Below are positions 1 through 62,479 of a DNA stretch of 62,479 nt, one piece after another; positions within the stretch are counted from its first letter, which is position 1, and every line of letters starts with the position of its first letter. The stretch comes from a virus. Taxonomy: Duplodnaviria; Caudoviricetes. Under the pieces are notes generated by a model. It was not told where the DNA came from. It saw only the letters and a list, made by a program, of their open reading frames with translations, and did no database searches. The position numbers and the translations under genes are program-made. The stretch covers positions 1 through 62,479 of the IMG/VR virus record IMGVR_UViG_3300045257_000499; one strand, given 5' to 3'.

Positions 1-663
<663 letters not shown>

Positions 664-709
664 CGCGTCTTACGGCCGGCTGCCGCAGTCTCGTAGTAGC
701 ACAACGCTG

Positions 710-970
710 TCAGGAGGATGCTGCTAATGCCTCTTGTTCGCCCAGTGGGGCGACGCATGGGCGGAAGCGACAACCGAATTTCCATCCAGCCGGGAGCGTC
801 AAGACGATCTCCGTCTGATCCTCATTGAAGTGGGTGCAGCCGCCGGCGGCGATGAACTCCTCCCACGTCCCGACCCACTTAGTGTTTCCTTCGGGCTGGC
901 CGTAGATGGTGGGGACGATTCTGCGCCCGCGGTGCCACACGGCATCGTCTCTCGATTTGAAGTGCGTCAT
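710..970 (-). CDS. Hypothetical phage protein
   Basis: MTHFKSR..., GGAGG RBS, overlaps the stop of the upstream gene. Confidence 0.6.
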   Translation of the reverse strand: MTHFKSRDDAVWHRGRRIVPTIYGQPEGNTKWVGTWEEFIAAGGCTHFNEDQTEIVLTLPAGWKFGCRFRPCVAPLGEQEALAASS

Positions 971-1224
971 GGCGTGGCCTCTTGTTGAGCAGTGGTGACG
1001 AAGCGTCGCCAGATTTCGTGTCTTTTCGCGAAGTCCGGCTGCGCAAGGCGGTCTTTTCCTTCGGCTGTGGTGAGGAACTCCCCATCGCGGTACTCGATCG
1101 AGCCGAAGTGTTCGAGCCTGGCCTTGGTTCGGATGTTGCAGCCGTGCGGTAACCGGTGCTCGTAGTGGACCGACAGCAAGGTATAGCTTTGCGCGCCGGT
1201 GAGTCGTGCGGTTCGCTTTTTCAT
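967..1224 (-). CDS. Hypothetical phage protein
   Basis: 85 aa, ATGA-coupled to neighbours. Confidence 0.6.
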   Translation of the reverse strand: MKKRTARLTGAQSYTLLSVHYEHRLPHGCNIRTKARLEHFGSIEYRDGEFLTTAEGKDRLAQPDFAKRHEIWRRFVTTAQQEATP

Positions 1225-1481
1225 GGCTCGGCCTGCGCGGGGTGAGAGGCGAGTGAGTAGGTGTCGTGGAAGCGGACGAAGCGTCGCTGCTGGCGGTGCT
1301 TGCGTCCCTCCTCAGTCTTGTTGAACGGCTCGTGGTGCCGTTTCCAGTAGGAGTTGGTGAGCAGGATGCGGAAGCCCTCGGCGGCGATCTGCGACTGAAC
1401 ACTCCCGACATCGCAGGGATGGCGGCGCAAGTTGCGTCGCCTCCACCAGTTGCGAGACTCAGAGTAGCGCATCGGAGTCAT
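1221..1481 (-). CDS. Hypothetical basic protein
   Basis: GGAGGAGG RBS, coupled to next gene. Confidence 0.5.
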   Translation of the reverse strand: MTPMRYSESRNWWRRRNLRRHPCDVGSVQSQIAAEGFRILLTNSYWKRHHEPFNKTEEGRKHRQQRRFVRFHDTYSLASHPAQAEP

Positions 1482-2106
1482 CCTCCTCCTGGTCGTACAC
1501 CGTGCCCTGGTGGTCGGGGTCGTCGTCGGGCACGATCACGGGAGTGACTCCCTGCCGGCGCAGCTTCTCCATTTCCGCCTCGTCCTTGGCCATCGTCTCG
1601 GTGACGATTTTCTCGATGGCCGATGGGCGGAAGATGCGGAAGATGCCGGGGCCGAGCGTGTCGCTCTGGAGCAGGTCGTCGGACTTCTCCGGCACGACGT
1701 GCGGGTGGGCGAGGAACACCCAATGCTCGCCCAGCTTGAAGCCTTTGGGGACGGCGGTGATGCGGCGCGAGATCCCGAGATCGTTCGCCTCGCGCATGAA
1801 GTCATCGACCTTCGGGTAGAACTGCGCGCCGATCCACAGGAGCCCGACGCGCTTGCCGAGTCGCTCCGGGTAGGCGGCAGGGCAGAATGACAGGTCGCTC
1901 GGCGTCTCGCCCGTGCATTGTGCTTGCAACCACGGCTGCGGATCAATCCAAGTCCACCCGCGCGTCTGCTTCACGCCACCACCGCAGCACGGGCAGACCT
2001 TGAGGGGGATCGGGAGTTTGCAGCACGGGGCGCCGAGGGTGCCGCCGACGATGTAAAGGCCGCCGACTTTGCGGTAACCGCAGCCTCGTTTTGCTTCGAC
2101 TGCCAT
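1459..2106 (-). CDS. Cys-rich hypothetical phage protein (possible Zn finger)
   Basis: RGCGYRK, CPCC; GAGGAG RBS; GC3-biased codons. Confidence 0.75.
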   Translation of the reverse strand: MAVEAKRGCGYRKVGGLYIVGGTLGAPCCKLPIPLKVCPCCGGGVKQTRGWTWIDPQPWLQAQCTGETPSDLSFCPAAYPERLGKRVGLLWIGAQFYPKVDDFMREANDLGISRRITAVPKGFKLGEHWVFLAHPHVVPEKSDDLLQSDTLGPGIFRIFRPSAIEKIVTETMAKDEAEMEKLRRQGVTPVIVPDDDPDHQGTVYDQEEDDSDALL

Positions 2107-2116
2107 GGCGCGCTCC

Positions 2117-2377
2117 TCAATCCAGAACTTTCACGTGGCGGGCGAAGTTCGCCAGCTCGCGGACCGCCTTGGCGGCGTCGGATGCGTGTGTGGCGTCCTC
2201 GAGCTTCATGCGGAGGACGGCAGCCTTGTCGCCGGCGATGCTCGTGAGAGCGAGCTTCGTCTCGTTGCCGCTGACGTACTCGACCTTGCCCTTCTTGATG
2301 ATGAGGTAGGTCGCGTGGCCCATCTCCGTGGTGACTTCGAGGCGAATGGTCGGCGGAGTTTTCGTTTTACTGGTCAT
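2117..2377 (-). CDS. Hypothetical phage protein
   Basis: 86 aa in-operon ORF. Confidence 0.65.
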   Translation of the reverse strand: MTSKTKTPPTIRLEVTTEMGHATYLIIKKGKVEYVSGNETKLALTSIAGDKAAVLRMKLEDATHASDAAKAVRELANFARHVKVLD

Positions 2378-2383
2378 AGGGAG

Positions 2384-2581
2384 TCAGTCTCCTCGTTTGC
2401 AGTCGGCGCACGAGCACGCGACGACCCGTTTCATGGTTTCCTTGATCTCGGCGCGCGTTTCCGCGCCGAAGCAGTGTTGCGGAGGTGTCGAGAGCGAGTA
2501 CCCAGGCTTGAGGTAGACGAAGAAGTCTCCACCGCTGCCGCGCTCGTCTCTGAGCTCGGCGATGCGCCTATCGCTGGCCAT
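2384..2581 (-). CDS. Small hypothetical protein with C-terminal CxCxxC
   Basis: MASDRR...; GAGG RBS; CCCTACCC upstream. Confidence 0.6.
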   Translation of the reverse strand: MASDRRIAELRDERGSGGDFFVYLKPGYSLSTPPQHCFGAETRAEIKETMKRVVACSCADCKRGD

Positions 2582-2658
2582 GGGTGCCTCAGCTGAATGT
2601 CGGGGGTAGGGATGTAGAGGGCCGGTCGCGTTCGGCCCTCTACGGGGCTGAGCGGGGC

Positions 2659-2844
2659 TCACTCGATCTCGTTGCGGCAGCGGAAGAACTCGACGCCGGT
2701 CTCGCGGTCGCGAATCACGCACAATGAACCGGTGCGCTCGATAATGTCGCACTCGCGCTCCTCCGGGACCGGGATGTCATCGGTCCAGAACGTGTGAGCG
2801 ACGTTGCGTTGGACTTTGGGGTGGGGCGCGGAGATGGTGCGCAT
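2659..2844 (-). CDS. Hypothetical phage protein
   Basis: GGAG RBS, CCCTACCA and promoter module upstream. Confidence 0.65.
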   Translation of the reverse strand: MRTISAPHPKVQRNVAHTFWTDDIPVPEERECDIIERTGSLCVIRDRETGVEFFRCRNEIE

Positions 2845-2904
2845 TGTTTGCTCCGTTGCATTCGTTGGTAGGGGACACGTCGGGTATTCCCGATCGATGT
2901 TTGC

Positions 2905-2936
2905 AGTCTGGCAGGCGAGCGGACTACGTCAAGTCC
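2905..2936 (-). promoter_or_regulatory. Repeated early promoter, copy 1 (TTGACG-N16-CAGACT)
   Basis: Same architecture as copies at 5013, 5744, 6895. Confidence 0.6.
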
Positions 2937-3196
2937 TAAGCGTCGAGCGGCTGAAGTTTTTCCTCAACCAGGATGCGGCTGACGCACGTGGCGACCAGGG
3001 ACGCAAAGGCAAGCTGCTCCCCGCCCGGGCTCGAGAGGAGGGCGCGCTCGTCGGCGTACTTGTCGCCGGCGATGAACTCTTTGAGCTCCTCGCGCATGAC
3101 GCGGCAAGCGATGTCGGCGTCGTCTGGTTTGATGACGCCGGTCGCGGCGACCGCGCGCATGAGTCGGTCGGCGACGGCGGCGATGGGATCGCTCAT
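2936..3196 (-). CDS. Hypothetical phage protein
   Basis: MSDPIAAV..., GAGGAGG RBS. Confidence 0.65.
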   Translation of the reverse strand: MSDPIAAVADRLMRAVAATGVIKPDDADIACRVMREELKEFIAGDKYADERALLSSPGGEQLAFASLVATCVSRILVEEKLQPLDA

Positions 3197-3207
3197 GGGT
3201 GTCCTCC

Positions 3208-3612
3208 TCAGAACGAGAAATCGTGATAGTGAGCCCGTTCGCCGATGCGCAGGCCCTCGCCATGGGTCTTCCGCCACCGTTGAGTGCGGGAGTTGAATCG
3301 GACCTGGTGCCAGCTCCCATCGTCGGCGCGGCGGTAGGTCGATATGGCGCCTTGTGGGTTCGGTGAGAACTCGTACTCCTGCGACTCGCTCATGCCGTTC
3401 TTGTCGACGCGCCTGACGTGGTCCTCCTGGACGTTGATGTAGGTCTGCTTCCTGTTCGCCCAGACCTGGATGATGGTCGCCGCGTGGCGCTCGGTCCAAC
3501 ACAGGATGGTTGCGCCCATGCCGACCTGGGGCTCCGGCTGTCCAATGACGGAGCGGCTGAGAATATGGTTGGTCAGACTGCCGGTTTCCTTTCCAAGTTT
3601 CATTATTGCCAT
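3208..3612 (-). CDS. Hypothetical phage protein
   Basis: GAGG RBS; ends HYHDFSF. Confidence 0.7.
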   Translation of the reverse strand: MAIMKLGKETGSLTNHILSRSVIGQPEPQVGMGATILCWTERHAATIIQVWANRKQTYINVQEDHVRRVDKNGMSESQEYEFSPNPQGAISTYRRADDGSWHQVRFNSRTQRWRKTHGEGLRIGERAHYHDFSF

Positions 3613-3848
3613 GTCCTCATTTGTTGTAGGAAGCTCGGAATAATAATCACGCGAAGGCATCCACCGGGGAGCGGCAAGCTGTGGCCGCAGTCTTCAAAGA
3701 ATGCCTGCACGCGCCATTCTCCGTTGCCGGGCGGCTCCAGGATGCGGCCGGCGACGAAGTCGACTTGGGTCTTGAGAAAGCCGAGGATTTCGGCGGCCTC
3801 GACATCGCTCTTTGCGGTGTCGATGAATTGGACCATGTAGTCGGCCAC
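3603..3848 (-). CDS. Hypothetical phage protein
   Basis: GGAGGT RBS, GTG start. Confidence 0.6.
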   Translation of the reverse strand: MADYMVQFIDTAKSDVEAAEILGFLKTQVDFVAGRILEPPGNGEWRVQAFFEDCGHSLPLPGGCLRVIIIPSFLQQMRTWQ

Positions 3849-3851
3849 GGC

Positions 3852-4112
3852 TCACCTCCCGCGCCGGCGGTGGTGATACCAGCGGTGATGATGCCAGTGG
3901 CGGTGTCCGCCAAACCGCACCACACGCACGCCGCGCGCCTGCGGGCAGCTGCAATGGCAGTCCACGCGGACCACGATTGGCGCCGGGGTTGGGACGGTCA
4001 CGGCGCGCTCGTGCGCGGGCGCCGGCGGCTTCGAGTCGCTGTAGGCCGAGTTGATGGCGCCAACGGCGAAAATGACAGTGCCGACCACGATTGCCAGACG
4101 GTCGAGGGTCAT
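3852..4112 (-). CDS. Small exported protein with His/Arg-rich tail
   Basis: N-terminal hydrophobic segment, CHCSC, HRHWHHHRWYHHRRR. Confidence 0.6.
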   Translation of the reverse strand: MTLDRLAIVVGTVIFAVGAINSAYSDSKPPAPAHERAVTVPTPAPIVVRVDCHCSCPQARGVRVVRFGGHRHWHHHRWYHHRRRGR

Positions 4113-4181
4113 GGATGGCTCCGTTGTTTGGTAGGGGTAAGGGCCGCGCGATTTGCTCGCGTCGGCCCGGCTTAGCGCGGC

Positions 4182-4964
4182 TTACCGATTGACCCAGCCG
4201 CCGAACCGGAAGCCGCTCTCCATCGCCGCGCGCGCCGCGTGCTTGGCGGTCTCGTCGCGGACGGTTCCCTCGCGGTCGGCGGCGGCGTCCATCTCCATCA
4301 TGCGGAGCTCGCCAGGGTCGATGCAGGCGAACATCTCGTCCGTGCGCTCGCAGCGCGCCGCGGCCTTGGCGCCCCAGGGCAGGCCGTAGTTCTTCGCGCA
4401 AGTTCGGCCGTAGCCGACTGCGGTCGAACGCTCGTCGGTGAGCGGGATATTGCAGAAGCAGCACTTGCCGGTCAGTCGGCCGTGCTCGGCCGCCACCTCG
4501 GAGGGTCGCTCCGCGAAGTTGCGCAGGGCAGGGAGGAGCGTGGCGGGAACATCGCACCGGTTCGACTCGTCGAACGAGCCGTCGCGTAGGATGCGGCCAA
4601 ACCAACGACCGACACCGTAGGGCGCGTTGTCGGCGACGTTGAGCGATCCCGGAACCCGGGCGCGCTCGCCGGCGACGCTCACGCGCACCTCGCCGACCTC
4701 GGCAATGTGCAGGACGATGGCGGGGGACTTGAGGTGCTGCTTGGCTCGCTCGAACAGCGCGAGGACGCCAGACAGGTCGCCAACCGACTCGCGCTGCTTT
4801 GGAGGCTGGCCGGCTTCGCGGGTCAACCGCTCGACCCAGTAGAGTTGCTTGCCGGATAGGCCGTGGCGCCGGCCCTTGCGGATCAGGTCGCGGGCAAAGT
4901 TCTGCTGGCTCGGGTTGAGCTGCTCGATGACCGCTTCGAGAGCGTTGATGGCTGCGTAGGACAT
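4182..4964 (-). CDS. DUF6011-like Zn-finger phage protein
   Basis: GKCCFCNIPLTDERSTAVGYGRTCA motif; AGGAG RBS. Confidence 0.75.
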   Translation of the reverse strand: MSYAAINALEAVIEQLNPSQQNFARDLIRKGRRHGLSGKQLYWVERLTREAGQPPKQRESVGDLSGVLALFERAKQHLKSPAIVLHIAEVGEVRVSVAGERARVPGSLNVADNAPYGVGRWFGRILRDGSFDESNRCDVPATLLPALRNFAERPSEVAAEHGRLTGKCCFCNIPLTDERSTAVGYGRTCAKNYGLPWGAKAAARCERTDEMFACIDPGELRMMEMDAAADREGTVRDETAKHAARAAMESGFRFGGWVNR

Positions 4965-5012
4965 TGCGTTGCTCCTGGTAGGGGTGCCCGTGGTTTTCCA
5001 CGTGACAAAGGA

Positions 5013-5070
5013 AGGATGGCAGGTACTACTCTGTTTGCAAGTCCTTTCCGGCCGAGCTCCAAAAAATGTT
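5013..5070 (-). promoter_or_regulatory. Repeated early promoter, copy 2 (TTGCAA-N16-CATCCT)
   Basis: T-tract, GCTCGGCCG, GGACTTG, CCTGC shared with other copies. Confidence 0.6.
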
Positions 5071-5084
5071 CGAGCCCATTTGGC

Positions 5085-5438
5085 TCACTCGTAAACCGGC
5101 CGCGTCGCGGGGAAAGGCGCGGGCCACCCCGGGCAGACGACGGCCCTGTACTCGCCTTCGGACAGCACAGAGGAGATCGCGCGCCGTCCCTTGTTGATGT
5201 GGGCGTCGAGCGAGGCTTGCAGCGTTTCCCGGTAAGAGGTGGCCTCGTCCTCGTCGGTGAATACCGTCATCAGGTCGTGCGGGTTGATCCCGTCCGGAAT
5301 GTGCTCGATTGGGCGGCCGTGGTCGTACCACCAGCCTCCCTCCTCCGGGCCCCCGTAGGCGCGGTCGACCATAAAGATTGCGACCGTCCAGAACGCGGGC
5401 TTGGTTTCCTGGGTGTCGAGCTCGTTGTCGCGGGGCAT
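5085..5438 (-). CDS. Hypothetical phage protein (DRAYGGPEEGGWWY motif)
   Basis: Start MPRDNE with GGAG RBS and CCCTACCA. Confidence 0.75.
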   Translation of the reverse strand: MPRDNELDTQETKPAFWTVAIFMVDRAYGGPEEGGWWYDHGRPIEHIPDGINPHDLMTVFTDEDEATSYRETLQASLDAHINKGRRAISSVLSEGEYRAVVCPGWPAPFPATRPVYE

Positions 5439-5496
5439 TGGTTGCTCCATTGGTAGGGAAGGATGGCCCCGGTTGACCGGGGCAGATTTTTGGGCG

Positions 5497-5697
5497 TCAG
5501 CGATAGCGGCGGGTGTGCGGGAGGGGAGTTTGCAGCGAGTGGCGGTTGTGCCACGCGATTTGAATGGTGTGGAGGGCGATGGGGTCGCGCTCGGTGCGCG
5601 CGCAAGAGATGACCATTGCAGCAACAGAGGCCGGATAGCCCATGTTGTGCAGGATGCGGTGAAGCCGGGGGACAGCGCGGATGGTTTGGTGGGCCAT
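5497..5697 (-). CDS. Hypothetical phage protein
   Basis: MAHQTIR..., AGGAG RBS. Confidence 0.55.
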   Translation of the reverse strand: MAHQTIRAVPRLHRILHNMGYPASVAAMVISCARTERDPIALHTIQIAWHNRHSLQTPLPHTRRYR

Positions 5698-5743
5698 TGT
5701 TTGCTCCTGGTAGGGGTGTCCGTGGTTTCCACGTGACAGGGGG

Positions 5744-5800
5744 AGCATGGCAGGGACTACGACTGATGCAAGCCCTATGCGGCCGAGCGAACAAAAAAGT
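5744..5800 (-). promoter_or_regulatory. Repeated early promoter, copy 3 (TTGCAT-N16-CATGCT)
   Basis: Shared module. Confidence 0.6.
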
Positions 5801-5831
5801 GCGGCTCCGTGTACCCGGGGCCGGGGAGGAG

Positions 5832-6092
5832 TCAGAGGGGATCGGCAAACTCAAGCAGAGCCCAGGCTGCCTCGCATGTTGCGTCACACGCCTTGCACCA
5901 TGCCGGGTTCGAGGTGCTTGGAGTCCCGGCGGCCAGCATGCGCGCGGCGGCGTCGCGGACTGCGGCGATCTGTTTTACGAGCGCGCGCTTCTTGGCGCCG
6001 GCGACGTGCGCCAGCTTCGTGTTGGCCATCTTGATGACGTTGGTTGGGCATACCCCGTACCAATCGAGCGAGGATCTCTGCGGCTGTTTCAT
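5832..6092 (-). CDS. Hypothetical phage protein
   Basis: 86 aa, CxxCxxxC near the C-terminus. Confidence 0.55.
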   Translation of the reverse strand: MKQPQRSSLDWYGVCPTNVIKMANTKLAHVAGAKKRALVKQIAAVRDAAARMLAAGTPSTSNPAWCKACDATCEAAWALLEFADPL

Positions 6093-6176
6093 CTCAGTAG
6101 CTCCCGAGCGCCGTGCCGACCAGCCCGGCCGTGAACCGGGGCGAGGAGGAGAATGGCGAACATCATGGCGCCTTCC

Positions 6177-6440
6177 TCAGATCGTCTGGGCCGCGACGGT
6201 GCGTAGCTTGTCGGCCATCTGGAGCAGCTGGTCGGCGACGATCTCGGCGAGGTTCTCGTCGTCGTCGACGTCGGCCTGCACGAACGGCCAAAGGGAGCCA
6301 TTCATCGGGGCGGCGCCAACATCGAAGCCCTCGCGGCGGGTAATGTAGTGGCCGCTCAAAGCGACTCTCAGCGTTGAGACGAGCCGGTCGGCGCGCTCAC
6401 GGTTGAGGGCGGAACCGAATTGGACAGAGCGGATAGGCAT
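6177..6440 (-). CDS. Hypothetical phage protein
   Basis: MPIRSVQ..., AAGGAG RBS. Confidence 0.65.
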   Translation of the reverse strand: MPIRSVQFGSALNRERADRLVSTLRVALSGHYITRREGFDVGAAPMNGSLWPFVQADVDDDENLAEIVADQLLQMADKLRTVAAQTI

Positions 6441-6459
6441 GTTGTCTCCTTGGTAGGGC

Positions 6460-6843
6460 TCAGTGAACCGGCAGGCGATAGGCTCGCGCGTCCTCGTGGC
6501 AGACAGCGAGATAGGGACGCTTGCTCGAGCCGGCGATGGTGCAGATGTAGGTGTACGGTTTGCCACGCCACGAGCGGACCTTTGTGGCATCGAGCGGGAC
6601 CGCGTAGCGCTTGCAGATGCCGGCAACGGTGCGCGCGACTCGGTCGGCGGTGCAGACCGTTGCGTCGGTCGCCTGCGCGGTGGCGCGCAGGGCGTCTTCC
6701 GACCGGTACGACTCAGCAAACTTGCGGGAGAGGAGGACGGGGTTGAGGCCGTATTCGGCCGCGATCTCGGCGACCACGTCGGCGGCGGCGGCGCCATTCA
6801 CCACTTCGGCCCGGAGATCTGAAAGAGCGGAGGCCAGTGACAT
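6460..6843 (-). CDS. Hypothetical phage protein
   Basis: MSLASAL..., AGGAG RBS. Confidence 0.7.
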   Translation of the reverse strand: MSLASALSDLRAEVVNGAAAADVVAEIAAEYGLNPVLLSRKFAESYRSEDALRATAQATDATVCTADRVARTVAGICKRYAVPLDATKVRSWRGKPYTYICTIAGSSKRPYLAVCHEDARAYRLPVH

Positions 6844-6894
6844 TGTTTTCTCCTGGTAGGGTGGTCGCCCGGTTTCCAGGTCAACCATTCGAGG

Positions 6895-6952
6895 AGTCTT
6901 GCAGGCTACTGAGTTACGTCAAGTCCTATGCGGCCGAGCTCCAAAAAAAAGT
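6895..6952 (-). promoter_or_regulatory. Repeated early promoter, copy 4 (TTGACG-N16-AAGACT)
   Basis: Shared module. Confidence 0.6.
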
Positions 6953-6962
6953 CAAGAGAGGA

Positions 6963-7142
6963 TCAGCATGCGCTCCGCGCGGCGAGGCGGCGAAACATTG
7001 CCTTGCGCTCCTCGCGCAGCTCTGTGAGGTAGCGCCGCATGGAGGCCGCGCCGCGCGGCCGGTTCTCGCCCTCGGCGTTGGCCAGGACTTCCTTGGCGCG
7101 GTGAATCTCTCGATCAATCTCGGCGACTGTCTCGAAAGCCAT
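6963..7142 (-). CDS. Small coiled-coil protein (59 aa, absent from ORF track)
   Basis: MAFETVAEIDREIHRAKEVL..., GAGGAGGG RBS. Confidence 0.6.
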   Translation of the reverse strand: MAFETVAEIDREIHRAKEVLANAEGENRPRGAASMRRYLTELREERKAMFRRLAARSAC

Positions 7143-7152
7143 GGTCCCCTCC

Positions 7153-7359
7153 TCACTTCGTGTCGACCAGATGCGGGCGCAGTTCGAACAGATCGCCCGC
7201 TGAAACTGCGTTCATGCCGAAGTAGGCTTGCAGAGCTTCGTGCTCGGCGTTGGGAAGGGTTGTCAGCTGGTCGGTGGCGACGACCTGACGGCCGTCAAGA
7301 AACAGATTGCCGCGGATGTAGTCGTGGCCGAGGCGCTCGGTGATGGGGAAGGTGGTCAT
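7153..7359 (-). CDS. Hypothetical phage protein
   Basis: MTTFPIT..., GAGGAGG RBS. Confidence 0.6.
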   Translation of the reverse strand: MTTFPITERLGHDYIRGNLFLDGRQVVATDQLTTLPNAEHEALQAYFGMNAVSAGDLFELRPHLVDTK

Positions 7360-7370
7360 TGCCCACCTCC

Positions 7371-7670
7371 TCACCACTTCGCGACGCCGGCCGCGGCCAG
7401 AGCTAGAGCGGAGGCATGGTTGACAGCCAGATCGAGGCGGCCGCCCTGGCGGATATTGTTGACCTGGTTGACGGTCCAGCTCAGCACCTCGACCGGAGTG
7501 GTGTCGCGTTCGCCGGCGGTTTGTTTGGCGCAGGCTTCGACGAACCGAGCGCGGTAGCCTTCGAGATCGCGGGCAGCGCGCTTGTGGTGCTCGATCAGCT
7601 CGTCGATCCACGCCGTGGCGCCGTCGTGGGCCATCTTGAGCATCATGCTCTGCCGGTCTTGCTTGGTCAT
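7371..7670 (-). CDS. Hypothetical phage protein
   Basis: 99 aa, GGAG RBS. Confidence 0.65.
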   Translation of the reverse strand: MTKQDRQSMMLKMAHDGATAWIDELIEHHKRAARDLEGYRARFVEACAKQTAGERDTTPVEVLSWTVNQVNNIRQGGRLDLAVNHASALALAAAGVAKW

Positions 7671-7797
7671 CGTAAGTCTCCGTTGCTCAGGTAGGGAAGT
7701 TCTCGTTTTCGTTAAGTGTAGTCTGAACCTGTACTATCGAAATTCAATGACTAACCTTGAAATAATACTTCTTTGTTCTTGCGTTCGTAGAATAGCG

Positions 7798-7824
7798 TGA
7801 CGCCCGGGTCGAGCCCGGGCGTCA
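7798..7824. repeat. Perfect 11-bp inverted repeat in an AT-rich intergenic region
   Basis: TGACGCCCGGG-N5-CCCGGGCGTCA. Confidence 0.8.
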
Positions 7825-7872
7825 GCGGCGGATGCGTGTATATAGTGTGGAACGGAGAGGGAACGAAAGTAA

Positions 7873-8382
7873 TCAGCCTCCGTGCAGGTCGAGGCGCATC
7901 TGCTTCCCCGTGGGCTTCGCTGGCGGCTCGACCGGAGAGTAGGAAGGGGCCGCGACCCCGTTCAGCCTGAGCAGGGCGAAGCGGTCCAGACCGGGGAAGT
8001 CCACCTCGGGGACCTTGATGCCGAGGGAGTCCTCGAGCCACTGCGCCACGATGTGTCGGTGGCACCACTTCACCCCGCATTGGACATCGCTCGCGCCCTC
8101 GAAGCAGAGGAGAGTGGGCGTGCGGCCGTCGCTGGCGAGTCGCTGCAAATCCGCGACGACCTTGTGGGGATCGAGGGAAGCGAGAATTTCCTTGTTGAAA
8201 CGCCGCAGGTATTCGGCGGGCGTGCACGACTTGAACCACGAGCCGGGACACAACGCACGATACTGCTTGAAGCCGGCAGCCTGGCCGCGCGGGGTTCCGC
8301 GAGAGATGCCCACCCGCAGGTGAGTCGCGGGGAGCTTCGCGAACCACGAGGCGGTCGCGATGATGGGCTGCGAGTCAGTCAT
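7873..8382 (-). CDS. DUF488-like protein
   Basis: GISRGTP, LCPG.WF, TLLCFE...CHRH motifs. Confidence 0.7.
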   Translation of the reverse strand: MTDSQPIIATASWFAKLPATHLRVGISRGTPRGQAAGFKQYRALCPGSWFKSCTPAEYLRRFNKEILASLDPHKVVADLQRLASDGRTPTLLCFEGASDVQCGVKWCHRHIVAQWLEDSLGIKVPEVDFPGLDRFALLRLNGVAAPSYSPVEPPAKPTGKQMRLDLHGG

Positions 8383-8583
8383 GTGCGTGTTGTCTCCATG
8401 GTAGGGTCGGTTTTTAGTTGATCCCATCATTATGGGTAGTTGCCAACAGGTTTTCAAGAAGAAAATTTGTTAGCTCGCTCAAGCGCCTGCGCAAAATCGT
8501 CGCCGTCTGCTGCTGCGCACCTCTTGCGCGCGCGCACGCGCGCGACACACAAGCCCGGCCACAACGAAGAAAGAAAAACAACG

Positions 8584-9573
8584 ATGGTCTCGATCGCTCC
8601 CGCTTGCGTGATGGTGAGGGTTACCAGCCAGGGGCAAGGCCCGCTGGTGCTGGGTGATCCGATTCCCGGCAGCGGCTACCGCTCGTTTCAGGACGCGCAG
8701 ATTCAGAACGGAGCGTACATCGCCTACGAACTGTTCGAGGTCATCGGCAATGGCGTCCTCCAGCGCGAGCAGTCGAATGGCGTCTACGACGCTACGGTGG
8801 GCACGGTGACGCGAGAGGTCGACGCCTCGACCAACGGCGGGCAGCCGATCGCGCTCCAGGGCAACGGCGTGCTGCGCATGCAGTTCGGCCCGAGGGATTT
8901 GAAAGCCATCGACGGCGGGATCTTGGACGCGGTCGACAACGCCGACACGCCAGCGATCCTTGCGACGATTCAGCTGTTACGCTCCTCGACGCCGGGTCAC
9001 GCGCCGACCACGCTCGTGCCCGGGCAGATCGCCATCAACTCCGCCGACAGCATTCTCTATTGGCCGGACAAGGACGGCCATGTGCAGAACGCGCACCTGC
9101 TCGACGTGGCGGACATTCCGAACCTCGTTGAGCGAGTGGCCGCTCTCGAAGGCGAGGTGTCAACCCTCAACACCGAGATGGAGCAGGCGCAGGCCGACAT
9201 CTTGAGCCTCGATAATCGCGTGGCAGCTCTCGAGGCGCTGGGTTCGGTGGTGAAGGTCACGCCGGTCGCCTCGACGGAGACTCTCACGCTCGACGCGCGC
9301 ACCAAGCGCGTCATCGGTTTTGCCTGGGGCGGCAGCGCCGGCACCGATAGCGACAGCCCCGGCGGCGCGGGCGGCAACACCATGGTTGGCTCCTTTGTGA
9401 CCGCCCTCGGCGGCACGTCAAACGGCGCGCGCGGCGCGTTTGCGGTCGGTTCGGGCAGCGTCACCGGTGGTTCCGGCCTCACGGTTACGATTGGCGCCGG
9501 GGGCACGGCTGGTGGCGGCGCTGGCAGTCCAGGCGTCGCGGGCGGCGCGCTCGTCGTCGAGCTGAGTGCGTAG
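8584..9573 (+). CDS. Tail-fibre-like virion protein outside the tail module
   Basis: Segment similar to the N-terminus of fibre 46547, coiled coil, Gly-rich C-terminus. Confidence 0.65.
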   Translation: MVSIAPACVMVRVTSQGQGPLVLGDPIPGSGYRSFQDAQIQNGAYIAYELFEVIGNGVLQREQSNGVYDATVGTVTREVDASTNGGQPIALQGNGVLRMQFGPRDLKAIDGGILDAVDNADTPAILATIQLLRSSTPGHAPTTLVPGQIAINSADSILYWPDKDGHVQNAHLLDVADIPNLVERVAALEGEVSTLNTEMEQAQADILSLDNRVAALEALGSVVKVTPVASTETLTLDARTKRVIGFAWGGSAGTDSDSPGGAGGNTMVGSFVTALGGTSNGARGAFAVGSGSVTGGSGLTVTIGAGGTAGGGAGSPGVAGGALVVELSA

Positions 9574-9674
9574 AGTTACCAACAGGTTCGTCGCGTACCC
9601 CCTTGCACATGCTGGGGGAGTCATCGCAAAAGCAGCACAACGAACAAACAAACAATCGTGAAGTAAGCGACTAC

Positions 9675-9748
9675 CCGCCCGTCGTCTAGTGCCAGGACAC
9701 CGATTCCCTCGGATCGGGACGCAGGTGCAAACCCTGCCGGGCGGCCCA
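9675..9748 (+). tRNA. Atypical tRNA-Glu-like cloverleaf (8-nt anticodon loop, TGCAAAC T-loop)
   Basis: CCGCCCG/CGGGCGG acceptor plus C-CCA; GTCTAGTGCCAGGAC D arm; CCGAT/ATCGG; GCAGG/CCTGC. Confidence 0.65.
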
Positions 9749-9770
9749 TCCCCTACCAAGGAAGACGGCC

Positions 9771-9929
9771 GTGGGATTTGCGGCGAAGCAGGTGTACGGC
9801 CCTGATTCCCCGGGCCACAAGCGCCGACAGCAAGGCACGACGCTGACCAAGGTCAAGGCGATGATTCGCGAGCGCACGTCGTCGCGTCGCGAGATGGTCA
9901 ACCTCGGCCTCCTCGGGAACAAGCGGTGA
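9771..9929 (+). CDS. Small basic protein (52 aa, absent from ORF track)
   Basis: GTG start with AAGGAAG RBS and CCCTACCA upstream. Confidence 0.5.
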   Translation: MGFAAKQVYGPDSPGHKRRQQGTTLTKVKAMIRERTSSRREMVNLGLLGNKR

Positions 9930-9999
9930 TCCGGAGACTCATGGCCTTGCCGGCGCTCTATCGCTGGCTGCGCGACTTCGTCGAGGACGGAGCGCGCTG

Positions 10000-10563
10000 A
10001 TGGCTATCGGCGGTCACCACTCGCCAACCTCCAAGTCCGTCGACTGGCTCACGCCGCCGCGAATCATCGGGGCGCTCGGCAAGTTCGACCTCGACCCCGC
10101 GTGCCCGCCCAATATGCCGTGGCGCACGGCGACCGTGATGCTCACGCCGGAAGATGACGGCTTGGCGCACGATTGGTCGGTGTTTCCGCGCGTGTGGCTG
10201 AATCCGCCGTATGGGCAGGCAGAGGTACAGGGCCCGTGGCTGCGCAAGCTCGTGGAGCACGGCCGCGGCACCGCCCTGATTTTTGCGCGCACCGAGACCG
10301 AGCTGTTCTTCGAGTGCGTGTGGTCGAAGGCAACCGCGATCCTGTTTCTGGAGGGCCGGCTGTTCTTCCACTACGGCTGGCCGCATCACGACACCAAAAG
10401 CGGCCGCACCTACGCGGTAGGAGATCGGGCGGCGCACAACAGCGGCGCCCCCTCGGTGCTCGTGGCGTATGGCGGCGCGGACGCGGCCGCGCTCCACAGG
10501 AGCGGACTGCCCGGCCGCTACGTCCCGCTTTTCGTGACCACGCAGGTGAAGGCGGCGGCATGA
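10000..10563 (+). CDS. Phage DNA N6-adenine methyltransferase (Dam family)
   Basis: DWLTP, FDLDPA, DDGL, WLNPPYG, ARTET, GRL motifs. Confidence 0.88.
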   Translation: MAIGGHHSPTSKSVDWLTPPRIIGALGKFDLDPACPPNMPWRTATVMLTPEDDGLAHDWSVFPRVWLNPPYGQAEVQGPWLRKLVEHGRGTALIFARTETELFFECVWSKATAILFLEGRLFFHYGWPHHDTKSGRTYAVGDRAAHNSGAPSVLVAYGGADAAALHRSGLPGRYVPLFVTTQVKAAA

Positions 10564-10889
10564 CCGAGTTCGACGACGCGACCGAGCGAACCAAGCTCGC
10601 GCCGATCAAAATCCCCGACGAACGGCTCGCCCAGCTGAAGAGCGCGTTCGATGCGGAATCCCGCGATCGCGTCGACGGTCGCGAGGAAAAGGCCGCCGTT
10701 CGGCGCAAGGAAACAGTCGAGCAGGTCGTCATCGACCACAAGAGTCTGATTCGCGAGCTGGAGGTCGACGGGCTCGAGGAAATGACGGTAGAGCAACGCG
10801 ATTACGTCGAGCGCCAAATATCTGAGTTTATGGAGAAAATGACGACGCGGACAATCTTCGGCCTGTCCGTAACGGGGGGAACCGAATGA
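10560..10889 (+). CDS. Hypothetical protein
   Basis: ATGA-coupled, MTEFDDA... Confidence 0.65.
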   Translation: MTEFDDATERTKLAPIKIPDERLAQLKSAFDAESRDRVDGREEKAAVRRKETVEQVVIDHKSLIRELEVDGLEEMTVEQRDYVERQISEFMEKMTTRTIFGLSVTGGTE

Positions 10890-11089
10890 ACGAACCGATT
10901 GTCCTGCTGGTGCCGGTCGGTGTCAGCGTGATTCCGTCGTTGCTGACGTACGCGGCGTTCAGGCGCGCTCTGACGCACCCGGTCACCGACCGAATCGATC
11001 GCCCGATCTATCTCGGTTGCGCCACTATTCTCAGCGGCATCGCCTGGGTCGCGTACAGCGTGGTCGCGAGCGTCACGGGTAACTGGTGA
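10886..11089 (+). CDS. Small membrane protein
   Basis: Two hydrophobic segments, coupled. Confidence 0.6.
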   Translation: MNEPIVLLVPVGVSVIPSLLTYAAFRRALTHPVTDRIDRPIYLGCATILSGIAWVAYSVVASVTGNW

Positions 11090-11313
11090 TGGCTCCGGCG
11101 TACCAAGTCCGCGGCACCGAGGATGGAGCCGAGCTGCTCGACCCCCGGGGAGAGCCGCTTGGCCGCATCCTTGGCGTTTCCTTCGTGCCGTCCAGAGATG
11201 GCCGGACGGAAAACGATTTCGCCTTCCGCGTCCTCAACGACGTCGGCCACTGCACGATCCAGGTCCGGACCATCGAGGGCTTTCACGCTCTGCCGCCCCG
11301 GCTGGTCGCGTGA
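11086..11313 (+). CDS. Hypothetical protein
   Basis: Coupled ORF. Confidence 0.5.
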   Translation: MMAPAYQVRGTEDGAELLDPRGEPLGRILGVSFVPSRDGRTENDFAFRVLNDVGHCTIQVRTIEGFHALPPRLVA

Positions 11314-11405
11314 CCAAGGCATTCCCCATCGCCGTCATCGCTCTCCAGGCGGGATTGGTCTGCCTCGACGCGGATCGGCACGTGGTCATCCCGGAGTAGA
11401 CGTTC

Positions 11406-12890
11406 ATGGTCGCCCGCCAGCAACTCGGGGACATCTTCCTCGGCATCACGCCCGCGGCAATCCGCTCCTACATGCTCAAAGCCTTCCAAGGCGCCAAAGC
11501 CTCGGGACGCTATGACCGCGTCGTGATTCCCTGCGCCGGCCGCTTCACCATTGCCGAGGCAGCCATCGATGCAGGATGGAAGCCCGAACAGATCGAGTGC
11601 TCCGACATCTCCCTGTTCTCCACCGTCCTCGGATACGCCTGTGCCGGGAGGGACTTGGAAGAATTGGGCGTGACGTTTCACGACCATTTGCAACATCTTC
11701 ACGCGCGCGCGCGGGCGCGAGGCGATTTGAGCCTGTTGCCGGCCGCGGTGCTCTACGGGCTGAAGGTCTGCCAGCTCAAGGAAGACGTGTTCTATGAGCG
11801 GATGGTGCGGGACGAGTTGCTGCGCGACCCGGACCACTACATCGCCCAGCTCGCCGAGCAGGTGGGGCAGCTGACCGAGAAGCTGAAGGGCATCCGGTAC
11901 AGCGTGGCGGACATCACGGCGGTGTGCCTGTCGGACGAGAGCGATCCGAGGGCGCTGATCTACTGCAACCCCCCGGGCTTTTCCCGGGGCTACGCGAAGA
12001 TGTTCGACACCAAGGGCGCGATCACCTGGCATGACCCGCGTATCCCGGAGTTCGACGCCAGAGCATCGCGGCTCAAGCTCTACCAGCTCCTCCTCCCGGA
12101 GAGGACGCCCGCATTGACCTTCATGTTCCGGTCGAAGGCGATCGAGGAGGGTTATGGGGGCAAGGGCGTCTTCGCCGCTGAGCGGAACCGAGCGGTCGAC
12201 TACGTGCTGTGCACCCGGCCGGATGAGGCGGAAACGCTGGTCAAGCAGAGGGGCGAGACGAAGATCGCGCCGGCGAAGATTCCGTTCCTGCCGGACGACT
12301 ACGAGATCACCCCGGAGTCCAAGATCGGCTTCATCGAGGTGACGAAGAACGTCGCGCTCTACTACCGCGACCTTTTTGCGCACAAGCTGCCGGCGACGCG
12401 GACCGAGCGCTACTTCCTGACCACGCTCGACGGCTACTTGATGGCCGTGCTCGGCATGCACTTCTCCGACCTGACGATGGGGAAGTCGACGACGGTGCAC
12501 GAGACGTTCGGCTTCACGGCGCCGAACAAGCGTTACCCGCGAATCAACCATCTGTTCATGATGGCGATCACGAACGACGACGCGCGCAAGTTCTTCGGCC
12601 GCATGGCCTATGGCGCGCTCTCTGAGCCGTGGCGGTTCCAGACGACCTGCATCTCGACGACGCCCGAGCAGAAATCGCACCGCTCGACCAAAATGAAGCT
12701 CATCACGCGAGAACCCTGGGGAGACGGGCGGTTCAAGCTTGTTTACGGCGGGCCGTTCCGGAAAGAGACGATGGCGGAGACGGTCGCGGCGTGGCTCAAG
12801 AAAATGCGCGCGGTCGAGAAGCAGACCGGTAGGCCGATGGGCGTGACGAAGATCCCGGACAAGCTGGTGAAGGACGACGAGGCGGCGTGA
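11406..12890 (+). CDS. Putative adenine methyltransferase-like (anti-restriction type) protein with extra C-terminal domain
   Basis: VVIPCAGRF (motif I-like), ECSD, IYCNPPGF (motif IV-like). Confidence 0.65.
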   Translation: MVARQQLGDIFLGITPAAIRSYMLKAFQGAKASGRYDRVVIPCAGRFTIAEAAIDAGWKPEQIECSDISLFSTVLGYACAGRDLEELGVTFHDHLQHLHARARARGDLSLLPAAVLYGLKVCQLKEDVFYERMVRDELLRDPDHYIAQLAEQVGQLTEKLKGIRYSVADITAVCLSDESDPRALIYCNPPGFSRGYAKMFDTKGAITWHDPRIPEFDARASRLKLYQLLLPERTPALTFMFRSKAIEEGYGGKGVFAAERNRAVDYVLCTRPDEAETLVKQRGETKIAPAKIPFLPDDYEITPESKIGFIEVTKNVALYYRDLFAHKLPATRTERYFLTTLDGYLMAVLGMHFSDLTMGKSTTVHETFGFTAPNKRYPRINHLFMMAITNDDARKFFGRMAYGALSEPWRFQTTCISTTPEQKSHRSTKMKLITREPWGDGRFKLVYGGPFRKETMAETVAAWLKKMRAVEKQTGRPMGVTKIPDKLVKDDEAA

Positions 12891-12944
12891 TGGCGACCTC
12901 GCTGCCGGCCTTCGTCTTCGACCGCATCTATGGGGAGAGGGGCA

Positions 12945-13367
12945 ATGAAGGTGATTCGCTCGCTGTTCGACCGTTTGCGCAGGAAGGCGCATGACGCTGG
13001 CGCCAATGTCGGGCTCGCGCCCGATGGCTCGCCGGTGTCCTCCTGGATCGAGCACAGGTTCGAGCCGAAAGCCGACATCACCACGCAAGAGCTGGCGAAG
13101 ATCGTGCAATATTGCGTGCTGGGAGAGGTGCCGCTGTATTTCCCCAAGGCGCGCGAGTCGGTGAAGCGGACGTTCACTGATGAGCAGTGGGCCTGGCTCG
13201 ATCACCTGCGCCAGCGGCACTTCAGACCGCTGCGGCGGCGTGCGGAGGAGTTCGGGGGAACTCTCTGGACGTGCGCCACGCACGGCGGCGCCTTCAGGAA
13301 CATCGAGGGCTGCGCCGCGTGCATCGCGGAGGGTCGTACGTGCCCGGCGAGCCCGGTGAAGTCGTGA
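12945..13367 (+). CDS. Hypothetical protein with C-terminal Cys/His cluster
   Basis: GGAGAGG RBS; CATH...CAAC. Confidence 0.6.
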   Translation: MKVIRSLFDRLRRKAHDAGANVGLAPDGSPVSSWIEHRFEPKADITTQELAKIVQYCVLGEVPLYFPKARESVKRTFTDEQWAWLDHLRQRHFRPLRRRAEEFGGTLWTCATHGGAFRNIEGCAACIAEGRTCPASPVKS

Positions 13368-13996
13368 TGCAGAGCGTGACCATCGCCTACGACCAAGCCT
13401 TCTACTCGGCCTATCTGCGCTACCTGGCTGAGCCTGTGGTGCGGAGGAATCACGACGAGATGTTCGAGTTCTTCCGCCGGTGGACCGGACCCTGCTCGTT
13501 GCAGGTCGGGCCCTGGCTCAGCGTGGTCGATCTCGGCTGCGGGCTCGGCGAGTTCGAGCGCCACGGCGACTGGCGCAGGTACGTGGGAGTTGACCGCAAC
13601 GATACCGGCAAGGTGAAGGATTTCATCCACGGCGACTACAGCGATCTCGCCGGCGTCAAGGCGCTCTTGCGCTGGGAGCCCGATGCCTTCGTGAGCCTGT
13701 TCTCGATTGAGGCGTGCTTTCTGCCGGACGAGCGCTACACGCTGTACGACCGCGTGTTCGACGCGTGGCCCTCGATCCGCTTCGGAATGGTCAGTGGCTT
13801 CTACTACCAGAACCGACTGGATGAGCCTGTGGTCAGCGAAGCGGGCGGCGCGATCGTGAGCTGCCAGACCATCGAGAAGCAGGCCGACTTCCTCTCGTCG
13901 CGGTTCTTCGAGGTGCGCACGTCTCTGCGCACGCCGTCTGAGCTGTTCGGCGACGACGTGGTCGAGGTGTGGAAGTTCTTTGCGCGCAGGGCGTGA
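13367..13996 (+). CDS. Class I SAM-dependent methyltransferase
   Basis: VVDLGCGLG, YVGVD, HGD. Confidence 0.75.
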   Translation: MQSVTIAYDQAFYSAYLRYLAEPVVRRNHDEMFEFFRRWTGPCSLQVGPWLSVVDLGCGLGEFERHGDWRRYVGVDRNDTGKVKDFIHGDYSDLAGVKALLRWEPDAFVSLFSIEACFLPDERYTLYDRVFDAWPSIRFGMVSGFYYQNRLDEPVVSEAGGAIVSCQTIEKQADFLSSRFFEVRTSLRTPSELFGDDVVEVWKFFARRA

Positions 13997-14162
13997 TGGC
14001 GAAGCCGTGGGGCGCCTCGGAGATGCTTCGCCGCGCGGCTGAGTGCGCGGGGAGCGCGCGCGTCACCCCCTAAACCTGTTGGCAACTTCTCGACGCGCAT
14101 GACGCGCGTCCGCGGCGCAACCTACAAGCCCGCTCGTCGTCATCGTCGTGCTGCCGCACGGC

Positions 14163-14322
14163 GGTTGCCGGGAGCGGAGACGGGGCTGCTGCCACTCAGC
14201 CCTCCGCTCCCGGCCGGCGACCAAACGCAGAGGGGAGCCTGAGGCGCGAGAGCGAACCTCCGCGCGCGTAACGACTTCCGCAGGTGGGTGAGAGAGGGGC
14301 CAACCCCTCCCGCCCGTCTGCG
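14163..14322 (+). ncRNA. Structured leader or ncRNA candidate
   Basis: Three strong hairpins in intergenic DNA. Confidence 0.45.
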
Positions 14323-14351
14323 CCCCTACCAACGAAGCAACGGAGACGGAG

Positions 14352-14819
14352 ATGAGGTTTTGGATTCGGCTCGTGGTCGACATCCTCATCGGCCTCGCGA
14401 TCCTTCTGGTGATCGGCTTGGTCTTCGGCGTGTGGTTCGGCATCCGCACTGCCCACGGCCGCGACCTCGGCCAGTGGGGTAACGCCGACCCGGCGATCTC
14501 GCGGTGGTTCAAGTCGCTCCAGCAGCCGGACGTCGAAGCGTCGTGCTGCGGCGAGGCCGACGCCTACTGGGCAGACGGATTCGATTCCAACAAAGACGGG
14601 AACTATATCGCGATCATCACGGATGAGCGCGACGACACCGCACTCGTGCGGCGCCACATCCCGGTCGGCACGCGCATCACGATCCCGAAAGAAAAGGTCA
14701 AGTGGGACCAAGGCAACCCGACCGGCCACGGCGTCGTGTTCGTCGCGTCGACTGACTACGACGCGAACACCCCGCAGGGGTTCTGGGTCTACTGCTACGT
14801 GCCGCCGGGAGGGGCGTGA
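14352..14819 (+). CDS. Exported Cys-containing protein
   Basis: N-terminal TM segment; SCCGEADAYWAD; YCYVPP. Confidence 0.75.
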   Translation: MRFWIRLVVDILIGLAILLVIGLVFGVWFGIRTAHGRDLGQWGNADPAISRWFKSLQQPDVEASCCGEADAYWADGFDSNKDGNYIAIITDERDDTALVRRHIPVGTRITIPKEKVKWDQGNPTGHGVVFVASTDYDANTPQGFWVYCYVPPGGA

Positions 14820-14820
14820 G

Positions 14821-14967
14821 ATGTGGACGGTGTTTTATCTGAAGTGGCCGCGGGATGGCTGGGCTGCGTTCGGCGTGTGCGGATACCAGGATTGTTGCGA
14901 GGTGTTCGGGACGGCCGAGCAGGTCCTCCTCCTCGGGCTGACGTACGCCGAGGCGGCGGGGCTGTGA
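14821..14967 (+). CDS. Small hypothetical protein
   Basis: GGAGG RBS, MWTVFYL... Confidence 0.4.
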   Translation: MWTVFYLKWPRDGWAAFGVCGYQDCCEVFGTAEQVLLLGLTYAEAAGL

Positions 14968-14982
14968 GCCCCGGGAGGGGCG

Positions 14983-15168
14983 GTGATGGCGACGGCGCAG
15001 CAAATCGAGAGGGCAGCGCAAGCCATATGGATCGCGCGGCGCGCCAAGCTCGCGCTGCAAGGCGTCACCAGGGCGTGCCTGCCGTGGTCGCAGGAAGACG
15101 AGAGGGTGAAGGAGGCGGTGCGGCTCGAGGCGGCCGCGGCTCTCAATAGCTACGAGGAGGCGGAATGA
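14983..15168 (+). CDS. Hypothetical protein
   Basis: GGAGG RBS, coupled. Confidence 0.55.
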   Translation: MMATAQQIERAAQAIWIARRAKLALQGVTRACLPWSQEDERVKEAVRLEAAAALNSYEEAE

Positions 15169-15386
15169 GCAAGCGAACCAAACAAGTTACGTGGCGTGAC
15201 GCCGAGCTCGGCGTGCTGCGTACGTGCTGGGGACGCATCTCGTTGCTGTCGATCGCGGAGCGGCTTGGCTGGCGCCGCTCTGTCAATGCGCTGCTCGGCA
15301 AGGCTCTGCGGATCGGGCTCTCGGTGAAGCCATACCGCGAAGCCTACGCGCAGAGCCCGTACCGAAACGCGGTGCTCGTGTCGTGA
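15165..15386 (+). CDS. GcrA N-terminal-like HTH protein
   Basis: W...EL..LR..W....S...IAERLG..RSVNALLGKA.RIGL pattern. Confidence 0.65.
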   Translation: MSKRTKQVTWRDAELGVLRTCWGRISLLSIAERLGWRRSVNALLGKALRIGLSVKPYREAYAQSPYRNAVLVS

Positions 15387-15502
15387 GGTCGTCGACGGGA
15401 CAATCCCTGGTTCCTGCCGGGGCTGCAACGCTGTTTCGCTGAGGCGCCTGGCAGCGGCCGTGAGCGCCGTCGTGGCGCGTCTGCTGGATCTCGGAGGGGG
15501 AA

Positions 15503-15910
15503 GTGATGGGAGAGAACCTGCACGCCGATGGATGCCTCGAAGTGGGCATCGGGGAGGGGGCGTCGGTTGACGGCACGCTCTACCTCAATGGCAAGCAACT
15601 GCCGGTCCATGACGTGCGGCTGGGGCACGCCGGCCCGGTCGAAGCGGTCAAGTTGTGGCAGCTCATCGTGAACGCGCGCCAGCTCGTCATCGACGGCGGC
15701 GGCTCGCGCTCGCGCGCGGTCGAGTTCGTGCGGCGCGCGGTCGTTGACGCCTTCGGCGATTACCCGCTCACGGTCGTCAACACGAGCGGCGAGACCTGGT
15801 CGTTGAACGGTGTCATCGAGACGCCCGGGCGCGCCGGCTACCTTACGGTGCTCTGCGCCGACGACGGCGGCCGCTACGCGCTGCACCTGCCCGACTCGAT
15901 TGTGGAGTGA
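15503..15910 (+). CDS. Hypothetical protein
   Basis: GGAGGG RBS. Confidence 0.6.
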   Translation: MMGENLHADGCLEVGIGEGASVDGTLYLNGKQLPVHDVRLGHAGPVEAVKLWQLIVNARQLVIDGGGSRSRAVEFVRRAVVDAFGDYPLTVVNTSGETWSLNGVIETPGRAGYLTVLCADDGGRYALHLPDSIVE

Positions 15911-15916
15911 CCAGGC

Positions 15917-16228
15917 GTGAGCAAACCCTCCGGCCTGCGCCACCGCGACGACAATCTCTGGAGCCGCAGTCACGCCTACCGCAAAGGCTACCACGCTGGC
16001 CGCATGGACGAGCGCGAAGACAAGATGGCGCGCCCGGTGCTGATTCAGTTTCGTTTTGAGGACGGCCGCGTGGTCAATCTCAACGAAGCTGTTGGCAACT
16101 TGGCGAAAGTTGGACTCAAGATCGTTCCGGTCGATCAGCCTGACATGCAACCCCGACTCAGAGCGGGGGAAGTCCCTACCGAGGAGACAGCATGTCGGAC
16201 ACCAAATACTACGTCGTCGGCTTCTTGA
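15917..16228 (+). CDS. Hypothetical protein
   Basis: GGAG RBS, GTG start. Confidence 0.5.
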   Translation: MSKPSGLRHRDDNLWSRSHAYRKGYHAGRMDEREDKMARPVLIQFRFEDGRVVNLNEAVGNLAKVGLKIVPVDQPDMQPRLRAGEVPTEETACRTPNTTSSAS

Positions 16229-16653
16229 GGGAGAAGGCCACCGGCGACGTCATCTTCATTCGCAAACAAAAGCCGCAGTGGCAGAAGGGCAGGCTCAACG
16301 GCGTCGGCGGGAAGATCGAACAGGGCGAGACGCCGCTTCAGGCGATGGCTCGCGAGTTCCACGAGGAAGTCGGCTTCGAGCACAGGGAGTGGCGCCAGTT
16401 TGCGCTCCTGACGGATCGCACGCCCAGCGATAACCGCTCGGTCGTCTACTGCTTCGCAGCCGAGGTCGATGAGTTTCCGGGCTGGCCGGATCAAGACCTG
16501 CCCCGGCGCGTGACGGACGTAGGCGAGGGGATCGAGCTGCACGATCCGCTCAAAATCCCCGGCCGGCTCGACATCATTCCGAACCTGGCGTGGCTCGTGC
16601 CGCTCGCGTTTTTCGATCAAGACGCGCCGGTGGTGGTCGCACAGGCGGCTTGA
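16192..16653 (+). CDS. NUDIX hydrolase
   Basis: GGKIEQGETPLQAMAREFHEEVG Nudix box. Confidence 0.9.
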   Translation: MSDTKYYVVGFLREKATGDVIFIRKQKPQWQKGRLNGVGGKIEQGETPLQAMAREFHEEVGFEHREWRQFALLTDRTPSDNRSVVYCFAAEVDEFPGWPDQDLPRRVTDVGEGIELHDPLKIPGRLDIIPNLAWLVPLAFFDQDAPVVVAQAA

Positions 16654-16660
16654 GTTCGCT

Positions 16661-17605
16661 GTGACCGAGACCTGCCCGGCCTGCCGAGGCGAGAGCGCCG
16701 ACATGGCTAACCCTCCTTGTGACCAGTGTCACTGCACGGGGCGGCAGTCGCGCACGATGAAGTGGGATCGCCGCTTTCTGCGCATGGCGTGCGAGGTGTC
16801 GACCTGGTCGAAGGACCCGAGCACGAAGGTTGGCGCCGTCATCGTCGACGCCGAGCGTAACCCGGTCAGCTGGGCGTTCAACGATTTCCCGCACGGCATC
16901 GAGTCGACGGAGGAGCGCTGGAACGACCGGCCGACCAAATACGGGCTGGTGCTACACGCCGAAGTCGGCGCCATCCTCAAAGGCGACCGCGCGCGCATGC
17001 GCGGCGCGACGCTGTATGTCTCGGGCGCGCCGCCGTGCGCCGATCAGTGCGCTCGCCCGATCATCGCGGCCGGCATCCTGCGCGTGGTGGGACCGCACCG
17101 GCCGTGGAAGGGGCGCGAGGAAGACTGCCAGCGCGGTGCGGACATGCTGCGCGAGGCCGGCATCGAAATCAGCTACGTCGACTTGCCGCTGGATGGTCGC
17201 TTCGTCGGCATCGACATGGGTAAGCCGGGCGACGACACGACCGTCGTAACAACGATCGAGCACGGAGTCGTAACCGGCGTTCTGGTCGATCCGCCGCGCG
17301 AGTATCTCGAGATGCTCGAGCGCGACGCGTCCAGCGAACGCTTCCGCGACCTGTATCTGCAAACGCCGGTGCCCGCCGACATCGTCGTGGTGGGCCAGTC
17401 AGAGGCTCGCGCGCGCCGCTGGGCCGAGAAGAACATGAAACACTCGTTCGATGTCATGTCGTTCGAGCAACTCGTGGCTGCTCGCCCGGCGCGTCGGTAC
17501 GCGGCGGCCCTCGTTGTCGACCATCCGTCGGCAACGCTTGATCTTCCTGCTCTCGACGCGGCGCTGCGCAGCCTCGCTGATGTTGTCGAAGTTCATCGAG
17601 GGTGA
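16661..17605 (+). CDS. dCMP deaminase with long C-terminal extension
   Basis: SKDPSTKVGA, HAE, PPCADQC. Confidence 0.85.
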   Translation: MTETCPACRGESADMANPPCDQCHCTGRQSRTMKWDRRFLRMACEVSTWSKDPSTKVGAVIVDAERNPVSWAFNDFPHGIESTEERWNDRPTKYGLVLHAEVGAILKGDRARMRGATLYVSGAPPCADQCARPIIAAGILRVVGPHRPWKGREEDCQRGADMLREAGIEISYVDLPLDGRFVGIDMGKPGDDTTVVTTIEHGVVTGVLVDPPREYLEMLERDASSERFRDLYLQTPVPADIVVVGQSEARARRWAEKNMKHSFDVMSFEQLVAARPARRYAAALVVDHPSATLDLPALDAALRSLADVVEVHRG

Positions 17606-17943
17606 CCATGGAAAACGTCTTCGATTTACAGCGCCGCCGGGCTCTCGCCCCGGCCGCAAAGCCGAAGGGGCCGCCCGAGTTCATGCTCCGCCTGCCTCAC
17701 GCCGGCAACGTGGGGCGCGTCGATCAAGTCCAGTTGCCCAAGGCGGAGCTCAAAGCCGCGTTCGAGGCGATGCGCGGGTTCAAGCGCATAGCCGAGCGCG
17801 CCGGCGAGTTCTCGAAGGTCGCGTGGTTCCTGCGCGCGGCCGTGCCTGAGATCGACGTAGACAAGGCCGTCGCGGTCGGGATCTGCATCTCGACCTGGAT
17901 CATCACGGGCGAAATGCCAAAGACCGAAAAGGAAGGCCAATGA
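17602..17943 (+). CDS. Hypothetical protein
   Basis: Coupled ORF. Confidence 0.6.
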   Translation: MTMENVFDLQRRRALAPAAKPKGPPEFMLRLPHAGNVGRVDQVQLPKAELKAAFEAMRGFKRIAERAGEFSKVAWFLRAAVPEIDVDKAVAVGICISTWIITGEMPKTEKEGQ

Positions 17944-18125
17944 CGCCGCAGGAAAAGAGCTGGCTCGCGCTGGCCTTCATTCTTCTGATGGGTGCCGCTG
18001 GCGCGCTCGCCACACGTTGGCTCCTCAACAAGTTCGACAGCAAGTTCGACAAGTCCAACTCCGGCTCCGAAGACGCCGCCGCTCTCGCAGTCGAGGAAAC
18101 CGAAACGGCGGCGGGGAGGTGGTAA
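17940..18125 (+). CDS. Small membrane protein
   Basis: One TM segment, coupled. Confidence 0.55.
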   Translation: MTPQEKSWLALAFILLMGAAGALATRWLLNKFDSKFDKSNSGSEDAAALAVEETETAAGRW

Positions 18126-18127
18126 CC

Positions 18128-18433
18128 ATGTTCAAAATCATCATCGCCGCTGCCGCGCTCATCGCGGCCGCAGCCCTCACGCAAACCGCGCCGGCGCAGA
18201 CGATCGCCCACCGCTATCCGGTCTATCCGCCGAAGGCGCGGCCGAGCGCGGAAGACAGCGCGCCGCAGCTTACGGTGGATGCGCTCAAGGGCGCGCTCTC
18301 GCTCTCCGGCTTCAAAATCGGCGCGCAGTTTCCGATTGGCCAGTGGCAATACCGGGTCACGCGGTTTGATCTGCGGGCCGGCCGCAACGCCGGCGAGTTC
18401 GTCGCCGACGTCGTCGTCGTTCCTGTCCGGTGA
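18128..18433 (+). CDS. Secreted hypothetical protein
   Basis: MFKIIIAAAALIAAAAL signal peptide; GGAGG RBS. Confidence 0.65.
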   Translation: MFKIIIAAAALIAAAALTQTAPAQTIAHRYPVYPPKARPSAEDSAPQLTVDALKGALSLSGFKIGAQFPIGQWQYRVTRFDLRAGRNAGEFVADVVVVPVR

Positions 18434-18633
18434 CCGCCGTCTCCGCCCGTTGCAGCGCCGATATCGCCGCGATGCTCGGCGCGCGGTGCTTCGTCCCCGG
18501 GATGCACAACCCATCATTCGCGGCGGCGACCGTGAAGTCCGGCCGCTGCATCCTGCTCCACGCGCACGAGGGCACGATGTGGTTATGGCCGGTTGTGCAG
18601 GAAATGCGGCACGTCAAAAGAACAATCCGGTGA
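18430..18633 (+). CDS. Hypothetical protein
   Basis: Coupled ORF. Confidence 0.4.
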   Translation: MTAVSARCSADIAAMLGARCFVPGMHNPSFAAATVKSGRCILLHAHEGTMWLWPVVQEMRHVKRTIR

Positions 18634-18663
18634 TAAGCCGACCGCTGACCCAAGAGAACGGAA

Positions 18664-19419
18664 ATGGCTCAACTCATCGCCGACCTCGGCGCGAACCTTG
18701 CGCTTTACAAGGTGCATGTCGACGAGCTGGTCGAACAAGACATCAACGCTCACGTCATGTCGCCCGAGATGTTCGAGCGGCTGGCGGCGAACGTCAAGAG
18801 GGAGCAGCGACTCGAGCAGCTCCCCTTCACGGTGGCGCGGCCCACCGGCAAGTTCGAGCTTATCAGCGGTCACCACCGCGTGCGCGCCGCGCGCACCGCC
18901 GGCCTGGTCGAAATCTACGTGCTTGCCGACACGCGCGATCTCTCGCGCTCGACGACTGTGGCGAAACAACTGGCGCACAACTCGATCTTCGGCCGCGACG
19001 ATCCGCAGACCCTCGCCAAGCTCTATGACGAACTCGACAGCATCGAAGACATCATGGAGTCCTTCCTCAAGCCCGAGGACTTCGACGACGTGAAGCAGCT
19101 CTCGCGCGCGGAGATCACGGACATTTCGGTTGCGATCCCGTGGAAGCACCTCACGCTGGTGTTCGTCCCGCGCACCATGGACGCGCTCGACCGGATCGAC
19201 GCCTGGGTGAAAAAGACGCCGAAGGAAACCGACACCATCGGCGTGGTGGCGCACGAAATCCTCGAACGCTTCCGCGCCGCAGCGCTCTCGCTCGGCCGCA
19301 CCGAGGACATCCGCTCGCTCGGCGCGATCATGACCCGCATGACCGAGATCGTCGAGGGGCATATCGCAGCAAGCGCTCCGCCCGAGCTGCCGCTCGCTGA
19401 GGAGACGGAGACGGCTTGA
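18664..19419 (+). CDS. ParB/Srx N-terminal domain protein
   Basis: NAHVM, LISGHHRVRAA. Confidence 0.85.
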   Translation: MAQLIADLGANLALYKVHVDELVEQDINAHVMSPEMFERLAANVKREQRLEQLPFTVARPTGKFELISGHHRVRAARTAGLVEIYVLADTRDLSRSTTVAKQLAHNSIFGRDDPQTLAKLYDELDSIEDIMESFLKPEDFDDVKQLSRAEITDISVAIPWKHLTLVFVPRTMDALDRIDAWVKKTPKETDTIGVVAHEILERFRAAALSLGRTEDIRSLGAIMTRMTEIVEGHIAASAPPELPLAEETETA

Positions 19420-19934
19420 TGAACGAGCGGATCATCACCCCCGACGTTCCCAAGCCGCCTAGCTGGCTCGAGGATGACGCCAAGCGCAAGTGGTATGAGC
19501 TGATGGGCTCTATCGATCGCGGCCGTGTACGGGGCGCAGCGCTCGATACCTTGGCATTGTACTGTCAGACATACGCCGCGTGGCGCAAGTCGGCCGAGGC
19601 GCTGCAAACCCAAAGCATCATCCTGAAGGATCAAGCCGGGCGCGTGGTCGCGAACCCGCACGTGCAGGCGCGCGACGCGACGGGAAAGCAGCTCAACGAG
19701 CTCGCGAAGCAGCTCGGCATCCGCCCCGATCACCTGATGGCCAAGGTCACTCCCTGGGAGGATGTGGCGGCCATCCTCGCAGACGACGAAGAAGAAGAAA
19801 ATGACGGAGCAATCCCAGCTCCCGGCGACCACTCCGCCGGAGGACAACAAGCGCCCCGTGCCGATCCGGAGGCCGTTCTGGACCCTGGAGAAGGTCAAGC
19901 CGGTTCTGATCGCGACTGCGGGAAGCGCGGCTGA
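19416..19934 (+). CDS. Terminase small subunit, P27-like
   Basis: PKPPSWL..AKRKW, LALYC..YA.W, NP, LG..P. Confidence 0.8.
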   Translation: MMNERIITPDVPKPPSWLEDDAKRKWYELMGSIDRGRVRGAALDTLALYCQTYAAWRKSAEALQTQSIILKDQAGRVVANPHVQARDATGKQLNELAKQLGIRPDHLMAKVTPWEDVAAILADDEEEENDGAIPAPGDHSAGGQQAPRADPEAVLDPGEGQAGSDRDCGKRG

Positions 19935-20418
19935 GACCGCGCGGCGGCTCGCCAAAGCGTACGGCCGCAAGTGCTCGCGCCAAACGGTCTGGCGTCTGAT
20001 TCAAGACAACCCCGAGCTTCAGCGCATCCTGCAAGAGGTCGACGAAGCCACGCTCGACATCGCCGAGCGCACGATTCGCGACGGCGTGCTCGCCGGCGAC
20101 AAGGACGCCACCCGCTTCTTCCTGATGACGAAGGGAAAGGATCGCGGCTGGACGAAGCGTGTTGAAAGCACTGGCGCGAACGGCGGCCCGCAGCAGCACG
20201 AGCATATCCACAGGGTCGCGCACCAGACTCCACCCGGCTTCCTCGAGAGTCTCTCGCCGGACGAGTTCGAGGCTTACTGGGCTTTGAAAGAAAAAGAAGC
20301 GGCATTCAATGCAGCCCCACCTCAACCAGCCCCAAGCCTACCGGCCCCAGCCGACTCAGGCACCGCTCCCGCGGTCGCACCTGACCGAGATGGAGCTGGT
20401 GAGGACAGAGAGGGCTGA
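19801..20418 (+). CDS. Second small-terminase-like HTH protein
   Basis: HTH then GD..AT.FFL..KGKDRGW..RVE.TG..GGP; immediately precedes TerL. Confidence 0.7.
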   Translation: MTEQSQLPATTPPEDNKRPVPIRRPFWTLEKVKPVLIATAGSAAETARRLAKAYGRKCSRQTVWRLIQDNPELQRILQEVDEATLDIAERTIRDGVLAGDKDATRFFLMTKGKDRGWTKRVESTGANGGPQQHEHIHRVAHQTPPGFLESLSPDEFEAYWALKEKEAAFNAAPPQPAPSLPAPADSGTAPAVAPDRDGAGEDREG

Positions 20419-21952
20419 GCGGAAGCTCAACTTCTTCATCCGTGAAGGCTGGCGCTATGTCGAGCCGGCGGCGTTCTCGTCGAACTGGCACATCGACTGC
20501 ATGTGCGAGCACTATGAGGCGATCGCACTCGGTCAGCTCAAGCGCGTGATTTTCGTGTTGCCGCCGCGGCACATGAAGTCGCTCGGCGGCAACGTGTTCT
20601 TTCCGCCGTGGGTCTGGGCGCAGGACCCGGAGCGCCATCCGATCAAACGGGAGCTGATGAATCACGGCTTCCAGGTCACCCCCGGGATGTTCCGCGGCCC
20701 CGGCGTCAAGTTCGCCTACCTCTCCTATGCCCAAGATCTCTCCAACGAGCATTCGGTCAAATCTCGCCAGCTGATCGACTCGTCCTGGTATCAGGAGCGC
20801 TGGGGGCATCGCTTCAAGCTGCGCGACGACTCCAATCGCATCACACGCTTCGACACCATCGAGGGCGGCCACCGCCTGGCGCTGGCGTTCGGCGGCAAGA
20901 TCACCGGCTTCGGCGCCGACATCATCAACATCGACGACGCGCACAACATCAAGGACGTCGAGTCCGATCCGGTGCGCGAGGAAGTGCTCCGCGTCTGGGA
21001 CGAGGTGCTACCCACGCGTTTGAACGATCCGAAGACCGGCGTCTTCATCGTCTCGATGCAGCGGTCGCACCCGCGAGACCTCATCGGCCATATCCTGGCG
21101 AAGGACGGTGCCTATCACTTGGTCGACGTCTCCGAGCGCAAGAGTTGGACTGTGGTGTGCTTGCCGGCGCGCTACGAGCCGGACCACCCGACGCCGTTGC
21201 GCACCCTCACGGTCAACTCGAAGACCGGGCATCCGTGGCAGGACCCGCGCGCGCCCGGCGAACCGTTGTGGCAAGAGCGGTTCCCCGATGACGTGCTCGC
21301 CGACTGGTTCAAGAGCATGACGTCGCACGCCGCGGCCGGGCAGCTCCAGCAGCGTCCGACCGCTCGTGAAGGCGGCATGTTCAAGAAACACTGGTGGGGC
21401 GCGCCGGTCACGGCTGCGCCGGCGGCGGCTTCGTTCAACCGCGTGCGCGCCTGGGACTTGGCGGGCACGGAGGAATCAAACAAGGCGGACCCGGATTGGA
21501 CGGTCGGCGCACTCATGTCACGCGATCCGACCACCAACATCATCTACATCGAGGACGTGATTCGCTTCCGCGGCACGCCCGGCGAGGTCGAGAAAAACAT
21601 CCTCGCCGCGGCCGGGCGCGATACGCGCGCAACCCGCATCCGCCTTCCTCGCGATCCCGGACAGGCCGGCAAGTTTCAGGTTGCGCATCTCGCCGGCAAG
21701 CTCGCCGGCTGGATCGTGCATCCGGAGTCGGAATCGCAGGGCAAGACGGTGCGCGCCGAGCCCTACGCGGCGCAAGTCGAGGCCGGAAACGTCAGGCTCG
21801 TGGCGGGTCCGTGGAATGAGGAGTTCGTCAACGAGCACGCGGCGTTCCCCAACGCACATCACGACGACCAAGTTGACGCGTCGAGCGGCGGCTTCCGTGT
21901 CCTGTGTTCGATCCCGCAGCAAACTCTCACCGGAACCATGAGTCAGCACTAA
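20309..21952 (+). CDS. Terminase large subunit (start may be 20390)
   Basis: LPPRHMKS Walker A, INIDD Walker B, MQR, RAWDLA, HDDQVD. Confidence 0.93.
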   Translation: MQPHLNQPQAYRPQPTQAPLPRSHLTEMELVRTERAERKLNFFIREGWRYVEPAAFSSNWHIDCMCEHYEAIALGQLKRVIFVLPPRHMKSLGGNVFFPPWVWAQDPERHPIKRELMNHGFQVTPGMFRGPGVKFAYLSYAQDLSNEHSVKSRQLIDSSWYQERWGHRFKLRDDSNRITRFDTIEGGHRLALAFGGKITGFGADIINIDDAHNIKDVESDPVREEVLRVWDEVLPTRLNDPKTGVFIVSMQRSHPRDLIGHILAKDGAYHLVDVSERKSWTVVCLPARYEPDHPTPLRTLTVNSKTGHPWQDPRAPGEPLWQERFPDDVLADWFKSMTSHAAAGQLQQRPTAREGGMFKKHWWGAPVTAAPAAASFNRVRAWDLAGTEESNKADPDWTVGALMSRDPTTNIIYIEDVIRFRGTPGEVEKNILAAAGRDTRATRIRLPRDPGQAGKFQVAHLAGKLAGWIVHPESESQGKTVRAEPYAAQVEAGNVRLVAGPWNEEFVNEHAAFPNAHHDDQVDASSGGFRVLCSIPQQTLTGTMSQH

Positions 21953-21962
21953 GAACAAGAAG

Positions 21963-23612
21963 ATGAAAAGAACTCGCAAGGTCAGCAAGCGTGACGGCGT
22001 CAAGAACGTCACCCCGGTCCAGGGACCATTCGCGCAAGTGGCGGGCGACAAGCTCGTCGAGCTCGGCGGCGATCCCTCCGTCCCGTCGCTCGCCTGCGTC
22101 GCGGCGCTGCCGGATTGGAGTTTGATTCGCGACATCCTCGGCGGTGCGCGCACGATCCGGCTCGCCGGCGAAAAGTATCTCCCCAAGTTCCCGAACGAGA
22201 GCGACAAGGACTACGACTTCCGTGTTCGGTTTGCTCCGTTCGTCAATCACTTCAAGGACAGCGTCGGGACGGTCGCGTCGAAACCGTTCTCCAAGGAAGT
22301 GTCGTTACAGGGCAACGTCACGGAAGAAATGAAGGAGGTCGCTGAGGACATCGACGGGCACGGCACTTCGCTGCACAAGTTCGCGCGCGACGTTTACGAA
22401 GAATCAGTGGGCTTCGGCGTTACCGGCATCCTGGTGGATTTCCCCCAGCTCACGCAGGGTATGACGCTGGAGGACGAGCGCCGGCTCGCGCCGCGCCCAT
22501 ATTGGGTGTGGTATCGCCCGGAGGACATCATCGCGATGTTCACGGAGTTCCGGGCAGGCCGGCGCTATGTGACGCACGTGCGCCTGCGCGAGGACGCGGT
22601 ACGCCGCATGGGCTTTACCGAGCGCCAAGTGAAGCGCGTGCGCGTGCTCGACGATGACGGGCAGGGCACCATCACCTGGGCGCTGTGGGAGATGGCCGGT
22701 ACCGGCTGGAACCTGCTGGGGCAAGGCCCGATCACCCTCGACGAAATCCCGTTCCGCCTCGTCAAGTTCGGCAGGCGCGAGTGGTGGACGAATCACACCA
22801 TCCCGCCGATGGTCGATCTCGCGCATCTCCAGATCGAGCACTATCAGCAGAGCTCGAACCTCAAGCACGTGCTCAACCTCACCGGCTTCCCGATGCTCAC
22901 GGGCGATGGCGTGCAGGCGCCGGTGGACAAGGATGGGAACCCGCAGAGCATCAAGGTGGGTCCGCACGTCGTGTTGTTTGCCCCGCCCATGCCTGGGATG
23001 ACCACGTTCCCGCAGTGGCGCTTCATCGAACCGACAGCGCAGAGCATCAAGGCGCTCCAGGATCAGATCGAGAAGATCGAAACGCAGATGGCGAAGATCG
23101 GCATGCTGCCGCTGATTCGCAACAAGGGCGGCATCACCGCGACGACCGAGGCGACCAACTCGGCGAAGGCGCATGCGTCCGCGGAAGCCTGGGCCTCGGA
23201 CGAAAAGGACATGCTCGAGCAGTGCTTCGTCTTCACGGCGAAGTGGCTCAGGCAGAACCCGAAGACCGCTCCCGAGGTCTATATCCACACCGACTTCGGC
23301 GTGGAGTTGCGTGAAAACGCCGAAAACACCGAGCTCATGTCCGGCGCCAAGATCGGCGCCATCTCGCGCAGGACGCTGTGGAACGAGTGGCAGCGCCGCG
23401 GCTTCCTCGGCCCGCAGTTCGACCCGGAGGAGGAGGAGAAGCAGCTCGCGAAGGAACGCAAGGACGGCGTCGATCTCAATCCCGACCTCACGGCCAAGAT
23501 CGTCGGCCGCAACGCGAGCGGCAATACCTGGGATGCCCGGCCGAGCAAAGACTCCGGCGCGGCGGGCGACGTCGAAAGCCAGCGCAAAGACCGCGCACTC
23601 GCGTCCGCGTGA
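21963..23612 (+). CDS. Portal protein (DUF4055-like)
   Basis: Follows TerL; YLPKFP.E...Y..R, ILVD.P, RPYWV motifs. Confidence 0.88.
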   Translation: MKRTRKVSKRDGVKNVTPVQGPFAQVAGDKLVELGGDPSVPSLACVAALPDWSLIRDILGGARTIRLAGEKYLPKFPNESDKDYDFRVRFAPFVNHFKDSVGTVASKPFSKEVSLQGNVTEEMKEVAEDIDGHGTSLHKFARDVYEESVGFGVTGILVDFPQLTQGMTLEDERRLAPRPYWVWYRPEDIIAMFTEFRAGRRYVTHVRLREDAVRRMGFTERQVKRVRVLDDDGQGTITWALWEMAGTGWNLLGQGPITLDEIPFRLVKFGRREWWTNHTIPPMVDLAHLQIEHYQQSSNLKHVLNLTGFPMLTGDGVQAPVDKDGNPQSIKVGPHVVLFAPPMPGMTTFPQWRFIEPTAQSIKALQDQIEKIETQMAKIGMLPLIRNKGGITATTEATNSAKAHASAEAWASDEKDMLEQCFVFTAKWLRQNPKTAPEVYIHTDFGVELRENAENTELMSGAKIGAISRRTLWNEWQRRGFLGPQFDPEEEEKQLAKERKDGVDLNPDLTAKIVGRNASGNTWDARPSKDSGAAGDVESQRKDRALASA

Positions 23613-23732
23613 TAAAGGTAACTCGGTGGGGATTGTGCCGGTCGGGCTGATCGGGCTAAAGACGAGTCACAGTCGACGCATTGCACCTGAGGGCCGGCCC
23701 GTGGCGCTACCGCGCTGCGGGCCGCGCCGCTT

Positions 23733-23990
23733 TCAGGCCACAAGCGTCAGGCGCGGTGCTTCGGCATCGAGCTGCTCGACACAGTCGGCGACCTCCTGGT
23801 CGGGCGGGATGATGTAGATGCAGTTGTCTGTGCCCGCGAGGCCCGGAAAGGCGCGATCAAGCTTGATGTGAGTTTGACCGATCGTCGGGTCGCTGAGTAT
23901 GACCGTACCGCGTTCTCCTGGGGGAATGGTTGTTTCCTGGTTGAATTTCAACGCACGAGTAACGTGCACGCGTTGACCGACGCGTAACAT
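23733..23990 (-). CDS. Counter-oriented moron-like small protein
   Basis: MLRVGQRV..., AAGGA RBS, AT-richer. Confidence 0.6.
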   Translation of the reverse strand: MLRVGQRVHVTRALKFNQETTIPPGERGTVILSDPTIGQTHIKLDRAFPGLAGTDNCIYIIPPDQEVADCVEQLDAEAPRLTLVA

Positions 23991-24292
23991 CGCGGTTCCT
24001 TGTTTTGCTTCGCTGTCGCGCCCGGGCTTTTTCAAGCAACGCGGCGCCATGTTGTCAACATTCGGTTGGTCGATTTTCGCCGTCTGCGCCTAAATGATTA
24101 GCGGTATTGCTTATGGCTCATAACGGACAAGGCCAGCTCCTCTGCGCGAGCGCGAACAAGGCACAATACAACGGTATGTGATCCGCTGTGTCGTGCATGG
24201 GCTGGTCATGTGATTGAGAGGCCGACATGGGGACCACCGTTTCCACGTCGGCCTCATCGTCACTTGACGCAACGAGAGGGGCCGCGACGATC

Positions 24293-24634
24293 ATGCCGAA
24301 GACGGTCGTGCGCGGTAATCGGGTGACGATCACGGTAACCTTCCGAGACTACGACGGAAGCGTTCTCGTGGTCTCGGCCGCGAACCTGACGCTGTCCTAC
24401 GACAAGCTGGGGCGCACGCATAAGGACACCGTCGCGCTGGTCGCTGGGGCGAACAATTCCTGGTCATACGAGTTCGACACCGCCAATTGCGGTTCCGGCG
24501 AGGTATTTTGGTCCGCTCGCGCGGTCGACCCGACCGCAGCCGAGGACGGCTGTTTCGTGGTGCGGGCGAACCAAGCGAATCCGTCGCCGACCATGGCGAG
24601 CACGCTCAACGACGGAGACATCCTCAATGGCTAA
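24293..24634 (+). CDS. Beta-rich putative virion protein; paralog of 34271..34585
   Basis: GAGG RBS; aligns by eye with 34271 product. Confidence 0.65.
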   Translation: MPKTVVRGNRVTITVTFRDYDGSVLVVSAANLTLSYDKLGRTHKDTVALVAGANNSWSYEFDTANCGSGEVFWSARAVDPTAAEDGCFVVRANQANPSPTMASTLNDGDILNG

Positions 24635-24689
24635 GGCATCCGGACCGCGCCATCCCTCGTCCTGATTTTGTATGCAACTTCGGGCAGAA

Positions 24690-25070
24690 TGAATCCCGTG
24701 CTCGCTCCGGGGGAATCGCTGGGCGCGAGGCTTGAAGGCTCCGGCGGAGGGGCCGTCGTTTCCGACGCGATGAGATCGGACAGCCGAGTGAAAGATCGGC
24801 GCAACCAACCTCTCAGAAAACGGGGCCTGCCGAAAACGCCGACGCGGATGTCGGCGCTGCCCGATCCCGGATAGGCGGGCCCCCATAAATAGCGTTGATC
24901 CGACCCGCGTGTGAGCATCGGGGCGGGGAGCATGAAGACTCACCTCGGGCGCGGCCTGCTTGTAGGGACGCCGCCGCGCCCGCCAGTTTCAGTCGCGAGC
25001 ACGGATGTACTGCCGCGGCGGTCGTGTCTGCTGGCTGCGTGCGTGGCCGGGCTGACACGACTTTCTCTTT
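24690..25070 (+). ncRNA. Large structured ncRNA candidate ending in a terminator-like hairpin
   Basis: 10-bp closing stem 24696-24705/24995-25004 around at least 6 helices; hairpin 25021-25061 plus T-run. Confidence 0.6.
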
Positions 25071-25088
25071 TCGCAGGGTGACCGGCGC

Positions 25089-25280
25089 ATGGCGAGCCTC
25101 TTGATCTACGTCGCTCTGGTGGTTGCCCTGATCGCGTGCCTCGCTTTCGCCGGTCACTGGGCCGTTGGCCTCGGACTCGGCGTCATCCTCATGTTGTTGG
25201 CGGCCATGCCGACCGGCAAGCTGGGCGGGTCCGGAATGTTTGATGTTGAGCTGGCGCCAGGACAGAAGCCCTGGTTCTGA
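25089..25280 (+). CDS. Small membrane protein
   Basis: Two hydrophobic segments. Confidence 0.5.
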   Translation: MASLLIYVALVVALIACLAFAGHWAVGLGLGVILMLLAAMPTGKLGGSGMFDVELAPGQKPWF

Positions 25281-25299
25281 CAGCTCTCCGGGCTCCATC

Positions 25300-25389
25300 G
25301 GAGAGATGGGCGAGAGGCTGATGCCGGCTGTCTCGAAAACAGCAAGACCGTAACGGGTCTCGTAGGTTCGAATCCTACTCTCTCCGCCA
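25300..25389 (+). tRNA. tRNA-Ser(CGA)
   Basis: GCTGT-CTCGAAA-ACAGC, long variable arm, GGTTCGAATCC, G-CCA. Confidence 0.95.
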
Positions 25390-25393
25390 AAAC

Positions 25394-25436
25394 ATACGCG
25401 CAAGCGTATATCTCCAAAAAATACGCGAAAGCGTAT
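25394..25436 (+). repeat. Tandem GNRA hairpins ATACGC-G(C/A)AA-GCGTAT x2
   Basis: Direct repeat, each a perfect 6-bp stem. Confidence 0.8.
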
Positions 25437-25518
25437 GCGTGAACGGAGTGCGCCATGAAAGACGTTGTCGCGCGGCGCCGTAGAAATCCTCGTCAAAGCA
25501 CTCAGGGAGTACCACACC

Positions 25519-25866
25519 ATGTCCAGCGCTGCCACCGAAGCTCTCCGCGCCGAAGTCGCGGAGGTGAAAGCCACCGACGCAGCGGTGCTTGCGCTCGTGC
25601 AGGCGCAGTCCGCGACCATCGCCGATCTGACCGCCAGGTTCGCGGACGTGAGCGCGAAGCTCGCGAGCGCTGCGCCCGACGAGTCGGCCGAGATCGCCGC
25701 GCTCGCCGCCGAGCTCAAGGCGTCCAACGACCAGCTCAAGGCCGTGCTGCCGGCTCCGGCGCCTGCGGCTCCGGCCGCCCCCGCTCCGGCTTCGGTCGAT
25801 CCCGCCGTCGAGGCGCCGGCTTCGGCTTCGGCGCCGGCTTCCGCGCCGGCTCCCGCGGCGCAGTAA
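25519..25866 (+). CDS. Coiled-coil protein with Ala/Pro-rich tail
   Basis: GGGAG RBS, MSSAATEAL... Confidence 0.65.
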   Translation: MSSAATEALRAEVAEVKATDAAVLALVQAQSATIADLTARFADVSAKLASAAPDESAEIAALAAELKASNDQLKAVLPAPAPAAPAAPAPASVDPAVEAPASASAPASAPAPAAQ

Positions 25867-25883
25867 CGCGATCGGACTGCACG

Positions 25884-26351
25884 ATGATAGAGGGCATCGT
25901 CGGCAATTCGGGGCGCATGCGCGCCGGGTTCTTCGGCGCGATTGGCGGCGCGGCCGCCATGTGCGCGGTGATGCTTCTTCTGGGCTCGGCGCCGTCGTCG
26001 CAGGACGATGGCCCCGACCCGGAGGGCGCCGCGCTGGTGGCTCCGACCATGTCGATTCCACCGGAGAGCGCGCCCGGCTTTGTGGCGCCCGCGCCATCTC
26101 CGGCCCCGATCCAGCCTGCTTCCGCTCCCGCCCCGGCCCCCGCGCCAGCGCTGACTCCGCCACCGCCGCTGCCCGTGCCGAAGCCGCATCATGTGAGACC
26201 GAAGCTTCCGGCCAAGCCGAAGCCGAAGACGAAGCCTCACCCTCATCCTCTACCCAAAGGACCGGCGCGCGCGCCGGCCGCGAAGAAACCGGCTCCCGCC
26301 CCGGTGAAGCCTGCGCAGCAGCCCTGCCATTTTTTCTGCAACACGAGCTGA
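25884..26351 (+). CDS. Pro-rich exported protein
   Basis: Hydrophobic N-terminus, PA/PK repeats. Confidence 0.55.
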   Translation: MIEGIVGNSGRMRAGFFGAIGGAAAMCAVMLLLGSAPSSQDDGPDPEGAALVAPTMSIPPESAPGFVAPAPSPAPIQPASAPAPAPAPALTPPPPLPVPKPHHVRPKLPAKPKPKTKPHPHPLPKGPARAPAAKKPAPAPVKPAQQPCHFFCNTS

Positions 26352-26354
26352 CCC

Positions 26355-27077
26355 ATGTCGAAGGCAACGATTGTCATTGTCGGCGCCGACAAGGGCGGCA
26401 CCGGCAAGACCACGGTGACGCGCGCGCTGCTTGATTTCCTCGACGCGCACCGCGTCGTCTATCGCGCCTTCGACACGGAGTCGCCGGCCGGCGACCTCGT
26501 GCGCTTTGCGACGAAGGCCAAAGTCATCGACATCAGCAAGGTGCAGTCGCAGATGGAAGTGTTCGATGGCGCGAATGCGTCGGTCGTCACTGTCGTCGAC
26601 CTGCGGGCCGGCATGCTGTCGGAGACCATCAAGGCGCTCGAGGAGGCTTGCCTGCTTGAGGACGTGCGCGCCGGCGACATGAACCTGGTGCTCCTGCACG
26701 TGCTGGGCCCGACCATCTCCTCGCTCGGCGAGATCACCTCGGTCGTTGAGCGGATCGGCGGTGGCGCTCGCCACCTCCTGGTGAAGAACCACATCAACGA
26801 CACGACGTTCTTCGAGTGGGACGCTGCGGGCTCCCCGCTGCGCAGCATGAACGACGTGACGATCAACGTGCCGCAGCTCGTCGAGATCGCCTGCGAGGCG
26901 GTCCAGAAGGTCGGCGGCACTTTCGTCGATTTCACGAAGAATGCGACGCAATCCCGATTGCTTCGGGGCCGCGTCAAAACGTGGGTCGAAGCTGTGTGGG
27001 TGGAGTTCTCCCGCGTCGGCATCCTCTCGCCTGCGCCGGCCGGCGTGCCGGCCGACGTTGAGGCCCCGCACGCTTAA
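26355..27077 (+). CDS. ParA/MinD-like P-loop NTPase
   Basis: DKGGTGKT deviant Walker A, FDTE, VVD. Confidence 0.8.
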   Translation: MSKATIVIVGADKGGTGKTTVTRALLDFLDAHRVVYRAFDTESPAGDLVRFATKAKVIDISKVQSQMEVFDGANASVVTVVDLRAGMLSETIKALEEACLLEDVRAGDMNLVLLHVLGPTISSLGEITSVVERIGGGARHLLVKNHINDTTFFEWDAAGSPLRSMNDVTINVPQLVEIACEAVQKVGGTFVDFTKNATQSRLLRGRVKTWVEAVWVEFSRVGILSPAPAGVPADVEAPHA

Positions 27078-27154
27078 AGCAGGGTAGAGCAGCCTGGTAG
27101 CTCGTCTGGCTCATAACCAGAAGGTCGCCGGTTCAAATCCGGTCCCTGCAACCA
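27078..27154 (+). tRNA. tRNA-Met(CAT), initiator-like
   Basis: fMet-like body, A1:A72 mismatch, CTCATAA loop, ACCA end. Confidence 0.93.
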
Positions 27155-27170
27155 ACATGCGGAGAGCCAC

Positions 27171-27713
27171 ATGCTCACGTCAGATCGTGAGCTGTGGCTC
27201 ACCTATTTTTTCAAGCTGACGCGCCGCGAATACTTCGCCGACTTCTTCATCACTCCTCCCATCACATTGGCCCTCGCAATCTTCTCGGTCACCGCGAGCT
27301 TCTCGTGGCTGTGGCCGGTTACGTTTGTCGGTGGCCTGCTTTTCTGGACGCTGTGGGAGTACGCGACGCATCGCTGGATTAGCCACCGCTGGTGGATCTT
27401 ACGCGAGGCTCACTGGCTGCATCACAAGCGCCAGAAAGACTACATCGCGATTCATCCCGCAGTCACGCTTGGGCTCTATGCGGTGTTCTGGCTGTTGTTC
27501 GGCATCCAGAGCAGCGCCTTCATGATCGGCTTTTCGTGTGGGTACATCGCCTACGCGACTCTGCACACGATGTTCCATTACGCCGCGATCCGCGGCGACT
27601 CGTGGCTGTGGACGCTCAAGCGTCACCACGCGCTTCATCACCGTTTTCACGACGTGAACTTCGGTGTTGTCACGACCTTCTGGGATCGCGTCCTGCGCAC
27701 GCACGTCGTGTAA
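27171..27713 (+). CDS. Fatty acid hydroxylase / sterol desaturase family protein
   Basis: His boxes HRWISH, HWLHH, HTMFH, HHALHH; NFGV...WDR. Confidence 0.88.
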   Translation: MLTSDRELWLTYFFKLTRREYFADFFITPPITLALAIFSVTASFSWLWPVTFVGGLLFWTLWEYATHRWISHRWWILREAHWLHHKRQKDYIAIHPAVTLGLYAVFWLLFGIQSSAFMIGFSCGYIAYATLHTMFHYAAIRGDSWLWTLKRHHALHHRFHDVNFGVVTTFWDRVLRTHVV

Positions 27714-27720
27714 ATCCGAT

Positions 27721-27796
27721 GCCGGGGTAGCTCAGTCGGTAGAGCATCACGTCGCCAACGTGAAGGTCGCGGGTTCGATCCCCGCCCCTCGCTCCA
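27721..27796 (+). tRNA. tRNA-Gly(GCC) with non-canonical positions
   Basis: TCACG-TCGCCAA-CGTGA, GGTTCGATCCC, T-CCA. Confidence 0.88.
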
Positions 27797-27822
27797 AAAA
27801 AAGAACCCGCAAAGGGCGCCAT

Positions 27823-28047
27823 ATGGCTGGCAAGCACAGCACTCCCCACCACTCCCACTTCATTCAGCGCGCGGTGCCGAAGTCTCGCCGCGGGATCTTC
27901 TCCGCAAAGGCCAAGCGCGCCGGCATGAGCACGCACGCTTACGCGGAGAAGGAAAAGAACAGTTCGAATCCGAGGCTGCGTCATGAGGCCCAGCTCGCGC
28001 TCGTGCTGGAGCGTCTTGGCCGCAAGGGCCGACGCAAACGCAAATGA
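27823..28047 (+). CDS. Small highly basic protein
   Basis: Lys/Arg/His-rich 74 aa. Confidence 0.65.
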   Translation: MAGKHSTPHHSHFIQRAVPKSRRGIFSAKAKRAGMSTHAYAEKEKNSSNPRLRHEAQLALVLERLGRKGRRKRK

Positions 28048-28054
28048 GGTTCAA

Positions 28055-28297
28055 ATGAGCGAAGGTGCCGAAGACAAGAAGGAAAGCACCGTCGTTCCAA
28101 CGACCTCCGCGCGCCTCACGTTGTGCCGGATGCCGAACGGTTTGCTCATGCCCGTCGTCGACGGCGCTCTCCTCGAGGGCGTGATTGCTGTGCAGGTCGC
28201 GTCGGACCCGCAGAACACGACGATTGTGCTCGCGTTCAATCCGAAGTTCGTTCTGTTCGACAGCGCGCCCGATCTCGATCGCCGCAAGTTGAACTGA
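28055..28297 (+). CDS. Hypothetical protein
   Basis: GAGGT RBS. Confidence 0.6.
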   Translation: MSEGAEDKKESTVVPTTSARLTLCRMPNGLLMPVVDGALLEGVIAVQVASDPQNTTIVLAFNPKFVLFDSAPDLDRRKLN

Positions 28298-28454
28298 GCT
28301 CGCGCGACCCGATTGTCTCCTCGGGGACCGCGCGTTGACGGGAGCCGCGCACCCTCTCGCGGCGCCGCGCACCACGACCGGCATAACTGGCAGAGCCCTA
28401 ACAAGCCCGCGGACCGGCCCCGTCGTCAATTCCGAACACCGGAGCTTTACGGCA

Positions 28455-29093
28455 ATGAGAGTGTACGTCGTCGCGCTGGTGTTGTCGGCGCTTGCTCTGT
28501 GCGTTGCCGCGCCCGCGGGCGCCGGCGACGAACCTGCCAGTCCGCCGTCGTTCTCGACCATCAAGCTGGAAGGCGCGGCGAGAGGCAAGCGTAAGGGTGT
28601 GGTGTCGAGTGGCTCTGCCGTGCATCTCGGCAATGGCGTGGCGCTCACGGCCGCGCATGTTCCGGAGGCGATACGCGGGCCGATCAGCGCCAAGCTCGAC
28701 AATGGCGGCGAGAGCAAAGTCGTAGTGCTCTGGGTGAGCAAGCCCTACGACGTGGCGCTCGTCCGTCTCGAAAAATTCGACCGCCTCCCGGCATCCCAGC
28801 TCTCGTGCAAGGACCCGGAGATCGGCGCCCCGCTCGAATCGGTCGGCAACCCCTACGATCTCGAGTTCATTCACACGTGGGGCCACGTCGCCGGCAACGT
28901 CGACAAGATCGGCTATTGGGAGCGGGTTTATCCAGCGAGCCTGACAGTCGCGCCCGGGATGAGCGGCGGTCCGGTGTTCAACGCGGGCGGCAAGATCGCG
29001 GGGCTCAACGTCGGTACCTATCAGCTGCCGATCTCTCTCATCGTCGCCCCATCCACCATCTGCATGCTGCTTGGACGCGGCGTCGAGGAGTGA
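28455..29093 (+). CDS. Secreted trypsin-like (S1) serine protease
   Basis: Signal peptide; LTAAH, YDVAL, PGMSGGPV triad. Confidence 0.88.
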   Translation: MRVYVVALVLSALALCVAAPAGAGDEPASPPSFSTIKLEGAARGKRKGVVSSGSAVHLGNGVALTAAHVPEAIRGPISAKLDNGGESKVVVLWVSKPYDVALVRLEKFDRLPASQLSCKDPEIGAPLESVGNPYDLEFIHTWGHVAGNVDKIGYWERVYPASLTVAPGMSGGPVFNAGGKIAGLNVGTYQLPISLIVAPSTICMLLGRGVEE

Positions 29094-29097
29094 TGCG

Positions 29098-29412
29098 ATG
29101 CCCTACGACCCCAATCGCGACAAGCTCAAGTTCGCCGACGCCAAGCTGCGTCCGATGATGCCGGCGCGCGACGCTGTCGCGGTGGCGCCCAGCGACACGG
29201 ATGACCTGCCGTTCTACGGCAAACTGTTTTTGTTCAACGCTGGCGCCGCACCGGAGATCATTCGGGTCGTCACCGCCGCCCAACAGGACGACACCGTGCA
29301 CGTCGACCTAAAGGTCCCGGTCGGGCCGTATCTAATCGACTGGTTGATCGTGCGCGCGGTGCGTGTCGCCGGGACCGGCGCCGACATCTCGGCCTGGCTT
29401 CTCACTCCCTGA
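29098..29412 (+). CDS. Head spike base protein (RcGTA Rcc01079-like)
   Basis: PARDAVAVAPSDTDDLP...V...GT pattern. Confidence 0.6.
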   Translation: MPYDPNRDKLKFADAKLRPMMPARDAVAVAPSDTDDLPFYGKLFLFNAGAAPEIIRVVTAAQQDDTVHVDLKVPVGPYLIDWLIVRAVRVAGTGADISAWLLTP

Positions 29413-29534
29413 CCGAATAGCGCGGTACTTCGCCTTTCGTCACCTGAAGACATAGGGTCGGCGAAGCTAAGCGGCGAGCAAATGCGCACGGCCGCGCGGC
29501 CATTCTTTTCCCTACCAGAAAACAAAAAGGATCG

Positions 29535-29948
29535 ATGGCAATGACCATCAAGCTCTCCGTCGCCGTGCGCAACGCCGAGCTCGACGCGATCGAGACCGCG
29601 ATCGGCACGAGCGCCAAGCTCATGATCTACACGGGCTCGGCTCCCGCGAACATCACCGACGCCGCGACCGGAACGAAGCTCGCCGAGTTCGATCTGGCGG
29701 CCGATTGGGCCGCGAATGCGTCAGGCGGCTCGAAGAACTTCAACAATCTGCCGCTCGCGACCACTGGTCTCGCCGCCGGCAACTGCGGCTACTACCGCAT
29801 CTACGCCTCGGACGGCACGACCTGCCACTGGCAGGGCACGGTGACTGCGACGGGCGGTGGCGGCGACATGACGGTCGACAACGTCTCGGTCGCGGTCGGT
29901 CAGAACATCCAGGTCACCTCCTTCTCTCTCACCGCCGGCAATGCCTAA
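29535..29948 (+). CDS. Putative virion structural protein
   Basis: RNA.LDAI, IYTG..P, G..GYYRI; beta-rich. Confidence 0.65.
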   Translation: MAMTIKLSVAVRNAELDAIETAIGTSAKLMIYTGSAPANITDAATGTKLAEFDLAADWAANASGGSKNFNNLPLATTGLAAGNCGYYRIYASDGTTCHWQGTVTATGGGGDMTVDNVSVAVGQNIQVTSFSLTAGNA

Positions 29949-30003
29949 GGCGGCCGCGGCGCGCTGACCATGCGGGTGTCCAGCAGATAAATGAGGTTCA
30001 CCC

Positions 30004-31806
30004 ATGGCGCTCGTCGACAACGCCTGGTACGTCAACTACGGCGACGGCTCGACGACGGGCTATTACGCGCTCACCAAGTGGGCCGCGAGCGCGTCCAAGC
30101 TGTGCGGCAACATCGTCCGCCAGAATGCGGCGCCCACGTTCGGCAACGAGCGCTGCTTCGTGTGCGTCGCGTCGACCGGTGGTACGGGGCAAACCGGTGC
30201 GGCCGAGCCGACGTGGACCGTCACCCGCGGCGCCAAGATCACGGACAACACCGTCACGTGGCAGGAAGCCACGGGTGTAGCCGCTCTCAACGGCGACCTG
30301 ACCAACACGCCGACGTGGAATAGCGTTAAGAACACGTCGGTCACGCTCGGTCAGGTGATACAGAGCAACGACGGTACGAAGATTTTGATCTGCACCACGG
30401 CGGGGACCGCCGGCAACGGTGCCGAGCCGTCGTGGGCCGCTTTCACCAATGCGGGTGCCACCACGGTCGATAGCACCGTCACGTGGACGACGATTGGCTC
30501 GAGCTTTTCCGCGTGGGCCGCGCCGCACGCCCGGCTCGCCAACGCCTTCGCGGCGAATTGGGGGCAGGCGGGAAATACGTTTTTCGTCGGCGACAACCAC
30601 GCCGAGGTCGGTTCGTCGACCTCGAACACGACGCTGACGAGCCCCGGGACGGCCGCGAGTCCCTGCTACGTCTACTCAGTCGATCACACAGCGGCCGTGC
30701 CTCCCTCTGGTGCCGTTGTGAAATCTGGAGCGAACATTCTGTCCGCGACGTCCGGCGGACAGAACATCGTATTTCAGAAATACGCTTATTACAAAAGCAT
30801 CACCGTTACGATGCAATCAACCGGCGCGATCCAGTTTGGCAGTTCGGGCACGGTGTCTCGGTTCGACGATTGTTCTTTTGTTTCCTCGAACTCCGGTACG
30901 ACATTCGTCATCAAAATGGGATTCGCCACGGGTGGCAACTCGCCAAATCGCATCGACTGGAACAACTGCACGGTCACGTTTGCATGGGCCGGCCAATCGA
31001 TGGGCATGCAAGGCGGGGAATTTCGGTGGTGCAAAACGCCGTCGGCGATCAACGGAACACTGCCCACAACGCTGTTTACCGCGTTCTCGTCGGGCGGCAT
31101 GCTGAACGTTTTTGAAGGCGTCGACTTCTCTGCTTTGGGTTCCGGCAAGACGCTGGTGTCTGCCATGGTGGCGCCGGCTCGATACGTCTTCAAAGATTGT
31201 AAGCTGGGCGCTTCGGTCACGGTGGCCGCGACGCCGACCGACATCAACGGCGCGCGCACCGATGTCATTCGTTCAGACAGTGCCGGCACGAACTATCGTT
31301 GCGAGAGTTATCAGTACGGCGGCACGCACACGACCGAAACCTCGATCGTGCGCACCGGCGGGGCGTCCGACGGCACGACGGCGATTAGCTGGAAACTCGC
31401 CACCACGGCGAACGCGCGCTGGATTTTCCCGCTCGAAGCCGCTGGCTCGATTGCCGTTTGGAACAACACGGTAGGCTCGTCCGTAACCGTCACGGTGGAA
31501 GGAACGATTAACGCTGGCGCCGTCCCGAACAACGACGACATCTGGATCGAGGTCGAGTACCTCGGCGACTCTGCCAGCCCGCAAGGTTCTTTGGCCAGCG
31601 GCACCAAGTCGAATGGCCTTGCGTCCGGCTCGGCGCTTACCTCCAGCGCCTCTACCTGGGGCGGCGGCGGGTCTGGGGCGGGATGGTCCCCGTTCAAGAT
31701 GTCGGTGACGGTCACCCCTCAGCAGAAGGGTTACATCTACGTCTATGTGAAGGCGGCAAAACCCTCGACCACGTTCTATGTCGACCCGCTGATTACCCTG
31801 TCGTAA
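30004..31806 (+). CDS. Putative head fibre / virion adhesion protein
   Basis: Duplicated EP.W...G....D.TVTW module; Thr/Ser/Gly-rich. Confidence 0.65.
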   Translation: MALVDNAWYVNYGDGSTTGYYALTKWAASASKLCGNIVRQNAAPTFGNERCFVCVASTGGTGQTGAAEPTWTVTRGAKITDNTVTWQEATGVAALNGDLTNTPTWNSVKNTSVTLGQVIQSNDGTKILICTTAGTAGNGAEPSWAAFTNAGATTVDSTVTWTTIGSSFSAWAAPHARLANAFAANWGQAGNTFFVGDNHAEVGSSTSNTTLTSPGTAASPCYVYSVDHTAAVPPSGAVVKSGANILSATSGGQNIVFQKYAYYKSITVTMQSTGAIQFGSSGTVSRFDDCSFVSSNSGTTFVIKMGFATGGNSPNRIDWNNCTVTFAWAGQSMGMQGGEFRWCKTPSAINGTLPTTLFTAFSSGGMLNVFEGVDFSALGSGKTLVSAMVAPARYVFKDCKLGASVTVAATPTDINGARTDVIRSDSAGTNYRCESYQYGGTHTTETSIVRTGGASDGTTAISWKLATTANARWIFPLEAAGSIAVWNNTVGSSVTVTVEGTINAGAVPNNDDIWIEVEYLGDSASPQGSLASGTKSNGLASGSALTSSASTWGGGGSGAGWSPFKMSVTVTPQQKGYIYVYVKAAKPSTTFYVDPLITLS

Positions 31807-31816
31807 GGAGCGCGAC

Positions 31817-34261
31817 GTGTCCCGGCAGGCAATCGTTGCGGGGTCACTCGCTCCCGTCTTCCTGAACGAGACCGGATCGAATGATGCGTTTTTGCACGGG
31901 GTGTACGTCGACCAGACTTCGGCTGGGACGGGCCGCACGGCTACTGTTTCGTCGACTCTTGGCGATGTTGTTTCGAGTGCCGCGGGCGCCGTTTGGGTAA
32001 AGGCGAGTTCCGGCCCGACTCTTGACAACACCTCCGCATCGGTGGAGGCGGCCGCCGTTGTGGTTACGGCCAGCGCCAGCGCGGCGCTTGACGACGTTGC
32101 CGTGACGGTTGTGGGGCAGGTCGAGGTGTCCGCGAGCGCGGGCTCGGCGCTCGATTCGTTTGCTGCGTCGGAGACCGCTCAGGTCACGGTCGGCACCGGC
32201 AAGGTTGTCATCTTCCTGCGCGCCGGAGTGGACACGTCGCCGTTTGTGGTTCCGGCCGACTGCTACGCGTTCGACAAGATCGAGTGCATTGGCGGCGCTG
32301 CTGGCGGCGGCCATGGCGTCAGCGGCTCGCCGTCTGACAGCGGCGGCGCTGGCGGCGCTGGTGCGTTTGCGGCGATCTACAATCGCCCCGTAACCCCCGG
32401 CTCGAGGCTCTCTTTTCAGGTTGGGCAGAAGGGCGTTGGCGCTGCACCAAATGGCGCGGCGACCGATGCTACGCCGACTTGGTTCATCGATCCAACCGTG
32501 GTCTTTGCGGACTACGGTCGGGCCGGGAACAATGCGATCTCCATCGCTTCCGGCTCTGGTGCCGCAGGTCTGAGTGGCCAAGCCTCGAACAGCATAGGCG
32601 ACGTCGTCTACAGCGGGGGTGTGGGCTCCGGACGTTTTGCTGGCGGCGCGGCCGGGCCTCACGGTGCCGGTCTCAATGCTATTGCCGGGTCCGGCGGTAG
32701 CGGTGGAGCTGGCGACGCTGGATACGGTGGCGTTGGCGGTGCGTTTGGCGGTTCCTCCGGAAATCCCGGCGGGGACGGCGCGGAGTGGGTGCAGACGAGC
32801 GATGGGGCCGTAGCCGGCCCTGGTGGCGGGGCATCTGCCGGCGGCGCAAACGCGACCGGCGCGAATGGTGGCAAGTACGGCGGCGGCGGCTCTGGCTCCA
32901 ACGGCAATCATCAAGCCGGCGATGGTGCGAACGGCCTGATCGTCCTCACTTATACGCCGACGCGGACGCTCGATGCGGTTACCTCCTTGGCGACCGCTCT
33001 GGTTGAGACGGCGATCAACGGGTCTCATGCTCTGGCTGATGCCTCTGCGGGCCCAGTTAACGTCGCGCTGACCATTCTCGCGGACGGAACCATCGATCTT
33101 GCCGACCATGCTTCGAGCGCGGTCGGGCACGTCTCCATCGTTGGAGCGGGTGTTGCCTCCACGGATAACGTAGCGGGCGCGCAAGCCGCGCAGCTAGAAA
33201 TTCTGGGCGTCGCCTCGACGACGCTCGACGCTGTGTCCTCGACTGGCCAGCTCGATGCGATTGTCGGGCTGGCTTCGAGTAATCCGATCGACTCGGTCGT
33301 GAGCAGCGCGTCCGCGCTCGCCGTCGTGGGGGTGAGCGGCGACCGCACGCTGGCGGATGCGTACGGCTCTGGCTCTGCGATCTTTACCGTTGGGGCCTGG
33401 GGCTCCACCACCCTCGGCGACGCGAGCGGCGCGCAGGCGGCGCAGGTTGAGATTGTGGGGGCGGCGAACGCCGCGCTCGAGAACACGACTGCGCCGGCAA
33501 GCCTGTTCATCGCTACCTTGGCGGAAGCTGCATCGCAGCTTGCCGATGTCGCGGAGAGTAACGCGGGCAGCCTGGTCGATACGGCGACCGAAACCTCTGG
33601 CCTCGACAGCATTGCGTCTACCGCGGCCGGCCTGGTCAAGGTCGGCGTGGCGGGCGACGCGTTTCTTGATGGCGTATCTCCCGCTGCCGGCGCCCTCGTC
33701 TCGGTTGCGGCGAACGGGAGCGCTACGCTCGGCGACGCTACCTCCATTGTGACCGCACTGGTCGAAATGGAGGTGGCTGGCTCGGCCGTGCTGGGCGATT
33801 GCTTCGGTGGCGCCGCGGCCGCGCTGGAGATTCTGGCCGGCGCAGCGGTTGAGCTCGGCGATGCTTTGTCGCGAGCGGCGACGGCGGCGCGCGTTGCAGC
33901 GTCCGGGTCGGCCAGCCTCGACGACGTGTCCAGTGTCGAGGCTGCGACGATCCTGGTCACCTTGCGGCAGATCGTTGCCGCGACCGATGACGTTGTATCC
34001 TCCTCGACCGTGGAGATTCCCGCTTCGCTCGGTGGCGAAGCACGTCTCGACGGGGTCTATCCCAGCGTGCGGGCTACGGCCATCGTCGACGGCTATGCCG
34101 TGACAGCGCTCGACGACATTATGGTCGTGACGGTCGTGCGGCACGTGATCCCAGTCAGGGGCGTATTCACGGTCTCGGTGGCCAGCGTCAACGTTGACAT
34201 TTCTTCGCCCCAGATCACGGCGGGACTCACGGTGCCCGGCGTGATGGTCTCCATCTCGTGA
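31817..34261 (+). CDS. Gly-rich, repeat-containing virion protein
   Basis: Gly-rich domain flanked by Ala/Ser-rich repeats with recurring LD/LAD. Confidence 0.65.
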   Translation: MSRQAIVAGSLAPVFLNETGSNDAFLHGVYVDQTSAGTGRTATVSSTLGDVVSSAAGAVWVKASSGPTLDNTSASVEAAAVVVTASASAALDDVAVTVVGQVEVSASAGSALDSFAASETAQVTVGTGKVVIFLRAGVDTSPFVVPADCYAFDKIECIGGAAGGGHGVSGSPSDSGGAGGAGAFAAIYNRPVTPGSRLSFQVGQKGVGAAPNGAATDATPTWFIDPTVVFADYGRAGNNAISIASGSGAAGLSGQASNSIGDVVYSGGVGSGRFAGGAAGPHGAGLNAIAGSGGSGGAGDAGYGGVGGAFGGSSGNPGGDGAEWVQTSDGAVAGPGGGASAGGANATGANGGKYGGGGSGSNGNHQAGDGANGLIVLTYTPTRTLDAVTSLATALVETAINGSHALADASAGPVNVALTILADGTIDLADHASSAVGHVSIVGAGVASTDNVAGAQAAQLEILGVASTTLDAVSSTGQLDAIVGLASSNPIDSVVSSASALAVVGVSGDRTLADAYGSGSAIFTVGAWGSTTLGDASGAQAAQVEIVGAANAALENTTAPASLFIATLAEAASQLADVAESNAGSLVDTATETSGLDSIASTAAGLVKVGVAGDAFLDGVSPAAGALVSVAANGSATLGDATSIVTALVEMEVAGSAVLGDCFGGAAAALEILAGAAVELGDALSRAATAARVAASGSASLDDVSSVEAATILVTLRQIVAATDDVVSSSTVEIPASLGGEARLDGVYPSVRATAIVDGYAVTALDDIMVVTVVRHVIPVRGVFTVSVASVNVDISSPQITAGLTVPGVMVSIS

Positions 34262-34270
34262 GGTTGCCCC

Positions 34271-34585
34271 ATGACGGATTGTTTCGTTCGTGGGGCAACT
34301 GTTCACGTCGGCGGCACGTTCCTCAACAAGGACGGCAACATCGCCAACCCACCGAGCGCCAAACTCTACGTCTCCTACATCGAGAACGGCGCGCGGACCG
34401 AGGCGGCTCCAATAGACCTGACGATCAATAGCGGCGCCTGGTCGGCGTCGTGGGATTCGAGCGTTGCCGATCCCGGCACGGTGTACTGGTGCGTTCGCGC
34501 GGATGGCCTCGACAAGGCGGCCGGGCAAGGCGAGTTCACCCTCACTGCCAATCCAGCAAATCCGGCGCCGCCTCCGGCGCCATGA
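34271..34585 (+). CDS. Beta-rich putative virion protein; paralog of 24293..24634
   Basis: GAGG RBS; shared motifs. Confidence 0.65.
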   Translation: MTDCFVRGATVHVGGTFLNKDGNIANPPSAKLYVSYIENGARTEAAPIDLTINSGAWSASWDSSVADPGTVYWCVRADGLDKAAGQGEFTLTANPANPAPPPAP

Positions 34586-34589
34586 GTTT

Positions 34590-34905
34590 CTCCCCGCGAC
34601 TCTCTCTCCAGAGGCGCGGACACGCCGGACCCCCGGGGCCCGGCGTTTCTTCTCTCTGAGGTGAGAACAGCCTCCTCACGCGCGGTGTGACAGCCGTCAG
34701 TAGCGATGGCGCTCGAATCGGCGCCCGCGAAGTGATGCCGGCGTCGGCGCCCGGCCAGAGAGAACCCCTTTTCACCCGTCTCCATGGCGGACCGTCGCGG
34801 CGAGCGATGCTCGCGCGCGCGGCTGGAGCCTGTCCAGCAAACAGGTAACCGCGGCCGAGCGCCGCCCGCTGCCGGACGGCCTCCGGTCACCGAGGCGACG
34901 CCTCA
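34590..34905 (+). ncRNA. Structured leader upstream of scaffold, with H-type pseudoknot
   Basis: Multiple helices; GCTGGA/TCCAGC with CCTG/CAGG. Confidence 0.45.
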
Positions 34906-34923
34906 AAGTAAGGACTACACCAA

Positions 34924-35748
34924 GTGTTGAAGGCCATTGTCGACTCCATCGACGACCTCCCGGAACCGATCAAGGCGCTCTACAAGCAGATCGAAGACGA
35001 AGGCGACCTCAAGGGCAAGTGGCTGCTCCAGGTCGAAGGCGTGAACGGCTTCTCCCTCGAGGATGTTGCGGGGCTGAAGAACGCTCTCGTCGCGACCAAG
35101 GGCGAGCTCGAGCAGGCGAGGGCCGCCGTCGACGGTTTCAAAGGACTCGACGCCAAGAAGGTCCGGAAAGACCTACAAGAACTCGAGCGTCTCAAGAAGC
35201 TCAATCCGGAGACCGAGGCCGACCGTCTGGCCGAGGCCAAGATTGCCGCTCAGGTCGAGGCGCTTTCGCAGCAGCACGCGACCGAGATCGAAGTGCGCAA
35301 CAAGCGCGAGACGACCCTTATGGGCGAGATCAACCGCGTCCTCGTCGACAACGAGGCGCGCGCAGCCATTCTCGAAGCCAAGGGCGTTCCCGAGCTTCTG
35401 TTGCCGACGATGAGGTCGCGGCTGAAGGTCGTGGAGACCGATGGGAAGTTCGGCGTGCAAGTGCTGAACGACCGCGGCAATCAGGACTACGTCGTGAAGG
35501 GCGGCAACACCGTTCCTTCGACCATTGCCGACCTGGTCGCGAAGTTCAAGGCGGACCCGAAGTTCGGTCGTGCCTTCGATGCTTCCGAGCGGTCGGGTGG
35601 CGGCGCGAACCCTCCTGGCCAGGGTGGCGGCGGCCGTCCGAATCCGTGGGCCAAGGACACCTTCAACCTTACCGAACAGATGAAGCTTCTTCGGAGCGAT
35701 CCCGCGCTTGCGGCTGCGATGAAGCAGCAAGCCGGCATCACCAGCTGA
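34924..35748 (+). CDS. Capsid scaffolding protein
   Basis: Coiled coil, C-terminal NPW.K..FNLTEQ; precedes MCP. Confidence 0.8.
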   Translation: MLKAIVDSIDDLPEPIKALYKQIEDEGDLKGKWLLQVEGVNGFSLEDVAGLKNALVATKGELEQARAAVDGFKGLDAKKVRKDLQELERLKKLNPETEADRLAEAKIAAQVEALSQQHATEIEVRNKRETTLMGEINRVLVDNEARAAILEAKGVPELLLPTMRSRLKVVETDGKFGVQVLNDRGNQDYVVKGGNTVPSTIADLVAKFKADPKFGRAFDASERSGGGANPPGQGGGGRPNPWAKDTFNLTEQMKLLRSDPALAAAMKQQAGITS

Positions 35749-35778
35749 TCGGCTTCACCAAACGCCAACGAGAAGAAG

Positions 35779-35799
35779 AGGCCGCCCACTGGGCGGCCT
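35779..35799 (+). terminator. GC hairpin between scaffold and MCP
   Basis: AGGCCGCCC-ACT-GGGCGGCCT; weak U-tail. Confidence 0.4.
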
Positions 35800-35828
35800 T
35801 CTGATTCCTACCAGAGAGAACAAGAACA

Positions 35829-36797
35829 ATGGCCGACATCGGTCAAACCGTTCTCGCGGACGTGATCGTCCCCGAGGTTTTCGATAAGTACGTCCAGGTC
35901 AAGACGACCGAGCTGTCCCGCTTCCGACAGTCGGGCATCCTCGCCGACCTAACGACGCAGCTCATGCCGCAGATGGGCGGCACGACCGTCAACATGCCGT
36001 TCTTCGACGACCTGACGGGCGACGCCGACATCGTCGACGACCAGACTGATCTGGCCGTGAACTCGATCGGCACCGGTCTCGACGTCTCGGTGAAGCTGTA
36101 CCGCGCCAAGGCGTTCGGCTCGTCCGACCTCGCCGCGGACCTCGCCGGCGCCGACCCGATGGCCGTCATCGGCGATCGCTTCGCCGCGTTCTGGGTGCGT
36201 CACGAGCAGCACACGTTGCTTGCGGCCGTGGCCGGCCAGATCGGCGCGGTGAACGAGAACATCCTCGACATCTCGAGCCTCGGCGGCGCTTCGGCGAACT
36301 TCGACCCTCACTCCTTCATCGACGCGTGCGGCCTGCTGGGAGACCACCAGGACGCGCTGGCTGGCGTGGCCGTCCACTCGGACACGTACAAACAGATGAA
36401 GAAGCAGGATCTCATCGATTTCATCCAGCCGTCGAAGGAAGGCGAGGAGATCCCGGTCTATCAGGGCAAGTTCGTCGTCGTCGACGACACCATGCCCAAG
36501 TCTGGCGGCGTCTATACGACATACGTGTTCGGTCCGGGCGCCGTCGGCTACGCGACGGCTTCGCCGAAGCGTCCCGTCGAGCTGGAGCGCCGTGCGCTCA
36601 TCGGCGGCGGCACCGAGTACCTGGTGCATCGTCGCTGGTTCTGCGTGCATACGCGCGGCGTGAAGTGGCACCCGGCGAATGGCGTCCCCGCGAAACCGAC
36701 TCCGAGCAATACCGAGCTCCAGGACCCGGGCAACTGGTCGAAGGTCTACGACCACAAGCTCATCCGCGTCGTCCAGTTCAAGCACAAGCTCGGCTAA
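35829..36797 (+). CDS. Major capsid protein
   Basis: T.LADVIVPEVF, NMPFF.DL, DLA..LAG.DPM; position. Confidence 0.9.
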   Translation: MADIGQTVLADVIVPEVFDKYVQVKTTELSRFRQSGILADLTTQLMPQMGGTTVNMPFFDDLTGDADIVDDQTDLAVNSIGTGLDVSVKLYRAKAFGSSDLAADLAGADPMAVIGDRFAAFWVRHEQHTLLAAVAGQIGAVNENILDISSLGGASANFDPHSFIDACGLLGDHQDALAGVAVHSDTYKQMKKQDLIDFIQPSKEGEEIPVYQGKFVVVDDTMPKSGGVYTTYVFGPGAVGYATASPKRPVELERRALIGGGTEYLVHRRWFCVHTRGVKWHPANGVPAKPTPSNTELQDPGNWSKVYDHKLIRVVQFKHKLG

Positions 36798-36860
36798 GGC
36801 TTAGGTGAATAGCGGGGGAGGGGGCGCCCCCTCCCTCTGCTGTTCGGAAAGGTGATCACA

Positions 36861-37292
36861 ATGACGACCATTACGCGGAACGGCTTCGACCGCACGCACC
36901 TGCCGGCGACGCTGAAGTCGTTCTACGACGTCCTTCAGGCGCATCCCGAGCTGCTTCAGGAGTCGAACTTCGTCACGCTCACGCACGCCGGCGCCAATGC
37001 GCTGCCGGTCGATGCGTACCAGATCAACGTCGTGTCGTCCGGCGGCGGCGCCGGCGACCCGGCCGCGCTGCCCGATCCCACCACGATCGGCATCATCGGC
37101 CAGCGGCATGTGCTCAAGCTTGTGACGCGCACCGGCGGTGCCGATACCGTCGCGATCGACAAGACGAAGCTGCACATGGGCGCGACCACGATCAACGCTG
37201 TGATCCTCACCAACGCCGGCGACTGGCTGCTCGTGGAGCATCGCGGCACGGTGTGGGAGATCGTCGGCGCGGCTGCGGGCGTGGTTTCCTAA
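36861..37292 (+). CDS. Putative head decoration protein
   Basis: After MCP; AAAGGTGA RBS. Confidence 0.55.
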   Translation: MTTITRNGFDRTHLPATLKSFYDVLQAHPELLQESNFVTLTHAGANALPVDAYQINVVSSGGGAGDPAALPDPTTIGIIGQRHVLKLVTRTGGADTVAIDKTKLHMGATTINAVILTNAGDWLLVEHRGTVWEIVGAAAGVVS

Positions 37293-37390
37293 GCCACGTT
37301 AGCGCTCGCTGACACCTCGTAGAGTCAGCGCTCAGTGACATCGGGACGCCTCAGCGAGGCGTCCCTCTTTTTTCGGAGACGAGAACGACC

Positions 37391-37801
37391 ATGGCTCATA
37401 TTCAATCCCCGTTCGGCTGGAGTAAGCGATATCTCGCCGCTCAGCAGCGCGCGGAAGGCGACCCGGTCAAGCAGGCGAGCGATCAAGCGCGACTTGCGCT
37501 CCTGCGCAAGAAGGACGCCGACCTCGACCTCGCCGCCAAGAAGATCGACCGCGCCGAGCACCGGCGCAGGCACGAGGAGGCGGATGCGGCGATCGCGGAC
37601 GCCGCAGCCAAACACGAGGAGCTTGCCGGCGAGGACGCGGACGAAGCCGCGGAGCCGGCGCGTAGCGAGCCCGAGAAGCGCGAGCCCGAGCGCAAGGGTG
37701 AAGGTAGGCCCAAGCCGCAGGCGCGCGCCAGCGGGGCGCCCAACGCCAATGCGAAGCCGGCGGACAAGCAGGGCAAAGACGAGCTCTTGATGGTCGACTG
37801 A
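37391..37801 (+). CDS. Charged hypothetical protein
   Basis: In-operon ORF. Confidence 0.6.
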   Translation: MAHIQSPFGWSKRYLAAQQRAEGDPVKQASDQARLALLRKKDADLDLAAKKIDRAEHRRRHEEADAAIADAAAKHEELAGEDADEAAEPARSEPEKREPERKGEGRPKPQARASGAPNANAKPADKQGKDELLMVD

Positions 37802-37816
37802 TAGCGGGAGAGTGCC

Positions 37817-38263
37817 ATGGCCGACGCGCCGACGCCGTACGCGACGCGCGCCGACGTCTTGGCGCGCTACGAGAAGGAAGTCGTCGACCGGATTTGCTGG
37901 GATCACGATCAGGAACTCGCGAGCCTGGACAAACTCGATGCGGGCCTGGTGGATGCCTCGACGGAAATCGACAGCTACCTCTCGGCTCGCTACGCGGTGC
38001 CGGTCAACCCGGCGCCAGCGATCCTGCGCTCGATCAACGTCGACCTCGGGCTCTACTACACGGCACTCACGAGCGAGAAGCTGTTCTCCGAGCTCTCGGT
38101 GCGCGTCGAGAACTGGCGCAAGCACCTCAAGATGATCGCGGAGGGCAAGGTCGGTCTCGGCGTTCGCGTCGATCAAGAGCCCGATCCTTCTTCGGGCGGC
38201 CCGACTCTCCCTGAGGGGACCGGCACGCAGACCGGTCTCTTTGTGACCGCCGTGAGGGTGTGA
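37817..38263 (+). CDS. Head-tail adaptor (Mu gp36 / DUF1320-like)
   Basis: YAT..D, DAS.EIDSYL..RY..P, L..IA.GK..LG. Confidence 0.85.
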   Translation: MADAPTPYATRADVLARYEKEVVDRICWDHDQELASLDKLDAGLVDASTEIDSYLSARYAVPVNPAPAILRSINVDLGLYYTALTSEKLFSELSVRVENWRKHLKMIAEGKVGLGVRVDQEPDPSSGGPTLPEGTGTQTGLFVTAVRV

Positions 38264-38718
38264 TGATTGAGGTCGAGGTTCGCGGGCTCGACCGACTCGA
38301 GCGCTTCCTCGCCAACCTCGCCAACTTCTCCTCGCGCCGCTCTGCTCTCCTCAAGGAGCTGGGGGATCTGGTGCGCAAGCACCACCTCAAGCGCGTGCTG
38401 AGCGAGAAGACCTCTCCGTCCGGCGCCGCCTGGGCGGCCGACCTGCCGGCGACTGTCGCCAAGAAGGGCAACGGCAACATCCTGGTCGAGAGCGGCCGGA
38501 TGGCGTGGGCGTGGCAGCTTCATTACGGCGCCAGCATGTTCACGATGAAGAACACGGCGACCTCTCCACGCGGCGGCGCGAAGTATCTCGGGTTTCACCA
38601 GTTCGGCACTCGCAAGATGGTGATGCGCGAGGTGATGGGCTATTCGCAGGCCAACCTCAAGGAGATCGCCGACGTGGTCAACGCGTTCGTCGCGTCGCGC
38701 ATGGGGCTTGCAGCATGA
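38260..38718 (+). CDS. Virion morphogenesis protein (Mu gpG / P2 S-like)
   Basis: SP.G..W, L..SG, Y...HQFG, R..G. Confidence 0.8.
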   Translation: MMIEVEVRGLDRLERFLANLANFSSRRSALLKELGDLVRKHHLKRVLSEKTSPSGAAWAADLPATVAKKGNGNILVESGRMAWAWQLHYGASMFTMKNTATSPRGGAKYLGFHQFGTRKMVMREVMGYSQANLKEIADVVNAFVASRMGLAA

Positions 38719-39287
38719 GTCTCATCCTGACTTACCGCGACAACGTCATCAAAAGCCTGCGCCGCGCGATTCCGCAGTTCAAGCTGGTTGAGGATCACCC
38801 CGGCAAGTTCGCAATCGAAGACATCGACCGCCTGTGCCTGAAGACGCCGGCAGCTTTCGTTTCAGTGCTGCATGTACCGCAGCCCAGGGGCGAACGAGGC
38901 GGCTACATCGGCACCGGGCAGATTCTCGCCGACGTGTGTGTGAGCGTGTTCATCGCGACGCGCAGCCGCGGCGTCGGTAAGGAGAAAAACGCGGACGCGC
39001 AGGGCTGGGCGCTGGCGGAGGCTGTCTATTCGCTCGCGGTGTGGAGCTACTTCGACACGCCGCAGTTCCCTGCGACTAATCCCGAAATCCAGAATCTCTG
39101 GTCGCGCGAGCAAGACAAGCAGGCGACCTGCATTATGGCAGTCGCCTGGGACAGCCAAGTCGCCTTCGGCGCGGATCGCACCGCCCAAATCAACGCCATC
39201 AAGGTCGGTGAGGGCTTCAAGTTCTCGGCCGACGTTGCCGGAACCCTTTTTGGCGAAGACGCCGAGGAAGCGACCGTTGCGCCATGA
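38715..39287 (+). CDS. Tail terminator-like protein (Mu gp37-like)
   Basis: HPGKF...D, PA.FV, NLWS; position. Confidence 0.6.
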   Translation: MSLILTYRDNVIKSLRRAIPQFKLVEDHPGKFAIEDIDRLCLKTPAAFVSVLHVPQPRGERGGYIGTGQILADVCVSVFIATRSRGVGKEKNADAQGWALAEAVYSLAVWSYFDTPQFPATNPEIQNLWSREQDKQATCIMAVAWDSQVAFGADRTAQINAIKVGEGFKFSADVAGTLFGEDAEEATVAP

Positions 39288-40246
39288 GCACCGATCCGAT
39301 CGCCCAACTGGTGCGCCGCGTCGAGGAACTCGAGCGACGCCTGCGGCGGACGATCGTGCGTGGTGTGGTTACGGACGTCGACCACAAGAAGGGCCTCGTT
39401 CGCGTCGACGACGGTCTCGGCACAGAGGATGGTGACCCGAACATCACCGATTGGCTGCCGTGGGCCGAGCACGCGGGAAAGATCAAGACGCGCACCATGC
39501 CCTCGAAAGGGCAGGGCGTGACGATCCTCGCGCCGTCCGGCGCGTACGAAGACGCCATCGTTATGAAGGGCTGGTTCAACGAAAACAACAAGATGCCCAA
39601 GGCCGACAAGGGCGAGCACGTCTTCATCAACGGGACGCGCTACAAGAAGGTCATCAAGAACGGTCCGGAAGATCAGGGCCAGAGCGGCGACGGCTCGGAC
39701 TCGACGGCCGGACAGCAGGCAAGCCCCGCGCAGGACGAGAAGCGCAATCAGAATGCCAGCGGTGTCGAGGAAATCCGTCTCGGCAAGCTTGGCGACGATG
39801 AGGGCTCCTGGGGCGACGGCGGTCAGAACCAGGTTCGTCCGCAAGGCGACGACAAGCACGTCGTCGAGCACGCCAAGGACGAGAACACGCACACCGATTG
39901 GGCGACGGACGGCGACCAGCACCACTCGAAGATCACTCAGCAAGCTCCGGTCATCAACCACAACGTCGACGACAAGGCGACGCGGGATCACACCGGGCAG
40001 CACATCGTCAACACTGTCCTGGATGACTCCAACAAGTCGGTGCACACGGTTCTCGCGGCCAACATCAACGCGACCGTGAACGACAGCAAACAGGTCGACA
40101 TCAATCCTGAACGAGTCAATACGGTCGGCAAGACCACGCTGAATAACGGCGATCGCCGCGTCGTGTTCGTCGGCTCGATCGACTCGGGCGGCGACCTTAA
40201 CGCGCAAGGCTCGACGGATAACGGCGGCGTCTGGGTCCCGACGTAA
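39284..40246 (+). CDS. Baseplate spike protein (P2 V-like)
   Basis: RGVV..VD, TDWLPW...AG, PS.GQ.V..LAPSG. Confidence 0.85.
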   Translation: MSTDPIAQLVRRVEELERRLRRTIVRGVVTDVDHKKGLVRVDDGLGTEDGDPNITDWLPWAEHAGKIKTRTMPSKGQGVTILAPSGAYEDAIVMKGWFNENNKMPKADKGEHVFINGTRYKKVIKNGPEDQGQSGDGSDSTAGQQASPAQDEKRNQNASGVEEIRLGKLGDDEGSWGDGGQNQVRPQGDDKHVVEHAKDENTHTDWATDGDQHHSKITQQAPVINHNVDDKATRDHTGQHIVNTVLDDSNKSVHTVLAANINATVNDSKQVDINPERVNTVGKTTLNNGDRRVVFVGSIDSGGDLNAQGSTDNGGVWVPT

Positions 40247-40275
40247 GTACGCCCGGCAAACGAAAGAAGAAAGAA

Positions 40276-40485
40276 ATGGCGAAGCTCATCAAAGGACTGC
40301 CCCGCTACAGCCGCAACCGCATGGTGGCGGTGCGCCGCGTGAAGTCGAGGCTTCCGGCCAAGGAATACATCAAGGTCGGCGACGGCTTTCTGATGAATAC
40401 CCACTACGCGGACGGCGCTCCTGTGCGTCTCAACGAGCGGCAGGCGAAGTACCCGCTTCTTCATGGTTTGATCCGAGAGAAGTGA
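40276..40485 (+). CDS. Small basic hypothetical protein
   Basis: In-operon ORF. Confidence 0.55.
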   Translation: MAKLIKGLPRYSRNRMVAVRRVKSRLPAKEYIKVGDGFLMNTHYADGAPVRLNERQAKYPLLHGLIREK

Positions 40486-40488
40486 CCG

Positions 40489-40941
40489 ATGCCCACGACC
40501 GCCTCGGTCGGCGTCATCAAGGCGCCGGAGTCGCGTGTGGGCACCAATCGCGTCACCGGCAAGCTTCTGACCGGCTTTGCTCACGTGGTGCAGTCGCTTT
40601 GGGTGCTGTTCACGACGCGCGTCAACACGCGCGTCATGCGCCTGAGGTACGGCAGCGACATCCCCGGCCTGATTGACCATCCCGGCAACCGCGCTTCGAT
40701 CGCGCTGCTCTACAGCGCGCTCGTGAGCGCGACGATCCAGTGGGAGCCGGGGTTCCGTTTCACCCAGCTGTCGATCGATTCGGCCGGAGCGGACGGCCAC
40801 TTCGTTCTCAGCTTCAACGGCATCTACTACCCGCGCGGACACCTCGGCGACTACTCGGTCGCCGAGAACGCGACGCTGCGCTTCCTCGCGGCGGCAACCG
40901 CCAACGGGCTCATCTTCACCGGCACGCAGGCGGTGCAATAG
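40489..40941 (+). CDS. Baseplate protein W / gp25-like
   Basis: H..QS....TT...TRVMR..YGS, WEP. Confidence 0.88.
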   Translation: MPTTASVGVIKAPESRVGTNRVTGKLLTGFAHVVQSLWVLFTTRVNTRVMRLRYGSDIPGLIDHPGNRASIALLYSALVSATIQWEPGFRFTQLSIDSAGADGHFVLSFNGIYYPRGHLGDYSVAENATLRFLAAATANGLIFTGTQAVQ

Positions 40942-40955
40942 CGGAGGGGCTGGTC

Positions 40956-41906
40956 ATGGACGCGCCGCTGAGCACGCGCTTCTCGACCATCGACCTCTCG
41001 CAGCTCCCGGCGCCGCAGGTCATCGACCCTCTCTCCTTCGAGGGCGTGCTGGCCGATCAGAAGGCGTATGTGCTCGCGGCCTGGGCGCAGTTCCAGGAGC
41101 GGGACCCGACGCTGCCCGACCTCGACACGCTGATGATCGAGGGCGAGCCCATCACCATCGTTCTGGAAGCCTACGCCTATCGCGAGACGTTGCTGCGCGG
41201 CCTTATCAACGACAAGGCCAAGGCGCTCCTGCTTGCATTCGCGGTTGGCAACGACCTCGACCAGATCGGCGCGGACTACGAAGTTGAGCGGCTGACGGTC
41301 ACGCCGGCCGACCCCACGACCAACCCGCCCACGTTGGCGGTGATGGAGGACGACGACCGCTACCGCCGGCGCATCCAGCTCGCGCCGAACGCGTTCTCGA
41401 TGGGCGGACCGCGCGGCGCCTACATCTACTGGGCGCTCACGAGCGACCCATCCATCGCCGATGCCAACGCGATCAGCCCCGGCGTGGCAGGACAGGCGGA
41501 CGGCAAGGTCAACGTCTACGTTGCCGGCTACAACGGGCAGCCTGTTGCCGACGCGGTCATCACGAACCTCTACGAGTTCTTCCAGCGCGACGACGTGCGG
41601 CCGCTGACCGACGTGGTGTCGGTGGTGCGCGCCGGAGTCGTTTCCTTCGCCGTGAGCGGCACGCTGTGGCTGCCGCGCGGTCCGGACCCGACCTTGCTTA
41701 AGGCGCAGGCGCAGGCGGCGGTCCTGAAATACGGCGCTGGTGTCTACAAGATCGGCGGCGCCGCCTATCGCAACGCGATCATCGCGGCCGGCATTGTCGG
41801 CGGCGTGCAGAATTTCGTGCTCGACGGTCCGGCGCAGGATCAAATCTGCGACGCAACGCAGGTCCCGTACCTCAACGGCGTGAGCCTCGCTACTCGGGTC
41901 CAATAG
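40956..41906 (+). CDS. Baseplate J-like protein
   Basis: IDLSQLPAP.VI, AYRE, DLD, E.DD.YR.R, VRPLTD.V. Confidence 0.92.
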   Translation: MDAPLSTRFSTIDLSQLPAPQVIDPLSFEGVLADQKAYVLAAWAQFQERDPTLPDLDTLMIEGEPITIVLEAYAYRETLLRGLINDKAKALLLAFAVGNDLDQIGADYEVERLTVTPADPTTNPPTLAVMEDDDRYRRRIQLAPNAFSMGGPRGAYIYWALTSDPSIADANAISPGVAGQADGKVNVYVAGYNGQPVADAVITNLYEFFQRDDVRPLTDVVSVVRAGVVSFAVSGTLWLPRGPDPTLLKAQAQAAVLKYGAGVYKIGGAAYRNAIIAAGIVGGVQNFVLDGPAQDQICDATQVPYLNGVSLATRVQ

Positions 41907-41916
41907 GGGATGTGCT

Positions 41917-43182
41917 GTGAACGCGGTCGTCCCCTACGCGGACAGCTTGCTGCCGCGCAACTCGACGCCGCTGGAGCAAACGCTCGCGGGCGCCGGCAAG
42001 CGCTTTCAGCAAATTGCAGCGCCGATCGACCTCATCAAACGGCCGCGGCAAACGCCGTCCTCGTTTGTGCCGTTCCTCGCGTGGGAGCGCGCGGTCGACA
42101 TTTGGAATGAGGACTGGGACGAGGATACCAAGCGCAGCGTTATCGCGCGCTCGCTCCCGCTGCATTTCAAGAAGGGCACGGCATACGCGATCGGCGAATA
42201 CGTGCGCTACGTCGGCGGCAGGGTCGTCGGCTGGACGCGCCCGCCCTCCAAAGTGTTCTCCGGCCCCTCGCTCACGGCGGCCGAGCGCGAAGCCTGGCTC
42301 GAGACGCTGCCGCAGGTGCGCGTCTACTTCTTCTACAACGCGGGCAACGCGGGCGTCGCCAAGGCGTTTATGGGCTCGCCGTGGTCGACCCTGAACAAGA
42401 GCCGCAGCTTCTTTTTCAAGGGCAAGTTCTGCGTCCCTTCGGAAGCCAAGAAGCATCTCGTTCGCAAGGCGACGTGGAACGTCAACGGCGTCGACACCGA
42501 CACGCCGGTCCAGGACTTCGGCAGCCAATACCAGCTGCACTTGCTTGGGATGGCCGGCGAAAAGGTCTTCAGCGACACGCCGTCGAACGCGAAGAAGTTC
42601 TTCATCCCATCCGACGCGTGGCGACGGATTGTGACGATTGCTCCCAAGAGCGTCACACCGTGGCGCATTCCGGTCGGACCGACGCTTCAAGCGATCCAGG
42701 CGCAGCCGGATCTTGTCGCGATGCCGGGGCAGCGTGGGTACGGCGTCTACACGGGCTCGAACCTGAAGCACGGCACCGGCTCGTTGATGAGCCATAAGAA
42801 CTTCTTCATCCCGTCGACCTCCAAGTTCCGACTGTTCGAACGGTACGCGGTGTTCGACGGCTCGGTTCCACTCAAGCGACCGAACGTGCAGTTCATGGGC
42901 GTCGGGCGCTACGGCTTCCCCGGCCACACCTCGATCATGCACGTGTCCGTGCCCGGCAAGCGCAGCCGGTGGGCGGCAGCGAGCGACGGAGTGTTCATTC
43001 CGAAGACGCGCTTCTGGGTGCCGCACGATCCGCGGCCGATGGAGCTTGTGCGCTGGTCGACGCAAGCCGCGATGCGGCTCTCCGACAAGATTCTCATCCA
43101 ATCCGGGCCGCTCGCTCAATTCGTGGCGGGCAAGCCTTTCCTCGCGGGCACCGGCTTCATCGTCGGCAAGCCTTCCGCGTAG
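41917..43182 (+). CDS. Tail protein I-like with long extension
   Basis: SLLP.N.T.LE, P.LAWE..VD.W, KGT. Confidence 0.85.
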
Positions 43183-43190
43183 AGGTCCAA

Positions 43191-45803
43191 ATGGAAAAGA
43201 CGGTCATCTTCCGCGACTATCAGGAACAGCAAAGCGCCGACCACAACAACATCCAGGTTTACGCGCGCGCGTCGTTCGACGATCTGGTCAACGACGCGGT
43301 CACGGCCACGCTGCGTTACTCGGGCTTCGCGGTTACGAGGTCGAACCAGGCCGAAATCACGATCGGCCCGGGTCGCTTCTACGGCAAGAACGTGAACGGT
43401 CAGGTAGGCGCGGTCTACTCGCTGCCCGTGCAGACCGTGGAATCGATGGTCCAGTACCTTGCGGCCGCGTCGCAGCGCATCGTCACCGTCGTCGCCTATG
43501 GCAACGAGGATCAGGTCGACGTCCAGACTCGCGATTTCCTCACCAACGTCACGACCGGCCAGACCGAGCCGCAGGCGATCGCGATGACCGACTCGCGCGA
43601 TGCCGTTCTGGCCATCGTTCAGGGTGCTGAGGGTGCGGACCCGCAGCCGCCGGCGATCGCGACGACGCAGGTGGCGATTGCCAACGTACTGCTCGACAAG
43701 AACGGCGTGGTGAGCATCACGCAGCTTACGGCAGGCTTGGTTTCCTCCACCGAGGGCCTCAATAACCGCCTTATTAGCGTCGAGGAGTTCGACGCGCAAA
43801 TTGCGCCGCGCGTGGCGGCGCTTGCCGCCGACCTGGCGGCGCTCGCCAACAAACTCAACAAGACCGGCCAGCAGGGCGACATCATCGCCATCTATCAGGA
43901 CTTGGCGAAAGTCAAAGAGAAGGTGGGCCTGCCGGAGTCGTACTCGCAGTACGGCGCGGACTACTTCATGTGGCCCGACCCGTCGCAGAGCGACCTGAAC
44001 AACTCGCAAGCGCTCGGCTTCAACGCGCTGGTCGAGGAAGGCTGCCGTTTCCCGTCGCAGAACGCCAGCACGTTCGCGCTGAGCCTGTTCAACACGCTCG
44101 ACCCGAACGCGGCCTACAGCAACGGCCTGCTGCTGCCGGCCTACGATTCGGTGCTCAAGCTGGAGACCGGCGCATACAACTCGTCGCTCACCATCGGGCA
44201 GTACGGCTTCCAGACTTACAATCTGGTGCAGAAGGAGATCGCCTACTCGCGCATTCGCGACGGCGGCTCCTACACCGTGTGCTCGAACGGCGTGACTTCA
44301 TTCACGCCCGGCGATACGACGGTCGCGTGGTGGCTCCCGAACTTCTCGACCTACGAGACCTCGGAAACGACGGTCGTCGAGAACCTTCCGGGCCACTACG
44401 TCACCAAGACCCAGTATTTCTGGCACGACTCGTGGAACGAGCCCTACTGGGAGCTCGACACGATCAACCATACCATCAACGGGGCGCAGGTCGCGCAGAC
44501 CTTTCTCGCCTCGAGCGATATGTGGGTGACCAAGCTCGGCATCTATCTCACGAGCGTTGCTTCGGCGACCGACGTGTGGCTGTCGCTGACCAAGGTGGTC
44601 AACGGCGTCCCCGACCTCAAGCAGGTCGTCGCGCACGTGAATATCCCGGGCGCGTCCCTCGTCCAAGGCTGGAACGAAATCGCGGTTGTGCCCGCTTTCC
44701 TGTCGAAGGGCGACCGCATGGGCGTGGTCGTCACTTCGGCGGCGAACCATGGGCTCGGCATGGCGGCCGGGGGCTCGTATCTCGACGGCACGTTCATGTA
44801 CAGCACCGATGGTGCGTACTTCTTGGGCGATTTGACGAAAGAGATGATGCTGCGCGTCTACTCGGCGCAGTTCCGTAGCTCGCAGGTCACCATCGAGTTC
44901 GGCGCCATCAACCTCCAGGGCGGAATCCGCGACATCGACCTGACGGCGCGGATGATCCTGCCGCCTTCGTGCCAGCTCGTGTTTGAAGTTTTGCCGGATG
45001 GGACGGGCACGTGGCTGCCGATCACTGAGGACAGCCCGCTCGTGCCTTTTGCGAACGCGCCGGTGTTGTGCCGCTTCCGCGGCCGCTTCATCGGCACGCC
45101 CGCCATTGCGCCCGGCATCGTTCTGCCAGACTCGATCTGCAAGATTTGGTGCCCGGGCCCGACATTCCGGCATATCTCGGAAGTCGAGACGCTGAGTGCC
45201 TCGACGATGAATCTGTCGGTGCAGGCGGTCGTCGAGAACTTCAATCCGGTCGCTCACACGCTCGCCATCTCCATCGATGGCCCGGTGGCAGCGAAGGGCT
45301 CGATTACGTTCACGTTGAACCCCGCGAACGGCACGACCATCACGCTCGGCGGCACCGCCGTCACGTTCGTCAACAGCGGAGCGACCGGCAACCAGGTCAA
45401 CATCGGCGCGAGCCTCGCGGCGACGCTGACCGCGCTTCAGACGCTCTTGGCTTCCTCGGCCGACGTGAACATCGTCAAGTGCGGTTACACGACCACATCG
45501 ACGGTCCTCAACGTCACGTACAAGGGCCGCGGCACGGCAGGCAACTCGTTCACGCTGGCGACGACCGTCACGGGGGCCACGGTCTCCGGGGCGACGCTGT
45601 CGGGCGGTGCGGCGGTGGGCAACATCGCCGCCACGTCGACCACCACGACCTTGGTCGATGCCTCGAAGGGTCAGTACAAGATCACGGCGAACTTCGTTCC
45701 GACCGTCAATCCGATCTCGACCTTCTCGATCCAGATCGACGGCACGACCAACTCCGTCGCCAACACGTTCCACGTCGCCCAGCGGTTGTTCTGGGCGCTG
45801 TGA
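43191..45803 (+). CDS. Large baseplate/tail structural protein
   Basis: 870 aa after gpI; GAGG RBS. Confidence 0.7.
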
Positions 45804-45886
45804 TTGCCTGACCAGAAATAAGCAGAGCGCCGGCGCAAGCCGGCGTTCTGCGTCTCTCCCACATTCCCTTTCGAGGAGACTGGCCA

Positions 45887-46153
45887 ATGGCCACTGTCAA
45901 TACGCCCGCCGTGCTGCGCGGCGGCAAGGCGGCCGAGCGCGCCGCGCGTGATGCGCTCGCTTCGCTCTCCGCGAACCTTCCGCCCGCACCCGATAGCTTC
46001 GAGCATGGCGCTCAGTATCGCGTGCGGCTCACGCGCTCGGTCCCGGCCGGCGCCGGCGGGCACTGGCTGCGCCCCAGCGATGACGTGGTGGTGTCCGGCG
46101 AGTTTGCGGAAACCATTCGTGACGCGATCACAGGTGCGCAGAAGATCGGGTAA
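45887..46153 (+). CDS. Hypothetical tail-module protein
   Basis: GAGGAG RBS. Confidence 0.6.
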   Translation: MATVNTPAVLRGGKAAERAARDALASLSANLPPAPDSFEHGAQYRVRLTRSVPAGAGGHWLRPSDDVVVSGEFAETIRDAITGAQKIG

Positions 46154-46158
46154 CCGCC

Positions 46159-46533
46159 ATGGCTCGCCGCTTTGAGGTTGCCTACCAAATCAAGGTCGGC
46201 GACAACCTGGGCGATCCCCAGTTCTGGAATCCGCGACTCCAGGACATTGACCTGCGCCTCGCCGCCGTCGAGGTGAGCTTCGGGAAGATCGACGCCGCTG
46301 CCGCCGACGTTACGGCCGCCGGCATCAATCGCATCAACAATTCGCTCCAGCCGCTCATCGACACCCTTACCGCTCAGGTCAACTCGCTGAGTTCGACCGT
46401 GGCGACGCTTACTCAGTCGATCGAGGGCGAAACCGGCAGCGTGACGTCGCAGCTCGACGCTTTGCTCGCGACCGCCGAAGCGCTGGTTTCCTCTCTGGAA
46501 GGACTGGGCACCGTCGACGGCGGAACGTTCTGA
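46159..46533 (+). CDS. Coiled-coil tail-associated protein
   Basis: Ends VDGGTF. Confidence 0.65.
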   Translation: MARRFEVAYQIKVGDNLGDPQFWNPRLQDIDLRLAAVEVSFGKIDAAAADVTAAGINRINNSLQPLIDTLTAQVNSLSSTVATLTQSIEGETGSVTSQLDALLATAEALVSSLEGLGTVDGGTF

Positions 46534-46546
46534 CAAGTGGGGCACC

Positions 46547-47419
46547 ATGGCCGTCAACAAAATTCTGCGGTCGACGGTGTCTGGGCACGTGCCGCCGTCA
46601 CTCCAGTCCGGTCAGGTTGCGATCAACGAAGCGGACGGGATCTTCTTCTGGCTCGACGCGGACGGTACGACTATCCATTCGTTCAACTTCAAGAGCCCGA
46701 CCGCGCCGACGCCGACCGCCGGCGACAACAGCACGAAGGTTGCCACCACCGCATTCGTCGCAGCAGCTATCGCAGCGATCGTCAACAGCGCGCCGGGCGC
46801 GCTCGATACGCTCAACGAGTTGGCGGCCGCCCTCGGCGATGACGCCAACTTCGCCACCACAGTTAATAACGCGCTGGCGCTGCGGCTGCGCTTCGACGCG
46901 GTCCAGTCGCTCACGGCGGGCCAGAAGGCGCAGGCGCTCGCGAACCTCGGCATCACCGGCGTTGTGCTGCTGAGCCAACTCGCCAGTGTCGCCACGAGCG
47001 GCGCCTATTCCGACCTAAGCGGCAGACCAGCCAACGCGACCGCCGCGCAAATTATGGCCGACACAGGCGCAGGCGGCGTCGTCACCACCGACCAGCTCTG
47101 GGCTGCGGCAGCTTGGCAGGACCGGGGCTCGCTTGGACCAGGCGCCAACCTCTCGCTCGACACTCGGTTGGGTCTGAACCAGAAGTACCTTGTCACCGGC
47201 AACATTACGGTTGGCGCGGTCACTTATCTGATCGATGGTCAGTCCGGCGCGTTCAGCTTCAAACAGGATGGGACGGGCGGACACAACATCACGTTCTCCG
47301 GCTGGAGCCCGATCGGGCAGACCGCTCCTCCCGTCAACACGGCGCCGAACGGTCTTACCTACATCTCGTGGCACTATGAGGCCGGCGTCGCGCTTTACTA
47401 CAGCGGGGGCAAGGTCTGA
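46547..47419 (+). CDS. Tail fibre protein
   Basis: PTAPTP..GDNST..ATTAFV, APGALDTLNELAAALG.D.NFA. Confidence 0.85.
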   Translation: MAVNKILRSTVSGHVPPSLQSGQVAINEADGIFFWLDADGTTIHSFNFKSPTAPTPTAGDNSTKVATTAFVAAAIAAIVNSAPGALDTLNELAAALGDDANFATTVNNALALRLRFDAVQSLTAGQKAQALANLGITGVVLLSQLASVATSGAYSDLSGRPANATAAQIMADTGAGGVVTTDQLWAAAAWQDRGSLGPGANLSLDTRLGLNQKYLVTGNITVGAVTYLIDGQSGAFSFKQDGTGGHNITFSGWSPIGQTAPPVNTAPNGLTYISWHYEAGVALYYSGGKV

Positions 47420-48045
47420 TGGGCCTGCCTGTGTTGAGTCGAGCGATGTTGCCGCGCGTGCGCATCGTGACACCAGGGGGCGCAAGCTACGGACCCGGCA
47501 CTGTTTCCTGGACTTGCCCGGAGTACAACACTCTTACCATCGATTTGTTTGGTACAGGTGCAGGAGGCGGCGGCGCCGGCTCGTATTCGAGCGTTGGGCA
47601 AAGCGGCAGCGATGGCTTGCCCACGACATTTGCGGCCGGTGGCGTCATGCTGACCGCCAACGGCGGTCACGGCGGTCCCGGCGGGCCTCAAGTTACCGAG
47701 AACTACGACCTCGACAATACGTTCCTCGGTTACGGGGGCGGCAACGCTTCGGACGGCGCGGACGGCACGGCTTCGGGCGGCGACACTAATACGACTGGTG
47801 GAGGCGAATCGGGCGGTTCCGGCGGCGGCAATCCCACCGGGAATGGCGCCGGCGGAAAAGGCGGCAATGGCGGCCGCTGCACGAAGACCTTCACGTACGG
47901 CGCGCCTGGCGCGCCTATCCCCGGCAACGCCTACACAATCGTCGTCGCGGCAGGCGGCTCGCGCGGCGTAGCAGCCGGAGGGAGCGACTCTGGCTCGTCC
48001 GGAAACCCCGGCACCAATGCCGTAGCAAACCTCTCCTGGAGCTGA
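47419..48045 (+). CDS. Gly-rich tail fibre/tip protein
   Basis: Coupled to fibre; GGxGGxG repeats. Confidence 0.7.
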   Translation: MGLPVLSRAMLPRVRIVTPGGASYGPGTVSWTCPEYNTLTIDLFGTGAGGGGAGSYSSVGQSGSDGLPTTFAAGGVMLTANGGHGGPGGPQVTENYDLDNTFLGYGGGNASDGADGTASGGDTNTTGGGESGGSGGGNPTGNGAGGKGGNGGRCTKTFTYGAPGAPIPGNAYTIVVAAGGSRGVAAGGSDSGSSGNPGTNAVANLSWS

Positions 48046-48080
48046 TTGCTCCTTTAGACAAACAAGAACCGCAACCCGAT

Positions 48081-48104
48081 GAAAGCCGCCGTAAGGCGGC
48101 TTTC
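48081..48104 (+). terminator. Hairpin upstream of sheath gene
   Basis: GAAAGCCGCC-GTAA-GGCGGCTTTC. Confidence 0.5.
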
Positions 48105-48125
48105 GGCATTTGGAGGGACCAACAA

Positions 48126-49958
48126 GTGGTCACCGAATTCCGCCACGGCATCGAGATCATCGAAGTCGATGACGATATTCGTCCGATTCAGGTCGGGCCG
48201 TCGAACATCATCGGCGTCATCGGCACCGCGCCCGACGCGGACGAGACGCTGTTCCCGCTCAACGAGCCGCTTCTGATCGCGGGCGATCCGCGTCAGGCTG
48301 CACTGCTCGGCACGAGCGGTACGCTGCCCGACGCCATCAACGCCATCTTTTCGGAGTTCGGCGCCGACATCGTGATGATCCGCGTCACTGAGACCAATCA
48401 GCTCATGACGCAGTTCTCGAACCTGATCGGTCTTCAGACGACTCTTACTGGCCTGTTCGCCTTCAAAAAGGCGAAAACCACCTTGGGCCTCATTCCCAAG
48501 ATGCTGATCGCGCCGGGCTTCACCGCCCAGCGTCCGACCGATGGCGTCGACCACGTTCTCGTGAACGACGGCGGGGTCTTCTACAACCCGGCGACGACGC
48601 AGGTCTCGTTTTCCGGCGGGACCGGCCAGGGCGTCCAAGGCAAGGTGTCCGTGATTGCGGGCTCCGTGTCCGCCATCATCATGGTGCACAGGGGCTTCGG
48701 CTTCGGCTTTACGCCCCCGACCGTCACCATCACGGACACCTCGGCGCTTGCCGCGAAGGCCACGCTGACCTTCGCCGCCCAGCCGTCCAATGGCGATACG
48801 GTCACCATGGACGCGAAGACCTACACCTTCAAGACCGCGCTCACTCCGGCGGCGAACGAGGTGCTGATCGGCGTCGACGTTGCGGGGAGCATCGCGAACC
48901 TCGTCGCGGCGGTCACGGCCGGCGCCGGCGCGGGCACGGTCTATGGCGCCGGCACCACGGCGAATGCGACCATCGCGGCCGCCGCCGGTGCGACCGGCAC
49001 GCTCGTCGCAACTGCGAAGACGGCGGGCCAGGCGGGCAACGCTCTCGCCACCACGAAAACCAGCGCGAACCTGAGCTGGGACAATCCAACGCTCTCCGGC
49101 GGTCAGGGCGGCTCCGGCGCGGTGTGCACGGCGGTGCTCGGCACCGTGGCGAACCCGGTCGTCACCAACATGCTCACCGTTTGCCAGGACATGCGGTCGA
49201 TCATGATCGTTGACACGCCCGGCACGAGCTACGTCGACGCCATCTCCTACCGCCAGGACTTCGACAGCCAGCGCCTCTGGCTGGTCGAGGGCGGCGTGCA
49301 GGAGTTCGACGTCATCTCCTCGAGCGTCGTTCCCGCGCCCGTGGCTGGCTTCCTCGCCGGCAAGCAGGCGTACATCGATCAGACGCGCGGGTTTTGGTGG
49401 TCTGCCTCGAACCAGCCGCTCAACGCGGTGGTCGGCGTCAACCGGTCGATCGACTGGTCGTTCACCAGTTCCACCGTGGAAGGCCAGCTCCTCAACTCGT
49501 TGGGCATCGCGGTAGTGGTGCACGAGGACGGCTTCCGCGTCCTCGGCGTCGAGTCGCCCACCAGCGACTCGCTGTGGAAGTTCATTTCCGTCCGTCGCAC
49601 GGCCGACATGGTCTACGACGCGATCGAGGAAGCGCTCCGCATCGCGATCGACCGTCCGATCACGCTCGGCACGATCGACTTCATCGAGGGTTCGGTCAAC
49701 GCGTTCCTTCGGTATCTCGCCAACCTCGGCGCGATCATCGACGGCCGCGCGTGGCTCGACCGCACGATCAACTCCCCGACCCAGCTTCAGGCCGGGCATC
49801 TGGTGATCGACTTCGACCTCGAGCCCCCGGCGCCGTTGGAGCGGCTCACGTTCCGCGCGCACCGTAACGCGGGGTACTACACCGAGGTCATCGACTCCGT
49901 CCTCCTCAACGCGTCGACCGGGACGAGCGCGACGGCCGCGGGCCATCCGGCGCCATAA
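48126..49958 (+). CDS. Contractile tail sheath (P2 FI-like) with inserted domains
   Basis: F.HGI, IG.IGTAPDA, LIAPG, GFWWS.SN, FISVRRT.D. Confidence 0.93.
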   Translation: MVTEFRHGIEIIEVDDDIRPIQVGPSNIIGVIGTAPDADETLFPLNEPLLIAGDPRQAALLGTSGTLPDAINAIFSEFGADIVMIRVTETNQLMTQFSNLIGLQTTLTGLFAFKKAKTTLGLIPKMLIAPGFTAQRPTDGVDHVLVNDGGVFYNPATTQVSFSGGTGQGVQGKVSVIAGSVSAIIMVHRGFGFGFTPPTVTITDTSALAAKATLTFAAQPSNGDTVTMDAKTYTFKTALTPAANEVLIGVDVAGSIANLVAAVTAGAGAGTVYGAGTTANATIAAAAGATGTLVATAKTAGQAGNALATTKTSANLSWDNPTLSGGQGGSGAVCTAVLGTVANPVVTNMLTVCQDMRSIMIVDTPGTSYVDAISYRQDFDSQRLWLVEGGVQEFDVISSSVVPAPVAGFLAGKQAYIDQTRGFWWSASNQPLNAVVGVNRSIDWSFTSSTVEGQLLNSLGIAVVVHEDGFRVLGVESPTSDSLWKFISVRRTADMVYDAIEEALRIAIDRPITLGTIDFIEGSVNAFLRYLANLGAIIDGRAWLDRTINSPTQLQAGHLVIDFDLEPPAPLERLTFRAHRNAGYYTEVIDSVLLNASTGTSATAAGHPAP

Positions 49959-50027
49959 CCGCAAGACGCAATTCGCCAACCTCCAGGGGCCGCCCACGTG
50001 GCGGCCCCAAACTGTTTGGAGAACTAG

Positions 50028-50555
50028 ATGGCTCTCGGCGCCATTCGCGACATCTTTCGCGACTACACGCTGTTCATCGATGGCGTGCTCTACTCCGGCG
50101 ACGTCGAATCGGTCGAGCTGCCCAAGCTCAAGTGGAAGATCGAGGAGTACCGCGGCGGCGGCATGGACGTGCCCGTGGCGGTCAAACTCGGCCACGAAAA
50201 GCTGGAGATCAGCTTCACTCTCACGTGCCACGACAAGAACCTGCTCGGCATCTACGGCCTGGGGCAGGGGAACAACAAAATCTTCAAGTTCTTTGGCGCG
50301 CTCATCTCGTACGACGGAACCGAGAAGGGCGTTCAGCTCGAAGTGCACGGCTTCCCGCACGAGCACGACATGGGAACCGTGAAGGCCGGCCACAAGACGG
50401 AAGCCAAGTACATGGTGTGCTGCGATTACCTCAAGCACACCATCGACAACACCGTCGTGCTCGAGATCGACGCCCTCAACAAGAAGTTCATCGTGAACGG
50501 CGTCGACCAAGCCGCCAACACGCGCTTGCTGCTCGGGATCGGCGCCTCCGCCTGA
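50028..50555 (+). CDS. Tail tube protein (P2 FII-like)
   Basis: LPKL....EYRGGGMD, EID.LN...VNGVD. Confidence 0.93.
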   Translation: MALGAIRDIFRDYTLFIDGVLYSGDVESVELPKLKWKIEEYRGGGMDVPVAVKLGHEKLEISFTLTCHDKNLLGIYGLGQGNNKIFKFFGALISYDGTEKGVQLEVHGFPHEHDMGTVKAGHKTEAKYMVCCDYLKHTIDNTVVLEIDALNKKFIVNGVDQAANTRLLLGIGASA

Positions 50556-50598
50556 TCCCGGTTCTAACTCCATCCATCCGCAACAATAAGGAGACCTC

Positions 50599-50892
50599 AT
50601 GAGCGGAACCAACCCCGCGGGCAATGCCGCGCCCCGCCACGACATCCCCCTCGAAGTCCCGGTCACCCACCAGGGCACGACCTACACGAAGCTTTCGCTG
50701 CGGCGTCCGAAGGTGAAGGACACGCGGTTACTCGCCAGCAAGGCGGACAAGGACCCGATCGGCGCAAACAACGACTTCATCGCGTCGCTCGCCGAGGTGC
50801 CTCCGGCCGTCATCGACGAGCTCGACCTCGTCGACATGGGCAAGATTTCGGACTGGGTCGACGGTTTTACGAAGCGCACCGAGAAGCCCTGA
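50599..50892 (+). CDS. Tail assembly chaperone (GpE-like)
   Basis: LRRPKVKD, IDELD..D. Confidence 0.88.
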   Translation: MSGTNPAGNAAPRHDIPLEVPVTHQGTTYTKLSLRRPKVKDTRLLASKADKDPIGANNDFIASLAEVPPAVIDELDLVDMGKISDWVDGFTKRTEKP

Positions 50893-51047
50893 GCTGCGAC
50901 TGGCGTCTAACCGCCATTCCGTTATTTGAACGGTGGGGTTGGACGCCGGACGTTGTGCTCGATCTCGGTGTGGATGACTTTGCTTTCTACGTCCAGTGCT
51001 GCCGGGAAATCAACGAGGCAGAACGAAAAGCAGCCGAGGGAGGATGA
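50599..51047 (+). CDS. Extended chaperone E+E' via -1 frameshift near 50863-50868
   Basis: -1 frame open to TGA 51045-51047, encodes GpE'-like WGWTPDVVLDL. Confidence 0.7.
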
Positions 51048-51050
51048 CGC

Positions 51051-53414
51051 ATGTCCAACCTGGACGTCTCTGTCATCCTCCGACTGGTTGACCAGCTTTC
51101 GGGTCCTGCGAAGAAGGCCGCCGATAACATCAAGGGGATGGTCAAACAGTTCGAGGCGCTCAAGAAGGTCGGCGGCTTCGACTCTGCGCGGCGGCAGGCC
51201 GACAGCTTCCACAAGTCCATCAAGCCGCTTGTCAAAGACCTCTCGGCGATTGCGACCGAGTTGCGCAGGATCACCGGGCTCTCGCGCACGGCGCTCGGCG
51301 GGATGAATGTTGCGGCCGGCAATGCCGGCTTGGCGGCGCAAGCTTCGCATCTGCGGCAGATCGCGAATCTCCAGCAGCAGATGATCCGCAACCAGGCGCG
51401 CCTTGGGCATGGTGGCGGCGGCCGCGGGTATCACGGCATTCCGCTCGGGCTCGGGTATGCGCTGACCGCCCATCGGATCGGTCACGGTGTCGCTGCCGGC
51501 TTCGGCAAGGCCGGGACGCTCGATTCCGAGATGGCGATGCTTGAAGTCGCCGGTTACAACGCTGGCGAGCGCCGGCGCATGCTCGAGCAGGCGCGTGCGA
51601 CCTCGAACATTGTTCCGCAGACCACCACCGCGCAGAATCTCCACCGTCTGCGCGAGTTGACGTACGCCTTCGGCGACGTCGGGCATGCGCTCGAGTCGCT
51701 GACCGACGTCGCGAAAGTGATGCAGGTCGTAAAGTCTGCCCTCGGCGAGCAAAAGGGCGGCTCCTTCCACGATCAGGCGATGGAGATCGTGAAGGGCGGC
51801 GAGCTCAAGAACTACATTTCGAGTCCGGAGGAGTTCAAGAAGTGGCTGGATATGTCGGCGCGGTCTTCGATCGCGACCGGCGGTCTCGTCACCCCGGCGG
51901 CGACGTTTCAGGCGCTCAAATATGCGCGCTCGGCGATCCACGGGTACAACGACGAGTTCATGTCGAGGTACCTGCCCGAGATCATTCAGGAAATGGCGAC
52001 GGGCAGGGGTGGTGGCGCGCGCGGCGGCGCGGGTCCGAGCCTTGCCTCGTTCAAGCGCATGTTCGTCGACTCCACGGTGGCGGCGAAATACATCCCGGCT
52101 CTGCTCAAGTCCGGACTGATCGACAAGGATCACATCGACTACGACAGCAAGGGCAAACCCAAGGCTTTGCTCCCAGGCGCGTTTTTCGGCAATGACATCG
52201 CCTCCAAGAACCCGTTCCAGTACATGGAGCAATACCTCAAGCCCGCTCTGGAGCTAGCCGGGGTCGATTTGAAAGACCACTCCGCGGTCGTCAGAAAGAT
52301 CTCCGAGTGGGGCGGTACTGACATCGCCAAACAGCTCAACCAGTTGATGGTGATTCAGCGCGATCAGATGAAGAAGCGCGCGGAGCTCAATCAGCGCTCG
52401 ATGGGCTTTGAGGAAGCGTACGAGCGAGTCCAGGGCACCTACAATCAGACGCTCGAGTCTTTGAAAAAGACCACTGACGACCTGATCGCGAATGCGCTCG
52501 TGCACTTCGAGCCGATGCTCGTGCCGGCGATGAAGGGCCTTCAGAACTTCCTTGGCGGTCTGCGCAATGTCTTTTCAGGACCGGGCGGAGGCTTGTTGGC
52601 TGCGGGCGGCGCGCTCGCAGGCGCCGGTCTGCTCGCGGGACTGCTACCGCGCCTGCTCGGTGGCGGGCTGCTCGGGCGGCTTATCGTCGGCGGCGCGGGC
52701 ATGGCCTTACTTGGCCCCGGCGGCGCCTTACTCGGCGCATTCACCGGGCTCGGCACGGCGGTGACCACAGCCGCGGCTGGGTTGACGGCCTTGTCGGGCG
52801 TCCTCATTGCCACTGGCGTCGCGCTCACTGCCGCGTACGGCGTGAGCAAGGCGTGGGAGATGGCGAAGAAAGCGCCGGATCGGCTGGCTGAGGAGTACCG
52901 CAAACCGGGCACGTTCTTCGTCGATCCGATGAGCGGGATTCCGCTTGCCAACCCGACGCGCGGCCATATCGAGTCGACCTTCGGCCCAGAGATGGGCAAG
53001 AAGGCCGAGTCGAGCGGCGCGAGCGCGGGCTCTGGTTGGTTCACCTCGTTCTGGGACACCGTCAAGAGCGGGATGGCCAGCGTCGGCAACGTGGTCCCGG
53101 CCGGCAATATGTCCGGAGAGGGATCGAAGTCCGGCTCGGCGTGGGCGAACGCCTTCCTTGCCGCCGCGCGAGCGATCTCCAGCGCCACGATCCCGGGGCC
53201 GAGCGTTACTCCATCGGGAGGCGGCGGCGCCAGCGGCGCAGTTCCCGCCACGGGGGCGAAGCCCGGCAAGAGTTCGGCGCTGCATCGCAACGTCAACGTG
53301 GCCGCGATGCACATTCACGTCCACGGCGCGCACGAGCCGGCCAAGGTCGCCGATGCCGTGCACCGCAAGTTCGCGCGCGCGGTCGAGAAGCAGCTCTCGG
53401 ACATTTACGCATAA
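51051..53414 (+). CDS. Tape measure protein
   Basis: LRLVD.LS.P N-terminus, helical, Gly/Ala hydrophobic region; position. Confidence 0.85.
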   Translation: MSNLDVSVILRLVDQLSGPAKKAADNIKGMVKQFEALKKVGGFDSARRQADSFHKSIKPLVKDLSAIATELRRITGLSRTALGGMNVAAGNAGLAAQASHLRQIANLQQQMIRNQARLGHGGGGRGYHGIPLGLGYALTAHRIGHGVAAGFGKAGTLDSEMAMLEVAGYNAGERRRMLEQARATSNIVPQTTTAQNLHRLRELTYAFGDVGHALESLTDVAKVMQVVKSALGEQKGGSFHDQAMEIVKGGELKNYISSPEEFKKWLDMSARSSIATGGLVTPAATFQALKYARSAIHGYNDEFMSRYLPEIIQEMATGRGGGARGGAGPSLASFKRMFVDSTVAAKYIPALLKSGLIDKDHIDYDSKGKPKALLPGAFFGNDIASKNPFQYMEQYLKPALELAGVDLKDHSAVVRKISEWGGTDIAKQLNQLMVIQRDQMKKRAELNQRSMGFEEAYERVQGTYNQTLESLKKTTDDLIANALVHFEPMLVPAMKGLQNFLGGLRNVFSGPGGGLLAAGGALAGAGLLAGLLPRLLGGGLLGRLIVGGAGMALLGPGGALLGAFTGLGTAVTTAAAGLTALSGVLIATGVALTAAYGVSKAWEMAKKAPDRLAEEYRKPGTFFVDPMSGIPLANPTRGHIESTFGPEMGKKAESSGASAGSGWFTSFWDTVKSGMASVGNVVPAGNMSGEGSKSGSAWANAFLAAARAISSATIPGPSVTPSGGGGASGAVPATGAKPGKSSALHRNVNVAAMHIHVHGAHEPAKVADAVHRKFARAVEKQLSDIYA

Positions 53415-53435
53415 AGAGATCGAAGGAGGCTCGGC

Positions 53436-53864
53436 ATGAGCGGCAACGACGTGCTGCTCGCGCTGGGCCCCTTCGCTTTCTACGCCACGGCGCCGAGCTT
53501 CGAGAAGCTGAAGTTTGCCGCAGACTTTCGTTGGGAGGGGCAGAAGCGACTCGGCAGAGAACCCGCGCAGCAGTTCCTCGGCCCGGGTGAACGCGATGTG
53601 CACATCGAAGGCGTGATGTATCCGGAGGCGTTCGGCGGCGCCGAGCTGCTGACCGCGATGCACGCGGCCGCGCGCAGCGGCGCGGTCTATCCGCTCATCG
53701 CCATGTCCGACGCCGGCTTTGCGGGGCAGGTGATGGGCCTCTGGGTCGTCAAGAACCTGGAGAACACGCGACAATACTTCGGGCGCAACGGCGCGCGCAA
53801 GATCGATTTCGACATTCACCTACGGTCCTACGGCGAGGACGGAATCACCGGAGGGCTGTTCTGA
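53436..53864 (+). CDS. Tail protein GpU-like
   Basis: LALG.F.F, R.G..PA.QF.GPG, G.WV. Confidence 0.9.
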   Translation: MSGNDVLLALGPFAFYATAPSFEKLKFAADFRWEGQKRLGREPAQQFLGPGERDVHIEGVMYPEAFGGAELLTAMHAAARSGAVYPLIAMSDAGFAGQVMGLWVVKNLENTRQYFGRNGARKIDFDIHLRSYGEDGITGGLF

Positions 53865-54082
53865 TGGGCGTGACGTATTTCACGATCCAAGATGATCGGC
53901 TCGACCAAATCTGCTCCCGCTATTACGGCGCCGAGGGCAACGGCAACGTCGAGATGGTGCTCAACGCTAACCGCGGCCTCGCGGGCCTCGGTCCAATCTA
54001 CGAAGCCGGCGTTCTGATCTTTCTGCCAGACCTTCCCGCCCCGACCTTGCCTGTCCGACAGGTGGTGCACCTCTGGAGCTGA
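53864..54082 (+). CDS. Tail protein X
   Basis: D.LD.IC.RYYG, ANRGLA, LPD, LW. Confidence 0.9.
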   Translation: MGVTYFTIQDDRLDQICSRYYGAEGNGNVEMVLNANRGLAGLGPIYEAGVLIFLPDLPAPTLPVRQVVHLWS

Positions 54083-54085
54083 TCC

Positions 54086-55087
54086 ATGACCACGCCCGCC
54101 TGGCAAATCAGCGTGGGCGGTGCGGCGGTCGGCGGGTCCCTCAATGACCGTTTGCTCGAGCTGACACTCACGCTCCACGACGGGCACGAGAACGACGAGC
54201 TCGAAATCAAAGTCGATGACCGTGATTTTGCGGTGGCCGATCCCAACACCGGCGACACCATCTCGATCTCTCTCGGTTATCGCGAGACCGGTCTGGTCTT
54301 TATGGGAACCTACATCGTCGATGAGGTCGAGGTGGAGGGCCCTCCGAAAAGCATGGTGATTCGCGCCAAGGCGGCCGACCAGGGCAAGGCACAAAAGCAG
54401 CATCGGACCAAAAAATATCAGAAGAAAAAGCTCAAGGACATCGCAGGCGAGGTCGCCAACCGGCACGGACTCAAGCTGTTCGTCTCGGATGAGGTGGGGA
54501 ACGTCGGGTATCCCTACCTGCACCAGTCGGAGGAGTCCGACTGGCATTTCCTGACGCGCCTATCGCGCGACCATGATGCGCTGTTCTCGATCAAGAACGG
54601 CACGCTGTTGTTCGTCAAGCGCGGCGATAGCGCGAGCGCGAGCGGTTTGTCGATGCCGCAGGTCCAGGTGGCCGAATGGGGCCTCGTCAAATACCGAGCG
54701 ACCAAAAAGGACCGCCCGAAGCACGATAAGGCCAAGGGGCACTGGCACGACCGCAAGAAGTCCAAGCACAAGATCGAGGACTCCACCGAGTCGGGCGACG
54801 GGAAGGCAACCTTCACGCTACGCCACCCGCACCAGAACAAAGACCTCGCCCAGCGCGCCGCAAACGCAAAGATCAACGAACTCAAGCGCGCTGAGGGCTC
54901 GATCGAAATCTCCATCATTGGCGATCCCTCCGTGCAGCCGGAAGGAACGCTCTCGGTTTCCACCGGGCGCAGCGTGCTCGATGGCACGTGGCTCATCAAG
55001 ACCGTCACGCACAAGTGGACCAACTCGGGCGCCGAGACGTCGATCTCCGGTGAGCGGCCCAAGGACGGCGGCGGTGGGAGCAAATGA
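54086..55087 (+). CDS. Baseplate hub / late control D protein
   Basis: D.L.I..DD, LGY, Q..ESD..FLTRL, G.W.I..V.H. Confidence 0.9.
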   Translation: MTTPAWQISVGGAAVGGSLNDRLLELTLTLHDGHENDELEIKVDDRDFAVADPNTGDTISISLGYRETGLVFMGTYIVDEVEVEGPPKSMVIRAKAADQGKAQKQHRTKKYQKKKLKDIAGEVANRHGLKLFVSDEVGNVGYPYLHQSEESDWHFLTRLSRDHDALFSIKNGTLLFVKRGDSASASGLSMPQVQVAEWGLVKYRATKKDRPKHDKAKGHWHDRKKSKHKIEDSTESGDGKATFTLRHPHQNKDLAQRAANAKINELKRAEGSIEISIIGDPSVQPEGTLSVSTGRSVLDGTWLIKTVTHKWTNSGAETSISGERPKDGGGGSK

Positions 55088-55236
55088 AACGCGTCCTCGA
55101 CCGAGTCGTGACGGTTCTCATTTGGCTCATCGCTCGGTGTGTGGCCGCCCGGCTCAAATTATCAAAACGATGCGGCAATGCACTGCGTCGTGTTCACCGC
55201 GTGGAGCGCGTCCAGCGCCGAGTATCAGAGGAAATC

Positions 55237-56061
55237 ATGGACATCTCGAAAGAAGCCTTCGACCTCATCGTCACCGAGGAAGACGGCAGCCCGGCCTACT
55301 ACATGAAGCACTACCGCCACCCCGAATGGCCGGGTGGCGCGTCGGGCGTCACGATTGGCGTTGGCTACGACTGCGGCTATGCGACCCATCAAGAGCTGAT
55401 CTCCGATTGGGCTGGGCACATCCCCAGCTCCATGATCGGCGCGCTCACGCACGTCATCGGGATTCACGGTGCAGCCGCGCACGCGCTCGCCATCGAGCTG
55501 CGCGACAGCGTCGACATTCCGTGGGATGCGGCGCTTGCGGTGTTCTCTGAGCGCGACGTGCCGAAGTGGGTGGACAAGTGCCGAAAGGCGCTACCCAACT
55601 TCGACAAGCTGCATCCACACAGCCGAGGCGCAATCGCCTCGCTCGCGTTTAACCGGGGCGCCTCGTTCACGAAAGAGGGCGACCGCTACCGCGAGATGCG
55701 CGCGATCCGAGACCACATGATCGCGTGCGAGTTCGCGAAAATTCCCGCCGAGTACATGTCGATGCGGCGCCTGTGGCCGGAGGGCGGAGACCTCTGGAAG
55801 CGGCGCGGGCACGAAGCGGCGCTGTTCGAGAAGGGGCTGAGCGCCCTTCCGGTCATTGCGTCTCCACCGATCGCGCCGGGGGCGCCCGCCCACGAACCTG
55901 AATCAGTCAAGCCGGCCGCAGAGCCGGTGAAAGAGCCGGCGCCGAAGCCGGCCGAACCGCCGCCGGCGCCAGCGCCGGCTTCCCAGCCGGCCGAGCCGGC
56001 ACACGCCAACCCGCTCGAAACTCTCCTCACGGAGATCGAGCACATCATCGGCGTGAAGTAA
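55237..56061 (+). CDS. Endolysin (lysozyme-like glycoside hydrolase); possible upstream start at 55084
   Basis: EE catalytic region, WPGGASGVTIG.GYD.G, SL.FNRG, L..RR..EA.LF. Confidence 0.8.
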   Translation: MDISKEAFDLIVTEEDGSPAYYMKHYRHPEWPGGASGVTIGVGYDCGYATHQELISDWAGHIPSSMIGALTHVIGIHGAAAHALAIELRDSVDIPWDAALAVFSERDVPKWVDKCRKALPNFDKLHPHSRGAIASLAFNRGASFTKEGDRYREMRAIRDHMIACEFAKIPAEYMSMRRLWPEGGDLWKRRGHEAALFEKGLSALPVIASPPIAPGAPAHEPESVKPAAEPVKEPAPKPAEPPPAPAPASQPAEPAHANPLETLLTEIEHIIGVK

Positions 56062-56077
56062 TCAACCGGAGAACCAA

Positions 56078-56284
56078 ATGAACAGTTTCGCTGCCGTGGC
56101 GGCCCACGTGGCCGCCCGTTTCAAAGAGCCCTCGTCCTGGGCTGCGCTCGCCGGCGTGGCCGCGCTGGTCGGTGTCAACGTGCCGGCCGCCGAGTGGCAG
56201 CTCATCGCGAACGCGGGTGCTGGCATCATGGCCCTCGTGGCGTTCTTCCTGCCGGAAAACAGCACTGCCCCGGCCGCGAAGTAA
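56078..56284 (+). CDS. Putative holin
   Basis: 68 aa, RFKEPSSWA, two TM segments, after lysin. Confidence 0.65.
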   Translation: MNSFAAVAAHVAARFKEPSSWAALAGVAALVGVNVPAAEWQLIANAGAGIMALVAFFLPENSTAPAAK

Positions 56285-56320
56285 CACTCGCGTCTCTCAC
56301 TCTCCAGCGAAAGTAGACAA

Positions 56321-56725
56321 ATGAAGAAGCCGATTTTCGCGGCTCTGCTTGCCGCCGCGTTCGCGCTCGGCGGCTGTGCGACGTTCCAGCAAAAGCTGGA
56401 GCACTTCAACGATCAGGTCAACAAGTACGCGCCCGTCGTGGGCAAGGACTTGCTGATGATCGGCAACATCCTGGTGCAGGCGGAGTGCTCGCCTGCGCTT
56501 TCGCCCACGTCGCAGACGGCGGTGAACATTCTCAACGTCGTGGCGCCCAACTCGGCTTCGGCCAGCAAGGTCGCCTCGTTCCTCGGCACCAACCAGCAGG
56601 TGGCTTCTCAGCTCTGCCCGCTGGTGGAGGCGATCAAGACGGCGGTCGGCAAGGTGCCACAGGGCCAGCCGTCCCAGATCATCGCAGCTCCGGTCGCGGC
56701 TCCGTCCGCGCCGGCAACGAAGTAA
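56321..56725 (+). CDS. Lipoprotein in lysis cassette
   Basis: Signal peptide II with LGG-C lipobox. Confidence 0.7.
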   Translation: MKKPIFAALLAAAFALGGCATFQQKLEHFNDQVNKYAPVVGKDLLMIGNILVQAECSPALSPTSQTAVNILNVVAPNSASASKVASFLGTNQQVASQLCPLVEAIKTAVGKVPQGQPSQIIAAPVAAPSAPATK

Positions 56726-56736
56726 AGGAGGTCTCG

Positions 56737-57066
56737 ATGTCTCTCATCAGCGGACTCTTGTCCCTGGTCTCCATTGCCTATCCGCCGGCCGCGCCGGTGA
56801 TCGGCATCTTGGAGAAGGTTGCGCCGATGGTCGAGGAAGCGGCGCCCGTCATCAAGGCGGCGATCAGCGAGGGGCCGAGCGCTTTCAAGGCGGCGCAGAG
56901 AGCCGCGCCGGATCTCGCCAAGGCGATCGAAGAACTGGCCGGTCACGTGTTCGGTCATACGGGCGAGGACGCGCTCGAGAAGGTCACCCGCACGCTCGTC
57001 GGGCACAAGATGACGCCCGATGACGAGCAGCGCTGGTTCGAGCGTGCCTCCGGGCATTGGGGCTAA
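56737..57066 (+). CDS. Hypothetical protein
   Basis: AAGGAGG RBS. Confidence 0.65.
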   Translation: MSLISGLLSLVSIAYPPAAPVIGILEKVAPMVEEAAPVIKAAISEGPSAFKAAQRAAPDLAKAIEELAGHVFGHTGEDALEKVTRTLVGHKMTPDDEQRWFERASGHWG

Positions 57067-57070
57067 ACCG

Positions 57071-57343
57071 ATGGCAGAGCCTCTCCCGACGCCCGTCACC
57101 TGGACGGAGGTGCAGATCGTCTCCTCCGTCGCCGGCGTCGTTGTGCTCGTGGTGAGCGCGGTCGTGGGGTGGCTCTGGCGACAGCTGGGGTCGGTGAGGA
57201 AAGACCTCGCCGACCACCGCGTCGAGGTCGCTCGCGACTACGTCTCGAAGCTCGACATGGGACGGATCGAGAAGAACGTGCTCGACGCCATCGATGCCAT
57301 CGCTCGGCGCCTTGATTCGCTGCTCATGCGCAAGAACGACTAG
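57071..57343 (+). CDS. Membrane protein with coiled coil (lysis-associated)
   Basis: One TM segment, then YVSK.D..R.E. Confidence 0.65.
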   Translation: MAEPLPTPVTWTEVQIVSSVAGVVVLVVSAVVGWLWRQLGSVRKDLADHRVEVARDYVSKLDMGRIEKNVLDAIDAIARRLDSLLMRKND

Positions 57344-57463
57344 GAGTTCTGTCCCCACGTTATTTGTTGTGGATGCAGGGCGCGCGCGTGAGCTGCGCGC
57401 TGATAATGGCGGCAATCGCTGAGTCGCGCCAAGCGGCCAGCTCCCTACCAGTGAGGTCAACGG

Positions 57464-59362
57464 ATGCCCACGCCGCCCGTCTCTCGCCAGCAGGCGAGAG
57501 AAGCCGTCTCGTTCGTCAACAAGGCCCTTAAGCAGGGCTTCAAGCTGAAGGGCGCGCCGAGCGCGATCGAGGAGGCGGCGCGGACGTTCCGCGCCGAGAC
57601 CGGGGTCCCGCTCAACCGGCAAGCCTTTCGCCAGCGCGTTCAGGCGGCAGAGTTCCGCTACGGCATCCTCCCCAGGGCCACAAAAAAACAGACCGCGGAA
57701 CCAGCCGCGGCGACTCCATCGGCAGAGGACCACGCGCACGCGCGCGCGCGGTCCCTGTCCGAGGAGATCACGCGTCTGGTCACGCGCTCGCGTTACCCGC
57801 TTGTGAACCCCGACGCCATCCTCGTCGAGTCGTATCTGTCGCGGCGCTATGACCGCAATATCGGCAAGCACGTGGTGGTCGAGGGCACCCCTCGCACCTG
57901 GCTATCCGGCACGCTCCAGGTTGCGCCCGTCGCCAAGCCGAAGGGCCGCAAGTTCCTGTTCACTGGAGCGCAGAATGACGCGCCGATCCACGAAGCGTTC
58001 TGGGCAAACCTCCAAGCCTATGCCGCGCACATTGGCGCGGAGATCGTCGTCGGTCCCTGGACCTACGAGACGCAATGGTGGTCGGAGAACAACCCGACCT
58101 CGCGCGCTTACGACACCGCGTTGTCCGATCATCTGTGCTTTGGTCAGATGCCGGTCAGCGATCACTTCGTGTTCTGCGGGGAGATGAATACGCTGCCAAC
58201 GGCAGCGCGCCCCATCTCCGACCTCGTGACGTACTCGCGCGGCCGCTGGGCCGTGTTCCCTCACGCCAAGCTACAGCTCAAGAGCGTGCCGTCGACCGAT
58301 CCGCGGATTCAAGCGCATCAAGTCATGACGTCGGGCGCCGTCACGCGCCCCAAGGTGATCCCGCGCAAGGCGGGTGTGAAGTCGATCTTCCACCACATCA
58401 TCGGTGCCACCATCGTCGAGTTCGACCGTGACGGCGACATCTTTTGCCGGCAGATCAACGCTAACGACGCGGATGGCAGCTTCTACGACCTCGACGTCTT
58501 CGCGTCGAAGGGAAATGTGACCGCCGGTCACCGTGTGCGCTCCATCGTCACCGGCGACATCCACTGTGCCAAGCTGCGGCCGCGGAACACGATCGCGACG
58601 TTCGGCTACGATCCGCACACCGGCAAGATCGTTCGCGACGTGAGCCTTCTCGATACGCTACGGCCCGAGTTGGTGTTCCTGCACGACATCTTCGATATGC
58701 AGGCGCGCAACCACCATCACGTCGGCGACAACGCCTACTCGTACGAGCAGGCCGTGCGCAAAAAGGAGTCTGTGCTCGGCGAGATCGCCGGGGTGGCTGA
58801 TTTTCTGAAAGCCATCTCGCGGCCGTGGCTGCGCCCCATCGTGGTTGAGTCCAATCACGACCTGGCGCTGGAGCGCTACGTTCGTGAGGGTCGCTACCGC
58901 AACGACGGCGAGAACATCCGCATCGGGATTCAGCTGGAGGACGCCTACCTCGCCTACCGCGAACAGGTCGCGCACGCGCTCGACCGCTACGAGTCTCCGC
59001 CGACCTTCAGCGTACTCGAGCACGCCATCCGGAAGTTCTGGGGCGACGACATTGGCAATGTCGAGTGGGTGCACGACGGCCAGTCGTTCATCGTGGACGG
59101 CGTCGAGTGCGGTCATCACGGTTTCCGCGGCACCAACGGCGCGAAGGCAACCATCAACACGTTCGCTCGCATCGGCCGGAAGATCACGTTCGCCGACAAG
59201 CACACAGCCGAGATCATGGACGCCGCCTACTGTGTCGGCGCGATGGAACTCCAGCACGGTTACAACAAGGGGCCGTCGAGCTGGACGGTATCTGATTGCG
59301 TCCAATACCCCAACGGGAAGCGGACGCTCCTCACGATGCAGAACGGTAAGTGGCGGGGGTGA
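57464..59362 (+). CDS. Calcineurin-like metallophosphoesterase/nuclease, possibly T5 A1-like
   Basis: GDIH, HDIFD, SNHD, HHG, HT motifs. Confidence 0.7.
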   Translation: MPTPPVSRQQAREAVSFVNKALKQGFKLKGAPSAIEEAARTFRAETGVPLNRQAFRQRVQAAEFRYGILPRATKKQTAEPAAATPSAEDHAHARARSLSEEITRLVTRSRYPLVNPDAILVESYLSRRYDRNIGKHVVVEGTPRTWLSGTLQVAPVAKPKGRKFLFTGAQNDAPIHEAFWANLQAYAAHIGAEIVVGPWTYETQWWSENNPTSRAYDTALSDHLCFGQMPVSDHFVFCGEMNTLPTAARPISDLVTYSRGRWAVFPHAKLQLKSVPSTDPRIQAHQVMTSGAVTRPKVIPRKAGVKSIFHHIIGATIVEFDRDGDIFCRQINANDADGSFYDLDVFASKGNVTAGHRVRSIVTGDIHCAKLRPRNTIATFGYDPHTGKIVRDVSLLDTLRPELVFLHDIFDMQARNHHHVGDNAYSYEQAVRKKESVLGEIAGVADFLKAISRPWLRPIVVESNHDLALERYVREGRYRNDGENIRIGIQLEDAYLAYREQVAHALDRYESPPTFSVLEHAIRKFWGDDIGNVEWVHDGQSFIVDGVECGHHGFRGTNGAKATINTFARIGRKITFADKHTAEIMDAAYCVGAMELQHGYNKGPSSWTVSDCVQYPNGKRTLLTMQNGKWRG

Positions 59363-59464
59363 TTCCCTGTTGGCAACTCGGCCCGCAAGGGTTGAGTTGC
59401 CCCGGGTCTCTCCGCCATAGTCCGGACCAACAAAGAACGATCCCTACCAGCGAGACGACGGAGC

Positions 59465-59875
59465 GTGCCTGTGAGGTTTTCGGTCGAGCTGTCCCAGCTC
59501 ACGGCTGGTGACGGGTTTTGGTACGTCGGCACTCCCTACACAAAATTCGAGGAAGGAATCGACGCGGCGGCCGAGGCTGCGTGTCGAGTCACCGGCGCTC
59601 TCATGAAAGAGGGCGTGGCGGTCTTTTCGCCTATCGCGCATTGTCATTGGATCGCGAAGTTTTCAGGCATCGATCCTCTCGACGTTGATCTCTGGCTCGA
59701 GCAGCAAAGCCCATTCATTGCGACCGCGCGCGGCTTGATTGTCGCGATGTTGCCGGGCTGGGACGGAAGTGACGGCGTGCGGCATGAGATCCGAAAGTTC
59801 GCTCAAGCCAGCAAGCCCATCGTCCACTTCGATCCCTTCTACGGTCAGCGAGTTCGTGGCCGCGTGGCTGGCTGA
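59465..59875 (+). CDS. DUF1937 / nucleoside 2-deoxyribosyltransferase-like protein
   Basis: Y.GTPYT, VFSPIAH.H, GW..S.GV..E, KPI. Confidence 0.75.
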   Translation: MPVRFSVELSQLTAGDGFWYVGTPYTKFEEGIDAAAEAACRVTGALMKEGVAVFSPIAHCHWIAKFSGIDPLDVDLWLEQQSPFIATARGLIVAMLPGWDGSDGVRHEIRKFAQASKPIVHFDPFYGQRVRGRVAG

Positions 59876-60013
59876 GCACGATCACGATCCCATGAAGGCC
59901 CTTCACACGCTCGCCGCGGCGTACATCAGCGCCGAACAAGAAGCAGAGCGACTTAGCCGGCTGCTGACTGGCGGGTTCGCCCGCAAAGGTCCCTTGCCGG
60001 CCAACTGACAGCG

Positions 60014-60062
60014 CGCCCCATCGCTTCGCGACTCGTACGCGGAGCGGTGGGGCGTTTTTTTG
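60014..60062 (+). terminator. Intrinsic terminator
   Basis: 17-bp stem (with G-U pairs) plus T7. Confidence 0.85.
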
Positions 60063-60089
60063 TTTCGTCGGCCGTGTGACGCGGCCAAA

Positions 60090-60179
60090 GGCTCTGGAGA
60101 GGTCTCACGACCTCGAAGGGGTGATGAGAAGGAGAACGGGCGTATCGTCACTGTACGGGCAAACGCGCGGCACAGCGCC
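60090..60179 (+). promoter_or_regulatory. Glycine-riboswitch-like variant leader
   Basis: CTCTGGAGAG-hairpin-CGAAGG-stem-GGCAAA-ACAG layout. Confidence 0.35.
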
Positions 60180-60208
60180 CCCGATCCCTACCAAGAAGGA
60201 ACCAACGG

Positions 60209-60799
60209 ATGCTCCGCAAAGCCATTGCGGCCGCGCTCGCGGTCGCCGCGGTGGTTGTCGTGGCAAACGTCAGCGCCGACTCGAGACCTCGCCATCATCA
60301 CCGGCATTGGAGGGTCTCTCAGCTGCACCGACACCACCACGTCCACCGACGTCACTATGTGCGTCGGCGGCACGTCCGCCGCTATGCAGCCGTCAATCCG
60401 GTGAACCCGCGAGGCGGGGTTTCCGAGATCTTCTCGGGCCTGCTTCAGGGCGGTGCACACGGCATGGAGTCGGTCATCAACATCGGACGGCAGACGCTCG
60501 GCGCCGGCGCCAGCCAGCTCGGTCTTCGCCGCACGCTGTGGTGCGCCGCCTGGGTCAACAAGATGCTGGCGCGCGTGGGGCTGCGTGGCACCGGCTCGGA
60601 TGCGGCGATCTCGTTTGCCCGCTGGGGCAAGCCGTCCGGCCCGGTGCGCGGTGCGATCATGGTGATGCCGCATCACGTCGGCGTGGTCACCGGCTCGTGC
60701 GGCCCGGGCAGCGTTCGTCTGCTCTCGGGCAACCACGGCCACCGCGTAGGCGAAGGCTGCTACTCGATCCGGCGCGCGGTCGCGTTCCGAAGCGCGTAA
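60209..60799 (+). CDS. TIGR02594-like (NlpC/P60/CHAP-fold) exported protein
   Basis: Signal peptide, His/Arg tract, WCAAWVN, HVG, SGN. Confidence 0.75.
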   Translation: MLRKAIAAALAVAAVVVVANVSADSRPRHHHRHWRVSQLHRHHHVHRRHYVRRRHVRRYAAVNPVNPRGGVSEIFSGLLQGGAHGMESVINIGRQTLGAGASQLGLRRTLWCAAWVNKMLARVGLRGTGSDAAISFARWGKPSGPVRGAIMVMPHHVGVVTGSCGPGSVRLLSGNHGHRVGEGCYSIRRAVAFRSA

Positions 60800-60957
60800 A
60801 ACATCGCCGAAGACGCTGCGCACCGTGGATTGCAACGTGTGGGTATGCCTCAAGTCCAAGGCGGGCAAGATGGTCGAGAACGTCGCCCAAGGCATGCCCG
60901 CGCGCTGGCGCCTCATTGCCCGCGAATAGCGAATCACAGCCCTTTACCCGAAACCCG

Positions 60958-60990
60958 GGGAAAATCGTCCCTCAGGGGGACGATTTTCCC
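60958..60990. repeat. Perfect 14-bp inverted repeat upstream of dprA-like gene
   Basis: GGGAAAATCGTCCC-N5-GGGACGATTTTCCC. Confidence 0.85.
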
Positions 60991-61067
60991 TTGGTTAGGC
61001 GCAATATGTGGTATGTGACCATGGAACGATGGCTTATCGCCTGTCGTTGTCGCGGCGAGTCGGTGCC

Positions 61068-61811
61068 ATGCTCATGACCCGTGCTCAGCCGGCACCCCGT
61101 CGAGGGGGTTACAACGCGCCGACGCATACGCGGTCGGTGCCCCTCTTGGATTTACTGGCATCGGTGAGGCGTGGCCCGTCGTGGGCCACCCATCAACTCG
61201 ACATCTTCAAGGGCGACGCTAGCGAACCTGAGGACGTGCGCCTGTTCTATGCTGGCGATATTGCGTTGGTCGCGCAGCCATGCGTTTCGATTGTCGGGAA
61301 GCGGATGGCGAGCCCTGAGGGCGAGCGGCGCGCGGATCGGCTTGCGCGCGAGCTGGTCCAGGCCGGCATCGTGGTTGTTTCCGGTCTGGCCAGGGGCATC
61401 GACGCGGCAGCGCAGCTAAGCGCCATCCAGAACAGCGGCCGGACCATCGGCGTGATTGGCACTCCGCTTTCCAAGGCGTATCCCCCAGAAAACGCCTTCC
61501 TTCAAGAGAATGTCTGGCGAGATCATCTTTTGATTTCGCCGTTCCCTGAAGGTGCCCGGGTCTATCGCTCAAATTTTCCCGAGCGCAACGGCATTATGGC
61601 CGCGATCTCCGACGCTACCGTGATCGTCGAGGCGGACGACAATTCTGGTACCCTTCACCAAGCCGTCGCATGCCAGAAATACGGGCGATGGCTGTTCATC
61701 CTCAAGAGCGTCGCGGACAACCAAGCGTGGCCAAAACGCTTCCTTCACATCAAAAATACTGTCATTCTAGAGCGAACGGGACAGATACTTGACGCGCTCA
61801 GAGACCGATGA
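61068..61811 (+). CDS. DprA/SMF Rossmann-domain protein (short form)
   Basis: VSIVG.R, VVSGLARGID, FPERN, VIVEA...SG. Confidence 0.9.
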   Translation: MLMTRAQPAPRRGGYNAPTHTRSVPLLDLLASVRRGPSWATHQLDIFKGDASEPEDVRLFYAGDIALVAQPCVSIVGKRMASPEGERRADRLARELVQAGIVVVSGLARGIDAAAQLSAIQNSGRTIGVIGTPLSKAYPPENAFLQENVWRDHLLISPFPEGARVYRSNFPERNGIMAAISDATVIVEADDNSGTLHQAVACQKYGRWLFILKSVADNQAWPKRFLHIKNTVILERTGQILDALRDR

Positions 61812-62479
61812 AGGTCATTTCCTATTGCGGCTATTACCCCGAACGCCCGCACAACGAGATTGCGAGGCGGCCTGAGCCTTATTGGAACGCCTATTTTTAC
61901 GTCTGGGGCGTCAAGGTCGGATCGCATCGCCGGGACTTCTGGATTCAGAGGGAATCCGGCAACCGCATCAACATCACGAAGGCGAATTTCGCAACCGTGC
62001 GCAAAACGTTTGGGGCATGGGCCACGCGACAGATACCGACGCTTGCGGGTGACATAGCCGAGCCCGCGCTAATTCCCGTGCCATCGAAAGATGGCGTGGT
62101 CGGTGCAGATACCTACCGGTCGCTCAAGATGGTGGAAGAGGCTTTTGCCGGAACGGCTTATGAACATTGCGTCGTTGACGGCCTTCGCTGGACCGAAAAA
62201 TTGACGCAAGCGCACCTTGGCGGGTCGCGAAACCGGGCACGGCTTCTGCCGTTTCTGACAACCAATGCGGACGTTAAAGACGATCATGCGATCCTCGTTG
62301 ATGAGCTTTATTCGACTGGCGGCTCGTTACTCGCCTGCGCCGACAGAGTTGAAGCATCGGGCGCTACGGTTCTCGGCGCGATCTCATTGGGCAAGACTGT
62401 CTATGACTTCAACACACCCGCGTTCGGCACCACCGAGGTTGACTTGACCGCCGAGCTGGCAGACTGGCCACACGGTTAA
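61808..62479 (+). CDS. Phosphoribosyltransferase-domain protein
   Basis: LIPVPS, ILVDELYSTGGSL PRPP loop; ATGA-coupled to the DprA gene. Confidence 0.85.
   Translation: MKVISYCGYYPERPHNEIARRPEPYWNAYFYVWGVKVGSHRRDFWIQRESGNRINITKANFATVRKTFGAWATRQIPTLAGDIAEPALIPVPSKDGVVGADTYRSLKMVEEAFAGTAYEHCVVDGLRWTEKLTQAHLGGSRNRARLLPFLTTNADVKDDHAILVDELYSTGGSLLACADRVEASGATVLGAISLGKTVYDFNTPAFGTTEVDLTAELADWPHG

Follow-up and report, generated by a model that had tools for sequence, protein, structure and literature searches.

A tailed phage genome of 62 kb carries the octamer CCCTACCA upstream of the ribosome-binding site in ~18 genes. Across the whole stretch of DNA that was analysed (62,479 nucleotides; the window), 14 exact copies of CCCTACCA were found compared to 0.38 expected from dinucleotide-preserving shuffles, and none of 100 shuffled sequences reached 14. 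When CCCTACCA, a Shine-Dalgarno (SD) word and ATG were combined as a joint pattern, 8 matches were observed compared to 0.00 expected. The signal is real and highly non-random. Our recount placed every exact copy at the coordinate and on the strand given in the original prediction, whose chance expectation of two to three copies was too high. Coding sequence makes up 88% of the genome and non-coding sequence 12%; occurrence inside genes, raised at the outset as evidence against such a signal, was seen for none of the 14 exact copies. Copies with one mismatch are not clearly enriched as a class (27 observed compared to ~20 expected), and four of them are placed before starts like the exact ones, as had been reported, including one before the gene for the major head protein (PHROG 247, E=1e-96).

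The motif is in sense orientation relative to its gene at all 18 sites (14 exact, 4 variant) and ends 10-23 nt before the start codon (16 ATG, 2 GTG), the starts being those of a simple gene caller made for this analysis rather than of a curated annotation. The predicted spacing of 10-21 nt was therefore correct at its lower bound and too short at its upper bound. An SD-like word lies between motif and start at every site (GGAG at 11, AGGA or GAGG at 6, GAG at 1), starting 0-13 nt past the motif and finishing 5-11 nt ahead of the start codon, which confirms a phage-wide, start-associated signal that is separate from the SD and 5' of it. The distance from the upstream stop to the motif varies from 1 to 327 nt, the motif overlaps an SD, start or stop at 0 of 18 sites, and none of the 18 lies at a gene end that lacks an adjoining start. 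The start codon, and not the upstream stop, fixes where the motif lies. Its conserved block is sharply 8 nt long, with conservation falling at both edges; the base at -1 is a pyrimidine at 15 of 18 sites, the base directly 3' is a purine at 16 of 18, and no conserved positions were found upstream of -2 across the 18 aligned sites. The surrounding leader is T-poor and purine-rich. That the motif marks genes with their own leader rather than coupled genes was borne out at 17 of the 18 sites (intergenic gaps of 19-355 nt), the exception being site 16174, which overlaps an upstream ORF whose call is doubtful. Its supposed even use in early and late modules held only in part, with 16 of 18 sites before non-structural or unknown genes and 2 before structural ones (29541-29948, and the capsid gene through a variant).

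Table 1. Motif sites and associated upstream elements in the window.
Feature	Position	Strand	Context
CCCTACCA exact	2866..2873	-	21 nt before ATG of 2659-2844 (61 aa)
CCCTACCA exact	4129..4136	-	16 nt before ATG of 3852-4112 (86 aa)
CCCTACCA exact, adjoins GGAG	4976..4983	-	11 nt before ATG of 4182-4964 (260 aa, DUF6011 protein)
CCCTACCA exact	5451..5458	-	12 nt before ATG of 5085-5438 (117 aa)
CCCTACCA exact, adjoins GGAG	5708..5715	-	10 nt before ATG of 5497-5697 (66 aa)
CCCTACCA exact	6451..6458	-	10 nt before ATG of 6177-6440 (87 aa); 19-nt gap, motif start 1 nt past upstream stop
CCCTACCA exact, adjoins GGAG	6854..6861	-	10 nt before ATG of 6460-6843 (127 aa)
CCCTACCA exact	8399..8406	-	16 nt before ATG of 7873-8382 (169 aa, DUF488-like)
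CCCTACCA exact	9751..9758	+	12 nt before GTG of 9771-9929 (52 aa)
CCCTACCA exact	14324..14331	+	20 nt before ATG of 14352-14819 (155 aa); upstream stop 327 nt away
CCCTACCA exact	29510..29517	+	23 nt before start of 29541-29948, virion structural protein (PHROG 3758); alternative ATG at 29535 is 17 nt from motif
CCCTACCA exact	57443..57450	+	13 nt before ATG of 57464-59362 (T5 A1-like DNA transfer protein, PHROG 1745)
CCCTACCA exact	59442..59449	+	21 nt before GTG of 59471-59875 (134 aa)
CCCTACCA exact	60186..60193	+	15 nt before ATG of 60209-60799 (196 aa, weak CHAP/lysozyme-like)
Variant CCCTACCC	2604..2611	-	22 nt before ATG of 2384-2581 (65 aa)
Variant CCCTACCT	7689..7696	-	18 nt before ATG of 7371-7670 (99 aa)
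Variant CCCTACCG	16174..16181	+	10 nt before ATG of 16192-16653 (NUDIX hydrolase-like)
Variant TCCTACCA	35806..35813	+	15 nt before ATG of major capsid gene 35829-36797
Sigma-70-like promoter, TTGAAA-17-CATAAT (10/12)	8429..8457	-	upstream of site 8399
Cassette copy 1: terminator tail, promoter-like part, 5' hairpin, motif, SD	4969..5072	-	context of site 4976
Cassette copy 2: terminator tail, promoter-like part, hairpin, motif, SD	5701..5803	-	context of site 5708
Cassette copy 3: terminator tail, promoter-like part, hairpin, motif, SD	6847..6948	-	context of site 6854
Looser fourth copy: promoter-like part, hairpin	2874..2945	-	context of site 2866; read by eye

The sequences upstream of the motif indicate where it lies relative to transcription starts. 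A sigma-70-like promoter, whose -10 hexamer ends 22 nt upstream of site 8399, places that copy inside a 5' UTR. A repeated cassette (repeat families D7, D12 and D17; copy 2 is 74-80% identical to copy 1) surrounds three to four of the sites, and its promoter-like parts finish 28-33 nt ahead of sites 2866, 4976, 5708 and 6854. A different repeat, TGTTGGCAACT, lies upstream of sites 8399, 14324, 16174 and 59442, and this difference in upstream repeats suggests that the motif is independent of promoter type. Outside the cassettes the flanks are unrelated, and at least 10 exact copies with unrelated flanks still keep 8/8 identity; together with the sharp block edges, this points to selection acting on the 8-mer itself and not to common ancestry of the sites. 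At 7 of 18 sites the GGAG starts no more than 2 nt past the motif and stops 5-11 nt short of the start codon (5-7 nt in 6 of the 7), so the RNA must include the motif, which is not a -10 or start-site element. Given its position in the 5' UTR, its anchoring to starts and its predicted single-strandedness, the motif most likely acts in the mRNA.

Folding predictions on isolated 113-nt pieces gave the motif an unpaired probability of 0.76, compared to 0.45 in the corresponding stretch of 78 other genes (p=7e-7) and 0.43 in 28 leader-bearing genes (p=9e-6). Permuting its eight letters in place left the predicted value at 0.75; the invariant letter order would therefore imply a sequence-specific reader, and in this model it is conserved beyond what accessibility needs. 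A stable hairpin often lies 0-11 nt upstream of the motif, but the proposed association with a preceding structured RNA was not specific. Predicted folding energy of the 45 nt that precede the motif averages -14.6 kcal/mol (n=18), compared to -13.8 in the 78 other genes (p=0.48) and -15.7 in 28 other genes with gaps of at least 50 nt (p=0.84).

The host of the phage is probably an alphaproteobacterium. Equal abundance of the motif at host genes, the other finding that was to count against the original prediction, was looked for in 301 alphaproteobacterial genomes, where motif, SD and ATG together were not enriched (41 places, at most 4 per genome, compared to ~43 for the backward control). Within the genomes searched, the motif is no general host signal. 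No close relative of the phage turned up in the collections searched. The nearest named phage, Bradyrhizobium phage BDU-MI-1 (capsid 54% identical in amino acids), has 1 motif copy in 121 kb, and two contigs that share one early gene with our phage carry other start-associated words, GCAGACCGAA four times in L028 and ATGAAAGG eight times in L027. These differences fit phage-specific readers.

The explanation we favour, tentatively and at somewhat under even likelihood, is that CCCUACCA is a cis-acting element of the mRNA leader through which one trans-acting factor co-controls translation initiation of ~18 genes. CCCUACCA would be exposed as a single-stranded 8-mer 0-13 nt 5' of the SD in these independently translated genes and recognised sequence-specifically, most likely by a phage-encoded RNA-binding protein and less likely by a host factor. 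Initiation on the motif genes would then be jointly activated or jointly shut off, the output probably being translation rather than stability. In T4, the translational repressor RegA and the endoribonuclease RegB are each a single phage factor that targets the ribosome-binding region in many early mRNAs; RegA recognises loosely conserved sites that overlap the start codon, and RegB cuts inside GGAG of early leaders. Unlike T4, this phage has no RegA or RegB homologue among the 80 ORFs scanned against PHROGs and/or Pfam (~16 mostly structural ORFs lay outside the scan), and neither RNA-binding, RegA-like, Com-like nor other translational-regulator domains were found among these 80. A mimic of the tRNA 3' end (ACCA), another option in the original prediction, has no support in these results.

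Were the motif instead a DNA-level site, it would be an asymmetric 8-bp target for a DNA-binding regulator of the phage, serving as a roadblock or repressor site between genes or as an activator site, with nearness to start codons secondary; we consider this unlikely, though foremost among the alternatives. The closest model is provided by the stoperators of cluster A mycobacteriophages, to which the immunity repressor binds; these 13-bp DNA sites are strand-specific, intergenic and not fixed 5' of the SD, and the motif too occurs as many asymmetric, strictly intergenic copies oriented with transcription. Weak ParA-like (26355-27077, E=8e-4, below cutoff) and ParB-like (18664-19419) matches also leave a plasmid-like lysogenic lifestyle open. 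However, the motif is tied to a position 5' of the SD in a way that stoperators are not, the base composition and predicted openness of its leader are relevant to RNA and irrelevant to duplex DNA, 8 bp is short for a monomeric DNA site, and no repressor, integrase or HTH protein was detected among the 80 scanned ORFs. Somewhat less probable is a processing signal at or beside which a phage or host endoribonuclease (RegB-like, MazF-like or RNase E-type) would cut, freeing each cistron with a defined 5' end near the SD, while the RNA upstream would keep a hairpin as its 3' cap. The motif's predicted single-strandedness, often just 3' of a stable hairpin, and its place between cistrons of likely polycistronic RNAs are consistent with cutting, for which T4 RegB and the T7 RNase III sites between genes are precedents. 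These hairpins are nevertheless no stabler than at other genes, and at 5-6 sites a primary 5' end is already predicted ~15-30 nt away, so that cutting would add little. RNase E sites are AU-rich, which the motif is not, and no nuclease of the three families was found in the 80 ORFs.

A motif without any specific reader, either carried along in duplicated leader cassettes that act as recombination linkers or serving as an unstructured ribosome standby site, appears improbable. The repeated ~100-nt cassettes at 3-4 sites resemble those of T4-type phages described in PMC2839356, and the motif region is predicted to be accessible; against this, exact copies stay identical within unrelated flanks, and since permutation leaves the predicted accessibility as it was, a standby site would have no need of one fixed letter order. 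A shade more doubtful is a ribosome-intrinsic enhancer that binds a 30S protein or pairs with host 16S rRNA as a second contact besides the SD, the pairing to helix 11 having been one option in the original prediction. A complement does exist: TAGTTGGT[A/G]GGGTAA was found, at copy numbers typical of 16S, in 98 of the 401 alphaproteobacterial genomes sampled, a set that takes in the unpublished genome G042 and may not include the phage's host. Of its two forms, TGGTAGGG is the perfect complement and TGGTGGGG pairs with one G-U. In two Rfam-confirmed 16S genes, however, the complement (nt 231-241) is already taken up by pairing with CCTACCA (nt 245-254) of that hairpin, and a complement just as perfect turns up in these 16S sequences for 22-29 of 168 permuted versions of the motif, which leaves the match without statistical weight. 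The variable motif-SD spacing would be odd for two fixed rRNA contacts, motif, SD and ATG together were enriched in 0 of the 301 alphaproteobacterial genomes, and BDU-MI-1, the nearest Bradyrhizobium phage, lacks the motif series. Least probable of all is that the motif forms the core of a promoter, or of a transcription start element, specific to the phage. Short conserved promoter words are in use in several phages, and the purine that directly follows the motif at most sites would suit a start. A bacterial-type -10 would place that start 5-9 nt downstream and lose the SD at 7 of 18 sites, though, and the absence of conserved positions upstream of -2 tells against it, as do the host-type promoter-like sites already upstream of the motif; among the large ORFs, neither a phage RNA polymerase nor a sigma factor was detected.

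A translational leader element has its closest counterparts in the start-associated sequences (SAS) of cluster K mycobacteriophages (Pope et al. 2011, PMC3203893; also PMC12699233 and PMC11373665), an analogy that proved apt as a comparison of how the motif works. In these papers, SAS are 13 bp long (GGGATAGGAGCCC) with the SD core inside, end 3-9 bp from the start, number 11-19 per genome, concentrate in the non-structural region and seldom occur beyond this group of phages; about half lie behind an extended element with a putative promoter, and their function is still described as unexplained, a host or phage factor having been proposed. PMC3203893 sets them against 13-bp stoperators. Like SAS as described there, the motif is a short asymmetric repeat whose copies share one orientation (nearly all of them in SAS), just upstream of starts with their own intergenic space and mostly in the non-structural genome part. 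In contrast, it is 8 bp long, lies wholly 5' of the SD behind a variable spacer, ends farther from the start and has two copies before structural genes. It shares no sequence similarity with SAS, whose hosts belong to the Actinobacteria rather than to the probable host group here. Citrobacter phage Mordin, also with a Gram-negative host, has a 26-bp SAS-like repeat which, according to PMC4611695, has a GGAG-type SD behind a C/A-rich 5' part; unlike the motif, this block includes the SD, is probably a duplicated leader and has fewer copies. The promoter-early stem-loop (PeSL) cassettes of T4-type phages (Arbiol et al. 2010, PMC2839356) are repeated intergenic stretches of ~100 bp with a sigma-70-like promoter, stem-loop and SD before small ORFans, a layout that 3-4 cassettes here match (Table 1); PeSLs, in contrast, have no separate invariant word at the SD, and most CCCTACCA copies lie outside cassettes. 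Collectively, these results partly support the original interpretation. The motif is a new variation on the start-associated-sequence theme, the mechanism side of which we infer: joint control of its genes by one reader would resemble the T4 RegA regulon or the proposal made for the cluster K sequences.

A start-associated CCCTACCA signal is confirmed in this phage, and it is highly non-random. The 8-mer occurs in 14 exact copies, at the coordinates and on the strands originally noted, against 0.38 expected from a dinucleotide-preserving shuffle (0 of 100 shuffles reached 14). All 14 lie in the non-coding 12% of the genome and point the same way as the gene that follows, and with the variant copies included this sense orientation holds at 18 of 18 sites. 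The one-mismatch copies at 2604, 7689, 16174 and 35806, the last of which precedes the capsid gene, are placed like the exact ones, as had been proposed; as a class, one-mismatch copies number 27 against ~20 expected, which is no clear enrichment. Between the end of the motif and the start codon (ATG at 16 of the 18 sites) there are 10-23 nt. Within this interval, a separate Shine-Dalgarno (SD)-like word starts 0-13 nt past the motif and leaves 5-11 nt to the start, with GGAG at 11 of 18 sites, so that the motif is indeed distinct from the SD. The combined pattern of motif, SD and ATG has 8 matches in the window against 0.00 expected. The conserved block comprises exactly eight positions with sharp edges, directly preceded by a pyrimidine at 15 of 18 sites and directly followed by a purine at 16 of 18; from there to the start codon the sequence is T-poor and purine-rich. 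The distance from the upstream stop to the motif ranges from 1 to 327 nt, and at site 6451 the motif begins one base past that stop, within a 19-nt gap. What fixes the position of the motif is the start codon rather than the upstream gene end.

The genome (62,479 bp, 64% G+C) carries 96 genes on 88% of its length according to our own codon-usage gene caller. Minus-strand genes occupy 710-8382 and are small 'early-type' ORFs, most with no assigned function; plus-strand genes follow from 8584 on. The annotated features are collected in the table. The dense set of nucleotide/DNA-modification genes includes a Dam-like methylase, a DAM-like-phage1 plus phage-GNAT protein, a NUDIX hydrolase, a dCMP deaminase, a weak nucleoside deoxyribosyltransferase-like match, a DUF488-like protein and a DprA-like protein. 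The DNA of this phage may carry modifications. None of the ORFs scanned was recognised as a DNA polymerase. The non-coding RNA genes in the window are three tRNAs and one skipping-rope RNA, the latter in a 338-nt gap between ORF 34271-34585 and ORF 34924-35748; the second ORF is the next gene upstream of the capsid and, by position alone, a putative scaffold protein. The ORF at 61808-62479 leaves the 3' end and resumes in frame in the 5'-open ORF 1-663 (+). The record is therefore cut within a gene, which would fit a genome that is circular or circularly permuted.

Features of the phage genome, with motif sites named by their first coordinate
Feature	Coordinates	Strand	Basis or remark
Motif sites	2604, 2866, 4129, 4976, 5451, 5708, 6451, 6854, 7689, 8399	-	
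Motif sites	9751, 14324, 16174, 29510, 35806, 57443, 59442, 60186	+	
Large terminase	20399-21952	+	PHROG/Pfam scan
Portal	21963-23612	+	PHROG/Pfam scan
Major head protein (capsid)	35829-36797	+	PHROG/Pfam scan
Tail sheath	48126-49958	+	PHROG/Pfam scan
Tape-measure-like protein	51051-53414	+	PHROG/Pfam scan
T5 A1-like DNA transfer protein	57464-59362	+	PHROG/Pfam scan
Nucleotide/DNA-modification genes	10000-10563, 11406-12890, 16192-17605, 59471-59875, 7873-8382, 61164-61811		PHROG/Pfam scan
tRNA-Met (CAT)	27078-27154	+	first base A faces A; ends in CCCTGCAACCA
Skipping-rope RNA	34651-34763	+	Rfam RF02924, 46.7 bits vs gathering score 36.7
Cassette copies	4969-5072, 5701-5803, 6847-6948, looser ~2874-2945	-	~100-nt repeat
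Second-repeat copies	14077-14087, 16090-16100, 59368-59378	+	
Second-repeat copies	8438-8448, 9574-9584	-	9574-9584 with 1 mismatch

Relatives were sought with the capsid, the terminase and the DUF6011 early protein in IMG/VR, GTDB genomes and JGI metagenomes, and DNA and protein were also compared with named phages (INPHARED). No close relative was found in any of these collections. The closest named phage is Bradyrhizobium phage BDU-MI-1 (KY940711.1; loci L079 / L019), at 54% aa for the capsid and 59% aa for the A1-like protein; elsewhere the best matches are at most 43%. Rhizobium and Caulobacter phages come next after it, and the host is therefore probably an alphaproteobacterium. A 73-aa basic protein at 15165-15386 (+) has a sub-threshold match to the GcrA N-terminus (E=0.007, 17.1 bits vs a cutoff of 26.9), which would fit such a host.

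The leaders that carry the motif differ in what lies upstream. At site 8399, the motif is preceded at 22 nt by the end of a sigma-70-like promoter, TTGAAA-17-CATAAT (10/12 matches), and would therefore lie at ~+16 of the predicted transcript. At sites 4976, 5708 and 6854, and more loosely at 2866, the motif is part of a cassette in which a T-rich terminator tail is followed by a -35-like hexamer (CTTGAC/CTTGCA), a weak -10, a hairpin whose loop is of the GAAA type (GAAA or GAAAA), the motif and GGAG. The motif lies 28-33 nt past the putative -10 at these sites, and the cassettes precede small ORFs with no assigned function. A second repeat, TGTTGGCAACT, also written (C)CTGTTGGCAACT, has four exact copies and one variant against 0.41 expected, and four of these copies sit 39-247 nt upstream of sites 8399, 14324, 16174 and 59442. 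The repeat might serve as an operator or represent another class of promoter; its copy at 8438 fills the spacer of the sigma-70-like promoter. The motif is thus common to leaders behind at least two kinds of upstream element, which argues for action after transcription start.

By eye, the succession of structured RNA and motif that had been noted is there, with hairpins ending 0-11 nt 5' of the motif, but it is not specific to the motif. Folding of the 45 nt 5' of the motif is no more stable than that of the corresponding stretch in other genes (p=0.48, p=0.84), and hairpin association was ruled out as a motif-specific feature. The motif itself is predicted to be unpaired, with a mean probability of 0.76 over the 18 sites compared to 0.45 in 78 other genes over the corresponding window (p=7e-7) and 0.43 in 28 other leader-bearing genes (p=9e-6). 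When the motif letters were permuted in place, the value stayed at 0.75. Accessibility is therefore a matter of composition and context, and leaves the invariant order of the letters unexplained. That 14 copies are perfect although their flanks are unrelated speaks for a sequence-specific reader.

Among the phage RNAs, no candidate for an anti-motif small RNA was found: across the whole genome, the only perfect Watson-Crick/G-U complements are the antisense of the sites and three places within coding sequence. Within the three tRNAs and the skipping-rope RNA, no complement exceeds a 6-bp run, which lies in the D-loop of tRNA-Met and by a rough estimate is about chance expectation. No Rfam family spans the motif sites. 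PHROG and/or Pfam scans of 80 ORFs gave no match above threshold to any RNA-binding, sigma-factor, RNA-polymerase, repressor or integrase family, and no nuclease or HTH protein was recognised in these ORFs; this negative is weak because most early ORFs match no family at all. The ORF at 1221-1472 encodes an Arg-rich protein of 83 aa (pI 11.1) with an S15-like match below threshold (E=0.026); it has no family match over threshold and no usable match in the protein atlas. Together with the GNRA-like GAAA loops of the cassettes, this ORF raises the idea of an N/nut-like system. The nut sites of phage lambda number one or two per genome, lie just past the early promoters with boxA 5' of the boxB hairpin, and are read by the arginine-rich N protein. 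The motif sites do not fit a lambda-type nut layout, there being 18 of them, with the hairpin before the motif and GAAA-type loops at only four.

To place the motif among known systems, we compared it with the start-associated sequences (SAS) of cluster K mycobacteriophages, which had been proposed as its analogue. In the available portion of their 2011 description, SAS are short asymmetric repeats, 11-19 per genome, in one orientation to the downstream gene; they are 13 bp long, occupy the position of the ribosome-binding site with an AGGAG core inside, end 3-9 bp from the start and follow the consensus GGGATAGGAGCCC with at most 2 mismatches (PMC3203893). The same portion describes them as kept before different gene families in related phages and as occurring seldom or not at all in the host genome (PMC3203893). 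Their role was given as open in 2024 (PMC11373665) and, in the part of the article available, still in 2025 (PMC12699233). Like SAS, our motif is short and asymmetric, with 14 exact and 4 variant copies, all in sense. Unlike SAS, it does not include the SD but precedes it, with 10-23 nt between its own end and the start, and, as CCCTACCA, bears no resemblance to GGGATAGGAGCCC. SAS are further described as confined to the non-structural part of the genome (PMC3203893); of the 18 motif copies, 16 precede non-structural or unassigned genes and two precede structural ones. The analogy stands as a likeness in how the motif works, but position, length and sequence all set it outside the SAS class. 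In the excerpts available of two further reports, Citrobacter phage Mordin has a 26-bp SAS-like repeat ahead of 8 genes (PMC4611695), and the PeSL of T4-type phages is a repeated ~100-bp cassette of sigma-70-like promoter, stem-loop and SD before ORFans (PMC2839356). A PeSL-like layout is present at 3-4 motif sites; the other sites, at least 14, have unrelated flanks.

Other phages appear to have words of their own. A 15-mer of motif plus SD matched 41 IMG/VR stretches, and since no fetched locus has more than two copies of the 8-mer, these matches are at chance level. Used as a literature query, the 8-mer returned only unrelated primer matches. Four IMG/VR contigs (L026-L029) share only the DUF6011 early protein with the phage and are therefore not relatives in a wider sense. 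By crude gene calls, on which the start positions depend, L028 (~3000-5290) has four copies of GCAGACCGAA ending 13-17 nt before starts; L027 (~400-9950) has eight of ATGAAAGG, seven of them before starts and often with CCCAACC 5' of the word; and L029 (1583-1995) has one CCCTACCA and one CCCTTACCG, each after a hairpin and before a start. This suggests that phage-specific leader words may be common in such early regions. BDU-MI-1 is not enriched in CCCTACCA, with a single copy in 121 kb. Several of its starts, that of the capsid gene among them, are preceded at ~40 nt by a repeat of its own, GCTTGAATGCAAA, which looks more promoter-like.

The best-supported reading is that the motif is an mRNA leader element which a trans-acting factor, most likely phage-encoded, would read sequence-specifically, and that this factor would co-control the translation of ~18 genes. 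We hold it tentatively, at a little short of an even chance. Stoperator-type sites are duplex DNA bound by an encoded immunity repressor, and a site of this kind for a DNA-level regulator is unlikely here: the motif keeps a strict position 5' of the SD, its leaders have RNA-like properties, and the 80 ORFs scanned (PHROGs and/or Pfam) yielded no repressor or HTH protein. We regard an RNA processing signal as slightly less probable than a DNA-level site, and a passive cassette or standby element as very unlikely. A promoter core is the least probable of the alternatives. At 7 of 18 sites, GGAG starts at most 2 nt past the motif and stops 5-11 nt short of the start codon (5-7 nt in 6 of the 7), so a transcript start 5-9 nt past the motif would delete the SD and a bacterial-type -10 reading fails; moreover, no RNA polymerase or sigma factor was detected in the ORFs scanned.

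Pairing with rRNA is a shade less probable again than a passive element. A translational enhancer complementary to rRNA would be expected to find its complement in an accessible part of the host 16S, beyond chance. The 16S-type complement TGGT[A/G]GGG with flanks was present at rRNA-like copy numbers in 98 of 401 sampled alphaproteobacterial genomes, a tally that takes in the unpublished genome G042. In two fetched genomes it lies within Rfam-confirmed 16S at nt 231-241, where it is already paired, in the same hairpin, with CCTACCA at nt 245-254; this hairpin we take to be helix 11. Moreover, 22-29 of 168 permutations of the motif letters (13-17%) have an equally perfect complement in those two 16S genes. 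With the hairpin closed and so many permutations matching, the 16S match is not evidence for the proposed pairing to helix 11. The variable spacing between motif and SD and the single copy in BDU-MI-1 also argue against pairing. So does a survey of 301 alphaproteobacterial genomes, in which the motif with SD and ATG attached is not enriched: it matches 41 places and never more than 4 in one genome, against ~43 for the backward control by our own count. Three alphaproteobacterial genomes hold four copies, two of them in G157, of a near-identical leader, ...CACCCCTACCA(A)GCGGAGATGCAAAATG, before a conserved 63-aa ORF (L082, L083 (G157), L086 (G193), L087 (G008)). This may be a mobile or repeated element with the motif beside its SD.

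In a bolder form of the leader-element reading, the motif would direct mRNAs to a translation channel private to the phage: a phage factor would recognise CCCUACCA beside the SD and let these mRNAs initiate preferentially, or in a temporally gated way, during reprogramming of the host's translation. We consider this unlikely. The factor could be an RNA-binding protein of no recognisable family or, conceivably, the phage tRNA-Met, with its A facing A and its 6-bp D-loop complement. A mismatch atop the acceptor stem is a trait of initiator tRNAs. If such a channel exists, it would be a second code for loading bacterial ribosomes, apart from Shine-Dalgarno pairing, and would also account for the mycobacteriophage SAS.

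This is an independent case of a genome-wide start-associated word, in a myovirus not related to cluster K mycobacteriophages and with a probably alphaproteobacterial host. Because the word is separate from the SD and can be mutated without touching SD pairing, it poses a cleaner question to test. Should the motif have no measurable effect, it would counsel caution in inferring function from short phage repeats. A single factor reading the motif, if there is one, would act as a master switch over about one-fifth of the phage genes, and the motif-factor pair would offer a compact orthogonal expression control for high-GC bacteria.

Follow-up and report, generated by a model that had tools for sequence, protein, structure and literature searches.

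An element of the Glu tRNA type, encoded by an uncultured soil phage, folds as a complete cloverleaf on an anticodon loop of eight rather than seven nucleotides, and it is very probably a genuine gene, derived from a tRNA and maintained by selection. The element descends from tRNA-Glu, its expanded loop persists in a second sample, and a near-identical loop is under selection in other phages. Given that the tRNA genes of some unrelated phages hold a similar loop strictly constant, the element is probably a working RNA; that this RNA is a specialised, chargeable Glu-type tRNA is the reading that is preferred here, albeit tentatively. Throughout this text, the window denotes the whole stretch of DNA analysed, namely 62,479 nt from a member of the Caudoviricetes (IMG/VR record IMGVR_UViG_3300045257_000499), which is estimated by CheckV to amount to about 51% of the phage.

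Structure, detection, and Glu ancestry of the element

The coordinates of the element and of its neighbours are collected in Table 1. Pairing is complete at 21/21 stem positions, and the bases U8, A14, A21, A26, T54, C56, and A58, the G53-C61 pair, and the terminal CCA are all present. The anticodon loop, UCCCUCGG, has a C at the place of U33 and a G following CUC, and thus differs from the canonical elongator arrangement (seven loop nucleotides including U33, and a purine as base 37) by its eight nucleotides and by the C for U33. The 74 nt have the cloverleaf as their minimum free energy (MFE) structure, at -32.6 kcal/mol (z = -1.59), with the anticodon arm zipped to 7 bp and capped by a CCUC tetraloop. 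The zip uses U-G and C-G pairs, and the centroid structure likewise closes the loop to 4 nt. Folding within 201 nt of context left only the anticodon and T arms stable (z = -0.43) and was uninformative. The first-pass annotation of this DNA had described a cloverleaf with a 7-bp acceptor stem, an encoded CCA, a Glu-type D arm, and intact 5-bp anticodon and T stems, together with an 8-nt anticodon loop devoid of U33, containing CTC and able to zip to a 4-nt loop; both descriptions are borne out by the sequence and the MFE fold.

Table 1. Positions of the tRNA-Glu-like gene, its structural parts, and the neighbouring features in the window.
Feature	Position	Strand	Remarks
Whole tRNA-Glu-like gene	9675..9748	+	74 nt including discriminator C and CCA; ARAGORN -ps, Rfam RF00005, MFE fold
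Acceptor stem, 5' strand, CCGCCCG	9675..9681	+	7/7 Watson-Crick pairs with 9738-9744; C1 in place of the usual G1
Glu-type D arm, GTCT-AGTGCCA-GGAC	9684..9698	+	Stem includes U13-G22 wobble; 7-nt loop without GG
Anticodon arm, stem CCGAT/ATCGG, 8-nt loop TCCCTCGG at 9705-9712	9700..9717	+	Sequence, ARAGORN, MFE
Variable region, GAC	9718..9720	+	Very short (3 nt); ARAGORN drawing; 1-nt deletion here in the Rfam alignment
T arm, GCAGG-TGCAAAC-CCTGC	9721..9737	+	G55; sequence, ARAGORN
Acceptor stem, 3' strand, CGGGCGG, discriminator C, encoded CCA	9738..9748	+	Sequence, ARAGORN
Operator-like motif TTACCAACAGGTT	9576..9588	+	87 nt upstream of the element
Leader motif CCCTACCAAGGA	9751..9762	+	Includes Shine-Dalgarno-like AAGGA; 2 nt after CCA, 8 nt before GTG 9771
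First downstream ORF, 52 aa	9771..9929	+	GC3 0.83; no family match (Pfam, PHROGs)
Dam-like methyltransferase	10000-10563	+	After the 52-aa ORF; Pfam/PHROGs

ARAGORN at its default thresholds made no call for the element. With the -ps option (95% thresholds), exactly 9675-9748 was called as a 74-nt tRNA-?(Arg|Glu)(cctc), a result that is weak when taken alone, as the relaxed search returned three extra calls in the window, two of them within coding regions, against a mean of 0.2 calls per window across 40 shuffled controls. When the interval 9665-9758 was searched by itself, the Rfam tRNA model RF00005 matched 9675-9745 over model positions 1-71, at 33.1 bits (gathering score, 29) and E = 6.8e-06. 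The same model, run with its speed filters on, gave no match to the element in the whole window or in a 401-nt piece; as the isolated interval scores above the cut-off, these misses are attributed to filter losses. The element is a tRNA by two detectors, and a lesson for annotation follows, since both standard tools missed this gene in routine use, ARAGORN through its default thresholds and Rfam through its speed filters.

The Glu assignment draws on a global alignment against 99 distinct phage tRNAs, in which the four nearest to the element were all tRNA-Glu, and on the D helix (G10-C25, U11-A24, C12-G23, and the U13-G22 wobble) with the 3-nt variable region. The identity set of E. coli GluRS comprises an augmented D helix, U35/C36/A37, G1-C72, and U2-A71. 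Measured against this set, from which the GluRS of the phage's host may differ, the element agrees in its D helix and short variable region and departs from it in C1-G72, C2-G71, and the G after CUC. The Glu tRNAs compared mostly carry G1 and have A73 or G73, as opposed to the C1-G72 pair and C73 of the element. With the canonical tRNA-Glu(CUC) of the RF00005 type, the element shares its cloverleaf dimensions, Glu D helix, short variable region, CUC, and encoded CCA; it differs in the 8-nt loop without U33, G37 for A37, a variable region of only 3 nt, a 7-nt D-loop without G18-G19, G55, C1-G72, and C73. The length of the D-loop is shared with a phage tRNA-Glu(ctc), that of locus L036.

The T-loop, TGCAAAC, had also been singled out as non-canonical. 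It does differ from TTCRANY, but it is no isolated oddity, as G55 recurs in the form of GTGCRA T-loops in 13/96 of the ARAGORN-called tRNAs from the phage loci fetched, which are bona fide phage tRNAs. The D-loops of these G55 tRNAs have AG for GG, clearly in 10/13 and ambiguously in 3/13, against GG in 73/74 of the U55 tRNAs from the same loci. Having neither GG nor AG at that place in its D-loop (AGTGCCA), and with G55 in its T-loop, the element lacks the canonical elbow contacts of G18-G19 with Psi55-C56. No description of the G55/A18 variant was found in full-text literature searches. The staphylococcal tRNA-Gly species dedicated to the cell wall carry UGC in place of T-Psi-C in their T-loops; they resemble the element in G55, but they are cellular, of Gly type, and serve peptidoglycan synthesis. 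In the phage loci fetched, G55 spans many isotypes with normal anticodon loops, so that G55 alone is no mark of a non-ribosomal tRNA.

Genomic setting and a variant from a second sample

The element occupies an intergenic gap of 198 nt and is flanked, as had been noted at the outset and is confirmed at 9576-9588 and 9751-9762, by an operator-like motif and a leader. The operator-like motif TTACCAACAGGTT has six matches in the window at <=2 mismatches where 0.76 would be expected; the copy at 8440 occupies the spacer of a minus-strand promoter that resembles the sigma-70 type, and the copy upstream of the element, at 9576, is reversed relative to those at 14073, 16086, and 59364. The leader CCCTACCAAGGA occurs 12 times at <=2 mismatches against 1.8 expected, directly 5' of start codons except at 53528, where there is no start codon within the 40 nt shown. 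The three canonical tRNA genes of the phage are tightly interspersed between ORFs, and the CCA is encoded in all of them. The window itself matches PF22559, for which 10/10 other phage records with Glu-like variants gave no match; a PDB sequence search with the window's PF22559 protein returned nothing useful.

A contig from a different soil sample and study (run X2) covers 9506-10037 over 531 nt with 13 substitutions and one deletion, being about 97.5% identical. The sole change within the element is C9692T, in the D-loop; the anticodon loop is free of indels and keeps its 8 nt. This single change is statistically uninformative, about 1.8 being expected per 74 nt at the contig-wide rate.

Beyond this variant, no close homologue of the element was found in viral-contig, neighbour-protein, capsid, and BLAST searches, and direct covariation evidence for the element is accordingly absent. 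The exact pattern of D arm plus T arm had 0 matches among viral contigs. The methyltransferase neighbour led to two viral loci at 46-50% identity, neither with a tRNA-like element by ARAGORN -ps90, and to two metagenomic loci at 46% identity (L022 and L003 are the same contig stretch), and the searches with the 494-aa and 377-aa neighbour proteins gave no confirmed locus for either. The major capsid protein retrieved 18 loci with identities of <=42%; judging by these sequence comparisons, the phage has no close kin in IMG/VR. Of the 97 loci from a pattern scan of genome contigs, all but L112 and the partial L118 are chance matches. Phage and plasmid sequences searched by BLAST yielded nothing beyond short partial matches to the element (21-41 nt, E 0.2-9), four of those in phages coinciding with an annotated tRNA-Lys.

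Expanded Glu loops in an unrelated phage lineage

Homologues with normal 7-nt loops had been put forward in the first-pass annotation as a sign that the element is a recent pseudogene. The outcome is divided: the nearest Glu tRNAs by body (L036 and L025) do have 7-nt loops, whereas a separate family of phage genes, here called L041-type, keeps an 8-nt one. This set (L041, L042, L048, L050, and L052) consists of seven distinct genes from four contigs, with further copies in L052, where two are identical to those of L042, and in G003, which holds a second one. The loop, CCCCUCAG, is 8 nt long and invariant across the family, while the stems carry double changes at 10/21 pairs, including 4/5 of the anticodon stem; in the alignment, 96.6% of the cells are paired, a value reached in 0/500 shuffles. 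Invariance of the loop combined with covariation of the stems indicates that expanded Glu loops have been selected in at least one lineage. Three complete phage genomes of this type (64-73 kb) have two L041-type genes each and no other tRNAs, the copies lying side by side in G001 and G004 and separated by 1.8 kb in G003. Neither L041-type genes nor natural phage tRNAs with 8-nt loops were found described in full-text searches.

L041-type genes score 33.7 and 40.7 bits with Rfam, next to 33.1 for the element, and their loop (CCCCTCAG) aligns with that of the element column for column. Between UCCCUCGG and CCCCUCAG, 6/8 positions match, four of these matches being forced by the search pattern. 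Both kinds of gene are phage-borne and have a Glu-type D arm, a 5-bp anticodon stem, a Y-C-C-C-U-C-R-G loop, and CCA. The L041-type genes, unlike the element, possess a canonical GG D-loop, a TTCRA T-loop, an AAAC variable region, G1-C72, and G73; with a D-loop 2 nt shorter, a variable region 1 nt shorter, G55, and C73, the element lies outside the family. The terminase large subunit (TerL) of the window's phage has a match in 1/5 of the L041-type records, at 32% identity. By this comparison, the L041-type phages are not related to the window's phage, and their genes are best regarded as an analogue, with no demonstrable homology to the element.

Competing readings and their meaning

Under the preferred reading, the element, derived from tRNA-Glu(CUC), would be transcribed together with an early DNA-modification operon comprising the 52-aa ORF, the Dam-like methyltransferase, and a DAM-like/GNAT protein. 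RNase P cleavage at C1 and maturation of the 3' end at the encoded CCA would release the RNA, as they would the three canonical tRNAs of the phage, and the downstream mRNA left behind would begin 1-2 nt before the CCCUACC-AAGGA leader. The body of this putative tRNA keeps the Glu signature (U11-A24, U13-G22, and the short variable region) and the elbow is the phage G55 variant, while the anticodon arm is remodelled to 5 bp and the 8-nt loop UCCCUCGG, with CUC still displayed. GluRS may recognise the RNA through CUC and the D helix, and the altered loop may escape ordinary anticodon-loop recognition. The product would then be a reader of GAG unaffected by those host factors whose target is the tRNA-Glu loop or, if it decodes poorly, a look-alike of tRNA-Glu.

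The possible zip of the loop to a tetraloop speaks against the chargeable tRNA, since the anticodon would then be hidden, and it lends itself to a different reading, doubtful but with a real chance of being correct, in which the RNA is a non-decoding mimic of tRNA-Glu: the anticodon arm is shut as 7 bp with the CCUC tetraloop, and what acts, away from the ribosome, is the Glu body, drawing off some host or phage factor by which tRNA-Glu is bound or cut, in the manner of a decoy or sponge. A decoy against anticodon nucleases had been among the functions suggested in the first-pass annotation. The MFE and centroid closures of the loop agree with such a mimic, but two closing pairs are expected by chance in an estimated 14% or so of random 8-nt loops, and the element retains CUC, which a pure mimic would not need. 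Glu-type bodies with tetraloop-capped anticodon arms and clean cloverleaves do exist in other phage contigs (L029, ACAC; L033, GACG; L038, GUCC), the one of L029 sitting in an array with canonical tRNA-Glu(ttc) and tRNA-Glu(ctc); they were, however, retrieved with a pattern that fixes the Glu D arm and so give no measure of their frequency, and some, being without a closing acceptor stem, may be debris (L031 and L035). No candidate for the target factor of a mimic was identified. Van den Berg et al. (2023; PMC10264068) proposed that substitutions in the anticodon loops of phage tRNAs serve to escape host anticodon nucleases. Those tRNAs and the element are alike in being phage-encoded, in an anticodon loop that departs from the host type, and in an intact body, but in the element the length of the loop itself has changed. 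The tRNAs in question reportedly have 7-nt loops with point changes. No nuclease aimed at tRNA-Glu is known in the host of the present phage.

That the element is a decaying pseudogene of a phage tRNA-Glu(CUC), with indels in the anticodon loop, variable region, and D-loop, is improbable. Its departures from the canonical form (no U33, no G18-G19, a 3-nt variable region, C1-G72, C73) would suit decay, as would its score below the default ARAGORN threshold and its status as a singleton without homologues found; moreover, between position 26 and the last base of the variable region the element counts 22 nt, just as normal Glu tRNAs do, with its pairing register offset by one, which could reflect one insertion and one deletion. 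The first-pass annotation had argued from the intact stems against decay, and this argument is upheld: 21 pairs stand without mismatch despite extensive change in the loops and the CCA is intact, whereas neutral decay, with every loop non-canonical, would be expected to break stems too. Retention of the element in the relative diverged by about 2.5% (X2), with a D-loop change only, also counts against a pseudogene, as does the speed with which phage genomes shed dead DNA. It is quite improbable that the element is only a processing or stability signal, that is, a site of RNase P and 3' cleavage or a structure at the 5' end of the operon mRNA, the released RNA having no function of its own; release of the methyltransferase operon mRNA by a tRNA-like processing element had been another first-pass suggestion. 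Its place in the intergenic gap, 2 nt before a leader common to 12 sites, fits such a signal, and strong hairpins precede several other leader copies (4125, 5447, 14324, and 16174). The upstream 45-mers at the 12 leader sites are nevertheless no more structured than the genomic background (Mann-Whitney p = 0.25), and hairpins as a general feature upstream of the CCCTACC leader were dropped on this comparison. A Glu-specific D helix, a CUC-bearing loop, and an encoded CCA would be superfluous for a mere cleavage signal; in addition, no promoter for the element was located, and relative to other copies the operator-like motif at 9576 runs in reverse.

A quadruplet or +1 frameshift tRNA, as suggested in the first-pass annotation, would read GAGG with CCUC, either for a phage gene in need of a +1 shift or to perturb host translation; this suggestion found no support and is very improbable. 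ARAGORN does assign the 4-base anticodon cctc, an 8-nt loop characterises the classical +1 suppressor tRNAs, and the L041 family shows that a loop of this kind can be kept unchanged. Of the form expected of a quadruplet tRNA, an 8-nt loop with a 4-base anticodon set between U33 and R37, the element has the 8 nt and a G after CCUC but a C for U33. Quadruplet tRNAs have also been engineered from all isoacceptor classes (PMC9094753). Yet the C replacing U33 speaks against this reading, and a +1 shift at GAGG is needed by no ORF pair in the window, where the four candidates are ordinary gene junctions; the candidates in the three L041-type genomes are likewise gene junctions, with GAGG often doubling as a Shine-Dalgarno sequence. 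In-frame GAG-G accounts for 179/585 of the GAG codons in the window and occurs 107-159 times per L041-type genome, being only mildly depleted, so that efficient quadruplet reading would wreck many proteins. As the window holds about half of the phage, a target gene split at GAGG could lie outside it. Suppressors of the sufD, sufB2, and sufJ types are laboratory mutants of cellular tRNAs in which U33 is kept; they resemble the element in an 8-nt loop with a possible 4-base anticodon and differ from it in their laboratory origin and U33, and no suppressible site for the element was found in the window. A review (PMC5009743) states that, in most cases, the mRNA is paired with at most three bases of the loop at any moment. 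That the cloverleaf arose by chance, or is the remnant of a host tRNA left at an attachment site, is scarcely credible. The two spurious ARAGORN calls within coding regions and the provirus label that IMG/VR gives the record count for one or the other, but the Rfam E-value of 6.8e-06, the full length of the element (as opposed to a 3' fragment), and its position amid phage genes oppose both; neither a second copy nor a direct repeat of the element was found in the window, and no integrase was present among the ORFs screened there.

Returning to the chargeable Glu-type tRNA, a broader and more speculative proposal is that the element and the L041-type genes belong to an undescribed class of phage Glu-tRNA derivatives, in which the anticodon loop has been deliberately expanded or closed and which would be charged or bound like tRNA-Glu while acting outside triplet decoding; this we consider unlikely, if worth entertaining, and the tetraloop-armed Glu bodies of other phage contigs may belong to the same class. 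If the class is real, its members could cause +1 shifting at GAG-G within selected contexts, or could serve as decoys or substitutes in a phage-host conflict over tRNA-Glu. Knowledge of natural tRNAs with 8-nt loops comes mainly from laboratory frameshift suppressors and from tools engineered to read quadruplet codons. Retention of an 8-nt loop by a phage gene would show a deliberate natural use of expanded loops, and the case is strengthened by an unrelated lineage in which a like loop is invariant and sits on the only tRNAs of the genome. Such genes would offer natural scaffolds for genetic-code expansion, or would reveal a new move in the contest between phage and host over tRNA.

The element and its surroundings

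The cloverleaf with an 8-nt anticodon loop at window positions 9675-9748, the tRNA-Glu-like gene hereafter termed the element, was confirmed by base reading and by tRNA detectors. It consists of an acceptor stem of 7 bp (all Watson-Crick), U8, a D arm with a GTCT/GGAC stem containing a U13-G22 wobble and a 7-nt D-loop, A26, an anticodon arm in which a CCGAT/ATCGG stem carries the 8-nt loop UCCCUCGG, a variable region of 3 nt, a T arm with a GCAGG/CCTGC stem and a TGCAAAC loop, and a discriminator C followed by CCA. Both the minimum free energy and the centroid fold of the 74 nt give the cloverleaf; in it, U-G and C-G pairing closes the anticodon loop down to a CCUC tetraloop.

At default thresholds, ARAGORN called just tRNA-Ser(cga), tRNA-Met(cat), and tRNA-Gly(gcc), all at 25.3-27.8 kb, and left the element uncalled. 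The top of the acceptor of this tRNA-Met is an unpaired A1-A72, an unpaired top acceptor position being a mark of bacterial initiator tRNAs. With thresholds relaxed to 95%, exactly 9675-9748 was called as tRNA-?(Arg|Glu)(cctc), together with two further calls within coding regions of the window; shuffled windows gave a mean of 0.2 calls (40 shuffles) at the relaxed setting, and the call is by itself weak evidence. The Rfam tRNA model did not report the element in searches of the whole window or of 401 nt, and scored 33.1 bits (curated cut-off 29, E = 6.8e-06, match 9675-9745) on 9665-9758 alone. The misses on longer input are filter losses rather than the absence of a tRNA; both the default and the 'evalue' filters lose a 33-bit tRNA match at inputs of at least 401 nt, and it is recovered at 94 nt.

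The window spans an entire IMG/VR record (62,479 bp), which is labelled a provirus there, with a CheckV completeness of 51% and a GC content of 64%; its sequence was contained in sequencing runs from soil metagenomes only, with no RNA run listed for the region. The phage is myovirus-like and has recognisable large terminase, portal, head, sheath, and tape measure genes (positions in the table below), with baseplate proteins in addition, its terminase sharing about 35% identity with the closest cultured phages and its capsid at most 42% with the closest IMG/VR relatives. The element is housed in an intergenic gap of 198 nt. The downstream Dam-like methyltransferase ORF covers just positions 53-212 of a 345-position PHROG profile, an ORF in another frame overlaps it and extends as far as the next gene, and the GC3 filter left no ORF across 10564-10885; the region 10000-10889 (+) may hold a gene that is frameshifted or in two parts. 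Elsewhere, a skipping-rope RNA (Rfam RF02924; 46.7 bits, cut-off 36.7) lies immediately 5' of the ORF ahead of the head gene. GNAT folds include aminoacyl-tRNA transferases; a link of the element to the neighbouring GNAT-domain protein found no support, PF22559 being absent from all ten other phage records with Glu-like variants when the same search was positive in the window itself.

Positions of the element, its neighbours, and related loci
Feature	Position	Strand	Remark
CCCTACCAAGGA copies	2862, 4125, 5447, 6447, 8395, 53528	-	leader motif
CCCTACCAAGGA copies	9751, 14324, 16174, 57443, 59442, 60186	+	leader motif
TTRCCAACAGGTT copies	8440-8452, 9576-9588, 45757-45769	+	operator-like 13-mer
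TTRCCAACAGGTT copies	14073-14085, 16086-16098, 59364-59376	-	operator-like 13-mer
CCCGCCCGTC copies	9674-9683, 14309-14318		10-mer
377-aa ORF	8440-9573		upstream of element; no Pfam match
Element	9675-9748	+	tRNA-Glu-like
52-aa ORF	9771-9929	+	downstream of element
Dam-like methyltransferase	10000-10563	+	downstream
Other-frame ORF	10173-10889
DAM-like-phage1 and GNAT-phage-like protein	11406-12890	+	downstream
Nudix hydrolase, dCMP deaminase, ParB-like protein		+	farther downstream in same gene run
Large terminase	20309-21952
Portal	21963-23612
tRNA-Met(cat)	27078-27154	+
Skipping-rope RNA	34651-34763	+
ORF ahead of head gene	34924-35748
Major head protein	35829-36797
Sheath	48126-49958
Tape measure	51051-53414
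L041-type genes	L041:44-219; L050:8354-8517; G003 c10710-10786 and c12557-12634		8-nt loop
L029 Glu-type body	about 5960-6035		short stem, ACAC tetraloop
L033 Glu-type body	about 1365-1435		short stem, GACG tetraloop
L038 Glu-type body	c8795-8864		short stem, GUCC tetraloop
L112 tRNA-Glu(ctc)	3979-4055		cellular

Glu ancestry, the elbow, and persistence

The element was aligned with 99 distinct ARAGORN-called tRNAs from the fetched phage loci (113 calls before deduplication), and its best four alignments were all to tRNA-Glu. This upheld the Glu-type assignment of the first-pass annotation, as the fully paired stems did its description of them as intact. The top two, L025 tRNA-Glu(ttc) and L036 tRNA-Glu(ctc), each share the 7-nt D-loop and the G55 T-loop of the element. 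A viral scan for a Glu D arm followed by GGTGCRANNCC returned 13 loci, in whose arrays ARAGORN found GTGCRA T-loops in Lys, Arg, Thr, Ser, Met, and Pro isotypes also. Among 96 distinct tRNAs from these loci, a sample biased to phages with at least one G55 tRNA, the D-loop carries GG in 73 of the 74 U55 tRNAs, whereas the 13 G55 tRNAs carry AG (10 clearly, three ambiguously as the slice extends into the D stem). The G55 T-loop is thus part of a coordinated tRNA elbow variant, met in tRNA arrays of large phage contigs (L025, L026, L029, L030/L034, and L036), and not a degeneration. The “non-canonical T-loop” initially remarked upon is thus real in that G55 is present, but its recurrence in 13 of the 96 phage tRNAs makes it no isolated oddity. 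The elbow of the element is nevertheless atypical even among G55 variants, because its D-loop, AGTGCCA, has neither GG nor AG despite G55.

A contig from run X2, a sequencing run from a different sample and study, spans 531 nt (window 9506-10037) and differs from the window by 13 substitutions and one deletion. The sole change within the element is C9692T in the D-loop, the 8-nt loop being identical, against an expectation of about 1.8 changes per 74 nt at the contig's rate; the comparison is compatible with constraint without proving it. Since a contig from a separate sample and study retains the element, it is no assembly quirk.

Altered anticodon arms in other genomes

Two pattern scans, with a fixed Glu D arm and the loop position constrained to CCTC or to CCCTCRG, uncovered a lineage of five IMG/VR contigs (L041, L042, L048, L050, and L052). 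Four of the five, at 64-73 kb, have a completeness rating of 100%. The three L041-type genomes read whole each carry two tRNA-Glu-like genes, lying side by side in G001 and G004 and separated by 1.8 kb in G003, and ARAGORN found these 8-nt-loop Glu genes to be the sole tRNAs in these three complete genomes. Seven distinct genes were aligned, the two L052 copies (identical to the L042 copies) and the second G003 copy being excluded. The 8-nt loop CCCCUCAG is invariant across all seven, while double-sided changes affect 10 of 21 stem pairs, including four of the five in the anticodon stem; pairing holds for 96.6% of cells, a value reached in none of 500 shuffles, compared with 29-50% in slid controls. 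The invariant loop, the stem covariation, and the status of these genes as sole tRNAs together give good evidence that an expanded Glu anticodon loop can be a selected feature. In a MAFFT alignment, UCCCUCGG and CCCCUCAG lie column for column with six positions in common, four of which were imposed by the search pattern. Unlike the element, the L041-type genes have D- and T-loops of canonical form, a variable region of 4 nt, and G73, and they come from phages unrelated to that of the window; because of the forced matches, the differing bodies, and the unrelated phages, they are treated as an analogue of the element and not as a family containing it. Full-text literature searches found no description of natural phage tRNAs of either type.

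The same scans returned Glu-type bodies in L029, L033, and L038 whose acceptor, D, and T arms are clean and whose anticodon arms are capped by a tetraloop, the L029 array also holding normal tRNA-Glu(ttc) and tRNA-Glu(ctc), as well as less convincing fragments in L024, L027, and L032, in L028, and in L031 and L035.

Candidate roles of the element

The first-pass annotation had entertained a quadruplet or +1 frameshift tRNA. Both strands were scanned for in-frame GAGG sites with a stop shortly afterwards in the zero frame and continued coding in the +1 frame. No gene split in this manner was found in the window (about 51% of the phage), the four candidates being ordinary gene junctions, and the three L041-type genomes likewise gave junctions only, GAGG often serving there as a Shine-Dalgarno sequence. 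In-frame GAG is followed by G at 179 of 585 sites in the long ORFs of the window and at 107-159 sites per L041-type genome, a rate mildly below that of GAA-G; with so many sites, efficient reading of GAGG would be very costly, and the proposal is disfavoured. A low-efficiency or context-dependent effect at GAGG is possible, as is a target gene in the half of the phage genome outside the window, and occasional frame-shifting is a possible role of the element.

A processing element was another early suggestion. The leader motif CCCTACCAAGGA begins 2 nt after the CCA of the element and occurs in 12 copies at up to two mismatches in the window (1.8 expected), with start codons about 6-17 nt downstream of the copies, except at 53528, where none is nearby; it may be a phage-specific translation or processing signal. 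Strong hairpins precede some copies, but the upstream 45-mers are no more structured than random genome 45-mers (p = 0.25), and the hairpin argument for processing was dropped for this reason. The 10-mer CCCGCCCGTC, comprising the 5' strand of the element's acceptor and flanking bases, has a second copy that supplies the 3' strand of a long hairpin and precedes another CCCCTACCAA leader by 4 nt; the repeat may reflect either coincidence or common ancestry of the two leaders. The operator-like TTRCCAACAGGTT is present in six copies in the window (0.76 expected). The copy at 8440 takes up the spacer of a minus-strand, sigma-70-like promoter (TTGAAA-17-CATAAT), and that at 9576, which precedes the element by 87 nt, is oriented opposite to the copies ahead of plus-strand operons; a promoter driving the element was not located.

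The element is a genuine tRNA gene of Glu descent whose anticodon arm has been remodelled. All its stems are intact although every loop has changed, it recurs in a second sample, and selection is judged to act on it as a structured RNA. Among possible roles, a charged, specialised tRNA-Glu has a slight edge, since the element has kept CUC and the Glu D helix; a closed-loop look-alike of tRNA-Glu follows close behind. The genome-contig scan returned one cellular example, a tRNA-Glu(ctc) of the cultured actinomycete Acrocarpospora pleiomorpha NBRC 16267, with a 6-bp anticodon stem including an A-A mismatch and a CCCUCGG loop lacking U33, which could be an experimentally tractable relative of the phenomenon.
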